DNA of 64,000 bases from Somniosus microcephalus (Eukaryota), in contig CM126206.1 of the NCBI GenBank assembly GCA_052327205.1, positions 285,882,001 to 285,946,000 on the forward strand. The letters are read 5' to 3'. The position numbers were made by a program, and so were the translations under genes. This document shows positions 1-64,000 of this stretch, one piece after another; positions within the stretch are counted from its first letter, which is position 1, and each line of letters opens with the position of its first letter. The notes under the pieces are model-generated. The model was not told the DNA's origin. It saw nothing but the letters and a program-made list of their open reading frames with translations, and made no database searches.

Positions 1-211
1 AAAGCAGTGGTCACTGGCTGCAAAGTCTTTGGGATGTCCTGAGGATGTGGAAGGTTCTACATAAATGCGCATTCTTTTTTTCTTATCCAACTATTAACAG
101 TACAATGCACTAAAATAAATTTTAAACTAATGCAGCTGATAAAACATGGAATTTAGCAAAAAACTTCTCTACCAATTTTCTGCCACTTAGTATAACAGTA
201 CAAAGCAATCC

Positions 212-226
212 AGTGACATCTAGTGG
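212..226 (-). promoter_or_regulatory. CTCF-like motif
   Basis: Minus strand CCACTAGATGTCACT, one mismatch to consensus. Confidence 0.4.
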
Positions 227-455
227 CAGATAACCATGTTTGAGCTGAATTTCTATAAATAAGTCTTGCATAGATTCACGGATTTTACAGCACATTCGAC
301 ACTATGCTGGTGTTTATGCTCCACACGAGCCTCCTCTCACCTTACTTCATCTCATAAAATAAAATAATTTGAAAAAGATCTATCACAAGCTACTCTGAGC
401 TTGTCTCAGTGGTGCCACTTTTAGATTTTCTTTAGGACAGAATGCATTGTCTTAC

Positions 456-542
456 CTCATCAATTAAAACGAATACAAGGGATTCGGTGTCCGTAATTAA
501 GTCCCGAATGGTTTGAAACATCTTTGTAACAAGTTTTCCACT
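456..542 (-). CDS. TRIP13: TRIP13 coding exon 8 (SGKLVTKMFQTIRDLITDTESLVFVLIDE, Walker B)
   Basis: Minus-strand translation matches human TRIP13 SGKLVTKMFQKIQDLIDDKDALVFVLIDE; cag acceptor and gtaag donor; 87 nt, phase 0/0. Gene continues beyond the left edge. Confidence 0.97.
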
Positions 543-1174
543 CTGTTTAATAAGATATTTTAAAATTAAAGTTGTTAGTATTAACACACCTCACTGTTGC
601 TCTAAAGTTAGCCAAGATTCTCCAGAAAAAAAAAAGTTCTAACATAGCGGTGACACAAAACATGTGCAAGATTTTTATGCCTTTTTCCCCATTTCTGTTA
701 CACAAATTGGTAACCATGGTGAACTGGTACCTGCCAATCTGATCTGTTTACCATTCCAAAGGTTTGCCTGAGTGACCTTGCATTCAGTCATTACTAAAAA
801 CAGATAGTGGTTTAATAACACCACACTTTCTAGATAAATACGACTAGTTTACTTCGAATCAACTCTTATGCAACACAAATGTATGTGTTGACCGTTGCAG
901 AGAATATTGAAGAAAAATTAAACATCAATATTACCCAAAAATCATAACGTAGGCTGTAGGCACAAGAGGTTTAGGAAATGTTAGTTAATAATTATATTAA
1001 ATAATCAGCTATTTGTGCTTGAGAAGATCATCAATATTTAACAATAATATGATTGTATGAGAATAAGTTATTAAAAAAAAAAATTCTGGCTTGAAAAGGT
1101 AAAGCTTTAAAGATTACAAAATGTTGTCACAAGAAAATAATCTAAATGGTGTGAAAATGTATGGGGAGATTTAC

Positions 1175-1238
1175 CTCAGAAAACCATTTAGAGAAGAGGC
1201 TGTGGCTGTTTATTTCTATTAGCTGTCCATACCGGTAC
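1175..1238 (-). CDS. TRIP13: TRIP13 coding exon 7 (YRYGQLIEINSHSLFSKWFSE, pore loop)
   Basis: Identical to the human motif; tttcag acceptor, gtaaat donor; 64 nt. Confidence 0.97.
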
Positions 1239-2169
1239 CTGAAACACATACAGTTGCAATAACACATTCTCTTAAATTTTATTTTAAAAAGTCTTCAAGT
1301 TAATTGGCAATCGAATCCTCACAGCAATTAATGACCAGTAAATACTTCCATCAATATAAAGAGAAGTGATCTGGGAACTGCTCGGTTCTCTGAATTGTGG
1401 CTATTTTGTGTGTTCCCAGCTACAAAATAATTTCACATTCGGACATAAAAGTGACACAATAAAAAGTCTGACACTAGGTTACAATCAATGATTGATGTCA
1501 CGAGAGAGCAGAGGTTAAAGCACGATAAAAGCTATAGTCACTGAACACACCCACAGTCACACCGTGCAAATTCTCAAGCCACCACTGCTGCTACCCCATC
1601 TAAGATGCCACAGGCTTAATACTGGAGTGAAGGACAGAGCTGAATAACCGTGTTGCTACACTGAAAGTTTGAGGTCAAATACACATTGGAATCCAAATTT
1701 AACAAATCTAAAAGTTACGAGGCTGACCAAAAACAGTTGTCACTTTGTGTTGTGCGCGAGATATACATTTATAAATACATTAATAATCCTGAGAACATGA
1801 CTTTCATCCCATCATGCTGGGGTGTATTCAAACTCATTCCAGAGATGAAATTTTAGAACTTGTATGCTAACCCACTATCACGCAGACCCCTTATTTGGGA
1901 AATAGTTGAATTAATCAAAATGTTAGGGTTCTACAATATTATCCACATATTGTGCAACAATATTTTGGGTGCCAACTCCTCTTTCCCTTCCCCTCTCCCA
2001 TAATGTCCATGAAAATAGCCATCAATTAAGTAAGGGCCAGTCACCTGCTTTACTTCCAGCAAAGAATATATATATATTTTTTTTAATTGTGAGCAATTAA
2101 CAATGCAGAACACTACAAACTTCTCAAAATATGCTTCGTTCAATATAACATTAGTTTTGTGGAGCTCAC

Positions 2170-2242
2170 CGGTGAGAAAATCGAATGGTGAGTTTTTGAG
2201 CCAGTGCTTTACACAAAGATGTTTTACCAGTTCCTGGGGGAC
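2170..2242 (-). CDS. TRIP13: TRIP13 coding exon 6 ([25 protein letters not shown], Walker A)
   Basis: GPPGTGKT P-loop; cag acceptor, gtgagc donor; 73 nt; phases fit both neighbours. Confidence 0.97.
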
Positions 2243-2299
2243 CTGCGTTAAGAAGAGAAGACAAAGAAGTTTCAACATTTATGTTATGATTATTATTGA

Positions 2300-2506
2300 G
2301 TTATGATCTGGAATGCACTGCCTGAAAGGGCGGTGGAAGCAGATTCAATAGTAACTTTCAAAAAGGGATTGGATAAATACTTTAAAAGAAACAAAGTGTA
2401 GGACTATGGGGAGAGAGCAGGGAGAGTGGGACTCATTGGATAGTTCTTTCAAAGAGCTGGCATAGGCATGATGGGCCGAATGGTTTCCCATGCTGTATGA
2501 TTCTAT
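2300..2506 (+). mobile_element. CR1 LINE 3' end
   Basis: WNALPERAVEADSIVTFKRDW-like ORF2 end and ...ggccgaatgg...tgctgtatgattctat tail. Confidence 0.8.
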
Positions 2507-3924
2507 TTGGGCAACTGGGCCTCGGCTGACTTTTCCCACCTCCCTCGCAGCTGGGCTGTGTCCACACAGGCACCCGCAGTAGCCCCTCCCATATTGCTAA
2601 ATGAACCATTCTTCACGCCAGCATAGACACGGCCTTCGAAGGTCCATCAGCTATGGTATCACAATGAAGCACAATCTATTCCTCAACCAATGTCCATACA
2701 CATGCACTTTACAGTGGGAGACGCTCGGCAGCAATGACCAGCAGGAATTCAGCCCGAATGCTGAAGTAATTTTTTTTAAGCTGGTTTTTTATACACTGTG
2801 TTTTATGCAATGCTTTAACACACTATGCCTAACTCCCTTGGCCCGAGTCCCAATAAGTAAAGAGCACATTTGAATTGGTTATTCACCTCAAAGCACTCCA
2901 TCATTTGCTCCTTAAATTTGAGAGACAGTCTTTCTCTATTATTCAAAGCCCTACTGTTCCACTGGAAGAGTCACTTGCTGTATCAGTCACGTGAACCTCA
3001 GACTGTATCTATGCAGATAGTTCTAGCAGGTACTCTGCTTAGACGCTGGAATACAGTACTGTATAGACACTCAGAGTACCGCAATGACTTTGCATCTTAC
3101 AACATTTCACAATACTTTTCAAAAGCAATTACCTAAGAGAATATTCTACTAGTCAATTGGAATGCTGCTTGTGCACGAGATTTAGAGCGGTAAGTAGTAG
3201 GGTAAATAAGATACAAGACAGAGAGTTGCTCTACAAATTACTCATAGGTCTTGATCTATGTGACATTGTAATCCTTTGATTTGTCATTCTCAGCTATCTA
3301 ACTTACTGTGCAAATTACGTTTCCCTCCAATTTTCTCCCCTCCTGTCTTGTATCATTGACTCCTGACGATTTCCATGGTGCAGGCCACCCTCTGGTTCCA
3401 CATCCAAGTGGCCATTCTTCACGTGTGATCCTAGGCAGAATGCCTGCATGCTATTCAACCACAGAGGGCATCACAATACCTTCCCCAGATATCTAACTAT
3501 GCACATTTTCCAATAGGAATCACTGAAAAAAGATCAGATGCGAGAACCCTGGCCGATTTTTCTCCTTCCTAACCCAGAGGGCCGATAGGAAAATAGGATG
3601 ATGGTATAGGAGTAGACCATTCAGCCCCTCAAGTCTATTCCGCCATTCAATTGGCTCATGGCTGATCTGTACCTGATGAAATACTTCTCCAAACATTGGA
3701 TATGCATCAAATTAAACTTGGTAGTATGCATTACAACTTGTACATACTGCAATAATTGCTGTAGTATTATGCAATAGTACAAAGATCCATCTCTTTAACC
3801 ATGAATTTCACCTTGTCATGCCACTGACCCATCAATAAACAGGTTCATGATGTTTGATCTTCTAACATGACTATAGAAGGTGCCCGTGTGGAGTCGTGAA
3901 GATTCCAAGTTTGGGCAGGACACA

Positions 3925-4870
3925 CAACTTACATTTATATAGTGCATTTAACGTAGCAAAACATTTTGACAACGAGCCACAGGAGGAGTTATCTGGACAG
4001 ATGGCCAAAAGCTTGGTCACAGGTAGGTTTTAAGGCGCTTCTTAAAGGAGGAGAGATAGGTAGAGAGACGGAGAGGTCTAGGGAGGAAATTCTAGAGCTT
4101 AGGGCCAAGGCAGCCGAAAGCACGGCCACCAATGGTGGAGCAATTAAAATCAGGGATGCGCAAGGGGCCAGAATTGGTGGAGCGCAGAGATCTCGAAGGC
4201 TTGTCGGTTTGGAGGAGGTTACAGAAATATGGAAGGGTGAGGCTATGGAGGGATTTGAAAACAAGGTTCAGGATTTTAAAATTGAGGCGCTGTTGGACAT
4301 GGAGCCAGTGTATGTCAGCAAGCACAGGGGTGATGGATGAACAAGACTTGGAGCGAGTCAAGATGTGGGCAGCAGAGTTATGGATGAGTACAAGTTTATG
4401 GAGGGTGGAAGGTGGGAGGCCGGCCTGGAGAACATTGGGATAGTCGAGTCTCGAGGTAACAAAGGCATGGCTGAGAGTTTCAGCAGCAGATGAGCCGAGC
4501 CGAGTCAGGCGATGTTACGGAGGTGGATGTGGTCGGAAGCTCATATTGGGGTCAAAAACACCAAGGTTGCAAATGGTCTAGTTCAGCTTCAATTACTTGC
4601 CAGGGATGGAAACGGTGGCCAGGGAATGGAGTTTGTGGTGGGGACCAAAGACAATGGTTTCAGTCTGCCCAATATTTAGTTGGAGGAAATTTCTGCTCAT
4701 CCAATATTGGATGTCGGACAAGCAGTGTGACAGATCAGAGACAGTGGAGGGGAGGTAGAGCAGAGTGTCCTCAGCATACATGTGGAATCTGATGTTGTGT
4801 TTTCATATGATATCGCTGAGGGTATCATGTAGATGAGAAATAGAAGGGGGCCAAGGATAGATCTTCCTAA
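3925..4870 (-). mobile_element. L2 LINE 3' fragment
   Basis: Minus-strand frames give GSILGPLLFLIYM, YAEDT, LQLNIGQTE, ITPVLADIHWL (L2 RT C-terminus). Confidence 0.88.
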
Positions 4871-5050
4871 ATGGGTAATGAGAGCTGGAGGGATTCGAGA
4901 CCTATAACAGCGAATGCCTAGACATGCAGGGCTGGTCCCTAGATACATGGCTGGTACCAATATTAGCAGGAGATAAAACAAGATGAATGGGCTGGAACAG
5001 CACAAGAACACAAAAGGGATTGGTATTGATTGCAAAGAGCCAAGACTGAC

Positions 5051-5141
5051 CGTGGAGTAACACCACTCGATTCCAGGTAATCAGATTGCTATCAACTTCT
5101 CGGTCAGAAAACAGCAAGGTGGTTGAGACGTAGTCAAGTAA
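5051..5141 (-). CDS. TRIP13: TRIP13 coding exon 5 (LLDYVSTTLLFSDREVDSNLITWNRVVLLH)
   Basis: Matches human LLDYVMTTLLFSDKNVNSNLITWNRVVLLH; ttacag acceptor, gtcagt donor; 91 nt. Confidence 0.97.
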
Positions 5142-5244
5142 CTGTAAGAAATAAAGATATAAATTTAAAGGTTATCACTTACCGGAATATCAAAATAAAA
5201 TGTATTCAAAATATATCAAAGTGCAGAAATTCAGTAAGATTAAA

Positions 5245-5875
5245 AATCTATTGATCTCAGCCTTGAACATACTCAACAACTGAGCATCCACAGCCCTCTG
5301 GGGCAGAGAATTCCAAAGATTCACAACCCTCTGAGTGAAGAAATTCCTCCTCATCTCAATCTTAAATGGCTGTCCCCTTATCCTGAGGCTATGCCCCCTA
5401 GTTCTAGACTCTCAGCATCTACCTTGTCAGTCCCCCTCAGAATCTTATGTTTCAATGAGATCACCTCTCATTCTTCTAAACTGCAGAGAGTTTAGGCCCA
5501 ATCTACTCAATCTCTCATCATAGGACAGCCCTCTCACCCCAGGAATCAATCTAGTGAACCTTTGTTGCACTGCCTCTGAGGCAAGTATATCTTTCCTTAC
5601 GATAAGGAGACCAAAACTGTGCACAGTACTCCAGGTGTGGTCTCACCAAGGCCCTGTGCAATCATAGTAAGACTTACCCTTAAGAGTTGGGATTAATATT
5701 GTGGAGAATGTTTGAGAGCAAAAGGATCTAGGGGTATAGATTCACAAATCATTAAAAGTAGCAGCGCAGGTTAAAAAAAGCCATAAAAGTGTAAATAAAG
5801 CACTGGGATTTATTTCTAGGGAAATAGAAATCAAAAGCATAGAAGTTATGTTAAACCTGTATAGAACCTTGTCTG
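5245..5875. mobile_element. CR1 fragments (minus 5245-5677, plus ~5690-5875)
   Basis: CR1 ORF2 motifs (RPHLEYC, RVVNLWNSLP) on opposite strands. Confidence 0.75.
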
Positions 5876-6999
5876 ATTGTCTCATGATTTGAGACAGTGG
5901 GATGGCAATATGGCATTACTGTATATATGCTTTTAAGTGATTGCTGTTGTTGTAAAAGTTGTTGTTAAAGGAAAATTTGCCCACAGACAAAAGGGTTGCG
6001 CTCAAAGGAGTTCGTGGCCCACTCAGTACAAAACAAAATTAGAGGGAACATTGCCTACAACTCTCCTATGCCCCCCTTTAAGATCCTCCCGAAAACCCAC
6101 TTCTTTGACCAAGCTGTTGGCCGCAATGTTCCCTCAAATTTTTATTTTAGGTACACAGTCCCTTTAAATTTGTTCCGCGGCTGCGCATGCGCGGTATCTT
6201 TTCCAGCGTTACAGCTGGTGAGCGGCCTGCGCGAGACCTTCCGATCGCTGCGTGGCCATGCGGCTTAAGGGGAATGTTTATTGGCCGCCCCTCTTAAATC
6301 TCTCCTTTGGCTCGAAGCGCCTTGGGCCGGTTTTCTACATTAAAGGCGCTATATGTGCAAGTTGTTGTATAGAATTTGGGATGACCACACCCCTTGTGTT
6401 TATCTGGAATTTGGGATAAATCAAATTTCTATTAGTCAGCAACCAACAACCAATTTTCAATCTGAATACAGTCTGAGGGTACAGTACATGCTTCTGTACG
6501 AGTAAAACCTTAAAACACCGATAACTGGCTGGGGGTTATTACATAAAAAAGGGGAAGAGAATATAAAAAAGGAAAATTCTGACACTAATTCCCCTCAATG
6601 CATTTGACAGTGTGCATTCTAAATACAATTCCTTCTGCAACTTAGATACTGCTATAGAAACTTTTATTTATTGAAAACCGAGTTGGCACCACTATTTGGA
6701 AAACAGAATATTTTGTAAGGGACCATTCTGTGATGGCACTGAAGAATCAAATACATTTTTAAAGAAGCTGTGGTACATTGATACAGACATGAAAAGCTGA
6801 TTTAGAAAAAGCTAATCAGGAGACAGGTCCATGTTAAATTATTAAACTACTTTCAGTTATGTCAACAAATCTTGATAGGTTAAATATTCCTTAACACAAA
6901 TGTAGTGCAGACCTATAGCAAAAAACAATTAGCCAGAAGCATTTCAAGCAGTTTTTCCATTATAGCCAGGGTATTATTGCAACTTTTGAAGGCACTTAC

Positions 7000-7055
7000 T
7001 TGTGATTTAACCTCGCTATCATATACCAAGCTCTCCCAGAGACCATGGAATTCAC
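7000..7055 (-). CDS. TRIP13: TRIP13 coding exon 4 (EFHGLWESLVYDSEVKSQ)
   Basis: Matches human EFHGLWDSLVYDVEVKSH; tgtag acceptor, gtaagt donor; 56 nt. Confidence 0.96.
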
Positions 7056-7222
7056 CTACAAAGAGGGGATTAAAAACTATACTTAGTGAAGGACGTAAAG
7101 TGCATTAAATTTCAAGTATGGTAAGAATTTTAGCTCACAAGAGCTGAAAACGTGCAGTTCTTTTTCTACAATAATTCCCATTTTTAATAGAAAATTCAGT
7201 CTACACATTCTTAAAGACAATA

Positions 7223-7558
7223 CAGGAAACTTTGGTTTATCTAGAGGTTATATGTCTGGAATACTCGATCTAACAGCAAAAATCAGGAGCCGTTTTCTAT
7301 ATGTTTTTTTTAGTTCTTGTTGCTTTTTTCCCCCCCAGTCAAGCACTGCAAGGTCTGTAGCTATAGCAACAGCTTCAGCTACAGGCGCTTGCAGCTGCAG
7401 CCGACTGTTTTGAAGCTGTTGCTAAGCAACAGGGTTTGTTGATTCACACGGAGCTTCTCAGTTCCGTATGTTTAAACATTAACTCTGGTATGTCCGGCAC
7501 TTTTGATGTTACGGCACCAGCTCGGTCCCGTCAGTGCCGGATATCAGAAAGTTTCCTG
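7223..7558. mobile_element. Tc1/pogo(Tigger)-like MITE, family A
   Basis: TIR caggaaacttt/aaagtttcctg with TA TSD; internal homology to copies at 11051, 44046 and 61964. Confidence 0.85.
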
Positions 7559-8072
7559 TAAATAGCCAGCTCACTATGATGGCTATGATTGTTATAACAT
7601 ACTATACAAATTAACATTGACCACGCATATTTAGCCAATATATGCCTGCCAACATAATAATGTACCATTAGATGCTAAAATGGTTTGTAAATTCAGTACT
7701 GTACATTATCCAACTATAAATAAGAGGATACAGTGGACATTTTGTAAAATGGATTGTGAAGGTTTATTGATGGTTGCAAAACAGCCGTTAACCCAAAGAG
7801 CACTAAAGGAGAGTTTGAACATATGTTGAAGTGCTTATTCCAAGGATTCTATGAATAAAGAAATGTTCTAATTCTGGTCGGTGCTGCAACTATCAGATGA
7901 CTTTGTTATACTTGCTCTAGGAATGTGGGCAATTTTTGCCCAATCCAGTTGCCCTGAGAAAATGCTGGTGGGATAGTGACTTTAAAAAAAAATACAATTA
8001 AGTGGCTTGCTAGGGACATTTCAAAGTTTTAAAATGTATATATAGGGCCTACAGCCATAAATTGAGATACTA

Positions 8073-8567
8073 CAGGTAGACTACCCTTTATCCGGACTTC
8101 CGAAAACCGAAACCCTCTAAAAACCGGTGGTTTTTTCGGTCAGCGTAAGTCGTGCGCACGACATGACCAGAGTGGCGCACGACTTACAGGCCTAGCCGGA
8201 TAAGGGATAGTGTAGCATTTTTCCGCACTTCTGAAAACCGAAATCGCTCAGCGTAAGTGTACCAGCCTTTATCCGCACATCCGAAACCAGAAAACCTCTG
8301 AAAGCCGAAAGTGGCGCAAAGCATGACTTCTGAAAACCGAAATCGCTCAGCGTAAGTCGTGCGCACGACCCCGACCCCCGCGCCGAACCCCACCTCAGCC
8401 GACCCCCACCCTTTCGGATAAGGGATAGTGCATCCTTTATCCGCACTCCCGCAAACCAAATTACTCTGAAAACCGAAGTGTTTTCGCGCACCTTCCGAAA
8501 TCTGAAATTTTCCTAAAACCGAAACACGGCTGGTCCCGAGGTTTTCGGATAAAGGATAGTCTACCTG
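8073..8567. mobile_element. Tigger-like MITE, family B, with internal repeats
   Basis: 22-bp TIR caggtagactaccctttatccg / cggataaaggatagtctacctg with TA TSD; internal repeats tctgaaaaccgaaatcgctcagcgtaagt and cggataagggatagtg. Confidence 0.88.
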
Positions 8568-8826
8568 TATTGTTAAGTCATACAGCACAGAAGGAAGCTA
8601 TTCTACCCATTGTGCGTGTGCCGGCTCTTTGGTAGAGCTATCCAATTAATCCCACTTCCCTACTCTTTCCCTATAGCCCTGCAAATTTTTCCTCTTTAAG
8701 TATACATCAAATTCCCTTTTGAAAGTTACTATTGAATCTGCTTCCACCCTTTCAGGCAGTGCATTCCACAACCTTCTGACACAGAAGCGAGAGCGCTACC
8801 ACTGAACCATAGCTGACATTGTAACA

Positions 8827-8932
8827 TCTGATGAAAGGTCATAGACCTGAAATGTTAACTTCATTTCTCTCTCCACAGATGCTGCCTGACCCGCTGAACG
8901 TTTATATTTTGTATTTTATTTCAGATTTCCAG
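8827..8932 (+). mobile_element. Penelope-like pLTR 3' fragment starting at a degenerate hammerhead motif
   Basis: CTGATGAaaggtcatagacctGAAATGTTaact...ctccacagatgctgcctgacc...tttcagatttccag. Confidence 0.7.
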
Positions 8933-9147
8933 TGTACGTTCTAATTTCTAAGTTCCACGAAGAAACAGATCCATTACAAAACATGGTGGGCTGCTTTATT
9001 ATTTACTGGGAATTGTTCAGCCTGGATCCCTTTAACGCAAACAAAAGAGAGTTGCTATCTGCTGGGATTGTCCCAGTCTGCTAGTGCACCCAGTTAACCA
9101 GCTTCACAGTACAGGAGCAGACTGTAATAGGGTTTTGTGGTACATAC

Positions 9148-9277
9148 CGGCAGGTAGGAGCCAGTTGTTTGATGCTGGCATGTTCTCCTCTTCCCCCTCC
9201 AAAATCTCAGAGGATGGACCTTCCTCATTCAGACGAAATATATAAATTGAAAGATTGGCTTTTGTCAGCTCAACGGG
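9148..9277 (-). CDS. TRIP13: TRIP13 coding exon 3 (PVELTKANLSIYIFRLNEEGPSSEILEGEEENMPASNNWLLPA)
   Basis: Lies within ORF 9104..9316; homologous to human PIDLSAC...HWVLPA; cacag acceptor, gtatgt donor; 130 nt. Confidence 0.96.
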
Positions 9278-10617
9278 CTGTGAGAGAGAATGAAGAGGAT
9301 GGTTTAATAGCACCAAGCGTAATTGATGATTCTGAAAAATTACAAGTCTTGTAGTTTTTGGGTTCTGTATCCACTAGGTAGAAGTAACTGGGAAAAGTAA
9401 ACCCATCTTTTAAAGGGCATTAGAGTGGAATGAAGAAAATCTTTTCTTTTTTAAATAAAAACCACCCATACAAAATTGGCATCATCCATTTTTCCCACAC
9501 CGAGTTAACTTTAAACACATATACACAGAAGACCTCTAGAGGTAAAATTGATATTCCATTTGCAACACTGGTCATTAATTCACTTGCACTCATGCTTTAT
9601 TCTTTTAGCTCATCTACAGAGCATGGATCAACTTCCACAAGTCTCTGCAAAATATTCTTTAGAAGTAACATTTTAAATTAGTTAACCATTGCTGTCCATT
9701 CAGAAATTTAAGTATTTATCAAATAATTATTAAAATGTTTATATTTTGTATTTTATGTTAAAATACTGTTGTGACAGACACCAACATTTAAAACATTTAA
9801 GTAGAGTGCTGAATTTTGTCATATAGCTCAACATCATGTGGCAGAAACAGGAGTGATTTTATGATACTACTAGACCAAGTTAAGGGAAATCAAATCACAG
9901 GAAGAGAAAGATTTAATAAAAAATATTGCATTTAATTTTTGCATATATATAGCAGTCAATATTACATACAAAATTGAAGTGGTAGGGTATATGTTTGCAG
10001 CGATTTATTTACTATACAATCAACTCACATGGGGAGATGCTTCTCTGCTTGTAGTGCCCAACACATTAAACCTCTGGTTCTTTTAATGGGTTGTATTTCA
10101 AACATGAAAACATAACGGCCACAACATTTTTGGTGGGCCACTGCACTGTCAGAACTGCGGTGGGATGAGACTTCCACTCGCCACTCTGTTCCGGCGCCTA
10201 CTCCATCGCAAATCCCAGGCATGGGATCATTTACATTAGGCACCCTTTACTGGGCTCCCTGGGCCTTTGTCCAGCAAAGGTAGGGTTCGCGGTCAAGAAT
10301 ATCAGAACAGCACATTATGGCTGAAGATTTGAATCCTTTGTCAAAATATGCAGCAAATGTCTTTCTTTCCAGTTTCCTGCCGGCATTCAATCACATTGGG
10401 AAATGGCACTGTATTCCCCCCCCACCCTCCCACTTTATGTCTCTGTGCTACAAGTATGCATCATGCAGGCACACTTTACTTTGGCTTCCACAGAGGTGAA
10501 ACTGGTGCGAATTCTGGTGGGGCTTGATCCTGCCACTGCCACTTCTCGCAACGACGTCAGAGGAATTTCAACGCCATTACTTGCAACATCATGGCTTGTG
10601 CCACAGACACAAAAGAT

Positions 10618-10955
10618 AGACAAAAGCAAAATACTGCTGAAGCTGGAAATCTGAAATAAAACAGAAAACGCTGGAAATGCTCAGCAGGTCAGGCAGCCTC
10701 TGTGGAGAGAGAAACAGAGTTAACGTTTCAGGTCGATGGCCCTTCGTCAGAACTGGAAAAAGCTGGCGATGGAACAGGTTTTTAAGCAAGCGCAGGGGCA
10801 AAAAAGGGGGGAGGGGAGGAAAGAACAAAAGGGAAGGTCTGTGATAGGATGGCAGGCAGGAGAGATCAAGAGACATTAAGAGATGGTGCCAGGCAAAAGG
10901 AGATGGTAATGGGACAAGTTAAGAAACAAAAGATGACACTAGATGAAGTGTAAAT
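10618..10955 (-). mobile_element. Penelope-like pLTR fragment with hammerhead motif (~10718-10754)
   Basis: Minus strand reads agttCTGACGAagggccatcgacctGAAACGTTaact, followed by the same 3' segment as the 21-22 kb element. Confidence 0.8.
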
Positions 10956-11050
10956 CATATGGGTAAAAACAATCTATTTAATATCTACAATCTGTCCCAT
11001 TGACAGACCCCAGTTATACTGCCGGCTGCATTTTGTATTGAATTCAGCTA

Positions 11051-11366
11051 CAGGAAACTTTTTTTAAAATCTGGCACCGACGGGGTGCCGTTTCATCAAA
11101 AATTCTGGATAACCGAAAGCTATAGTAAAAGGTACGGAGCTGAGAGCTCCGTATAAAGCAACAAACCCTGTTGCTTAGCAACAGGTTCAGAACAATGGCC
11201 ACAAGTTCCAAGCATCTCTGTAGCTTAGCAACAGCTGCAGCCACACCCTTGCACAGCAACAGATCGAGGAAGGCAAGTAATAAAACTTACCTGAACCTAC
11301 TCCTGAAGTTTGCCGGTTAACCAAGATTTCCGGTTATTTAGGTGCCGGTAAATCGAAAGTTTCCTG
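11051..11366. mobile_element. Tigger-like MITE, family A
   Basis: TA-caggaaacttt ... aaagtttcctg-TA. Confidence 0.85.
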
Positions 11367-11987
11367 TACAAAGCAGTTAATGCTCACGTGCTTGAGCACA
11401 TGGCTTTCCGACTCTAGGGGACTACCTCTTAACGTTGGGAGATTGTGGACAGGAGCAAACGCTTTCTCTCGATATCAAAAGGATTGGGAAAGTAAGTTTA
11501 TAAAATCCAGAGGACTTTTTAAAAGCAGCTTTTCACCAAGCTGTAATTATACTGCACAAGCTCCGAGCAACGCGGTACCACCTACTCGCGTGGTCTCAGA
11601 TCACTTGCAAGTCAATTATGCTCCCACTTTCACGCTGGTGTGCTTAACATCCAAAGTCACTGCACTGATGCAAAAGTGGCAAAATAACTGCTTGCTAACC
11701 TGGCTGCCAGCTGCTTCAGTACATCAATTCACATAGTTATACTGGCAGGTGTCAGCAAGCAGAGCATCATCTCGAATGGATAATAATGCAACAGAAAAAG
11801 AGAAAATGACATTCAAATTGTAGTGCAAGCCTATTTTCTTTATATGCTTGGCTGGGAAATAAAGAGAAGCACTTCTATCACGTTAAGTGACTCATCTCAG
11901 GTCACTCAATTCCAAAATATCATTTTTTGAATTCTTACAAAAGTTCCTGCCTAACAATTTTAATCTTTCCCTCTCTCGACCTCTTAC

Positions 11988-12153
11988 CTGTCTCTCCTTA
12001 ATTGTAAGATCTGTGTCTACGATGCTCACAGAGTTTACGTTCCTCGCCAGAAATTCGTCATCAAATTCCATCCAGGCATAATCTCCGAACACCACTCTGT
12101 GTCTGCTTAGCAGCTGCAGCACACTCTGCCTCACATCTTCTTGCTTCACAGTA
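11988..12153 (-). CDS. TRIP13: TRIP13 coding exon 2 (TVKQEDVRQSVLQLLSRHRVVFGDYAWMEFDDEFLARNVNSVSIVDTDLTIKERQ)
   Basis: Overlaps ORF 11892..12149; matches the human N-terminal domain; tttatag acceptor, gtaaga donor; 166 nt. Confidence 0.97.
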
Positions 12154-13119
12154 CTATAAAAACAGAACTAAACCATGTAAAATGGCTGCTGCAAATGTGT
12201 AATTTACTTGCTGCATTTTAAATTAAAAAGCAGCGTCATTTTATTTAAAGATTTCTGGCGTGTTTCATTTTTGATTTATTGCCAGGGACTTACTAATTGT
12301 GTTTGCATTTTCATAGACTGAAATGTAATTTCTACTTTCTGTAGTGTTAATCCCATCTAGTTCTACGTTTGCATATTTGTGTATTTGAATGTCGTATTTT
12401 TACTTGTACATTTTAATGTAATTAGTCGATCTCCTGTGGGGTTGCACACGATGAGTCAAGACCAAAAGTCGTCTTCAGATGAAGATTAAGCAGAGCAGGG
12501 CCTGCAGACATAATTCAGCCCCCATTTTATTAAAGTTATACATTCTGTCCTTATTTTTATATTTCAATTATAAATTCCTATTTACATTGTAAACTGCCTA
12601 TTTAAACGTAGCGTGTTGTAATTACAGCCTTCTGCCAGTGGTGGCACTGCAGTGCTTCCACCAGAAGGAGGGCGCAATTACAGCGTGACAGGTTTACATA
12701 GGCCGTTTCCATTATGTGACGCAGGAATTTATAAATGGAAAATATTGACCGGAAGTGCACGCAGACATAAGATTTTTAATATATTGATATTTCTTAATTG
12801 AAAATTTCTACTTCAAAAGAAATGAGAGATTAAAACCTTGTTTCAAACAGTTCAGGAGTTATTTTGGAGCTTTATTATGTGATCAAAGGACTTAGTTTGA
12901 TGCTCTGCTTGAATCATTATACAGTATTGCAATACACCGAGATACAAGGCACTGATAGCAAAAGTGGGAAAACAAGACAAAACCTACTGTCTTACCAGAA
13001 ACAAGAATTTAATGTAGTGAACCATCAAAAACTGTTATAATTCTTTAGAAAATGTCCTTATAAAAGGGCAATTAACCCATTATAGACTCTGACATTCAAT
13101 GTATATTTAGATATACATG

Positions 13120-13792
13120 GGGGGAGAAATTGGGTATGTAGCGCCACCTATTAGCGCCTAAAGAGGGCAGTCGGTGGCTGTAGCTCCACTGGCCGCACCT
13201 CCCGCGATATTCAGCGGGGGCGCTAATGGTGGCGTTAGCCTGTTGCGCTGCGCCGCCACCGATGACGTCATCGGTGTGCGCAGCACCCCATTAGCGCCCC
13301 GATCGCGATATTTGGTAGCCATTCGCTACCCGCGCCCGGTTCACGGGGCCTTGCTGTGCCGGCAGTGGCGCAAGTTAAGGTGGAGGTGCGGGGCGGCTGC
13401 TTTTTTCGGCGGCCGCCTGCCAGCACCTCTGTCCCCGACCTCCTGACCCCCCCCCCCCCCCGTGGCATTGCCGGCTGTTTCCCGAGAGCCCGGCACTTCT
13501 CCTCGGTGCCGGGCTCTTTTGCCAGCACTCACGATCGGGGATCGCGCTGTTGCAGGCCCCTCCCCCTTAACAATGGGAGGAAGGCCTGCAGTACCGCAGC
13601 GTGCCGTGCCGCAGCGTGTGGCGCTGCGATATTCAGTTTCAGCGCCCTAAGAGGGACGCAGAGCGCCTCGAGCCTCACCCCGTCTCCCTCTAGGGGCGCT
13701 GAAACTGAATTTCTGGCGATCGGTATTACTCCGAACGCTCCGCAAAAATCAGCGCCCAGGCGAACTTGGCGCCACTACCGAATTTCTAGGCC
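13120..13792. mobile_element. GC-rich non-autonomous DNA transposon (PIF/Harbinger-like)
   Basis: Termini gggggagaaatt / aatttctaggcc with 3-bp ATG TSD; CpG-rich, so relatively young. Confidence 0.75.
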
Positions 13793-14444
13793 ATGGTGTT
13801 TTAGTATTTGCTAAATTTTGTGTTTCATATTATTTCCTTGTAAATCATCATTAGTTTCTTTCATCTGCAAAACTCTCTGGTCTGTGTTTAACCTCCACCA
13901 ATTGGAAGAGTTTTGGTAGTTTAGTATAGGACTACATTTAATCCAGTAAGCACACTACTGCAAGCAGTTATTGTTAATCCTCAGGGTACGTTCCTCTAAT
14001 AAGGGCAGATTATTGGAATGGAACACCAGATCATAGAAAATATAATCAGTTTTCAGAAATTGCTGTTAAACCAGAAATAGAAAACAATGATATAAATCTG
14101 AAGCTGCAGCACTGGTCAATCACCATTCAATTGAGAACTTCTGACCTCAAAGAATTGGAGTTTACACTTTTTACTAAACTAAGGGTAGAATTTGAGATAT
14201 AAAAGGCGGTGGGGGCTAGAAGCCAATGGTCAACATTTTGCATCATCCCACCAAGACAACAAGAACTTGCACTTATATAGCATCTTTAATGTAGCAAACG
14301 TCCCAAGGCACTTCACAGGAGTGTAATCAGACAAGAATTGACACCGAGCTGAAGGAGGAGACATTAGGACAGGTGAGAGGTAGACTTTAAAGAGGGTCTC
14401 AAAAAAAGGACAGAGGGGTGGAGAGGTTTAGGGAAAGAATTCAA

Positions 14445-15472
14445 CAGTTTATGGTAAATGGCTGTTTTTCAGACTGGAGGATGGTAGACAGTGGTGTTCC
14501 CCAAGGGTCAGTGTTGGGGCCACTGCTTTTTTTGAGACCTGGTTATTGGAATAGAGTAGAATTTCTAAATTTGCCGATGACACCAAACTTGGTGTGGCAA
14601 ACAGTGAGGGTGATACCAATCGACTGCAACAGGACATAAAAAGGCTAGCAGAATAGGCAAACAAGTGGCAGATGGAATTTAATACAGAGAAGTGTGAGGT
14701 GATGCATTTTGGCAGAAGGAACGGAGAGGCAATATACACTTAATGGCACAGTTTTAAAGGGTGTGCAGGGACAGAGGGACCTGGGAGTTAATGTGCATTG
14801 GTCCCTGAAGGTGGCAGGACATATTGAGAGAGTGGTTAGCAAAGCATATGGGATCTTGGGCTTCATAAATAGAGGTTGAGTACAAAGTAGAGCAGTTATG
14901 CTGAACATTTATAAAGCGCTGGTTAGGCCGCAACTGGAATATGGCGTCCAGTTCTGGTCACTACACTTTAAGAAGGATGTGAAGATCCTTGAGAGAGTGC
15001 AGAGGAAATTTACCAGAATGGTTCTGGGGATGGGGGGATCTTAGCTACAAGGACAGGTTGGAGAAGTTGGATTTGTTTTTATTAGAGCAAAGGAGGTTGA
15101 GGGGTGATTTGATAGAGGTGTACAAGATTATGACAGGTTTGGATAGGCTACACGGGGAAAGACTGTTCACACTAGTTGATGGTACAAGGACTAGGGGACA
15201 CAGATTTAAGGTTTTGGGCAAGAGATACAGGGGGGATGTGAAGAAAACGTTTTTACGCGAGTGGTGAAGACCTGGAACTCGCTGCCGACGGAAATGGTGG
15301 AAGCGGCCACACTGAATGTTTTCAAGGCGAGACTGGATAGGCACTTGAGGGAAATAAACTTGCAGGGCTACGGGAATAGAGCGTGGGAATGGAACTAACT
15401 GGATTGCTCTACAGAGAGTCGGCATGGACTCGATGGGTCGAATGGCCTCCTTCTGTACCGTTATGACTCTAC
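14445..15472 (+). mobile_element. CR1 LINE 3' part (RT)
   Basis: SGVPQGSVLGPLLF, KFADDTKL, LRGDLIEVYKIM; atgactct tail. Confidence 0.92.
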
Positions 15473-16314
15473 GGGGGAGAAATTCGGTATCATCCCGTAT
15501 GGGGTGCAATTATCGGCCGGGCGCAAATTTTAGCACCTGGCGCTAATTATCGCCTCCGACTGCAAACTTGACTTTTATCGCCTCTAGAGATGATTGGAGT
15601 GCTAAATCAGAACACTTCGCTTAAGGCGCTAACGGTGAGGAGCGAGGCGTTACCTCAGAGCACTGGCGAAGCTCATGTGATGTCAGTCAGCAATGGAACA
15701 CAGACACACTGGCGCCGGCCAGTTCTTAAAGGGGAGGGTCGATCTGGCTTTCCATCCACATCCTGCTCCTTGCAGCCTTGAATCTTGGCCTGGAGAGACC
15801 TGTACATCAAATCTGCTGGAAAGAACAATAGAGACCCCCAGGGAAAGAGCTCAGAGTGCAGCCCCCACAGTCTCTTCTAAATCGATGCAAGGAAGGTCAA
15901 GTCAAAATGAACCTGCAAAGTGCTGTTCAGTACCCTAAACTCCTTCACACAGCATTGAATCTCTCCAGAAGTCTCTCTCTCTCGCTGAATGCGTGGTGTA
16001 AAAATGTCGCTGACAAAAAAAGGTAGGAAGCGGTCACCTTTAAATAGCGCTCCCCCAGTCCCTTCCCGACTGCAAAACACTCACCTCAACCTGTCGTTGC
16101 TAGCGGCAGGCGGGAAGGCAGGGGGCGCCACTCAATATCCGGTCCGGGGCGCAACACGCTCGACTGACGTCACGATCTGCGGGCGCAGGAGATCGTGGCG
16201 GTAGTGTTTAGCGCTGCCGCAAAATGTCTGGTCAATTTCACGAGCAGCGCAAACATCGCCATGCCCGGGCGCTAGTTGCTAACGGGAGGCGCAAAGCAAC
16301 CGAATTGTCCCCCC
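15473..16314. mobile_element. Harbinger-like MITE inserted in CR1 3' tail
   Basis: TIR gggggagaaattcggt / accgaattgtcccccc; flanked by atgactctac CR1 tail repeats. Confidence 0.75.
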
Positions 16315-17661
16315 ATGACTCTACAGCTGAAGGTGTGGCCGCAAATGATGGGATGAAGGAAGTGGGAGATGCACAAGAAGCTAGAGTGGTAGGAACACAG
16401 AGTTCTTGGAATGTTGTAGGGCTGGAGGTGGTTACGGAAATTGGAAGGGGCCAGGCCTTGGAGGAAATTGAACACGAGGAGCAGAATTTTAAAATGGAGG
16501 TGTTTGGGGACCAGGAGCCTCTGTAGGTCAGCGAGCACAGGGGTGATGGGTGAATGGGACTTGGAGCAAGTTAGCATTTGGGCAGAGTTTTGGATGAGCT
16601 TAAGTTTATGGAGGGTGCAAGGTGGGAGGCTGGCCAAGAGAGCATTGGAATAGTCGAGTCTGGAAGTAACAAAAGCATAGATGAGGGTTTCAGCAGTAGA
16701 TGGGTTGAGGCAGGGGCGGTGACTGATGATGTTACAGAGGTGGAAGTAGGCGGTCTTGGTGATGGAGCGGACATAGGTTCAGATGCTCAGCTCAGGGATG
16801 TCGAGGTTACGAACAGTCTGGTTCCGCCTCAGACAGTGGCCAGGGAGGGGGATGGAATTGGTGGCTAGGGAACGGAGTTTGTGATGGGGACCGAAGACAA
16901 TGGCTTCAGACTTACCAATATTTAACTGGAGGAAATTGTGGCTCATCCAGGACTGGATGTCAGACAAGCAGCCTGAGAACAGAGACAGTGGAGGGGTCGA
17001 GAGAGGTGGTGGTGAGGTAGAGCTGGGTGTTCTCAGCTTGCATGTGGAACCAGACGTCGTGTTTTTGGATGAAGTCACTGAGGGCAGCACGTAGATGAGA
17101 AATAAGAGGGGACCAAGGATAGATCCTTTGGTGACTCCAGAAAGAGCGTGGATTGGGCCAAAGCAGGAAAATTTACACAAGAAAATAATGATGAAGCTAA
17201 ACTGTCTATATTTAGGTGAAGGTCGTGGAGATTCTCTGGCTAAGATTGGATAGGCATGAGGGGAACCAGGCAAAGGGAGTACAACTTAGCTGGACAATGG
17301 AGGGGAGCTGTTGGTGGAGGATGGTGTGGTCAACCGTGTCAAAGGCTGCAGGCAGGTCGACTCTTCAAGGTTTGGCAGAAAACACTGGCAACAGGAAAGC
17401 AGGCTACCTTATTGTGGCAGAAATCAAAACCGTGCCAGCTGCTTCCTGGCTTCAGTTCCTACTGCAGGCTTCGGTTACTGAACGATTCAATTTTAATTAC
17501 TATTTCCCAGTCTCTGACTTTCATTTTCTGCTTCTTGTTCAGTTTTTCCAAATGTAAAATCTCAATTTTCACATATTTCCTCCCTGTAAATCCCCCTACA
17601 CTACTCCTTGCCCAAATGGTGGATCAAATAGGCAATCCGATCCCAGACAGACATTCATCAA

Positions 17662-18545
17662 ATCATAGACACATACAGCACAGGAGGCCGCCATTTGGCC
17701 CATCTATTCTGTGCCGGCTCTTTGAAAGAGCTATCCAATTAGTCCACTCCCCTGCTTTTTCCCCCATAGCTCTGCAATTCTTTTCCTTTTCAAGTATATA
17801 TTCAATTCCCTTTTTAAAGTTACTACTGAATCTGCTTCCACCACCCTCATTCCAGATCATAACAACTCGCTGCGTTAAAAAATTCTAATTTCTCCCCTGG
17901 AATTTTTTTTAACCAATAATAATAAATCTGTATTCTTTAGTTACCGACCCTCCTTCCAGTGGAAACAGTTTCTTCCCATCTATTCTATCAAAATGCAATG
18001 ATTTGTGCCTTGATATATTGTGTACAATTCTGGGCACCACACTTTAGGAAGGATGTAAAGGCCTTGGAGAGGGTACAGAGGAGGTTTACTAGGATAATAC
18101 TAGGGATAAGGGACTTCAGTTATGTGGAGAGACTAGAAAAGCTCAGATTGTTCTCCTTAGAACAGAGAAGGGTAAGGGGAGACCTAATAGAGGTATTCAA
18201 AATTATGAGGGGTTTTGATAGAGCAAGTAGGGAGAAACTGTTTCCTCTGGCAAGTGGGCCAGTAACCAGAGGCATAAATTTAAAATAATTGGCAAAAATA
18301 CTACAGGGGAAATGAGGAGATTTTTTTCACACATGGTTGTTAAGATCTGGAACGCACTACCAGTGGAATCAGATTCAATAGGAACTTTCAAAAGGCAAAT
18401 GGACATGTACTTAAAGAGGATTCATTTGCAGGGTTATGGGGAGAAAGCTGGGGTGTGGGACTAAATTGTACAGCTCTTTCGAAGAGTCAACACAGGCAGG
18501 ACAGGCCAAATAGCCTCCTTCTGTGCTGTATGGTTCTATGATTTT
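17662..18545. mobile_element. Two CR1 3' ends in inverted orientation (minus 17662-17990, plus 18010-18545)
   Basis: ORF 17959..18288 YCVQFWAPHFRKDV...RGDLIEVFK; CR1 tails face outward at both ends. Confidence 0.85.
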
Positions 18546-18928
18546 CCCCTTAACCGTCTACTCAACTACTAGAGAGGCTAAATTTTGCATTTACTTTGCC
18601 TTGTACTGTAATGTGTCTGAGATCAGGAACTCAACACCTGAAGGCACAAACCATTGCATTGTGCATTAGTGTGTTTGACCGAACACCACTATCCTCGCCT
18701 GTTGTCTTTTGCTTAAATCTGTTTTTTCCTTTGAGTAATTTTTCCATTTTGTTTTCCTTGTTTACTGTGGCATGAGAATGGTCAGAGAAACAAATGGATC
18801 ATACTAGTATCAATATGCAACTAAAAAATAAATCGGTCCATTCTGAGCAGGATCAGCAGTCATTTTCAAGTAGCTTCTGACTCAAAGCTATTTCAATGGG
18901 TTCTGTTGCACGAAATAAAATGACTTAC

Positions 18929-19017
18929 CTGTTCTGTTTTACACAGACTTCCACGTGTATTTGCATGGATTCGAAAGATGGTAACGCTTGCTTTAATTCT
19001 CCAGCTGCTGCATCCAT
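18929..19017 (-). CDS. TRIP13: TRIP13 first coding exon (MDAAAGELKQALPSFESMQIHVEVCVKQN)
   Basis: ATG at 19017; matches human MDEAVGDLKQALP...VHVEV; gtaagt donor. A polypyrimidine tract plus cag acceptor lies 9 nt upstream of the ATG (exon starts at 19026). Confidence 0.95.
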
Positions 19018-19904
19018 TTATAGTTACTGATGAAACAGAAGTTTAAAAAAAAAAAAGAATTGGACAATCTAATCAATTGATGCTCATGACAGAAGCAAAT
19101 TCCTACATTCATTTTCAGTGGCATCAATAATGGACCATGCGTTCAGGAAAATACAAGAGGTTACGTCCCATCTATACACATATGCAAAATTAATTTACAT
19201 CTATTTAGAGTGTCATTTGAGAGAAGGATGTACACACACATAAAACAACAACAATTATGGATGTCCCCTTCACAGGTTCCAGTCACCTTTGAGCTGCACA
19301 GTACAATGTACAGGAGTGTCCAAGTATTTTAGACTTTGTAGGCTTGCTTAGATACATAGCAAGAAGTCTCAAGTCACAAATAAGTTTAAATCAATATTGC
19401 CATTAATTCATATACATCTCAAGCTATAAATACCAACAGAACTTAGGGTTTATCCACCAGTGAGGCAACAGTGCAAAATATAGTCCTTTCCAAACATTAG
19501 AGTATAAGAATTTAAACAGGACAAACCAGGAAGTAAGAAATACAAGGACAAAAAGAACTGAGTTGCCAGGGCTTTTAAGTCACACATCGTCCACGGGCTG
19601 TAAGCACCCCTAGCAACAGTTTGAAGATTTTACAATTATATTGATTACAACTCTTTGATTTATCTCGATACATTTGGAGTTACTGGCAGCTACACCCAAA
19701 GCGCTAGTTCTCCTGCTAACATAGCCCACGCAAGGATATTAGAATGACTTGCAGTTGTGAGGATGTATCTCGCAAACAAATCCCCACAAAGGTTGTATGG
19801 AGGCAGGGGGAATAGTGGCAGATTTGGGGGGGGGGGGGGGGGGGGGGAAAGGGGGAAGAAGGGGATTGGGGAGGAGGGGGGGGGGGAGAATAGTTGGGGT
19901 GGGG

Positions 19905-20200
19905 CAGCACTTGACAGCCAATGAAGTACTTTTGAAGTGTCATCACTTGTTGTAATGTAGGAAACCCAACAACTTTATAAATGCAAGTCTTTCTTTAAGA
20001 CAGCAGAGAGAACTTTCTTGCTCTTCTCCAAATAGTGGGATCTTTTAGGTCCAGATGGCACCTCCGACAGTGCAGCACACCTTCAGTTCTGCCCTAGAGT
20101 CAGCCTAGATTTTTGTGCGCAAGTCTCTGGAGTGGGACTTGAACCCACAACCTTCTGACTCAGAGGCGAGAGTGCTATTAACTGAGCCACGGCTGACCCT
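19905..20200 (-). mobile_element. tRNA-derived Deu-type SINE (internally deleted), adjacent to the promoter
   Basis: Minus-strand head gtcagccgtggctcagtt...gggttcaagtcccactccagag (A/B boxes). Confidence 0.8.
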
Positions 20201-20319
20201 TAGAGAAAGTAGCGGTCCCCCTCCTCTATCCGTACCACCACCGTCTCCTTGTCACTACCAGGACCCCCCTCCCCACACGCGCGATTTCAGGGCCGCTTCT
20301 TACTTACTCACTCACTCAC

Positions 20320-20400
20320 AATTCCTTCCGCTCCCTCACTGCCACCGCCAGCAACTCAAATCTACCGCCCGACACGCCACAGGCTCAGGCCGCGCACGAC
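20320..20400 (-). other. TRIP13: Probable non-coding first exon of TRIP13 (5' end approximate)
   Basis: The acceptor upstream of the ATG requires an upstream exon; the minus-strand donor cluster GTGAGTGAGTGAGTAAGTAAG starts at 20319 at the CpG-island edge. Confidence 0.65.
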
Positions 20401-20922
20401 GTCACACGGGCGGAGCATGGCGGGAGTGGGGGCAGGACAAATGCCCGATCGCCGTTCGCTATTGGCGAGAGCTTGCTCACTCAAATAATACCATTGGTTG
20501 GCCGCCACGTCAATTAACGTCGATCCCGCCTTCCTGCCCGTCAGCTCATCGCTGATTGGCTCGTGCTTCCTATCACTCTCTAACTTGCAGCCGGATTGGC
20601 TCCCGCCTGCCCCTGACGGTCGGACTCCAACAGAAAGGAGCGTTTTGTTGGGTTGAGGGGGTGGGGAGGCGGGGAATAGTACGGGCTCTAAACTACCGTC
20701 AGATCGAATGATCCGGAATAGTTGAAGCATTAAAAAAAATTTTTTAATCGGTGCTGAGGAAGCTTCCCCTTGCCGGTGGCGGGAGGGGCAGTGGACGGAC
20801 CCGCCGAACCGCCTCTCCTGTCAGCCGGGCGCCGTTGGGCGCGCGCGGGGCCGAATCGGGGGTTGCGTGAGGGTGAGTGAGCGAGCGAGCGAGCGCGCCT
20901 GCGCGCTGCCAGCGGCCCGGAG

Positions 20923-20971
20923 ATGGGGAAGAAGCACAAGAAACACAAGTGTGAGTGGCGCTCGTACGACG
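20923..20971 (+). CDS. BRD9: BRD9 exon 1 CDS (MGKKHKKHKCEWRSYD)
   Basis: Matches human MGKKHKKHKAEWRSSYE; gtgagt donor; 49 nt. Confidence 0.97.
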
Positions 20972-21302
20972 GTGAGTGAGGTAGTGAGTGAGGTAGTGAG
21001 TGAGCGAGCCCGGGCCCCTTTCCGTGTAAACAGCACACGGGCGAGGACGATTCCTCAGGGAGGGGAGGGTGGGGGTTTAGCGTCCAGTCAGCAGAGCTGG
21101 ACCGGGCCGGGAGGGGGAGGGGCTCCTATTTATATACACACACACACACCAGAAAGTGTTGCAATAACAACAGAAAACACTCAGCAGTTTATTATGAAGT
21201 TGATGTGTTGTAACAAGTACTACCAGATTTAAATAAAAAGAGGTCTCTGTCTTGGAAAAAAACACTCAGCAGGCCAGGCAGCATCCGTGGAGAGAGATTC
21301 AG

Positions 21303-21339
21303 AGTTAACGTTTCAGGTCTGGGACCCTTCATCAGAACT
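21303..21339 (-). ncRNA. Minimal hammerhead ribozyme motif (inverted pLTR arm)
   Basis: Minus strand reads agttCTGATGAagggtcccagacctGAAACGTTaact. Confidence 0.7.
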
Positions 21340-22142
21340 GGAAAAAGCTAGAGATATAATAGATATTAAGCAGGTGCAGAGACAGGGGGTGGGGGTCAGG
21401 AGGGGAGGAAGGAATTGAAAGAACATATTGTGCTTATGTAAGAGGCAGGAAAGATAAAATGTTGCAAATGGGAATGGCAAAAATCATACTGCATGAAAAA
21501 TGGGGGCAGGGATAATTATTTGAAATTGTTGAACTCAAATGTTGAGTCCGGCAGGCATGCAAAGTGCCCAATCGAAAGATGAGGTGCTGTTCCTCGAGCT
21601 TACGTTGAGCTTCATTGGAACAATGCAATAGGCCGAGGACAGAGAGATCAGAGTGGGAGTGAAGCGGTGAATTGATGTGACAGGCGACCGGAAGCTCAGG
21701 GTCACCCTTACGGACTGAACGGAGGTGTTCTGCAAAGCGGTCGCCCAATCTGCGTTTGGTCTCCCCAATGTAGAGGAGACCGCATCGTGAGCAGCGAATA
21801 CAGTATATTAAATTGCAAGAAGTACAAGTAAATCGCTGTTTCACCTGGAAGGGGTGTTTGGGGCCCTGGACAGTGGGTCAGCTCAACGTAAGCTCGAGGA
21901 ACAGCACCTCATCTTTCGATTGGGCACTTTGCAGCCTGCCGGACTCAACATTGAGTTCAACAATTTCAGCTAATTATCCCTACCCCCATTTTTCATGCAG
22001 TATGATTTTTGCCATTCCCATTTGCAACATTTTATCTTTCCTGCCTCTTACAAAAGTACAGGGTGTTCTTTCAATTCCTAACCCCCTCCCCCACCCTTGT
22101 CTCTGCACCTGCTTAATATCTGTTACATCTCCAGCTTTTTCC

Positions 22143-22179
22143 AGTTCTGATGAAGGGCCCCAGACCTGAAACGTTAACT
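22143..22179 (+). ncRNA. Minimal type I hammerhead ribozyme motif in Penelope pLTR
   Basis: AGTT-CTGATGA-AGG(gccccaga)CCT-GAAA-CGTT-AACT: core boxes, stem II, palindromic stem III, stem I AGUU/AACU. Confidence 0.7.
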
Positions 22180-22399
22180 CTGTTTCTCTCTCCACGGATG
22201 CTGCCTGGCCTGCTGAGTATTTCCAGCATTTTCTGTTGTTAGTTCAGATTTCCAGCATCCGCAGTATTTTGCTATTATAGAAAGTGTTGCAGCCCCCTCG
22301 GCATCTGCAGCGACCCTGCAACAGACCCATCTGCTGCCTGGCTGATTTTTAAAAAAAAATTCTACCTTTGTTGCTTCCTCCCTAGTTTTGATTCTTTTT

Positions 22400-22940
22400 T
22401 GCTACCTCTCCTTTTAAGACGCTCCTTAATAAAACCTACCTCTTTGACCAAGCTTTTGGAACTCTGCCCTAATTTCTCCTTACGTGGCTTGGTGTGATTT
22501 TTGTCTCGTAATACTCCTGTAAAAGAAAGACTTGCATTTATATAGCGCCTTTCACGACCACCGGACGTCTCAAAGCGCTTTACAGCCAGTGAAGTACTTT
22601 TGAAGTGTAGTCACTGTTGTAATGTGGGACTTGCCTTGCCTTGTATAGAAACATAGAAGATAGGAGCAGGAGTAGGCCATTCGGCCCCTCGAGCCTGCAC
22701 CGCCATTCAATGCGATCATGGCTGATCATCCAATTTCAGTACCCGGTCCCTGCTTTCTCCCCATACCCCTGGATCCCTTTCGCCTTAAGAAATATATCCA
22801 ACTCCTTCTTGAATATATTTAATGAATTGGCTTCTACTGCCTTCTGTGGTAGAGAATTCCACAGGTTCACCACTCTGGGTGAAGCGCCTTGGGACTTTTT
22901 AACTACGTTAAAGGTGCTATATAAATACAAGTTGTTGTTG
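22400..22940. mobile_element. L2 3' tail (+) interrupted by a SINE fragment (22520-22630) and a CR1 3' end (22645-22880, -)
   Basis: L2 tail ...ctcctgt|...|gtgaagcgccttggga...ggtgctatataaatacaagttgttg is split by the inserts. Confidence 0.75.
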
Positions 22941-23814
22941 AATTCTCACCCTGGTAATTGGTGCTATGGCCACTAGGAATTATTGATCATAACATTTGCA
23001 GCACAGAAACAGGCCATTTGGCCCAACTGGTCTATACTGGTGTTTATGCCCCCACGTGAGCCTCCTCCCACCCTACTTCATCTCTCCTTCCCCCCCCCCC
23101 ACCCCCACCATCAACATATCCTTCTATCCCTTCCTCCCTCATGTACTTGTCTAGCTTCCCCTTAAAGGCATCTATGTTATTCGCCTCAACTACTCCATGT
23201 GCTAACAGGTTTCACCACCTCACCACTGAGTAAATAAGTTTCTCCTGAATTCTTTATTGGATTTATTAGTGACTGTCTTGTATTTAAGATCAGCGTCTTA
23301 AATTCTCTTTTTTTTTGTTTCCCCCCTGTTCTTGTTTGGGTTGAAATACTTATCAAATGCAGTATGATCATTTGCAAACTCATTTTAAACTGAATAAAGT
23401 TGAAGTGAGATACATTAAAATTCGGTTTTAAAATGTGTCCTAAAAGCAGTTGCAGAGCAACATTGCCATTGCAAATTGTTTGGAAAAAAATGGGAAGACA
23501 TGAAAAAGTTCACAATTGTAAGAAAATTGGGTTTGACAGGAATGAAAGGCCACTACATTGGAGTTACGTTTTAAGCAGCAGATTTGATTGTAGTTGATGT
23601 TGGGAGCATTTTAGTCTAGACCGAGCTGCAGTGAAAATCTACCAAAACCTTTTGCAAGGCGATTTCACAAGTTAAACTATAGATTCTGCTTTAATGTAAT
23701 GTGGATTTTATGCTGAAGAAAGCACAGCCTAATGCCAGTGTGAGGTCACTGATTTGCATTTTGGCAATCGATGTGAGGTGACCTTGAGGGGGAAGAGTCA
23801 CGCGACTTGGGCGT

Positions 23815-24195
23815 TGGAGCAGCTTGGCTCAGTGCCCTCTCACCTCTGAGCCAGAAAGTTTTGGGTTCAAGCTCCCCTCCAGTACTTCAGTGCAATACTG
23901 AGGGAGTGCTGCATTGTCAGAGATGCCATCTTTCAGATGAGATTTAAACTGAGACATTATCTGCCGGTAGAGGTGGAAAAGACCCCATAGCACTATTCAA
24001 GGAAGAGCAGGGGAGTAGTCCTGGTGTCCTGGCCAATGCTTAACCCGTCATCAACACCACCAAAAACAGATTAACTGGCCATTTATTTCATTGCTGTGTG
24101 TGGACTGGCAGCTGCATTTGCCTACAAAACCACAGTGAGTATACTTCAAAAGTAATTCATTGATTGTAACTCACTCTAGTAAAAGATGCATCTTT
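23815..24195 (+). mobile_element. tRNA-derived Deu-type SINE
   Basis: cagcttggctcagt...gggttcaagctcc head; body homologous to the 28620 copy. Confidence 0.8.
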
Positions 24196-24426
24196 TTTCC
24201 AATCCTAATTCATCATGAAGGGAAATCAAATGGGAAGGAGAGAAAATATACAGAATAACTTGTGCAAAACTCTCAAAAATTAGATTTTTAAAGGACAACT
24301 AATCTTTGATTATTAAAGACAAACTCTTTTTTACTGCCTCCCTTAATTTAGAGCAAGTTCTTGCATAAATGTTGCAACTTTTTTCTTATTCCTTGTATGT
24401 GTGATGTGTTTTCCTTTTCACGACAG

Positions 24427-24647
24427 GCTTTATCGATAAACCCCCTGAAAAGCCACTTAAACTGGTACTGAAGGTGGGAGGAAGTGAAGTGACTGAGCTC
24501 TCTGGCTCAGGGCACGATTCCAGTTATTATGACGACCGGTCTGATCACGAGCGAGAACGACATAAAGACAAGAAAAAGAAGAAGAAAAAGAAGTCAGAGA
24601 AAGAGAAAGATAAGCACATTTCAGACGAAGAGCGTAGGAGGAGGAAG
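24427..24647 (+). CDS. BRD9: BRD9 exon 2 (FIDKPPEKPLKLVLKVGGSEVTELSGSGHDSSYYDDRSDHERERHK...EERRRRK), GC donor
   Basis: Near-identical to human; acag acceptor; homology ends at AAG|GCAAGT and the phase fits exon 3. Confidence 0.94.
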
Positions 24648-24679
24648 GCAAGTCGACAAACTGTTGGTTTGATCAAGAA

Positions 24680-25440
24680 CAGCTTGTATTTATGTACTGC
24701 CTTTAACGTTTTAGGTCCAACACATTTCAGAGATAGAAAAAATAAGGGAACAGACACCCAAGCGATGGGCAGACAGATTAGATGGGGTGACTGAGACGTA
24801 GATTGAAAAAATGGCTTTGAGAAGGTTTTTAAATGTGGTGAGAGAAATGAAGAATTTTCGGGAGAGAGTTCCACAATGTAGTGACAAGATGGCTGAAGGC
24901 TCTGTCATCGATGTTGGAAAGGGGGAATACGTGAACGGCCAGAGGACTGAGCGGTGCAGGAGGCTACATCGGGCTGAAGGAGCTTGTTTAGGATTGGGGG
25001 TGGGCGAAGGATGAGACAGTATAGAGGGGTATAAAGGCAATGATTTTAAATTTAATGCATTGAGAGAGGGAGCTAGTGTAGGTCAGCAAAGATGTGGAGT
25101 GATAGATGAACAGGACCTTGTGCAGGTCAAGATGGAATTTTCTGAGTTTTGCACAAGTTGGAATCTGTGGAGATTGGGAAGCAAGGTGGGCATTGGAATA
25201 ATCCAGTCGAGAGGTGGCAAAACTGGATAAGAATTTCAGCCATGGCGGGGCTGGGGTAGCAAGAGAGGTGGGCCATGGTCTTTTTGAGGAGAGGTCTGAT
25301 ATCTTTAGGTTTGAAAAGTAGAGAGACTGTGCTTGAGGAACCTGAGCTTTTTAATAGTCAGCCAACGTGGGGGCTGGGAGAGGAATATGAATCATCAGGA
25401 GCTGAGGGAAGGGTATCAAAGGAACAGGAGTTGGGTCTTG
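24680..25440 (-). mobile_element. Old L2 fragment
   Basis: Starts with cttgtatttatgtactgcctttaacg (L2 tail, reverse strand); degenerate purine-rich L2 body. Confidence 0.65.
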
Positions 25441-26069
25441 TAGAAACGACGTTCGTTTATAAATGTACATCAATTATGGTACAACTTTTACAGTACTAGG
25501 TATCTAAACTGTTTTACAAAAGTAGTAAATAAGCTGCGTTATGATGAGTCTAATGACCCCTGAGCATTGTTCGCTTGAGTCAGAATTTGGTGAAGTACTA
25601 GCCTTTTGTGAATTTTATTATTTATATTTGGTATTTTTGTGTTGAAGTTTTAGGTTTGCAAACAAAAAATCTTTAGATTTTGTGTTTCACACATGAATAC
25701 ACTTTACTCAATTCAATGTTGATTAACTGAAATTTCTCTTTAGCAACAAATTCCCACTTTGTTGTGCTATTTGCTTAAATTTCAAATTATTGGATAATTC
25801 ATTTTATTTAGTCCAATAATTATCAGGAGTAGACTGTCTTCGGGTTCTGTTCAACTTAAGGGAGCTATTGATCAGGCAGAGAGAGTTGTGGAGCACCGGC
25901 AGTTTGCATAAAAACCATGGACTTAATTTATTCCTGCAGTAAAGTCAGTGGATTTTAGTGATGTTACAGAAGGATGAAAGTTTTTGTATGTGTGTGTCCA
26001 TCCCCTACCATGGTGGATTTTAGGATGCTTGTGTTTTTCTTTGGGAGTGGTGCCGACAGCAAACTGCAC

Positions 26070-26610
26070 TTAGAAATATGTAGAAGTTACAACGGAAACA
26101 GGTCATTTGGCCCAACCAGTCCGTGACTCACTTTACTCTCCATGCAAGTAAATATTCCGAATCGCATATTCCCATACCCCTTTTCCTTATTCACCTATCC
26201 AGTCTAATCTCGAATATTGATATAGTTTCTGCCTCTACCACTAGCACTGGATGTGAATTCCACAACCTCAGAACTCTAGGTAAAGAAGTTTCTCCTGCCC
26301 TCTGTTCTAAATCTCTTGCATTTAATCTTCCATCTGTGGCCTCACATCCTTGACCCTCTCAGCTACTGGAAACAGTCTGCTTTTATCATAATTCCTATCT
26401 ATCGTATATCGCCCTGTAATGTCCATTGTTCAAAAAAGACCCAACTTTTCAAGTCTTTCTTTGTAGTATTTCCTCATACCAGGTAGCATCCTAGTGTTAG
26501 CTGCATTGTACCCTTTCTAAAGTCTCAATAGCCTCCCTGTAGAGTGGAGCCCAAAATGGCGCACAGTACTCTAACTGAGATCTTAGGGTTTTATATCAGC
26601 TCACCTCTTG
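26070..26610 (-). mobile_element. CR1 3' fragment
   Basis: CR1 tail and ORF2 motifs on the minus strand. Confidence 0.7.
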
Positions 26611-26989
26611 TGATGAAAACTAGAATAGCATATTGGAGAGGAGGTGAGTCCTTAAATTGAGAGCAAAATGATAAATAAAAGGAACATTTAAGCCATGGAT
26701 ATGTGCCAGAGGACTTGTCAATGTGGACCTGAGTTAATCCGAGTAATTGCAGGCTAGTTAGAGTAACATCTGCAGTGGGTAAAACTTCAGCACTTTAAGG
26801 ATAAAATGACCAAGTATCTAGATAAAGAGAAAATTGTTGCAAGTAGATAGAGCAAATTTCAAAAGTGACAATCATGCTTGTGAAACTTCATTGAATTTTT
26901 TAACAAGGTAACAGCTAACGGTAGATAGGATGCTTGCGTGGAGGGTAAACACCAAGGCCGAATAGTTGGGCCGAACTCTGTTTCCATGC

Positions 26990-27212
26990 TAATACAATAG
27001 CAAAATACTGCGGATGCTGGAAATCTGAAATAACAACAGAAAATGCTGGAAATACTCAGCAGGCCAGGCAGCATCCGTGGAGAGAGAAACAGAGTTAACG
27101 TTTCAGGTCTGGGGCCCTTCAAAGGCTCCCAGACCTGAAACGTTAACTCTGTTTCTTTCTCCACGGATGCTGCCTGGCCTGCTGAGTATTTCCAGCATTT
27201 TCTGTTGTTATT
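26990..27212. mobile_element. Fold-back (palindromic) Penelope pLTR derivative with 13-bp TSD
   Basis: Near-perfect inverted repeat centred at ~27120; direct repeat tctgtttccatgc at 26977 and 27213; inserted in a CR1 3' tail. Confidence 0.85.
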
Positions 27213-27479
27213 TCTGTTTCCATGCGGTCTGTTTCTATGTATCTATTTTCCTTAGTAAAGAGCGATGCAAAGTACTTCTTAAATACCTCTGCCATTTTTT
27301 GATTATCATCTACAAATTAACAATCCTCTCTTCTCGAAGGTCCTGCTTTGCTTTTATCAATTCTCTTTTACTGATGTGCTTATAAAATACTTTACCTTTC
27401 CTCTTAATGTTTTTATTAGTTCCTTATCCTCTCTCTTAACTTTCCATGCCCAGCTCTTACTCTCTCTCATTTTCTCATA

Positions 27480-28100
27480 CTCTCCTTTTAGTTTTTTGAA
27501 TTATTTTTATAGTCGTACATTTTGCCAGTAAATTGGCACCCTGCTTGTTTTGATAAAGCCCATCCTTGTGGAATAGGACCCACATGTCCCAGAACTGGTG
27601 CCAATGCACAGCGAAGTGGAAAGCCTCTTCCTGACAGCCAATCATTGAGTTCCCTAATCTTCCTGTCCTTTCTTATTCTAGTGCATTGCAGGTGAAATAA
27701 TCCTGAGATTATAACCCATGAACTCCTCTTAAACTTGTTTCCTAAACTTCTCAATTAATTTTGCAGGCCTTTAAGCCCGTCTTTACTTACATCATTGGCT
27801 TCCACATGGACCATGATAACTGGTTGCTCGCGCTCATCTTGGGCAATCTTTTTCAGTCTATTCAGTATGTCCCTTCCCCTCGGACCTGGGAAACAACAAC
27901 CTATCCGGGATTGTCGGTCAGGACTGTAAATGATCGTGTCAGCCTCTCTAATGATTGAAGCCCCTATCACTACTGCATTTCTAGCTGTGTTGCTAACCAT
28001 ATGACCACTCCCCCATGTCATTTGCTATTTGTTGATGCTATTGAGTTCTCATTTACCCACACGGTGCTGGGGCTTTAAATCGGTATAAGCGCCTGAGTTA
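27480..28100 (-). mobile_element. Decayed CR1 ORF1 with SGNH/GDSL esterase domain
   Basis: ORF 27755..28021 VVIGASIIR...CCFPGPRGRDI...VIMVHVEANDV resembles the CR1 ORF1 esterase (VVIGDSIVR...VHVGTND). Confidence 0.75.
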
Positions 28101-28619
28101 CTCTGGGTGCTTCTGTTGTAACATTTCCTTCCCTTTCCCCACCCCACGCATCGTCGCCCATCTTTCCTCCTCCACTGCCTACTCCCTGTTTCTCTTCGAT
28201 GTGATTACCCTCTCAAACTCTTGCTCCAAAACTGCTCTCCCTTCCTGGTGTGTCAGATTTTCTCCATCTCCTTCTCAAGTTCTGAGATTATCGAGCTTGA
28301 GCAATGTGATTTGGTGTCACTTCTCACAGATATTTGCCCATGTCAACACCTGGTGCTCGAAACTCTCGTGTCTTGCTGGATTGACACATCACTGTCTCTT
28401 CCTGTGCTGCCATTTAATATCAGCCAGCCTATTTAGCAGCCCATTCCTTCCCTGCACCTCATTCTCGCTCTCACCAAGTTAGGTCCCTACTGTCGTTCTG
28501 CTCCCAGCTCACACCATGATGTGCTCTTGGCTCGGATTTGGGAAGAGTGAGATGGCCTGAGAGGACTGGGAAGACCTGGGATCTGTAGCATTTGGATCAT
28601 GAGGGAATCTGGGGTTAAG

Positions 28620-29084
28620 AAAGAAAGACTTGCATTTATATATCACCTTTCACAACCACCGGACGTCTCAAAGCGCTTTACAGCCAATGAAGTACTTTTG
28701 GAGTGTAGCCACTGTTGTAATGTAGGAAACACGGCTGTCAATTTTGTGCACAGCAAGCTCCCACAAACAGCAATGTGATAATGACCAGATAATCTGTTTT
28801 TGTTACGTTGATTGAGGGATAAATATTGGCCAGGATACCGGCGATAACTCGTCTGCTCTTCTTCAAAATAGTGCCATGGGGTCTTTTACGTCCACCTGAG
28901 AGCAGACGGGGCCTCAGTTTAATGTCTCATCCAAAAGACGCCACCTCTGACAGTGCAACACTCCCTCAGCACTGCACTGGAGTGTCAGCCTATATTTTTG
29001 TACTCTAGTCCCTGGAGTGGGACTTGAATGCACAACCTTCTGACTCCGAGGTGAGAGTGCTACCCACTGAGCCAAGCTGACACT
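28620..29084 (-). mobile_element. Full-length tRNA-derived Deu-type SINE (SacSINE1-like) with L2-like tail
   Basis: A box tggctcagtgg, B box cattcaagtcc, central domain, tail ...atataaatgcaagtctttcttt. Confidence 0.85.
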
Positions 29085-31373
29085 AGGCAGCATCATGTCT
29101 AGAATCTGTCCTGGAATTAAGCAGGGAGTGGCTGTGTGGGAAATACTGGAGAGTGCGCACGCATGTGTTCACAGATGTGAGTGAAAGTGGAGGCTGGGGT
29201 TTCAGCCTGGGAGGGTGGGGGCAGTTCATAGTGAGGCTTGGGGTTGGTGGTAGAGTGCAGGTAGTGTATGGAAATTCCTCATGGGAGGTTGGGTCTGGTG
29301 CCTGAGAGCATTCATTGGGGATGGGTTTTGGGATCACTTGATTGGAAGGGGTGGAAGCTGTTGGAGCTGGGGTTTAACTGTAATCCAGGTTGGGGGGTGG
29401 GGGGCTTGAAGCACGGCGGGGTGTTGAGGTTTAGGAGCACTCTGGGTGAGGGCTAGGGTGCCAGCGTGCTAGGTGGGGAGCAGTTTTCTGGAGTTTGGCA
29501 GCACTGGAGGTCTGGGATCAGTAGTACTTGGGCTAGGGAGCAGAAAACATGGCTGCCAGGAGAACTGGCGGGGTGGAAATATTTGTTTAATTTTGCTGCA
29601 GGTGCTGGCTCCTGATGGGGAACTTTGAAATCTTGATTAGTTATTTTTGTATGGGTGGTAGCTAGTGCTTGGTAGACTTTTCTGTCTGACTAATGGTTTG
29701 GGGATTAGGTGTTCCTACCTGTCTACATTTGAAAGAATTGAATACACCTGAGAGTTCCAGATAAACAAGCCCCTGAAATTTACTCAGCTTCAGCTTATCA
29801 TGCTGTTCTTGTGGCACCTTAATAGCTACAGAATTTCTAAATTTGAATTTTTGGCCTTGACCCTGGAGGGTGACCTGGTCTCCACTTGAGGGCAGGGAAA
29901 GTGTTTGGGAAGGAGGCCACATCTTGGATTTTTCCTATTGTGTCTCCTGGTGGGATGAAGAAGTATCAGTGACATCTGTGAAGAATTGCAGGCGGAGATT
30001 TCTACAAGAAACAAATATTGAAATGGTTTCTCAGATTATGAGATGCAGTGCTTTACGATCTTGTACAAATGTCCATGATCAGAGGTTGGCATTGTGATGA
30101 ATGGATAGACCATTACTTTAACTTTAGTACATTGCGTTCCACACTTGCTGATTGCATCCATCACCTAGGTAATGGAGACAGTGAGGAGTACAGCATACAG
30201 ATCTGGCCCAGGAGCATATGGCTGAGGAAAATGGTGTAAAAAGAGTAGTGTGTGCAACGTACTTGACCATAGAAACACATCTTTGTGTGGAAAAATGGCG
30301 ATTTTCCCGAAATCACGGGCTGTTGTGTGGCTGCATACTTTTCCTGAAGGAACGACTGGTCTTGTTCAATACTAAACAAATCCTCAATTTCACTTAGTTA
30401 CAGGTTCAAGACCAGTTGGCGTCAGCCAACTCTTGTTTGCCGATATTGTGTCTTGAAGACCAGGTATGTATTGTGGTAGTTCCAAGGAATATCTGGAACT
30501 GAAAGGTTAAACACGTCACAAAGGCCGGGAGTTTTCACAGACACTTTGGACTGGTCAAGAAATTAAGACCAATGGTTGTGCATTGTAGTGTACAAATATT
30601 TTCTGGTATTCGAGGCTGTTCAAGTTTCTATAAAGTCCTCCTGGTGACTGGATTTCAATACAATAGGAGAGTCACATCAGTTGTCCTGGGTAATAGAATC
30701 ATTACCCTATTAGAAAAGTGTTAAATATTTGGTATTAAACCAACCGTGTACAGGTTACAATTGGATTAACTGGTTGTTCAGTGTCTTGCACAGTAATCTA
30801 TTAGCGTCATGCTGAACAAGGCCCAGCTTCTTTAGTACACCTTTTGACCTCTGCATAGGTTTTTTTCTGCATAATTAGATTGAAAACGGAGGCTATAATT
30901 CTGCTTGCTGTGTTTTAGCAGTGATCTAAACATTCATATTTGTGTGCCAGTAGTGTTGAGTACCATACCATGCTCATACCAGCTGCCTTGATGACCTGTC
31001 TACTTATTTTGTATAAGAAAAAAATGGGCATAAAATTGAAAACACACCGCACCATCCTTTGTTGGGAAAAGTTGATAGCTGCACAGTCTTCTAAAATAAA
31101 CTGAACGGAACTTTTTAGCATGTGCTTTCTGAAATTGTTTTACTGAAAGGTGGCCCTTTACGCTATTGCATGTTTGTAACTAAGAATTAAGAAACATGGA
31201 AACAACTTCCTTTGCACCCTACTGTTTCTGTGGTGGCACAAAACTAATCGTACTCTGTTTGCCATAGATTTAGAGCTCACCGCATTCACTGGTTGTCTGC
31301 CTTGATGACATCCCTTAGTGGAAACCGATGTGATGGTGTATTCTACCGACTGACATTGGTTGTTTTATAACAG

Positions 31374-31509
31374 GAAGAGAAGAAACGAAAGCGTGAAAAA
31401 GAGCACTTGGACAGTGAGGCCGATGCTGACGAGTTTGACCCGGGAAAAAGGATTGAAGTTGAGCCCCCGATAGATCGACCAGTCCGATCATGTAGAACAA
31501 AGGAACAAG
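31374..31509 (+). CDS. BRD9: BRD9 exon 3 (EEKKRKREKEHLDSEADADEFDPGKRIEVEPPIDRPVRSCRTKEQ)
   Basis: Homologous to human; aacag acceptor, gtaaaa donor; 136 nt. Confidence 0.96.
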
Positions 31510-31717
31510 GTAAAAGTATTTTTGGTTTTCCTGGGTGTACTAGCAATACAATGTACAGCCATAAGTGGACGGAGTATTACAAGGGAGCATGTTGGCACAA
31601 ATGATGGAACTACTGAGCAGGTCCTTTAGCATCAGTAAAGTAAAACTATTTTAGAGCCCCAATTTCAGACTTGCAGCAACCGCAGGATTTTGCTTTTGTT
31701 TTATGAGTAATCTTCTA

Positions 31718-31806
31718 CACCTGAAACGTTAACCCATCTTTTCTCTTTAGAGATGCTGATAGATCTGCTGTGTATTACAGCATTTTCTATCTTTATTTCA
31801 GATTTG
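31718..31806 (+). mobile_element. Older Penelope pLTR fragment
   Basis: cacctgaaacgttaac...gatgctg...cagcattttct...tttcagattt. Confidence 0.6.
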
Positions 31807-32628
31807 GGAATGCTAAACATATTAATTTTAAGAGTTTAATGTGATTCCACATGGGATTTATATTAAGATGTTAAAATTAAGATGATTGAGTATTTGAAAA
31901 TATTGTCATTTTTATTTAGTAATGTTATAAAAATCATTTATTGACTTAAAATAGACAGTTTATTAATTAACTTAAAAATTGTAAAATATGTAGTCTGTAA
32001 AGTTTGTTAAAATTATTATTAAATCTCTTTTTATAGGCGTCTCATAATATCTTAGTCAGGTTTAAAAGACCTAGAAATACCTTATCCTCTGAGCAAAACA
32101 TGTGGTGACAAAGTATTAATTGCCAAGTTTCGGAAATCTGTCATCAATTGTGCTCAAAAGTTTTGTTATAACTTGAAGCACAACTATCGTGTGTAATAAA
32201 ATTTCAGATATACGAGGGGAAACCCAGAACCTATTATGACCTCAGATTGACGGTACTGATTATAATGCATTCCTAGATGTCTTTTATTTATAATACATTG
32301 AAGATTTTTTTTTTAAATTGCTGTTTCCAAACTGTTGTAAGTTTTGAGTTTGACCATTTTTACCTCTTCCTTTGCTGCCACTGTTGTGTCCTTGGAGCTT
32401 AGGCATGCAAGTTCACACAATGGGACGTGGTGGGGTATACAAAATTAACACTGGAGCAGAGTTGTAATGTTTTACTTAAACTTTCATCTAGGCTGTACTA
32501 TTGCATATGGAACATTTTTATTTGGGGCTTTTAGTGATGATTGTAATACTGCTCTAGAATAGCAGAATTCTGTCATGGGCCAAGAAGTACCTCATTTGGT
32601 TAATACTGATTCAAAAATATTATACATT

Positions 32629-32795
32629 GGCCTAGAAATTCATCACGGGCGGTATCGGATTGACTTCCTGTTATGCGCAGCGCCTGATATTCAGTTCCAT
32701 TGCCGTCATTGGCGCTTCTATCGGGCACTGCCTATAATAGGGAGCCAATCCAATACCACCCGTTATGCGCCACTGCCCGAGTCGAATTTCTAGCT
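32629..32795. mobile_element. Short Harbinger-like MITE
   Basis: Termini ggcctagaaattc ... gaatttctagct; CpG-rich interior. Confidence 0.65.
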
Positions 32796-32959
32796 CTATA
32801 CTTTTTCATAAGTTTGTGTAGTAGATTATCATGACTGTAGTTCAGGGTATAAAGCTTGTATCACTGGTGATAAACTGCTAAACGAATACCAAACCTGCTT
32901 TTAAAAAAAAAAAAGCGGATATGAATAGCATTTCAATAAAATCTTTTGCACATAAATAC

Positions 32960-33350
32960 ACCACATAGTGTGGTATTGAGCCATATATAAATAACAAAGG
33001 TGCAAGGTTTTTATCGCTGGTCTAAGCCATCTTGCTGGGTCCACAGTGAGAATGCTACAATTATTCTCTGAATTCTGTGCTAAGTAGGGGGAGCAGCAAC
33101 TAGAGATCCTATTCCTGATTATTCTCCAGTGACCCCCCCCCCCCCCCCCCCCCCCCGTACTGTAAATCGGTGTTTGTGGATGTTCAGTGTGACGCTGTAC
33201 TCTGATGACACCAGTGGTCAAATAGCTAGTCAACAGTTGCTATCCAGGTTCTCATTTAAAGACCAGACACTTGAATGAAGTACTGGAGAGTTTAGGAGCC
33301 CATGCAGTAAAACCATCCAAACATGACACACTGCCTTGGGGAAGGAGAGG
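32960..33350 (+). repeat. Ancient dispersed SINE-like repeat; related degenerate pieces at ~3320-3590(-), 34610-35190(-), 38850-39190(-), 60400-60590(+)
   Basis: Shared motifs ccaagtggccattcttca / tgaagaatggccact, accctggccgatttt and ctgagccatacag. Confidence 0.5.
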
Positions 33351-34156
33351 TAATATGCAAACACCAAGTCCCTTCTCATTAACAAAGAAACATTTGCATT
33401 TACATAGCACCTAAAACAACCTCCGGATGTCCCGACGTGCTTTATAGTCAGTGAAGTACTTTTGAAGTACAGTCACTGTTGTAATGTAGGAGAAACCTTT
33501 TTGAATCTTTTACTCTGCCTGGTCCTTCCCCCGAGCACACAAGATAAACTGGACAAATTATAGTCTGTATTCAGCTTTGCTTTACTCCCTGCCTGGCAAT
33601 TACCAAAAAACAAAATCTTTCTTAACTGCATTTATATAACTTTTCTTTGAAATTATTTGTGGTAAGCAACACAGCTTAGGCATACAGTTCAACTGCCTTT
33701 TGTGGGATTGCACCCTGGTTCAGTTGACTGTTTCAGCTCTGACCAGGGAGCGGTCTCACTGACTCGGGAGATGGCAAGAGTGCGGCTGCATTAGCACGAA
33801 AGGTGACCTGGCACTGTAGAACAATCTGTTATTGAGCTGTCACTTTAAATCTCGTACATGCCAGGTTGCTTAATTGGGCAAATACCCCAATAACTTTCCT
33901 GCCTTCAGCTTTTTAATGCTTCAACATATGTAGACCAGAATATCTTTTGACCACCAAATAATCTCTAATGCCCTATGCTTGTAGTTTACCATGCTAATAA
34001 ATAATATTTGCATTCATACAGCGACACATTAAAAGATCACGAAGCACTTCACGCAATGCATTACTTTTTAAAGTGCAATGCTTTATGTAAGCAAATACAG
34101 ATTATCAGTGTGCCATTATCTTTCGACACTAATAAAACATTTGTTTGTATTAAAAG

Positions 34157-34217
34157 CGGAAAGTGAGAACACACCCCTGCAGCAGCTATTGGAGCACTTT
34201 TTGCGCCAGTTACAGAG
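34157..34217 (+). CDS. BRD9: BRD9 exon 4 (AESENTPLQQLLEHFLRQLQR)
   Basis: Matches human AENESTPIQQLLEHFLRQLQR; weak aag acceptor, gtaagt donor; 61 nt. Confidence 0.95.
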
Positions 34218-35358
34218 GTAAGTTCCACAGTCATACTGACCCCATGCAATATCAAAATATCATGACACAAAGGCAGCGATAATTAAGCAACTTGCATTTT
34301 TACAGCACCTTCAACTATATTTGTCTCCCTAGATGGACGATCTAAGCTGTGTCCAGTGCTGCTGTGCAGTCTGCCACAAAGTGTGAGAGAATTTCCACTT
34401 CCTCCTTCACCCGCCTTTCTTGGTGGGCAGAGTCTGGCCTTTGCTTGCCACCTATCCACAGTGACAGGTTTCCTCCAATCTGAAATTGAGCGCGTCCTGT
34501 GTGGAGGACAGCAGACACAAATTTCCATCCCAGCATATTACAGTGCGGCTTGCTGGAGCTTCAAGATACTGCAATATCTTGCATTTTAAAAAGTTTTATT
34601 GTGCCAGTCCCTCCCCACCCTCCCTTCCTCCATTTTCACCCTCACCTCCTGAGGGCTATGAGCTGTTGATAGATGCAAGAGAAGGAACTTGCATTTATAC
34701 TGGGAAAGTACCCACAGATAACAAGAACCCCCATATACATCACACATGTGTGAGCCTAGACCGTAAGTGTGACAAGCTATTCCATTGCAGGATGACGGAG
34801 AGAATCACAATTAAACTCAATTCTGTCCTCATCCCCAATGTCTGTATGCATGCATGTCATTCTGATTTTCTGGATAACAATTTGGTGAGAAGGGAGGCTT
34901 CCTCTGGTGAGACATTGTAAACCGAGCAGAAAGACTTCATCCAATCGAGTGAACTCCTAAATGCATTGTAAAAGAAATTCTCCCATCATGTTTAAGATGT
35001 TGCTAACGCATAGCGGCCTGAGGAAATCTTCCCTGGTAGGGAGGGAGGGAACCCTGGTCGACTTTTAGTGCCTACCATAGCCTGGGCCACTGAGGCTAAT
35101 CGTAACACCAATGCCACCAGCCCAGCTGAGATCTGCTAATGCGACTGACACCAAAGAGCTGTATGGCTCAATACCACACCACTACATCGAGTAAGGCGTG
35201 CACAGTATGTTTTTTAAAAACTTCCCCTCTGCACATTGTGGTATCTGGAAGTGTTTGAAGATGAGGGAGGCAGAAAAGAGGAGTGATTGTTGGAAATTGC
35301 TAATAATTATTGCCTACATTTAAATAGTTGTCATAAAATACTGTGTGTTTTTTTTTAG

Positions 35359-35503
35359 GAAAGATCCTCACGGATTTTTTGCATTCCCTGTTACGGATAG
35401 TATTGCACCTGGTTATTCTATGATAATAAAACATCCGATGGATTTCAGCACCATGAAGGATAAAATCCTGGCAAATGAATACAACTCCATTACAGAATTC
35501 AAG
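35359..35503 (+). CDS. BRD9: BRD9 exon 5, bromodomain (KDPHGFFAFPVTDSIAPGYSMIIKHPMDFSTMKDKILANEYNSITEFK)
   Basis: BRD9-type GFFAFPV ZA loop; tttag acceptor, gtaagg donor; 145 nt. Confidence 0.98.
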
Positions 35504-36169
35504 GTAAGGTTAATACAAGAGCTGGACATGAGTAATCTGCATATATTCAAAAAGTAGCAACGGGTGTTTTTTTTTAAAGTTCTGTCATTAATGACCATTT
35601 AGTTTCAAAACATTTTGGAATTATTTTTTTAATTGAGCTGGTTTGGGCTTTGAAGAGGTCTTAATGATTGCCCCTTCTACTGTGCTAGACTGACTCCATT
35701 CGGTTTATTTCACCCAGGGTGGAGGGGAATCAAATCTGCCAGATATTCTTGTGTAGCGTTGAGGAGTTAGCATTATAACTGACTAAAAAAACTCAATCAT
35801 TGCAAGTTCTTTTTAAAAAGCTTTCACTTACAGGAGAAGGTAAATATCCATGGCTGAAAACTACTTGCCTATACGGCTCTTCCTACAAGTTATATTTTTC
35901 TGTATAATGTAATCTATAATTACAGGTGGAAGATGTGCAGAGAATAGCATTTTGCTGGCAGATGATTGTTGCTCGTGTCTTTTGGCAGCCCAGACGGTCC
36001 AGCATGTTTAATTATGAGGATCAAATAACATTCATTAATGCAATAAGACTTGTCTGCAAGCGTGATGTTTGGAGTTTCATAATTCTATGGCTACAGAATT
36101 TGTGGATTGCTGTAGAAATTGATGAGTTCCAGTCTTTCACGGGTTTATTATTGCACATGTCAAACCGGG

Positions 36170-36605
36170 GCTAAAAGGGTTAAATTATGAGGACAGGTTG
36201 CATAGCATAGGCTTGTATTCCCTTGAGTATAGAAGATTAAGGGGTCATCTAATTGAGGTGTTTAAGATGATTAAAGGATTTGATGGGGTAGATAGCGAAA
36301 ATCTATTTTATCTGGGGAATCCAGACCAAGGGGGCTTAACCCTAAAATTAGAGCTAGGCAGTTCAGGGGTGATGTCAGGAAGCACTTCTTTAGACAAAAG
36401 GTAGTGGAACTCTGGAACACTTTGCCCTCAAAATGTGGTCAATTGAAAATGTCAAAACTGAGATTGATAGGTTTTTCTTAGGCAAGGGTATTAAGGGTTA
36501 TGGAACCAAGGTGGCTAGATGGAGTTAAGATACAGATCAGCCATGATCTGATTGAATGGCAGAACAGGCTCGAGGGGCTGAATGGCCTACTCCTGTGTTC
36601 CTAAA
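36170..36605 (+). mobile_element. CR1 3' fragment
   Basis: GLYSLEYRRLRGHLIEVFKMIKG; cagccatgatc...gaggggctgaatggcctactcctg tail. Confidence 0.85.
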
Positions 36606-37039
36606 TGGCTACCTTACCCATTATCCGTAAGGTGTGAAACTGTGTTAAGGGAGTTTGTAGCCAAGCTTTTTGGGAAAGTTTGAATGTAATTTGAAAATAT
36701 GGTGACAAAAAGTTACTAAAGTTTATTCATCATTCCTGAAGATGTTAAAATCGACTCTGGACTGCTTTAACATTAAAAATCTTTTATATTGAATTTGGCT
36801 ATTTAGGGTCAGTGATGTGATGGGAGAAGGGGAGAAAGGTAACTGAATAACAACAACAAAAAGCCTGGCATGGCAAATATGGTGACTTTTGTATTGGATT
36901 CTAATCAATACGCAAGGCCAACTCAGTTCGTGCATTCCCTTTTTAAAAACCTTGCCAGTACTTTGTACCTGCTGCAGAAAATTTAACATGGAAATAGTAA
37001 TATTTTAAGTAATTTTGGTTATGTTGTTTCCCCCCCCAG

Positions 37040-37150
37040 GGTGATTTCAAGCTAATGTGCGATAATGCAATGACTTACAACCGACCTGAAACGGTGTACT
37101 ACAAGGCAGCAAAGAAGTTGCTTCACACAGGATTTAAGATGATGAGTAAA
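37040..37150 (+). CDS. BRD9: BRD9 exon 6, bromodomain (GDFKLMCDNAMTYNRPETVYYKAAKKLLHTGFKMMSK)
   Basis: Conserved acetyl-lysine-binding Asn (YN) and Tyr gatekeeper; cag acceptor, gtaaga donor; 111 nt. Confidence 0.98.
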
Positions 37151-37446
37151 GTAAGATGATTTAGTTTTTTGACTTGGGTGTCTGATGTGTGGTGTGACTA
37201 GTGATGGGTCAGCACAGTATCTTACTCAAATACTTGCAAATCCAGAGTTTCATTCTGCTGCTTGCTGATATGGGTCTATCACCGATATGATTCAGTCATC
37301 AATTGGGAAATACAGCTTGTAACTAGTGCTGAGAAGCATGCTATATGGAGAGGGAGGGCAATCATAAACTGCGTCTGTTCTGGTATTGTAGCAATCTTGG
37401 AATAGGTCTTCACGTAGAAATTGGTCCCTTCAGCTGTTGCTATGCT

Positions 37447-37603
37447 CAATGTTCCCTTCTAAGCTGTGCGGCCACGCAGCGCTCTGCAGGTCCCGCACAG
37501 CCGGCTTTTAAACAGAAAAACAGCGCGTGCGCGGAATTTTGAATGGCCCACGCAGCCCGTTACAGGGCCCGTGCGGGCCAAAACAAAATTAGAGGGAACA
37601 TTG
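37447..37603. mobile_element. hAT-like MITE
   Basis: TIR caatgttccct / agggaacattg; degenerate 8-bp TSD gctatgct/actgtgct; related pieces at ~5990-6053 and 6124-6280. Confidence 0.7.
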
Positions 37604-38238
37604 ACTGTGCTGCATACTATACTTATACTAGGTCAAACAAGACTGATCATTTGTGTTGAACCATCACTAGCATGAGGAATCCAATGTGTACGTCATTCAA
37701 TTATTCCACCATAGTTTGTATTGCTAGGAATACCTAAAGTAAAAGACGGAATGTAATCAAAATATACTTGAAATGCATTTTATCGTGATGCATAATTGAA
37801 GTAAGTTAACATTTAGTGCTTTTATTGTGTTTGTACAGTATGCAATGCCTAAAAGTGTTTTTGTGTTTGTGATTTTTTTTGGGGGAGAGTTGGAATGCAT
37901 TTTAATGTTATCTAAAATGTGTTCAGCATTACCCTGAATGTGTTTTGTTTCCTCCATTACCTCTTTGTGACTTTGCATTATGGTGTTGATGGCTGTAGAG
38001 TCTTTGCCAAGACATGCCATATTCTGTGATCCATACACCATATGTCACAACTGGTGTTCTTCTCCATTGAGCCATAACAACGCTCATCTGTAATCACTCT
38101 CATTCACAAGAGTGTCAGTCATTAAACACAGTACACATCAATGACCAGCTACCACTAAATGCTGTGCATGTGCATGCAGTTCACCCCAGGACTTGGGGAG
38201 AAGTAAAAAGCGTGCCCTTCTGTGTTCTCTGCTTACAG

Positions 38239-38417
38239 GAGCGTCTGTTAGCTTTGAAGCGCAGCATGACATTCATGCAGGAGATCGATTTTTCTCAGCA
38301 GGCAGCACTGTTAGGTGATGAAGATATAGCACAAGAGGAAACTGTTGCAGAAGTTACTGTTGTACCTGTCGAAACAACAACCAAGAAATCCAAGAAACAA
38401 AGTAAAGAGGTCATAAG
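38239..38417 (+). CDS. BRD9: BRD9 exon 7 (ERLLALKRSMTFMQEIDFSQQAALLGDED...SKEVIS); alternative internal acceptor at 38299
   Basis: Lies within ORF 38164..38421; ttacag acceptor, in-frame ttttctcag acceptor 60 nt downstream, gtaaat donor. Confidence 0.94.
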
Positions 38418-39219
38418 GTAAATTGAATTTCAATTTGAAATCCCTGCTCCTTTTCCAAAGCACCGCTTGAAAGTTTGTAAATGGGGTGGTGCATTTTAGA
38501 AGCAAGACAGGGATCCTTTAAGAGACCTCCGTTAGAAATATGCTGGATGAATGACAACGTTTGCTACTTTGGGAGCCACTGAGGTGAATCGAGTTCTGTT
38601 CGGAGTAGTTAAATTGCCAGTAGTGACTTTAGATATCTGCCATAATGTTATCCTACTGCAGTAGCCTTGTTTCAGAGCAGCCTGGTAGTATTGGAGGGCA
38701 TTTTGTTATAGAATCTGACTGTTCAGTGCATAAGGATGCCTTGCATATCCAACAAACTAATGATTCAAGGTTACGTGTGGTTTGTGGTCTTGAAATGTCT
38801 CTTCCTGGTGTGGCTTTCAGTGGCCTGGTCCAGTAGTGTCTATATTTTTCCTACTCCATCTCTCCAGAAACATTGACTCCTAGCTAGGATATAGTTGCAT
38901 GGTGCTGGTGGTCACCTTTGTCCAAGTGGCCTTTATTCTTGTGTGACATTGACAGTGAGTATCATTGTTTTTTTTTTTGATCCTGTTATCACACTGGATG
39001 ATTATAAGAACTGGAATCCTGGTTGATTCATTTTCCTTCCGTGACCCGCGAACACTTAAGCCAATTTAATCGCCCCTTCACTGTCCTGACTGGGATAAGT
39101 TAACTTGTCATAGACTGGGGACTCTACTTGGCCTTCCTGGTCTGTGTGACTCAGTTGTGTACTGGATAAACTTGCTGAGTCATTCAGAGTTGGCTTCTGT
39201 CCACATTTTGAGAGCCGAT

Positions 39220-39460
39220 AACATAGAAACATAGAAGATAGGAGCAGGAGTAGGCCATTCGGCCCCTTGAGCCTGTTCTGCCATTTAATGAGATCATCCC
39301 TTGATCCCTTTAGCCTTAAGAAATATATCTAACTCCTTCTTGAATATATTTAATAAGTTGGCCTCAACTGCCTTCTGTGGTAGAGAATTCCACAGGTTCA
39401 CCACTCTCTGGGTGAAGAAATTCCTCCTCCTCTCAGTCCTAAATGGCTTACCCCTTATCC
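39220..39460 (-). mobile_element. CR1 3' end (young subfamily, like 22645 and 45300-45605)
   Basis: catagaagataggagcaggagtaggccattcggcccc... Confidence 0.8.
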
Positions 39461-39614
39461 TAACAAAATTGTACTACCTCAGTTCTGCCATTAGAGACTA
39501 GGTAGTGGGTATGCGAACAATGTACTTATAGTTGCATATCATGGGTGTAATTAATTTACTACATTGCTCAGTTCCTGTCATCCAGCTTTACACAGATCAT
39601 TTTTCCTCTTTCAG

Positions 39615-39747
39615 TTACTTATATGAGCCAGAAGGGAACGCATGCAGTTCGACAGACAGTACAGCTGAGGAACATGTCCTAGCCTTGGTGGAACATGCGG
39701 CGGATGAAGCTCGAGATAGAATTAGCAGAAATGCTGCTAATAGCAAG
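39615..39747 (+). CDS. BRD9: BRD9 exon 8 (YLYEPEGNACSSTDSTAEEHVLALVEHAADEARDRISRNAANSK), DUF3512 region
   Basis: Homologous to human; tttcag acceptor, gtatat donor; 133 nt. Confidence 0.97.
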
Positions 39748-40729
39748 GTATATCAGTGAGGCAGTTGGATAATGTGTGTGTATGTAATATTAGCTCAGCT
39801 GTGAAATAAAAACGAAATGTATAGCAGTTGAGTCAGCGTTTCCTGTTCTGCAGGTTGGATGTGTATGTCCTTTGACTGGAGCGGTTTGTATTCATAAAAT
39901 CATTGAATTATACGGTGCAGAAAGAAGCCATTTGCCCCATAGCTTCTGTGCAGACTCTCAAAACAGCTATCCTTAGTCTCACTCCCCTGCCCTTTCCCCG
40001 TAACCGTTAAATTTCTCTCTTTTTTTCCCCCCAACTATTTATTCACTTCTCTTGTAAAAACTGCTATGGATTCTGCCTCTGCCATTATTAGGCGTTCCAT
40101 GTCTCGACAAACTTCTGCATAAAAACAATTCTCGTCTATCCCTTTGTTCTTTTGCTGAACTTAAATTCATGCCCTCTAGTTACCGACACACTGACCAGTG
40201 GAGATGTGTATCCCAGTTTACCTTATGCAACCCTTATATGGTGTATGATATTAATTTTAGGTTATCATCAGTGGATAGAACACAATTATTAGCTGCTCAT
40301 GTTGTAGGTGTGAATTACCAAAGAAACTTAACATTGAAATACGTGTGATACTGTTGAGTAATCTACATACGTATCATTGCAGTGTCTTCAAACATGGTTT
40401 TGAATAGTGAAGGCTGTAGATTGAAACTGTTGCTTGAACTATGTATAAAACAGTAATCCATTTTGTATGGAGTATATAACTATATTGAAGGACTTGGATG
40501 CCCAAATTCCAAGGAGCTGCTACTGTTGGCTAATCCTTTCAGGCTACCAACATGCAGAGTGTTGTTACTTACTGAGGCAAAAGCCTTTTTTTTAATAATT
40601 TAAGAAAAAACTTTGATTCCATAATGGATGGGTAGTTTTAGTTTGATTTTAAAATGTTATTTTTATTCTGACTGTAATTAGAAACTGTAAATTTGATCTA
40701 ACGCACAATTTAATTGTATTTTGTTGCAG

Positions 40730-40805
40730 ATTGGCTACCTCAAAAAGGAGGGTGAAGGTCCTCTGCTCTTTGCTGTTGTAAACCAGTCTGATCCAGAAAC
40801 GGAAG
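40730..40805 (+). CDS. BRD9: BRD9 exon 9 (IGYLKKEGEGPLLFAVVNQSDPETE), GC donor
   Basis: Homologous to human MGYLKRNGDGSLLYSVVNTAEPDAD; tgcag acceptor; the only phase-compatible donor before an in-frame stop is AAG|GCAAAT; 76 nt. Confidence 0.88.
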
Positions 40806-41454
40806 GCAAATTGACTTTAATCCTGATTATTTAAAAATATTCCGGGGGGTGAAATTGGTCTGCGCAGTAGCACGAGATAGGAGATACCGAATCGACAGCC
40901 TCTTTCACAATGCGCCATTTTCTTTTCAAAGTGACTATTCACATCACCATGTCAATCAATGGGTTTGAGCTGGGGTGGGATTTGTGGTTTTCATTTACTC
41001 ATAAACTACAGCAAACAGAGTCTCTGAACTCATGACCGAAACTACAGCAGAGTCTCACGAGTACAGCTGAATTATTTTTCCAGCAGAATGCAGTGAGCGG
41101 AGGATAGTTACATAATACAAATTATGTGCATAAAATCAATCCCATTCACTTGCAGCAGTGCGGTCTCCAAGCATGATTGACGGGAGAATTACCCAATCAT
41201 GTCCATTCTGGCCAGGACTTGTGCCATTATATGCAGCCTTTTTTTTCCCCCAGCTTCAGTCGGGTGCAGTGTAAAACTGGCTGCTGATTCACTGAGCACG
41301 TTTGGTGTTACTAACGCCGAACAATTTCATCACTCTATCTTCATGAAACTATTCATCTATGAGAATAATAGAATAATTTCATCTGTCCGTTACCTGATTT
41401 GATTGTACAACTAAGCATAGTGAAGTATTGGTCATCATATGGACCTCTCATGGA

Positions 41455-42680
41455 ATTGGGGGTAATACATTAGTATGGATTGAGGATTGGTTAACAGACA
41501 GAAAACAATGAGTAGGAATAAATGGGGCATTTTCACAATGGCAGGGTGTAACTAGTGGAGAGCGCAAAGATCAGTGCTTGGGCCTCAGCTATTTACAATC
41601 TATCTATATCAATAACTTAGATGAGGGGACCGAGTGTAATATATCCAAGTTTGCTGACGCTACAAAGCTAGGTGGGAAAGTAAGCTGTGAGGAGGACGTG
41701 ATGAGGCTGCAAAGGGATATAGACCTGTTAAGTGATTGGGCAAGAACATGGGAGATGGAGTATAATGTGGGGAAGTGTGAAATTATCCGCTTTGGTCAGA
41801 AGAACGGAAAAGCAAAATATCTTTTAAATGGTGCGAGACTAGTAAATGTTGGTATTCAGAGGGATTTGGGTGTCCTTATACACGAATCACAGAAATTTAG
41901 CATACAGCAAGCAATTAGGAAGGCGAATGGTATGTTAGCCTTTACTGCAAGGGGGTTGGAGTATAAGAGTAAGGAAGTCTTGCTGCAATTATATAAAGCT
42001 TTAGATGAGACCACACCTGGAGTACTGTGCACAGTTTTGCTCTCCTTACTTAAGGAAGGATATACTTGCCTTCGAGGGAGTGTAAAGAAGGTTCATTAGA
42101 TTGATTCCTGGGATGAGAAGGATGCCCTCTGAAGAGAGATTGAGTAGAATGGACCTATATTCTCTGGAGTGTAGAAGAATGAGAGGTGATCTCATTGAAA
42201 CATATAAAATTCTTCAAGGGCTTGACAGAGTAGATGCAGAAAGGCTGTTTCCCCTGGCTGGAGAGTCTAGAATTAGGGTTCATAGTCTCAGGATAAAGGG
42301 GCAGCCATTTAGGACTGAGATGAGGAGAAATTTCTTCACTCAGGGTTGTGAATCTTTGGAATACTTTACCCCAGAGGGCTGTGGATGCTCAGTCGTTGAG
42401 TATATTCAAGAATGAGATCAATAGATTTTTGGGCACTAAGGGAATCAAGGGATATGGGGATAGGGCAGGAAGGTGGAGTTGATTTAGAAGTTCAGCCTTG
42501 ATCTTATTCAATTCAATTCAATTCAATTTTATTTGCCATATGTAACCAGTACGAGTATAATTACAATGGAATGCTTACTCCCCGTAGGGACACGTCAGCT
42601 ATTCATACAGCGCCGTTGAATGGCGGAGCAGGCTCGATGGGCCGTATGGCCGACTGCTGTTCCTATTTCTTCTGTTCTAC
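41455..42680 (+). mobile_element. CR1 LINE 3' part (RT), frameshifted
   Basis: ORFs 41578 and 42101: ISKFADATKLGG, YNVGKCE, RRMRGDLIETYKIL. Confidence 0.92.
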
Positions 42681-43034
42681 CAAAATGTAGTGAAAAAGAT
42701 TCTTTTAGGTTTTCAGATGACGACAGTTTAATAAAACTTTCTACTCATTAAATCAGATGACAAAAATAAGCAGGTAGTCCTACCTGCTAAGCTATTTTAA
42801 CCATAACCGAGTCAAGTGCTAACGTGTTTGACAACTATCACAGTAAAAATGCTACTCCAGGTCAACCACAGTCAGCTTGCATTAGGGGAAATCAACATGG
42901 AGTTTATGTGGACATACATTTGTTTGCAGTAAATATATGTTGACATGAGAAACGCTAATAGCTGTGCAGATTTGTCACTTGCAATCTTGTATCTGGTTTG
43001 AATATATATTTAGACTTCTATGTTGGCATTGCAG

Positions 43035-43139
43035 AGGAAGAGGTTCACCAAGTCGATCTAAGTTCCCTTACAACTAAACTCCAACCTGGTATCAATACTA
43101 TGGGATTTAAAGATGACAGGAGAAACAAAGCTTTATCGG
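43035..43139 (+). CDS. BRD9: BRD9 exon 10 (EEVHQVDLSSLTTKLQPGINTMGFKDDRRNKALS)
   Basis: Homologous to human EETHPVDLSSLSSKLLPGFTTLGFKDERRNK; tgcag acceptor, gtaaga donor at 43140; 105 nt. Confidence 0.93.
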
Positions 43140-43845
43140 GTAAGACTTGCTCTACTTCTCCAGGCCGAACTTTGTTTTTTGAGTAGGAATCTATATTGCT
43201 TGAGTCTTTATTGAAATTTGTGGTTTAATTAGACTTTTTGCAATTCAAGCCCTAGTTCAGTAAATACAATGCCAATGTTCGGTTTTAGTGGTCAGTATGA
43301 TCAACATTCTTCCTGTTATCCATATCCCTTACAATAATGTCTATATCCAGTCAGTCTGCAAGTATTACACCTAGTGTCACTTTCGTTGCTCATCAGTAAC
43401 CCTTCTGTATTGTGCTGGTGCAGTTAGTATATTGTCATCATATAACTACATTTTCATGTGCCAAATTGTTTTTGTCTTTCATGATGTGCCACAGATGCTA
43501 AACTTCTTTAATATTCTTTGCTTTCTTATCCTATCTTGTGACTTTCCATTAAACATTAAATCAACATCTTGAGAAAATTGAGAATGGGGAGGAAAAAACT
43601 ACAAATTTTTTTTTTGGGGGGGGGGAATATCTCTTATTACATAACATGTTTTAAGAAGTTTGATTGGAAACGTGCTTGGATTAATTCTTGAACTTCTATG
43701 AAACCTAATCAGATTATTACGTAAATTGAATCTGACTCGACGACGTGCTTGAATCTGTCAGACCCAATACCCATTCTTCTCTTGTTTAAAATGAAACATG
43801 CGTTGGATGTAAAAGCATTTAGAAGCCTTTCTTTACCCATTGCAG

Positions 43846-43978
43846 TTACTTATCTGAACTGTGTGTATACAGCACAGTCCATCCAAAACAACACCATCTT
43901 CCCTAACCTTACCCAAGAGGAGACGGAGCTGCTGTATTCTACATATGGAGAAGAGACTGGGGTGCAGTGTGCCATAAG
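43846..43978 (+). CDS. BRD9: BRD9 exon 11 (VTYLNCVYTAQSIQNNTIFPNLTQEETELLYSTYGEETGVQCAIS)
   Basis: Homologous to human; tgcag acceptor, gtaacc donor; 133 nt. Confidence 0.96.
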
Positions 43979-44045
43979 GTAACCCCCTTTATTAATTTGT
44001 ACTCCAGAGAAAGCCTTGGATTTTAGTATTGAAGGGAGAACAATA

Positions 44046-44350
44046 CAGGAAACTTTCTGGTATCCGGCACGGACAGGACCGACGTGGTGCCGGTTCAGCA
44101 ACAATTCCGGATAACTGAACGCTATAGTGAAAGATACGGACCTTAGAGCTCCCTATGAAGCAACAAACCCTGTTAGAACGCCCACAAGTTGCAAGCGTCT
44201 CTGTAGCTTAGCAACAGCTGCAGCCAAACCCTTGCCTTCCTCAATTTGTTGCTGTGCAAGTAATAAAAGTTAGCTGAAACCGACTCCTGAATTTTGCCAG
44301 TTAACTGACATTTCTGGTTATTTAGGGGCCGGTTAATCAAAAGTTTCCTG
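44046..44350. mobile_element. Tigger-like MITE, family A
   Basis: TA-caggaaactttc ... aaagtttcctg-TA; collinear with the 11051 copy. Confidence 0.85.
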
Positions 44351-44899
44351 TACTTGCATCCAACTGGTTTTGATTTTCCCAAAAAAATAGTTTGAATTTG
44401 CCTGCAAGTGTATACTGGTACAGTGCTGTCAATCATGCCATGTCTGTATTGTATTCTACATACCCTTGCAGCAATGCAGAACCATCTTGATGCTCAGTGG
44501 CATCTTTTATGACTCCAAATATCATGGTAATTTCATGTGCAGTAAGAAGTTACCATGAAAAGAAATGGCTGCTAAATGACTTGACTATAGCAACGTCAAC
44601 TTTCCCTGCGCAGCGTTGAAAGCTTTTTAAAAATCGCACTTCTTTTTCCTGCAGAGGCAAATACATTTCTTTCGAAGGACTTTTGAATGCTAATGGAAAG
44701 AGGATTAAATAAAGCTAACATTTTTATTGCTCAGGAATATTAGTAAAGGATTATCTGCTCGCATGTACTCATCTTAATTCCCCTTAAATACATCTTTGCT
44801 ATTTGCCTCAACTACTCCATGTGGTAGCAAGTTCCACATTCTAACCACTCTGATAGCACTAAATCACCTGACAGTGCAAAATAGAGATGTAGGAAATGT

Positions 44900-44914
44900 C
44901 CACCAGATGGCAGC
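44900..44914 (+). promoter_or_regulatory. CTCF consensus motif
   Basis: CCACCAGATGGCAGC matches CCASYAGRKGGCRSY. Confidence 0.5.
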
Positions 44915-44989
44915 ATACCATTCTAGAAAAGGAACTCAACTTTTAACTGTTAGAAATGTTGGATATAAATGTGCTAGTAATTACTAATT

Positions 44990-45605
44990 TGAGAGGGTTC
45001 GAGTACAGGAACATGGATGTCTTTCTGCAGTTGTACAGGGCCTTGGTGAGACCACACCTTGAGTATTGTGTGCAGTTTTGGTCGCCTTATCTGAGGAAGG
45101 ATGTTTTTGCCATGGAGAGAGTGCAGCGAAGATTCACCAGACTGATACCTGGGATGGCAGGAATGACGTATGAGGAGAGATTGGGTCGATTGGGCTTATA
45201 CTCGCTGGAGTTTAGAAGAATGAGAGGGGATCTCATTGAAACTTATAAAATTCTAACAGGACTAGACAGACTAGATGCAGGAAGGATGTTCCCGATGGTC
45301 GGGTAGTCCAGAACCAGGGGTCACAGTCTAAGAATAAGGGGTAAGCCATTTAGGGCAGAGATGAGGAGGAATTTCTTTACCCAGAGAGTGGTGAACCTGT
45401 GGAATTCTCTACCACAGAAGGCAGTTGAGGCCAATTCATTAAATATATTCAAGAAGGAGTTAGATATATTTCTTAAGGCTAAAGGGATATGGGGAGAAGG
45501 CAGGGACAGGGTACTGAGTTTGGATGATCAGCCATGATCTCATTGAATGGCGGAGCGGGCTCGAGGGGCCGAATGGCCTAGTCCTGCTCCTATCTTCTAT
45601 GTTTT
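44990..45605 (+). mobile_element. CR1 3' part, well preserved
   Basis: ORF 44956: LYRALVRPHLEYCVQFWSPYLRKD...RRMRGDLIETYKIL. Confidence 0.92.
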
Positions 45606-45832
45606 CCCTTGCCGCAAAAAAATTATATGGAAATTTTTTTTTTTTTTTTTTTTTTTAAGTACTTGTTTGCGACATCAGTTCGCCATCACTTTTAGACCAA
45701 AAATCTTTTTGTTGTGTAATTAAATTGTAACGTTTTTTCTTTCAAGCGGTTGCATGAAACTTTGCAAGAAATATTTTGAAAATGCAAAGCCTTTGCGTGG
45801 TGTATTTTTTTAAATGTATATTTTCTCTGCAG

Positions 45833-45944
45833 TTTACAAGAGTTTGTTAAAGACTGTGGGAGCTCCACAAAGAAAATGGTGGATGACTTGTTGAATCAAA
45901 TGACGGCAGGGGAACATGCCAAAGCTGTCTATCATTTATCACAG
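45833..45944 (+). CDS. BRD9: BRD9 exon 12 (LQEFVKDCGSSTKKMVDDLLNQMTAGEHAKAVYHLSQ)
   Basis: Matches human LQEFVKDAGSYSKKVVDDLLDQITGGDH; ctgcag acceptor, gtaaga donor; 112 nt. Confidence 0.96.
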
Positions 45945-46080
45945 GTAAGAGCATTTTTGCCTGGCTGTAATGAACATTGATGACACTTCGGTTACTGCAG
46001 ATTATCCCAATGTGAGCCTCTGCTTTCAGGGGAGGATGGGGTGAGGAGGGGGAGAAACTAGTTAGTCAATCAATACTTCA

Positions 46081-46173
46081 GAATAAAAACAAAAAATGCT
46101 AGAAATACTCAGCAAGTCAGGCAGCATCTGTGGAGAGAGAAACAGAGTTAACATTTCAGGTTGTTGACCTTCA
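46081..46173 (-). mobile_element. Penelope pLTR fragment
   Basis: aaatactcagcaagtcaggcagcatctgtggagagagaaacagagttaacatttcagg...ccttca. Confidence 0.75.
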
Positions 46174-47081
46174 ACTCCTGGGAGTAAGGGACGTTGAAGG
46201 AAGATGTACAACAGTGTAATCTGTTGATTTAGTAAGATATTAGAATACCTACAGTTCTAACACAGCCCCAGGGTAGTTTCAAATTCCATAAACCAACTTG
46301 ACCATTCAAGTTCAAGCTAAATCTACAATCGCACCTGTGATTGAGTATCGCAGAGTCTGTTTTAACTTGATGGTAATCCAGTGCCTACTTCAGTGAAGTC
46401 CAGGGGATTCCGAGTGAAACTGAATTATTTGCCAGTTGCCCTCAATAATCATACTTTTTTTTAAAAACAGAAATAACGAACATGAAAATTGTCCCTACAT
46501 CAGAACCGTTTCAATGTATTTTTAAAAAAAACTGTATAATCTATTAAGAGGTTGGGGTAGGGATATTGTACTGCTATGTTGGTTTGAAAAGGTCAGAAAT
46601 ATAAGATTGTCACTAATAAATCTGAAACTTCTTTACCCAGAGAGTGGTTAGAATGTGGAAATTGCTACCACATGGAGTAGTTGAGGCAAATAGCATAGAT
46701 GCATTTAAGGGGACTCTAGATAAGTACATACAGGAGAACACTGATTCTTTCCACGGTGTTCTGGTCCCTCTGCGGATGGGAGGGAGGAGAGCAAATCGAG
46801 GTAGGAGAGGGGAGCATGGGCGAAGGGGGAGTAGAGGGGATTGAAGCGGGGAGAAGGTCAGGAGCTTGGGGCTGAGGGGAGAACGTGATCTGGGTCTAAA
46901 GGAGATGGTGGGGGAGGGCGATTGAGAGGAGGAATGTGATCCAGGTGCAAAGATAGATCACGTGTCCCCCCCCCCCCCCCCCGCTGTTAGGCCTGGATCA
47001 CGTATACTTCCACCCTACCCCCTTTACACCTGCACCACGTTCTCTCTATTTCCCCCACCCCCCCACCAAGACCGCAGGGAT

Positions 47082-48010
47082 GGGAGGAGAGGGGACCGAG
47101 GGTTGGAGGGAGGAGAGGGGACCGAGGGTTGGAGGGAGGAGAGGGGACCGAGGGTTGGAGGGAGGAGAGGGGACCGAGGGTTGGAGGGAGGAGAGGGGAC
47201 CGAGGGTTGGAGGGAGGAGAGGGGACCGAGGGTTGGAGGGAGGAGAGGGGACCGAGGGTTGGAGGGAGGAGAGGGGACCGAGGGTTGGAGGGAGGAGAGG
47301 GGACCGAGGGTTGGAGGGAGGAGAGGGGACCGAGGGTTGGAGGGAGGAGAGGGGACCGAGGGTTGGAGGGAGGAGAGGGGACCGAGGGTTGGAGGGAGGA
47401 GAGGGGACCGAGGGTTGGAGGGAGGCGAGGGGACCGAGGGTTGGAGGGAGGAGAGGGGACCGAGGGTTGGAGGGAGGAGAGGGGACCGAGGGTTGGAGGG
47501 AGGCGAGGGGACCGAGGGTTGGAGGGAGGCGAGGGGACCGAGGGTTGGAGGGAGGCGAGGGGACCGAGGGTTGGAGGGAGGCGAGGGGACCGAGGGTTGG
47601 AGGGAGGCGAGGGGACCGAGGGTTGGAGGGAGGCGAGGGGACCGAGGGTTGGAGGGAGGCGAGGGGACCGAGGGTTGGAGGGAGGCGAGGGGACCGAGGG
47701 TTGGAGGGAGGCGAGGGGACCGAGGGTTGGAGGGAGGCGAGGGGACCGAGGGTTGGAGGGAGGCGAGGGGACCGAGGGTTGGAGGGAGGCGAGGGGACCG
47801 AGGGTTGGAGGGAGGCGAGGGGACCGAGGGTTGGAGGGAGGCGAGGGGACCGAGGGTTGGAGGGAGGCGAGGGGACCGGGCCGAGGGTTGGAGGGAGGGG
47901 AAGGGAGGGGACCGGGCCGAGGGTTGGAGGGGGGCGAGGGGACCGGGCCGAGGGTTGGAGGGAGGGGAAGGGAGGGGACCGGGCCGAGGGTTGGAGGGGG
48001 GAAGAGAGGA
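47082..48010 (+). repeat. 26-bp G-rich minisatellite (accgagggttggagggagg[a/c]gagggg), ~31 regular units to ~47877 plus degenerate units
   Basis: Directly visible; explains the 300-390 aa repetitive ORFs at 46962-48258. Confidence 0.97.
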
Positions 48011-48816
48011 TCGAGGGCGGCGGGGGGGGGGGAAGGTCAGGAGCTTTTTTTGTGTGGGGGGGGGGTGGAGAATGTGATCCAGGTGCAAAAATAGATCATG
48101 TTTTCCCGCCCTCTGTTAGGCCTGAATCATGTTCCACCCTACACCCTTTACACCTGCACCACGTTCTCGCTCTCCTTTTGTTCCTGCTAAGCTACACGAC
48201 CATGCTGTCTGGAGGTCCCATGCAGGCCGCTTACCGGCTTTTGAAGGGGAAATTTTGAACATGCGCAAAATTTTGAATGGGCCTCGCAGCCTGTTAATGG
48301 GACTGTGCTCTCAAAAAAAAAAAAAAAAAAAAAAAAATGAGGGAGAACATTTATCCACCAACACCTTGATTGTAAAATTCTCATCCTCATGTTGAAATCC
48401 CTCCATGTCCTCACCTCTTCCTATCTGAACTCAGCAGTGTGAATGCTCCTAACCTGGGAGAGTGAGCCCTGTCTATTCTCTGAAAGCAGTAGTGTTAGCA
48501 CTGTGAACTCTCGAGCCTGGCTGTCACAATGAATGGATCAAATTACACATTACAAAGATCCTGATTACTCTCCAGCAGGCAGGATCAAATTACACATTCC
48601 AGACAAACTGTTGGGTGTGTCTGAAGGGGGCCAATCAGAAATTTGGTGTTGCAAATAGACACGATAGAAGGCTATGCTGATAGGGTTAGATGGAGTGGGG
48701 TGGGAGGAGGCTCCTCCTCAACACTGACATAGACCAGTTGGGCTGAATGGCCTGTTTCTGTGCTGTAAATTCTATGTACAGTAATTGTTTTACAACATTT
48801 GTACCTTTTCTTTCAG

Positions 48817-48873
48817 AAAAGAAATATTGAACAAAAGGCAAGTAAAGATATCAATATGAGTCTTGAAGTGCAG
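48817..48873 (+). CDS. BRD9: BRD9 exon 13 (KRNIEQKASKDINMSLEVQ)
   Basis: Strong ttttctttcag acceptor and CAG|gtgagg donor; phase 0/0; begins like human RRNV; 57 nt. Confidence 0.8.
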
Positions 48874-51606
48874 GTGAGGCTACAGAACTAACTTTGTTCT
48901 GTTTTATTGGAAACTAAAATTTGCTGCAAATGGTAACTGAGATGTAAGTTACAATGCACAGTCAAGGCAAAGCTCCAAGCTACATGGAAAAGTGAAATCA
49001 TGCAGGTCCTGAGTTCAAAGTGCTGCTTTGTGCTTGATCATCCCACTTACTAGTTCCTTATGCTTGTACTACTGGCTGAGCATGTCTGCAGCTTAAGTAC
49101 CAGAACATTCAAGCCAAATAGGATGGTGAGCAGTGTGGTTGTTAAGAGTATTGTCCTCTCAACTTAGACCTGGGTTTGAATGAAACCCATCTAATACCAT
49201 AAAGTTTTCTTCCCTCTGCCTCTAAATCCTTTAAGTGGATTGATTTGGGTCATCCTCTATCTAGTTCCCAAAAGACATGCAAAATTGCCTCTAATTTGGT
49301 GCAGAGTCAGTCTTAATCAGGCTACAGGGATACCCAGTTTGGGAGCTACTACATTGGTGCAATAAAGACTACTTGTTTGATGTTGGAGATTAAGTCGAAG
49401 GGTACAGTAGACTGGAGTTGTGTTGGATTAGCAACCTACAGTTGACCCCACTCCCACATGGTTGACTCTTGATGCCTTTTGAAGCTACTCATTGTTGGGC
49501 AACTAGAGACGGACAATAAATGGAGCATCACACATGTCCCAGGAATGAGTTTAAAGTAAATGTTGTTGAGGATCCCAGGAAGTTCACTCACAAGGTCAGT
49601 CTTACCAAATTTCTGTGTTATTATTTACTAGGATGTTTTTTCCATTGCTGAGTTCTAATGAAACACGTTTTCTGCAATGGGAGCAAGAGTTTTCCTTGGG
49701 TAGCTGACACTGTCTTTCAGAACTTAAGAACCTTTTTTCATTCCATATTTGTGTTAGCCTACAAAAAATAATTTTTAGGGCCACCATGATTTCTATAAGG
49801 AAACTGAAGGATAAAGCATTATTCTAGAAGTTGTCTTTAACACTTTATCAGCTGACGAGTCCCACTCTTGATATGTGACTTATCAATATCCCTTTTGGAC
49901 ATGTTACCATTGGCTGATATAGAATTCTTGCAGGCACTGGCAGGAGCAGATCCAGAATCATATATCATTGTTCTAATATTTCTATATTAAAATACTTATT
50001 CTTGGGGTGATTGTGGGGAAAAGTTCTATTCAGAGGCTTTAAGTTCACTGGTCAAAAATCCTAAAGCATGACAATTTGGCCTCCAAAGAATTTTTTGGTT
50101 TATGGTATCATATGTTTTTGATGTAAATTCAGGTTCAGAATTTCTATGACTTAATTCCCAAAAGTCCAGCATACATTTTTTCTAACTTAAGAGGCTGTAA
50201 CCACTGGAACAGAGGGTGACTGGGGAATGTTCATGAGCTTTCCCAAAAGGAGATGGATAGTCTGTTAAAAAGGTTATGTACAGTATGTCCGATTGAGGCA
50301 TGGTTCATTAACACAGTCCAGAGAGGAAATTGGGTGTTGGAATGGCTTCATTCATGTGAGCTCAGTGGAGTTTGGATATCCGGAGTCAGTCCCAGCAGGC
50401 CAATCCCGGTTTGGCGGCGGGGGGGCGCGGTGCGCGGTTGGCGCATTAGAGGTCAAGCCGTTGGCTTCCTCTCCAATTAAAAGAGCCCAGGCAAACTGTA
50501 TCAACCTGGTAAGGATATCAAACACAGAGAGTGCCCTGCTTAAGTATAGCGCCAGTTATTTTCAGAGAAGTGCTTCTGGCCTGTTGATAGGGATAGTATG
50601 ACTTGCTTTATTTTCTATATTACGAGAAGTATATGAACTATTGAATTAATCATTGCAAAATAGATTAAAACTTGTTGTAAACGTTACTGTGGCAGATAGC
50701 ACAATGTAGAAAAGGTAGGCAGGGTATTGGGTGATGTGTTTCATGGTCACTGGTCTCCTGGAATTTGTTTTGATCACCTTTAGTGGTTCAGAGAGGCATT
50801 TCACACATTCTTTTCCCCCCTGAATTGCCCTAGGGTATTTTTCTGTTTGTTTTTGCCTCTCCCAGGAGGTTATGTGGTTACTAGCCGATGGAGGGCATTG
50901 GGGATCATCATGATGTTCAGTTACACCAAGACACTATGGGGCAGGTTGGATGGGCCAGGTTGTATTTTGCTGTTTGTCGTTTTTCTGCATTCGTATGTTT
51001 ACATAAGAAATAGGAGCAGGAGTAGGCCATTTGGCCCCTCGAGCCTGCTCTGCACATCGTATGATTTATAGTCGACCTCATCTCACTAAAATGTTCATCA
51101 GTCCTCCTTCCAGAAGATAGAAGAAATGTGTGTGAGGGCAAGTGCGAGATTACAGTATCCAGTTCATACAACTCTGGGTCACGCTATCCTATGAGTAGAT
51201 GTTGGGCAATAAATGTGAGCTATTGCTTGCAAGGGACGGGGGCTAGCTTATAGGACAGAACTTGAGAATATCTGGAGCAGACCGAAATTTTGATACATAC
51301 TTTTGAATCACAAACTCTTGGTCATTAGCTGTTGCAATCTGATTTGAAATGGCAGCGGGATTTGTAAAAGCAGTTAACTGGGCAAGTGCTGACCAGAACC
51401 CTTGTAGTTCTCACTCTTTGTCTACGAACAAATTTTAGACTTCCCTCGTAAATTTCAATTTTCAGGAGTTCACTGTTAACTTTTCAATTGTTTATTGCTA
51501 TATTTTCTGATTTAGGCACACATGCATTTATCTTTTCTACCCCTCTCTGATCTTTTCCTTTTCCCTGTACTGCCATTGTCTTAACTAACTTTTTGTTTTG
51601 TTGTAG

Positions 51607-51678
51607 GCTCCAGCAATTTTTATAAAAGAGGAACCCAAATTGCAGTCTGCCTGTCCAGAAACATCTAAACCAATAATG
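51607..51678 (+). CDS. BRD9: Putative additional BRD9 exon (APAIFIKEEPKLQSACPETSKPIM) with no human counterpart recognised
   Basis: CTAAC branch point at 51585, long U-rich tract, tag acceptor, ATG|gtgaga donor; 72 nt, open and phase 0/0. Confidence 0.68.
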
Positions 51679-53639
51679 GTGAGAGGGCCTGAGTGTTCAT
51701 AGGTTATGTTGAAAGTACTGTGCAAATAACGGTTTAGATAGAAAGAAAGACTTGTATTTATATAGTGCCTTTCACAATTTCAGGACGTCCCAACCCACTT
51801 CACAGCCAGTTAAGTACTTCTTGAAGTGTAGTCACCGTTGTAATGTAGGAAACGCAACAGCCAATTTACACATGGCAAGCTCTCACAAACAGCACTGTGA
51901 TAATGAACAGAAGACAGGGTCATATTATAATCTAATACAGCCCAAATGGTCAGTTCTGTTGAGCAACAACTTGCATTTATCTGGTGCCTTTAATGTTCCA
52001 AGCAGCAGGCGATTAGTCTTTTCGGGAGGCTTAGGAGTAGTGACTGGAAGCTTGGTTGAAGAGTTGTGCTTTGAGAAGGCGGCGAGAGTCTGGGGCTTGA
52101 GTTGGAAAGTTTCACATAGGTCGGTGGATACTACTGGGGAGAAATTCATGGAGGTGCATCGTGGAAGTTAAGTTTCATCCTGCGGCTACAGATCTAGAAT
52201 ACCCAGAATACAGCACAACATCCCATAGGTGGAAAGGAACCAAGAAGTTAATTGTTTCTGTTGATGAATTCTATGAGTGATGCATCGTGGGGGTTGCAGG
52301 TTTCACCTTGCTGCTGTAGAACTATGGTATCCAGAGTATAACCTGACAACCTGGAGAAAATAATTTAAATGTTCCCTTTTTTGTGCCCCCTGAGTTTTTA
52401 ATGTAGGTTAAGCTAATGAATAATTCGGAACTAATCGCATTTGCGGTGAAGTGGTTTTTGTTTTGCTGAGAGACTGGTTCCAACCCAAGAATCAGAGAGG
52501 AGGAATGTTTTAGGTGCTTTGATGCTGGCCTCAAACATTACAGCTGATAGCATCAGACACTGTGGCCAGTGTTGGTCAGTCCCCAGACCATAGCAAATGG
52601 CCATCTGTTTAGCTGCTGGTCATAGGAGACTGAGCAGTGGGGGAAAAAAACCTCCCTGGTACAGCACTACATTAATGACTGTTTCAGAAACAGCTACAAA
52701 TCCCTATGAGAATTAAAGAGGGGCGGGGCGATAGCTTTATAATTTATGTAAATAACCTGAGGAAAAGGAGGATTTAGAGAGGGGAAGGAGGGAAAAAATA
52801 AAGTACTTGTATCTTCAGCAAATACTACAACTCCATCATGGGAGGTGGAGCAAAAATATAAATACTTGTAATGTAAAGGACAGAATAGAAGGATTTGGGG
52901 AGAGAAGGAAGAACCAAGTTACTTGCACCTTTAAATAAGTTTTGCAAGGTGGAAGGCAAAAAATATTACCCACATTGTATCTGTCGGGCTTTTATCTTTC
53001 AGTATTAATATGGTGTGTTTTTTGATACGCAAACTTAAGTGTGGGTCATATATTTATTATCGCTGAGACAGTAAAAGGTCATTTTCAAGAAAAATATAAT
53101 TCAAGGCTGATTGATTAGCTGCTCAGAGAAAGGTCAACATTTCAACTGTATCCCTTCATCAGAACTGACTTTCCATTTTAGTTTTCCAGTATTCAATTCA
53201 AGCTTCTTTTTGTATTATGCTGTGGTCCAATAGACAGTATTGGTCAAGGAGGTGTTGAGAGTACTGGCCCATCGTATCAAGGTGTGAGTTTGCATTGTGG
53301 GCCACAAGGTCTCAGAAATACAGAACTGGCAGGATGTTTCAACAAGTATATAGATTAGTGTTGGTGAGAAATATATTAATAAAAGCAATTTTGGTCTCGT
53401 GCATCACTTGCTTTTGGATAGATTTTCACCTATCTGAATTGTGAATTGCTTTACAAACATCTACCTGTGTTAATGGGTTTATACAGTAGTTTTAATGGTA
53501 TTCTACATGAAACCATTATTGAAGTGTGAAATGTTCATTTGTCCAGAACCTGTGAAACTGATCATTGAGACACATTACAGGACAATAAGTCTAACCTACA
53601 TTTTATGGTTATAACTTTGTACTTTATTGATTGCTATAG

Positions 53640-53748
53640 GTTGGAGGGGCAAATGGCAGTGCAGGCGACAACCGGACTGGCCTGGATTTCATACCTGTGA
53701 AGTCTTATTCTGACGTCTCCTTGGATATTTCTTTATTGAACTCGCTAG
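53640..53748 (+). CDS. BRD9: BRD9 exon homologous to human exon 14 (VGGANGSAGDNRTGLDFIPVKSYSDVSLDISLLNSL)
   Basis: Matches human KSYPDVSVDISMLSSL; tatag acceptor, gtaagt donor; 109 nt. Confidence 0.95.
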
Positions 53749-55508
53749 GTAAGTACGAGTTGTACTTTGAACACACTTTTTTTTTTTTAAATGATTTCAA
53801 ATAGACAGGTTTACCTGAATCCTAACTTGTACACAATCAAATAACTTACTGTACCTACTTTTACATTAAATGAATGCAGTTTTAAACATTTGCCTTGGGA
53901 GTAATAATCTCCTAAAACCACAGCTGACCATGTTTAGAAAGAAACCTTCAATTGGGATTACCAGACTTGTTTTGCTTTTCTCCGATTTACCTTGATGTAC
54001 TTTTAACTTTATTACCTTTATATATAGATACTAGTTGGTATCCTGTGACATTGCTTATGAGTACCTGGGGTCTGGAGTGTTGTGATGACTGGGAGAAATG
54101 CTATAAGCAAATTATTGCTCCTTCTTGTCATCTTAACCTCTCCAGGTTATCTTGTGGTCAGAAAAATGGTTGGGGGGGGGGGGAAGTAATGTATATAATA
54201 TATCTATGCCTGCAATGTTTTTGTAAGGAGCAAAACCATGACTTTGTGACAATTTGCATATGCCCAGATTGCAATGATTGGGCTATACATTTCCTTAAAT
54301 ATATAGCGTACACTATATTTCCTATAATTTGTGACGAAACAAAACAGTAAGGTATTTTCATTGACTTTATAAAGATCGCTGATGTCTGGCAGTGAGTTTA
54401 AGACAGTAATTCAGTCTTGTAGTTTGTGTTAATTTTGCTCTTTTATGGTTTGATGTAACTGAGCTGATGAATTAACAGCTTCAAACACCACCAGCATTTC
54501 TGTGTATATTGTTGTGACTTGCTGTGTTTCTTGCAGAGTTCACTCTCTTCAATCTAAGGAATTTTCAGATCCTCTCAAATGAGATTTTCTTGCTTTTTTT
54601 TGTTTTGGCTTTGTTTTGTTCTTCCTTTCCTGAGTTATTTGCATCCACATATCCTTAAGCAGCTGAGTGAACATGCATCACAGCTTGCCCCAGCACTGTA
54701 GGTCAATTGCTCAGATAATTTCTACTTGGTTGATTATGTTTGTGGTTTCCTATAGTGTGTTTTTGAAAGTTTTTTTTTCAATTTTCAAGCTGAGATATTT
54801 CAGAAAAGCAGCAAGAAATGTCCAATGTTAGCAAATATTAGCAAACAGGAGTTACCAGTTAAGTATTCACCTACCAAAATCCACGCATTGAAATATTATC
54901 ATTATGGGGAATTGGGTAGTCCAGTAGGTTAGCATAGTCTTCTCTACCTTTGGGACACAAGTTTAAAACCAGCTGCGACTGATGGGACAAAAGACTCTTT
55001 CTGTCTGTCTGCAAATTTCCCACATAAAATTGAACCTGTGCAGTATCAGTCTGGTTTCTGCTGGGTTTGGGGCTCAAGCACAAAAAACAATCTGTAGTTC
55101 AGTGCTAAATCAGCAGGCTTACTCTGAGGCCATAGGATGACTGGTGTGTGAAATAGAAAAATATCGCAGTGGTGCAGTCGGAGGCATTCTTCAGAGTTTG
55201 GGACTAGGCTGCATTGTTGGGTCAGAATAGATGGAGCTTTACTCAGTATCTAACGTCCTATACTAGACATGGGAATGCTTAATGTTAACTGGGTGACTGA
55301 AATGGAAAATGTTCCCTTTCTCAACGCTAACATCCCTTGCCCTCAATGAGCAGAAAATTCACCAGTTTTTTAATACAAAAAAAAGTTGAACTTTTACAGT
55401 TTGCTTAATTTGTACCAATAGCATTTTGAGTACCCTATCCCTTAAAAGCTTGTCCAGTTTCCGAAGATACCTAAGCCGTACCTTAATTGAAAATTTGTCA
55501 CATTTTAG

Positions 55509-55679
55509 GGAAAGTAGTGAAGAAGGAGCCTGATCACGATGATAACCAGAGAAATCTAGATGAGACCACCAAGTTGCTGCAGGACTTGCATGAGGCTCAG
55601 ACGGAACGTGTCAGTTCCCGACCTTCCTCAAATCTCAGCTCAATCTCCAGTAACTCCGACCGCGAGCAGCACCACCTAG
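55509..55679 (+). CDS. BRD9: BRD9 exon homologous to human exon 15 (KVVKKEPDHDDNQRNLDETTKLLQDLHEAQTERVSSRPSSNLSS...EQHHL)
   Basis: Strong homology; tttag acceptor, gtataa donor; 171 nt. The terminal exon (GSPSRLS...) was not found in the window. Confidence 0.96.
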
Positions 55680-55849
55680 GTATAAGCTAAGTTCAAATTA
55701 GCCTTGGTTCAGTTTGTGCCTGCAGCGCATAAAGATTGATTATTCTTCAGTAACTGTCCACAAGACCCTTCTTGACTGTTTGGGGGCAAAGTATGTGAGA
55801 TTAGATTTGTGTCTCTGCACGTTCTGCTGTGGTACTGTAGATTTAAATG

Positions 55850-56300
55850 ATGAGGATAAGTACAGATGAGGGAGGCCATTTTATCCAGTTGCTCTTCCTT
55901 TTGTAGAAATCTACTGTTGTCTTTCCTTCCTCTTTCTCCCCTTCTCCCCCTCCTCCCCTACCCCCCCCCCCCCCCTCCAATCCAATCATTGTATCTAACT
56001 GCTTTTTGAATGATTCCAGAGTTCTTGTCTCCACTAACCAATCCGGAAGACTATTCCAGGTATTAATCACTTTCTGTGAAGAAATACGTCCAGGTATCGA
56101 TTCTGAAATTGCCTTTTACCAGTTTACACCCATACTCCCTTATTCTGCTGGCGAAGTTGAACTTAAAATAGTACTCTGGAGTTATGTTTTCTATTCCATT
56201 TAATGCCTTTTTTGCCTCTTTAAGGTCCCCTCTCATTCGCTTCCTTTCATGGTTGAAGAGTGCAAGTTTTTCCAGCCCAAATCCTCTGACGCTTGGAGTC
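55850..56300 (-). mobile_element. CR1 3' fragment
   Basis: ERKRMRGDL and INTWNSLPDWLVE on the minus strand. Confidence 0.75.
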
Positions 56301-58009
56301 AACCCTTCACCGGCTAGTCGTGGTTCTGCCGAACCTCCGGGTTCAGCAGTATGTTTTCATCATCGTTTCTTCTGCAAACTGCAGATAATTCTCTTACAAT
56401 ACATTATGGTTTTGAGCTTCACTCATCTCGCATGCAATTTATTCACAAAAAGCCCTATAGAGGTGTTCAGAAATGATGTGGCCTTAATAAAAAGAATATT
56501 AGTGTAAGTAAGATTGCCCTCATCTAAGGTGCATATTTATGTGTATGAGGGTTTGTGCTAGTGAAAGTTTTTTTATATGCAACCCATATAGCCTGCCAGA
56601 TATGTTGCTTGAACAGTTTTCTTTTATAGTACAAAATGTTTTAAAGTGGAGCATTTTGTTTTATGGCTACTTTGGCACATTCCTCCAAAATATCTTTGGA
56701 TATTTACTTGAAGGAAAAAAAAGTTTATCTATCACAAGTCAAACCCACATCCTTCTACACAAGAAATATGTGACCGTGTGTGTGAAATATGTGATCTTGT
56801 GTGCTAAATGTGTGAAAACAGAAGAGGATGAGTATAAAGCTACTGTACAAGAAGGGCATTAGTACCAAACTGAGGAGTGTGCTGATGACCTTGCCCTTGT
56901 AGTATTTTTTTGGAAATGTCTAGTACACACGTACAGAATTTGTGCTGTCAGTTTTGGGAATAGAAGCCTCACCCAATGTAGAAATCTTTAATGTCTAGTA
57001 TGTTGTGAATTGTAAACATTAGCATGCATTTTGCTAACAACACATTAAGTAATGCAACGCTAAAAGTGTAGCAGCAGTGAGACTGGTGTGGAAATCCAAT
57101 CTGTCATTCCAGCTTACAGAACTTTATCTGTCTTCTGTCTTCTTTTTCTTAATCCTTTGTCTGCATAACCAAGCTGTCATGAGGAAATGCCATTCTTGGG
57201 CCAGCTGCTGGCGTGAGAAGGGAAACATCGTTAACTTCAAAAATAGTTAACTGCCTAAAAAAGCAAGTCAGTAAAATTTGAAGTTTTATGAAGCTTCATT
57301 GGTTTTCCCTGGTAACTTATTGCACAAGTCTTATCCATTTTGAGCATTCTGTATTCATGTTAGCTGAAGTCCAGAATCTAGTTTTAGGCTAAAGATGTTT
57401 TAATCTATTTTAATTTAAATCTCCATCTACAATTGGATTATTCAGTACTGAGCAATATTTTATTGGCATGCTCTTTTAAAGACGATGGGCCTGTTACATA
57501 CCTTTTAAATACTCAATCTATAAAGTCTTTTCTGAGCGCCTTTGATCAATATGATGCATCCCCTTTGATGCATTTAAGGGAAAGCTAGATAAGTACATCA
57601 GGGAGAAAGGAATAGAAGGTTATGCTAATAGGATTAGGTGAAGAGGGATGGGAGGAGGCTTGTGTGGAGCATAAACACCAGCATGGACCAGTTGGGCCAA
57701 ATGGCCTTATTCTGTGTAATCTGTAGGGGCCGCTGAGCAGCTGGATTGGGCGAGATTGTAGGAGAAAGCTTCTACAAGGAGTTAAATCAAACCTGTAACA
57801 CCAATTGTCTTTTTTTTTAAATCACAATGAAATCATATTAAATCATATGAATTATGTATTTGAAATACTGGCAGCTTCCATGGTTGGTTGGTTTGTTAAT
57901 TTTAAAAGATTAGCTGCTTATTGGAGAAAATAGAAATCACTTGAATTTTGTGATAAATTGGCTTTTAAACTGGTCTGGATAGGTGATTGGGAATCTGGTT
58001 AAATAGCAG

Positions 58010-59050
58010 CAATTTCTATTTTTATAGAGCTGCTCACACTCCGAGACATGTCTGAGTGCTTTACTGGGAGATGATAACAAGCAGACAAAAATCAGGAGGG
58101 AGAAAGGAAATAGAGGCCGGGTGGGAGGGCAAAAGTATACTCGAGAAGGGACTTTGAAAGTAGGGAGCGAAGTGACAGGATTGGATGCTGAGAGGAGAGC
58201 GTTCCAGGGTATGGGCGCCTAGTGGCTGAAGGAGTAGCCATCGATGGTCGAGCAGAGGGAGCAGTAAGCCGGTTGGAGGCATAGATCAAGGACATAGGCC
58301 TGGAGGAAATTGAGTAGGTAGGAAAGGGTGAGGTAGAGGGATTTGAAGATAATGAGGACCTTAGTCAATTCTCTAGGGCACATGGAACTTGGTGAGTATG
58401 TGAACAATGGCATTGTGGGCCTTATGGGAGAGGATGTAGGTCTCCACATTCTGGGCAACTCGTCACTTATGAAAAGTGGAAGCAAGAAGGCTGGCAGTTG
58501 GAGGTAGGGATGGAGGCAGGTCATGTTTCAGATATGGGGGGGAGGAAGTTGAACTTGGGTCAAGGAATGCACCATGGGTCTGCACCTTTGGGTTTAACCT
58601 GAACTAGTAGCCAAGGATAAAGATGGAGCTGAGGCTGAATATGCAAAGGAGTTTCCAGGATCCAAAGAGGGAGACTTTGGTTTTACTGACATTAAGCTAG
58701 AGGAAGTTGCAGCTCATCCCAAGTTAATGTCAAATAGGCAGTCGGCAAGAGTGGCAACAGCATGGAGTTAATGGGATGGTTTGGGGGAGGAGAGGAGAAG
58801 TGGCAAGATTGGTGTGCATAGGAAAGCGGTTTGCATCTTTCCAAATGATGTCATTGAGGGGTAGCATGCAAACTATGGGGGAGGGAGTCAAAGCTGGAAC
58901 TATGGGGCCCACCAAAAATTGCTATGCCGGCATGGGAGCAGAAACTACTCTAGGCAGTGTAATGTCTATGATATGATAGGGAGAAGAGGGCAGCACCACA
59001 GAGCTAGACTGTGGAAGTGAGACAATCGAGTAACCCAAGTCTAGAATAGA
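58010..59050 (-). mobile_element. Old L2 fragment
   Basis: Degenerate collinearity with the other L2 copies. Confidence 0.6.
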
Positions 59051-61849
59051 AGAAAGATGTTTAACACAAGCTGTTAACTTGCATTTCCATTACGATTCCT
59101 GTTGATATTGCTGATTTGCAACTGCAAGTTCACCTGATTCTTAAGCATTTAACACTAACGCACTCCATATGTGTGCTGCACAATGTAAACAACGACAATT
59201 TACATTTATATAGCGCCTTTAACTTTTAGTAAAACGTCTCAAGGTGCTTCACAGGAGCGTTATCAAAACAGAATTTGACACCGAGCCATGTGAGGACATG
59301 TTAGGGCAGATGACCAAAAGCTTGATCAAAGAGGTAGGTATTAAGGAGCTCAAATGTAATTTTAAGGTTACTCAAATGTAGCAACTGGACAGTTATGAAT
59401 TGTAGGAAGATATTTAGTTAGCGTGATCAGATTTTGGAGTAAATGCTTTCGTCATTATAGTGCTTCGAACTACCGAGAGGTTTTTCAGAGGTAATTTTAA
59501 TGCCGCTTGACACACACCTCGGTGCAAGTAAGGATATATTGGGGGAGGACTGCCTTCAGTTTGAGTGGTTGTGATTACTAGACTTCACCACAGAAATGTT
59601 TATAGAATGAGTGACAAAGCACTGATGGTTGGTTGACATGAGTCACAGGATCAGTCTCTTGTCAATACTTCCACTGCAATCACATGTGGCTATCAAGTTG
59701 GAAGGAAGTGTTTTGAGTCAGTATGAGAATTTTAATAGATTGCTTGATAATTATCCAAACCTAAATGGTGTCAAGTCTCTCCGTTGTAATAAGTCATCAG
59801 TAGGCCCAATTCCCTCATTTAACAATATGTGGCTACAAATTGCTGTTTTCATCCAACTCTGCATTAACTGCTGCTGTAGCTCATTCTAGTTGTACTCAGT
59901 GGGAAGACATATGTAACTTGGGCATGTTTGAGAGCACAGGACGTGATGTTTTAGTTGAGATTGTAAAACTGAGGATCAATAAGACACGCAACAGAAGCAA
60001 TCTTTCCTTGACCAGTACCTCTGCAGTTACTAGCAATTAAATTTTTTGCACGTGAAATCAGACTTTAGATTTGTGTGCGTGTGTTTTTTATATTCCTTCA
60101 GAAAGCAAAAGCCTTTTCCTGTTGGCCCTTTAACCATGTACAGTAGAAAGTCAGCCTTACTTGGACATTGTAGAGCTGTGCTTTAGTGTCACTGTTCTCC
60201 CAGAGCTCCAGTACAAATGTGTCTTAAATTGCACAGAGCCACTTCAAATGGAATCAGTTTGTGTCAGCTTCCAGTACTCTGAAATCCATCCTCTTTACAT
60301 TGGAGGACAGATCTCAGAACTCAGGCGGCAGCACAAAAATAACTCAGCAATTCCAAATGCATATTTGGCCGCAGATCTTTCCCAATGTTGAGGAGAGGTG
60401 TGTGTAAAGCCCAACAATGTGGAATTGGCGTCTGTTGACACGGGTTAAGGACGGGGCTTGGCTTGGCTGTGATCCCTCCGATACGGGCTGACTGGGCTCA
60501 CACATGAAGAATGGCCACTTTGGCAAGGTACCAGGGGTGACTGCGGAACTGTACACCATCTTCAGGAGAGGAGAACATTGGAGAGAAAAATGGTGCCGTT
60601 TATGCTGAATGCTCATTGTTATGCTGGTCAAGTTTTTATTTGTGTAGTAAATGAAAACCGCATGCAGAAAGCTCAGGTATGTAAAGCTAAGTTGTAATTT
60701 TCTGTTGCCATGTTCAGGGATACTGGATACCAACAGGAGGTTTATTCCGGAAGCACTTCCCATAGTAATTGTCAGCCTCAGTATACTGAGAGTAAGTCTT
60801 TACCCGGCAATCTGTGTAAGATTCCTGTGTTTGCTTGGTGTAAATTATACATGACCAGGAGATGAGGGAGTGTCACCAAGTTGTGTTTGTGACAGAGGAG
60901 CTAGAATTTTTATAACCCAGCACTAACTGGCAGAGGCAGCATGCACAAAGCCCAGGTATTTAAATCTAAGCTGTCGGCATTTTGTGTGATACATATACTA
61001 GTGACAGTATTTAAACAGTGTATACTACTGCAGTGTGAATTCACATTAAAGGCTTTCAATTTGTGTCAATTGTCCTAACTTTCCATGGTAGTCAAGATGT
61101 CTTGTTGCACAGTTTACCCTACCATTAATGTCCTTTTAATAACGTAAAGGAAATTGGAAGATTGCACTGTGCCGCACACCTTGGTCAGTAAGAATCCGAT
61201 AGTAGCAGGTGTTCTCTGTTTTACTAGAATTTATTACTCCTAAATTGGCCAGCAGTGAGGCCAATATTGCCAAGCAGACTGAAGCTATTATGTAATTTCT
61301 TAACCTTCCCTTTAACCTCAACACTACACTCATGTAGTTGCATATGAAAATCTAATCGGAGGGGTTTAAACATTCCCAGTATAGAAGTGCTTGCATAGTA
61401 CACACCCCATCTGCTATTTCATCATCACTGCTCAAAGGGAACACAGCAGCAAAGCTGTATTTCTCAAATCCCTCTGATCTACATCTGGCTTCTGGTGTAA
61501 ACTGTAGCTGCCAGCAGTGAAGTGATGCTGGTGGAGCAAACTTTCCCAGAACAGATACTATCTTCCAGGAATTGTCTCTCAAACCCCTCGGCAGCAGAGT
61601 ATTAAACGTGTGAGTTGCATCATCTATGGTAAGGCAAATGACCCACCATTTGTGGTGGGGCAAATGGACAAACATACCAGAATAGCAAACAACTCTTTTT
61701 AGCTCAACCATTTTTAACTTTAGTTGCTATTTGAAAGTGCGCCATCACTAACTTTTTTTAGCCTAAGTTTTTATGAAGACATGATTCTCCCTTCCCATTG
61801 TTCCTTCTTCCTGATGGCAGGCACTGCAACTTCTACCTCCCTGCTCAAC

Positions 61850-63692
61850 TTAGAATTACACAGAAATTACAATACAGAAACAGGCCATTTAGCCGAACCA
61901 GTTCGTGTTGGTGTTTATCCAATCTGTAGTCCTGTTCCCATGCACCTACCCTGTTCCCATATACAGGAAACTCTTTATTATCCAGCACCAACGGGACCGG
62001 CGTGATGCCGGTTTATCAAAAAGTCCGGATTACAGAGAGGTATAGTTTAAAAGGTACAAGAGCTCTGTACACAGCAACAAATCCAGACTTCCCTGTTGCT
62101 TAGCAACATGTGCAGGAACTCCGGCCACAGACCAAGCAGCCCTGTTGCTTAGCAACAAGTGCACGAACCCCAGTTACACAGCCACAGATCCAGGAACTGC
62201 CACTAATATGAAGTAAAACTTACCTGAACCTACTCCTGAATTTTGCCAGTTAACAGAGATTTCTGCCAGTTAAAAGAGAGTTCCCTATCGAACTCTTAAA
62301 TGTTCACATGGTCCCTGCTTCAATCATTAACTCTGGTACTGCATTCCATAGTCTCATAACCATCTATTTTTTTTAAAGTTTCTCTCACTCTGACCTAAGT
62401 CTTTTACATTTACTCTTAAATCAGTGTCCTGTCATCCTTGAATCATTGGAAACCGTCTGTGTCTATCTAATCTATCCCATTCCTTCGATCAAATCACCCC
62501 TTAATCTCTGTTCTAATGAAAACAGCCCCAATATTTCAAGTCTGCCTTTGTATTTTTATTTCCTGATACAAGACCGCATCTGCACTGTATCCTCTTGATT
62601 GTCTCACCATTCTTCTAGTGTGGAGGCCAAAACTGAACTGTGGTATTACTAAGTAGATTCACCATTACATCTCAACTCGTATATTCTATGCCTCTTGTCC
62701 TAAAATTCAGTATTCCATTAGCTTTTTTATAGCCTAATCCACTCGAGGTGCTGCTTTGAATGTCTTGTGAACCTGAACACCTATATCCCTCTGCTCTTCC
62801 ACATCACCCAGCTTTTCTCCCCATTCAAAGTATAATTAATACTTTTAATTTTCTTACAAAAATGTACCACCTCACATTTACTGACATTGAATTCTATGCC
62901 ACTTTTTTGCCCAGACCACCACCTTATTAATATCCCCTTCCTTTGGTTCTCAGAATTAATTACTATGCCTTGTTTTTTAGCATCTTCTGCAAATTCAGAA
63001 ACCACTCCCTATATCTAAAACATTGATGTACACAGTGAACAGAAGCAGTCCTAGAACAGAACCCTGTGGGACACCAATATAATTCCTAGGGCTTCCACTG
63101 TTTCTTCCCCATTTCCTTCGGGATCCATGGATGTATCCCGTCAGGTCCTTGCAATTTGTCCTCCTTTAGCTTAACTAACTTCTGTAATATATTGCTTTTA
63201 TTACAATATCGCTCATCTCTTAAACCAATTCAGGATTTGCCTCTTCCCCAATATTAAGTATCCTAATATAACTTGTTATTCTTTTATTTTGGGTCCCACC
63301 TCAGATTTAACTCTTCACGTTTTACTACTATATTAGTAGAATACTGTTTTTAATATTTTTCGGATCCTCTTGGCATGCTCCCTTCTTGTTTTCCATATCC
63401 CTTTCTTAACTTCTTTCTATATTTTCTCGTATTCTTGCTTACTTTTAGCATACCTATAGCCCCCATATACCCTATTCTTCAATTTTAGTTTACCCCTTTA
63501 TCCACAGCATTCTGAAACTTGAAGTAGTCTCTTTTTAATGGTATATATTTATTCTGCAAATTTGCAAATTCCTTATTTAAAAGTATTCTATTGTTGATCT
63601 AAATGAACTTTGTGCCAAGTTCTCTCTTCACATGGGCCTCAGCTAGATCACTTCTCACCTTTTTAAAATCAGCCCTATTCCAATCTGGAGTC
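61850..63692 (-). mobile_element. Old CR1 fragment interrupted by a MITE
   Basis: EFAEDAK and FNVSKCEVVHF motifs (ORF 62781..63005) and CR1 tail. Confidence 0.7.
61964..62286. mobile_element. Tigger-like MITE, family A, nested in CR1
   Basis: TA-caggaaactc left end, degenerate right TIR; shared internal gtaaaacttacctgaacctactcctgaa. Confidence 0.75.
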
Positions 63693-63695
63693 GTT

Positions 63696-64000
63696 GGCCG
63701 GGATCTTACCTTTCGGGGCGCGTTGAGGGCGAGACAGCTGCCTTCCGGGTTCTAGTCCCGCCCCCAGCAACGTCCAACGCACAGATGCGATTTTGCATCA
63801 GTTGGCCTTGTTATGCCCGCCCTGCAGGCTTGCCAGCCAATTAAGAGAAAGCCGGTGTCAGATGACGTCAGTTGATGACGCGTCATCTGCCGGTTTTCTT
63901 AAAGGGGCCACGACCATTTTTTTTACATGATTTTTCAGTGTTTAACAGCATTGAGGTGCTGCAAACACTGACAATCACTGTACAAAGGTAAGCCCTTGCA
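63696..64000. mobile_element. GC-rich DNA-transposon-like element running off the window
   Basis: Abrupt CpG-rich start ggccgggatctt interrupting a CR1 fragment; motifs shared with the other GC-rich MITEs (gatgacgtca, cttaaagggg). Confidence 0.5.

Follow-up and report, generated by a model that had tools for sequence, protein, structure and literature searches.

The window analysed here, a 64,000-nt stretch, carries parts of two genes. TRIP13 lies on the minus strand (PCH2/TRIP13 PDB match, E 1.3e-9; Pfam TRIP13_N) and BRD9 on the plus strand (bromodomain and DUF3512 exons; BRD9 PDB match, E 0.002). The first coding exon of BRD9 is assigned partly on what we take to be the N-terminal sequence of the protein, and BRD9-like coding sequence presumably goes on at 55565, where it was found with motifs we assume to be those of BRD9. 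Both genes contain remnants of a Penelope-like element (PLE) with a hammerhead ribozyme motif (Table 1).

Table 1. Host exons and PLE-derived features in the window
Feature	Position	Strand	Remarks
PLE stub, antisense to TRIP13	8827..8932	+	Stem II fully paired with A10.1-U11.1; C15.2 is U
TRIP13 coding exon 3	9148..9277	-	Host context; protein match
pLTR-plus-tail PLE stub, sense in TRIP13 intron	10622..10816	-	Core intact, C3 at 10750, predicted cut after U10722
TRIP13 coding exon 2	11988..12153	-	Host context; Pfam TRIP13_N
BRD9 first coding exon (presumed)	20924..20972	+	Start codon, donor site
Left 12-bp direct repeat	21151..21162	+	Putative target-site duplication
Two-armed PLE insertion	21163-22278	both arms, inverted	Flanked by 12-bp direct repeat
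Antisense arm	21163..21877	-	3' end of PLE ORF, pLTR, family-type hammerhead (C3 at 21335), short tail
Secondary insert in antisense-arm tail, ~73 nt	21188..21260		Bounded by 12-bp duplication (21176-21187, 21261-21272)
Open frame with GIY-YIG endonuclease fragment	21434..21877	-	Pfam PF01541, E 4.2e-5, 24.2 bits (cut-off 22.6)
Sense arm, inverted	21880..22278	+	pLTR, hammerhead motif, long tail
Minimal hammerhead motif, sense to BRD9	22143..22179	+	Stem I 4 bp, core C3-A9 at 22147-22153
Right 12-bp direct repeat	22279..22290	+	Partner of 21151-21162
Back-to-back palindromic stub	26988..27222		Long-tail arm 27121-26988 (-), short-tail arm 27122-27222 (+)
Tail-only old remnant	31662-31703	+	Additional to the initial annotation
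Old remnant, 3' half of motif and tail	31719-31805	+	77% to full-length relative
Stub truncated within core, antisense to BRD9	46082..46173	-	Sequence comparison
Degenerate motif, antisense to BRD9	53130..53170	-	CUGAUGA intact, stem II broken, no family tail

A search for the intact-core pattern CTGAYGA-N8-30-GAAACG on both strands of the whole window returned three matches, at 22147-22173(+), 21309-21335(-) and 10724-10750(-). The mean over 100 shuffles was 0.04 and no shuffle reached three, which bears out the three intact motifs of the initial annotation (22143(+), 21303(-) and ~10718(-)). Degenerate or truncated copies are likewise present where they had been placed, at 8828(+), 27120 (both arms), 31719(+), 46150(-) and 53167(-). 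The stub at 8827..8932 lacks the 5' strand of stem I because it begins at the hammerhead core, and both arms of the palindromic stub lack CUGA. The earlier count of about eight copies in 64 kb comes down to seven sites, since the motifs at 21335(-) and 22147(+) are two arms of a single insertion. Nor does the same segment of about 100 nt follow every copy, as had been proposed: the motif at 53167 has no tail and is absent from the nine tail matches, and tails end in two clusters. Nine tail matches compare with 2.2 expected, for a tail profile that was itself built from window copies. A check with Infernal hammerhead models had also been proposed; an Rfam scan of the window gave 10 matches at E<=10, none to a hammerhead family. 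A hammerhead without loop 3 probably does not fit the Rfam hammerhead models.

The copy with C3 at 22147 is sense to BRD9 and the copy with C3 at 10750 is sense to TRIP13, as first described, and the host strands fit the protein matches. The first BRD9 exon and the 22147 motif are about 1.2 kb apart. The 10750 copy had been assigned to TRIP13 intron 2 and does lie between coding exons 2 and 3, but the first TRIP13 coding exon (19026-18929) has an acceptor of its own, so that the host intron is probably transcript intron 3.

Element identity and genome-wide conservation

The reading of these repeats as PLE copies with a minimal type I hammerhead is upheld by the GIY-YIG fragment in the window, by RT-bearing relatives and by a full-length relative with a pLTR-ORF-pLTR arrangement elsewhere in the genome. 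That relative (L131) also has an inverted arm, and its motifs at 2400 and 5475 are 3,075 nt apart. The hammerhead is part of the pLTR, with the endonuclease end on one side and a tail with two stop positions on the other. Among 106 distinct copies, 45/106 tails end 55-90 nt past the cut site and 49/106 end at 91-112 nt. An RT with a YIDD motif lies directly upstream of the matching pLTR in five near-identical loci (L002, L012, L019, L021 and L025), while the window copies are too truncated for RT. The RVT_1 match in L132 (E 2.3e-5) is below the curated cut-off, and L138 gave no Pfam match. Translations of L004, L012 and L027 contain a C-x4-C-x2-C linker, in agreement with the CX2-5CxxC linker between RT and endonuclease in the Neptune clade, a feature common to Nematis. 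In the single full-length relative examined the ORF is split over separate frames, and in L022 an ATG within the hammerhead core opens an N-terminal frame. The C-terminal GIY-YIG of EN+ PLEs is found in the window at 21434-21874(-), where PF01541 scores above its cut-off. The EN+ PLE layout is found as well, with the tandem in L131, the inverted arm at 21163-22278 and a one-sided tail with two end clusters. Copies lie scattered through the genome or in inverted pairs and are connected with an ORF, in contrast to the tandem non-coding units of a few hundred nt of non-LTR retrozymes.

Exact hammerhead-pattern matches number 31,831, 57,025 or 65,237 genome-wide depending on the pattern, with 0 in reversed controls, and the density of the intact pattern is roughly 9 copies per Mb. 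A genome-wide copy count, as called for by the initial annotation, thus yields tens of thousands of pattern matches. Tail matches (14 in 40 random 10-kb stretches) extrapolate to ~226,000 (95% interval 123,000-379,000). The initial annotation also asked whether the core is more conserved than its flanks, which is the case. We scored the 39 copies retaining the 5' side of stem I among 50 picked irrespective of the motif; the nine core positions agree with the majority in 329/351 cells (94%), versus 67% both upstream and in loop II, and 85% immediately downstream.

Pairs also stay compatible across subfamilies, in answer to the covariation question raised at the outset, with counts referring to copies and not to independent events. 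Among the 57,025 matches, the 3-8 pair is C-G in 31,945 (by subtraction), U.G in 13,781, U-A in 8,454 and C.A in 2,845, the last against 6,893 expected under independence. The 2.1-1.1 pair, parsed in 71 of the 106 copies, is U-A in 56, C-G in 7, U.G in 7 and a mismatch in 1. The closing pair of stem II shows no more than slight covariation within the group with a 3-nt loop (A.C 218 vs 306 expected). Because the core is kept and pairs vary compatibly across subfamilies, these comparisons support selection on the hammerhead fold within element lineages. One whole large subfamily carries the non-Watson-Crick U3.G8 and is short-branched. An unrooted tree of 50 rows was built with positions 3 and 8 masked and with the oversampled young subfamily limited to 12 of its 69 copies; its long branches come from truncated rows whose flanks are unrelated. 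Most U3-A8 rows, the main ones, fall between the U3.G8 and C3-G8 groups of this unrooted tree, leaving U3.G8 unsupported as an evolutionary step from C3-G8 to U3-A8. A splice-acceptor-like run past the cut site was also considered and dropped, as AG alternates with GG among copies in a manner resembling CpG decay.

Predicted structure and activity of the sense copies

The three intact copies have the minimal hammerhead (min-HHR) core, CUGANGA and GAAA-UH, with one additional nucleotide separating positions 9 and 10.1. Positions 15.2-16.2 are palindromic without a loop 3, being CG in 61/71 parsed copies and TG or CA in the rest. Stem II had been described as closing with A-U, a description true of the two mutated copies alone, and there in a 3-bp register. 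In the register of the family, which fits the published extra-A register, A9 is followed by an A without a partner and then by G10.1.U11.1 or A10.1-U11.1. In a family-type copy the 5-bp stem II in this extra-A register has a probability of ~0.62, versus 0.002 for the A-U register. Among 31,831 matches, the 10.1-11.1 pair is G-C in 562, G.U in 18,787 (by subtraction), A-U in 12,264 and A.C in 218, so that G.U or A-U occupies it in 31,051/31,831. The G10.1-C11.1 pair, highly conserved in the published min-HHR consensus, is thus not that of the window subfamilies, and is usual in the U3.G8 sister subfamily. As some hammerheads in nature have a different pair at 10.1-11.1 (PMC3088659), we file the motif as min-HHR-like.

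The motif at 22143..22179 comprises, beyond stem I and the C3-A9 core, the extra A, a stem II with a G.U closing pair and a C.A mismatch, GAAA and CG. The earlier placement of its cut, after U22175, is correct by hammerhead numbering. The 10750 copy carries a C.A mismatch at stem II pair 4. Both intact sense copies share this rare stem II mismatch, at a cost of ~5 kcal/mol, and stems I and II amount to -1.4 kcal/mol compared with -6.5 for the family type. The stem II C change was seen in 3 of the first 100 matches listed (counted by eye), and a genome-wide count of the young subfamily's exact C variant gives 119 occurrences. It is sporadic, being found on long-tail (16) and short-tail (14) arms with U on the partner arm in 4/5 two-armed insertions, and an arm- or lineage-specific origin was rejected. 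Otherwise, the 22147 and 10750 copies are ordinary members of their subfamilies.

In BRD9 intron 1, the antisense arm is upstream of the sense motif and would be transcribed before it. RNA fold prediction pairs the 22147 motif to this arm with a mean probability of 0.97 and predicts a duplex of ~340 bp between the copy and the arm. The arms are 92.3% identical over 352 columns, and identity between the 22147 copy and 19 copies of its subfamily, picked irrespective of their likeness to it, is 91.9-98.1%. The family is recently active, as proposed, in relative terms only. Folding predictions give stem I a probability of <=0.01 in the sense copies. Nearest-neighbour folding puts the active fold at ~1e-3 or lower even in family-type copies, and therefore separates active and inactive copies poorly; in dimer folding the intermolecular stem III is 0.000 in 6/6. 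A search of the window and 50 kb of adjoining DNA turned up, in either gene, no intact sense copy that could act as a dimer partner. The proposal of a working self-cleaving motif in each pre-mRNA is not supported, with the BRD9 copy predicted to be paired to its upstream arm, a C.A mismatch in both and no dimer partner in the DNA searched. Two raw RNA runs of matching species label were aligned to 6800-24900. Bins with unique TRIP13 and BRD9 exons have a read depth of 0 to 1.8, and the reads derive from other copies, since 67-69% of those aligned ran on into unlike sequence. None of the 24 listed end clusters of 85 lies at a predicted cut site, at this low depth over unique exons.

Origin of the copies and rival readings

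We suggest that the window copies are truncated 3' ends of a high-copy PLE with a minimal hammerhead in its pLTR, and that the two intact-core sense copies probably leave BRD9 and TRIP13 pre-mRNA uncut, owing to the stem-weakening mutation and the lack of an intact partner nearby. We consider this account very probable. In a tandem transcript of the element, two motifs would pair through the palindromic ACGU into a weak and probably protein-assisted double hammerhead. Reverse transcription would begin ~70 or ~104 nt past the motif and abort early, scattering stubs of both orientations, many of which would carry a second, inverted arm. Such stubs would decay after insertion. The BRD9 copy would be sealed in its duplex, and both sense copies are short of one stem II pair. 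The motif might instead be catalytically dead family-wide, with the element retaining it solely as a structure for protein binding or translation start. The 13,781 U3.G8 matches, the prevalence of G.U or A-U over G10.1-C11.1, U at position 17 in 56/71 parsed copies, the core ATG opening a frame in L022 and the indifference of PLE insertion in vitro to hammerhead mutants (PMC11167929) would suit this proposal. It nonetheless seems unlikely, given that conservation at the nine catalytic-core positions far exceeds that of loop II, that the U3-A8 swap is known to be active (PMC3088659) and that position 7, within the core ATG, varies freely (U 29, C 22 and A 20 among 71 parsed copies). A dead motif is compatible with the preferred account for the window copies themselves.

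Purging is another reading. Intact sense copies would cleave host pre-mRNAs, in trans or with PLE protein, and selection would have removed or inactivated them, so that the sense copies still present are damaged or buried in a duplex. The same uncommon stem II change in both sense copies, with the pair retained in the antisense arm, fits such a history, as do the broken core of a second TRIP13-sense copy (L141:7927-7987) and the depletion of retrozymes in Xenopus introns (preprint 10.64898/2026.07.22.740005). However, these are two or three cases spotted post hoc, the C variant is sporadic, sense and antisense remnants in the window are about equal (5 vs 5) and, according to earlier work cited in PMC2995048, splicing still takes place in introns that a slow hammerhead cleaves. 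We regard purging as very unlikely for these copies, and it is quite unlikely that, in a genome holding tens of thousands of PLE hammerheads in the C3-G8, U3-A8 and U3.G8 core states, intact sense copies cleave host pre-mRNA so frequently that selection purges or disables those in introns. If true, purging would provide genome-scale evidence for minimal PLE hammerheads working in vivo, readable from a strand-bias count. Domestication of one or both copies as intronic ribozymes regulating BRD9 or TRIP13 processing is hardly credible. Sense orientation, intact cores and proximity to the first BRD9 exon would favor such a role, and conserved intronic hammerheads set a precedent (PMC6155905). Yet a domesticated hammerhead would be expected to form a stable three-helix monomer, and here no helix III is possible in the monomer, stem II is damaged, the BRD9 copy is in a predicted duplex and both copies are ordinary among tens of thousands. 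A finding such as that in the window is itself ordinary, as many genes would carry a copy at the density of the intact pattern. The family may be useful as a natural experiment, since its intronic copies are numerous enough to test for strand bias and the activity of its natural core variants (U3.G8, G10.1.U11.1) is measurable.

Comparison with known systems

Literature searches on Penelope/Neptune or hammerhead ribozymes in sharks returned nothing on shark elements, and a search for a hammerhead C3U and G8A wobble gave no match. Minimal hammerheads in PLE pLTRs have been described since 2014, with no cleavage of monomers and low cleavage of dimers (Cervera and de la Pena 2014, PMC4209133). 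That study names no cartilaginous fish in the parts considered here, and its alignment supplements may include shark sequences. The min-HHRs reported there have G10.1-C11.1, whereas the window subfamilies have G.U or A-U and a large sister subfamily has U3.G8. Their thousands of copies (4,000-9,000) were obtained by other methods, in contrast to the tens of thousands of matches here. Intronic hammerheads of amniotes, in RECK and other genes, are active and kept across species (PMC6155905, PMC3088659). The shark copies resemble them as type I motifs in introns, sense to the host gene, and differ in being damaged repeats without helix III.

Neptune/Nematis-type EN+ PLEs encode an RT, a CX2-5CxxC linker and, at the C terminus, a GIY-YIG (Craig et al. 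2021, PMC8557442), and that work calls the function of PLE hammerheads unclear. The shark family shares with them 5' truncation, partial tandems, an inverted 5' copy and a one-sided tail, there of 30-40 bp. In the Poseidon element PAc of Anolis, the hammerhead cleaved only with protein and no reported RNA-seq reads end at the cut site (Frangieh et al. 2024, PMC11167929). Common to PAc and the shark family are a hammerhead overlapping the ORF start and two reverse-transcription start sites that define the tail; the Zn-finger-like linker of the shark family sets it apart from PAc. Non-LTR retrozymes, reported from one chondrichthyan as well, carry PLE-related type I hammerheads (10.64898/2026.07.22.740005). 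They form tandem non-coding arrays, whereas the window copies are scattered stubs running on into PLE coding sequence.

Penelope-like copies and their host genes

A pattern search of the window recovered three intact minimal hammerhead motifs (min-HHRs), against 0.04 expected in shuffles, and self-BLAST with direct reading recovered the degenerate and truncated relatives, both as the initial annotation had proposed, apart from an additional remnant at 31662. Motifs are named by the window position of core nucleotide C3. The orientations first given are confirmed, with 22147 sense to the plus-strand gene BRD9 and 10750 sense to the minus-strand gene TRIP13, and the predicted cut after U22175 agrees with hammerhead numbering. 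No hammerhead match at E<=10 was returned by an Rfam search of the window. The 3' segment after the hammerhead (the tail) had been described as about 100 nt long on all copies; it is indeed shared, but it is lacking at 53167 and comes in two lengths, ending 55-90 nt past the cut site in 45 of 106 distinct copies and 91-112 nt past it in 49, with 5 ending earlier and 7 later. Copy density in the window is above average, at 9 against 2.2 expected with a tail profile built from the window's own copies.

Motifs 21335(-) and 22147(+) belong to the opposing arms of a single insertion, which lies between the copies of a 12-bp direct repeat. One arm has a short tail and the other a long tail, and the whole is textbook structure for a Penelope-like element (PLE). 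The insertion begins 190 nt past the first BRD9 donor. A GIY-YIG fragment scores above the Pfam cut-off. In loci that are nearly identical (96-98% over about 200 nt), a reverse transcriptase (RT) lies upstream, with the YIDD motif and a linker of the form C-x4-C-x2-C. Such RT-endonuclease linkers mark Neptune and Nematis PLEs (excerpts of PMC8557442). Elsewhere in the genome, locus L131 consists of an inverted arm followed by two terminal repeats (pLTRs) flanking an ORF, with motifs 3,075 nt apart. Another locus (L138:1485-4542) holds a full-length element whose two flanking pLTR motifs, separated by 3.06 kb, come from different subfamilies, possibly through recombination or template switching. 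In the young subfamily (L022:1538-2260), the N-terminal frame of the element starts at an ATG lying in the hammerhead core (A6-U7-G8), whereas position 7 is C or A in other subfamilies. A minus-strand open frame of 315 aa in the region L018:646-961 is presumably Harbinger-type transposase-like.

TRIP13 extends beyond the window into the adjoining 20 kb. A splice acceptor precedes its first coding exon, which points to a probable untranslated exon upstream.

Features of the window
Feature	Position	Strand	Remark
TRIP13 coding exons	19026-18929, 12153-11988, 9277-9148, 7055-7000	-	identity from PDB and Pfam
Candidate untranslated TRIP13 exon	end near 20320		
BRD9	20924 to at least 55565	+	
CpG-rich region	20300-21100		head-to-head, between TRIP13 and BRD9
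Intact motif	22147-22173	+	
Intact motif	21309-21335	-	
Intact motif	10724-10750	-	
Degenerate or truncated relatives	8827; 27120 (two arms); 31662; 31719; 46150; 53167		self-BLAST and direct reading
Two-armed insertion	21163-22278		
GIY-YIG fragment	21434-21877	-	
Inverted arms	21260-22222		about 340 bp, 92% identical
Secondary insert in PLE tail	21188-21260		about 73 nt, AT-rich, 12-bp duplication
Stem II C variant	22152-22180, 27092-27120		5 kb apart
G/A-rich tandem repeat	46926-48258		long, BRD9 intron, open frames on both strands
LINE-like RT fragments, several short repeat families	4092-5661, 16272-17285, 41512-42512, 44947-45661 and others		

Conservation, pairing and abundance of the family

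Judged by sequence, the motif is structurally a hammerhead at the family level. Fifty copies were selected irrespective of the motif; they are related to one another and in some cases truncated upstream. In 39 of them, 329 of 351 cells at nine core positions agree, against 102/152 in loop II, 675/1,011 upstream and 396/466 just downstream. Among 57,025 matches to the wider motif, core pair 3-8 is C-G in 31,945 (by subtraction), U.G in 13,781, U-A in 8,454 and C.A in 2,845, the last against 6,893 predicted under independence; CpG decay is the apparent origin of most C.A cases among the matches listed. Pair 2.1-1.1 is U-A in 56 of 71 parsed copies, C-G in 7, U.G in 7 and mismatched in 1. In stem II, A9 is followed by an unpaired A, as in the published min-HHR register (excerpts of PMC4209133), and the closing pair in the 31,831 matches of the 3-nt-loop group is G.U (18,787, by subtraction), A-U (12,264), G-C (562) or A.C (218, against 306 expected). 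Covariation across genomic copies is seen as compatible changes at 3-8 and 2.1-1.1 and is slight at the closing pair, with all pair counts reflecting few events in source elements and not independent changes. Two sister subfamilies have altered cores (example loci L137 and L144). The U3.G8 subfamily combines a GUC triplet and G10.1-C11.1 with short branches in the tree, and the U3-A8 subfamily often has a compensatory C2.1-G1.1. An intermediate position of U3.G8 between C3-G8 and U3-A8 is unsupported by the unrooted tree.

Reversed controls returned 0 matches for the 3-nt-loop, wider-motif and tail patterns, the last with 65,237 exact matches genome-wide. Fourteen tail matches in forty random 10-kb stretches extrapolate to about 226,000 genome-wide (interval 123,000-379,000). 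Nineteen subfamily copies not picked for likeness to the 22147 copy share 91.9-98.1% identity with that copy, the arms of its insertion are 92.3% alike, and older stubs are 77-88% identical to L131. Set against the older stubs, the family is young by these identities, and the proposed recent activity is supported in that relative sense and not in the sense of present activity.

Sense copies in host transcripts

The initial annotation placed a self-cleaving motif in each pre-mRNA. Our analysis argues against this, and the sense copies probably do not cut BRD9 or TRIP13 pre-mRNA because of predicted pairing with the antisense arm, a change in stem II, the absence of an intact partner motif from the DNA covered, and weak published activity. 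Transcription of BRD9 reaches the antisense arm before the sense arm, and folding of 21140-22200 pairs the 22147 motif with the antisense arm (mean 0.97), leaving stems I and II at zero. Base pairing of the inverted arms would give BRD9 intron 1 a long duplex that is likely to be an A-to-I editing substrate. At pair 4 of stem II both sense copies have C where the family type has U. This change shifts them to a weak 3-bp A-U register, with a computed fold of stems I and II at -1.4 kcal/mol against -6.5 for the family type. The A-U closure originally reported for stem II is that of this register. The C variant is sporadic. It has 119 exact genome-wide matches, the U form roughly 6,400 (scaled from 20 of the first 100 matches listed, by visual count), and in 4 of 5 two-armed insertions the partner arm carries U. 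Two of the 119 lie in the window, and its contig has two more within 1.6 Mb, a clustering possibly due to local conversion, local re-insertion or regional mutation bias.

The minimal motif needs a partner motif. The remaining BRD9-sense remnants lack CUGA. For TRIP13, 30 kb of DNA downstream yielded just one further sense copy, and its core is broken. Excerpts of PMC4209133 describe no cleavage by min-HHR monomers and low cleavage by dimers, the lizard PLE hammerhead needs the element's protein (excerpts of PMC11167929), and splicing still occurs in introns cut by a slow hammerhead (excerpts of PMC2995048). Folding is a blunt tool here, since the active fold has low probability even in family-type copies and a stem III dimer was found in none of six cases. 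RNA reads left unique exons uncovered and derive from other copies.

The papers and the L131 structure make it highly probable that the motif served the element itself. Two pLTR motifs in the element's own tandem transcript would form a weak double hammerhead, perhaps assembled on the element's protein. By their sequence the window copies are decaying passengers, and they are predicted to behave as such in RNA. That the family as a whole has lost catalysis is unlikely, and would be compatible with the passenger reading of these copies. Selection against intact sense copies is less probable; the one uncommon change common to both sense copies of the window fits purging of intact ones as well as chance. 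Domestication of the window copies is scarcely credible.

Comparison with known elements

Our literature search found no paper on shark elements in the main texts covered, and minimal hammerheads of PLEs are already known from many animals, fishes included. The published min-HHR consensus has G10.1-C11.1 (excerpts of PMC4209133), from which the window's subfamilies differ. The lizard PLE has two reverse-transcription start sites (excerpts of PMC11167929), a feature that the two tail ends seen here would mirror.
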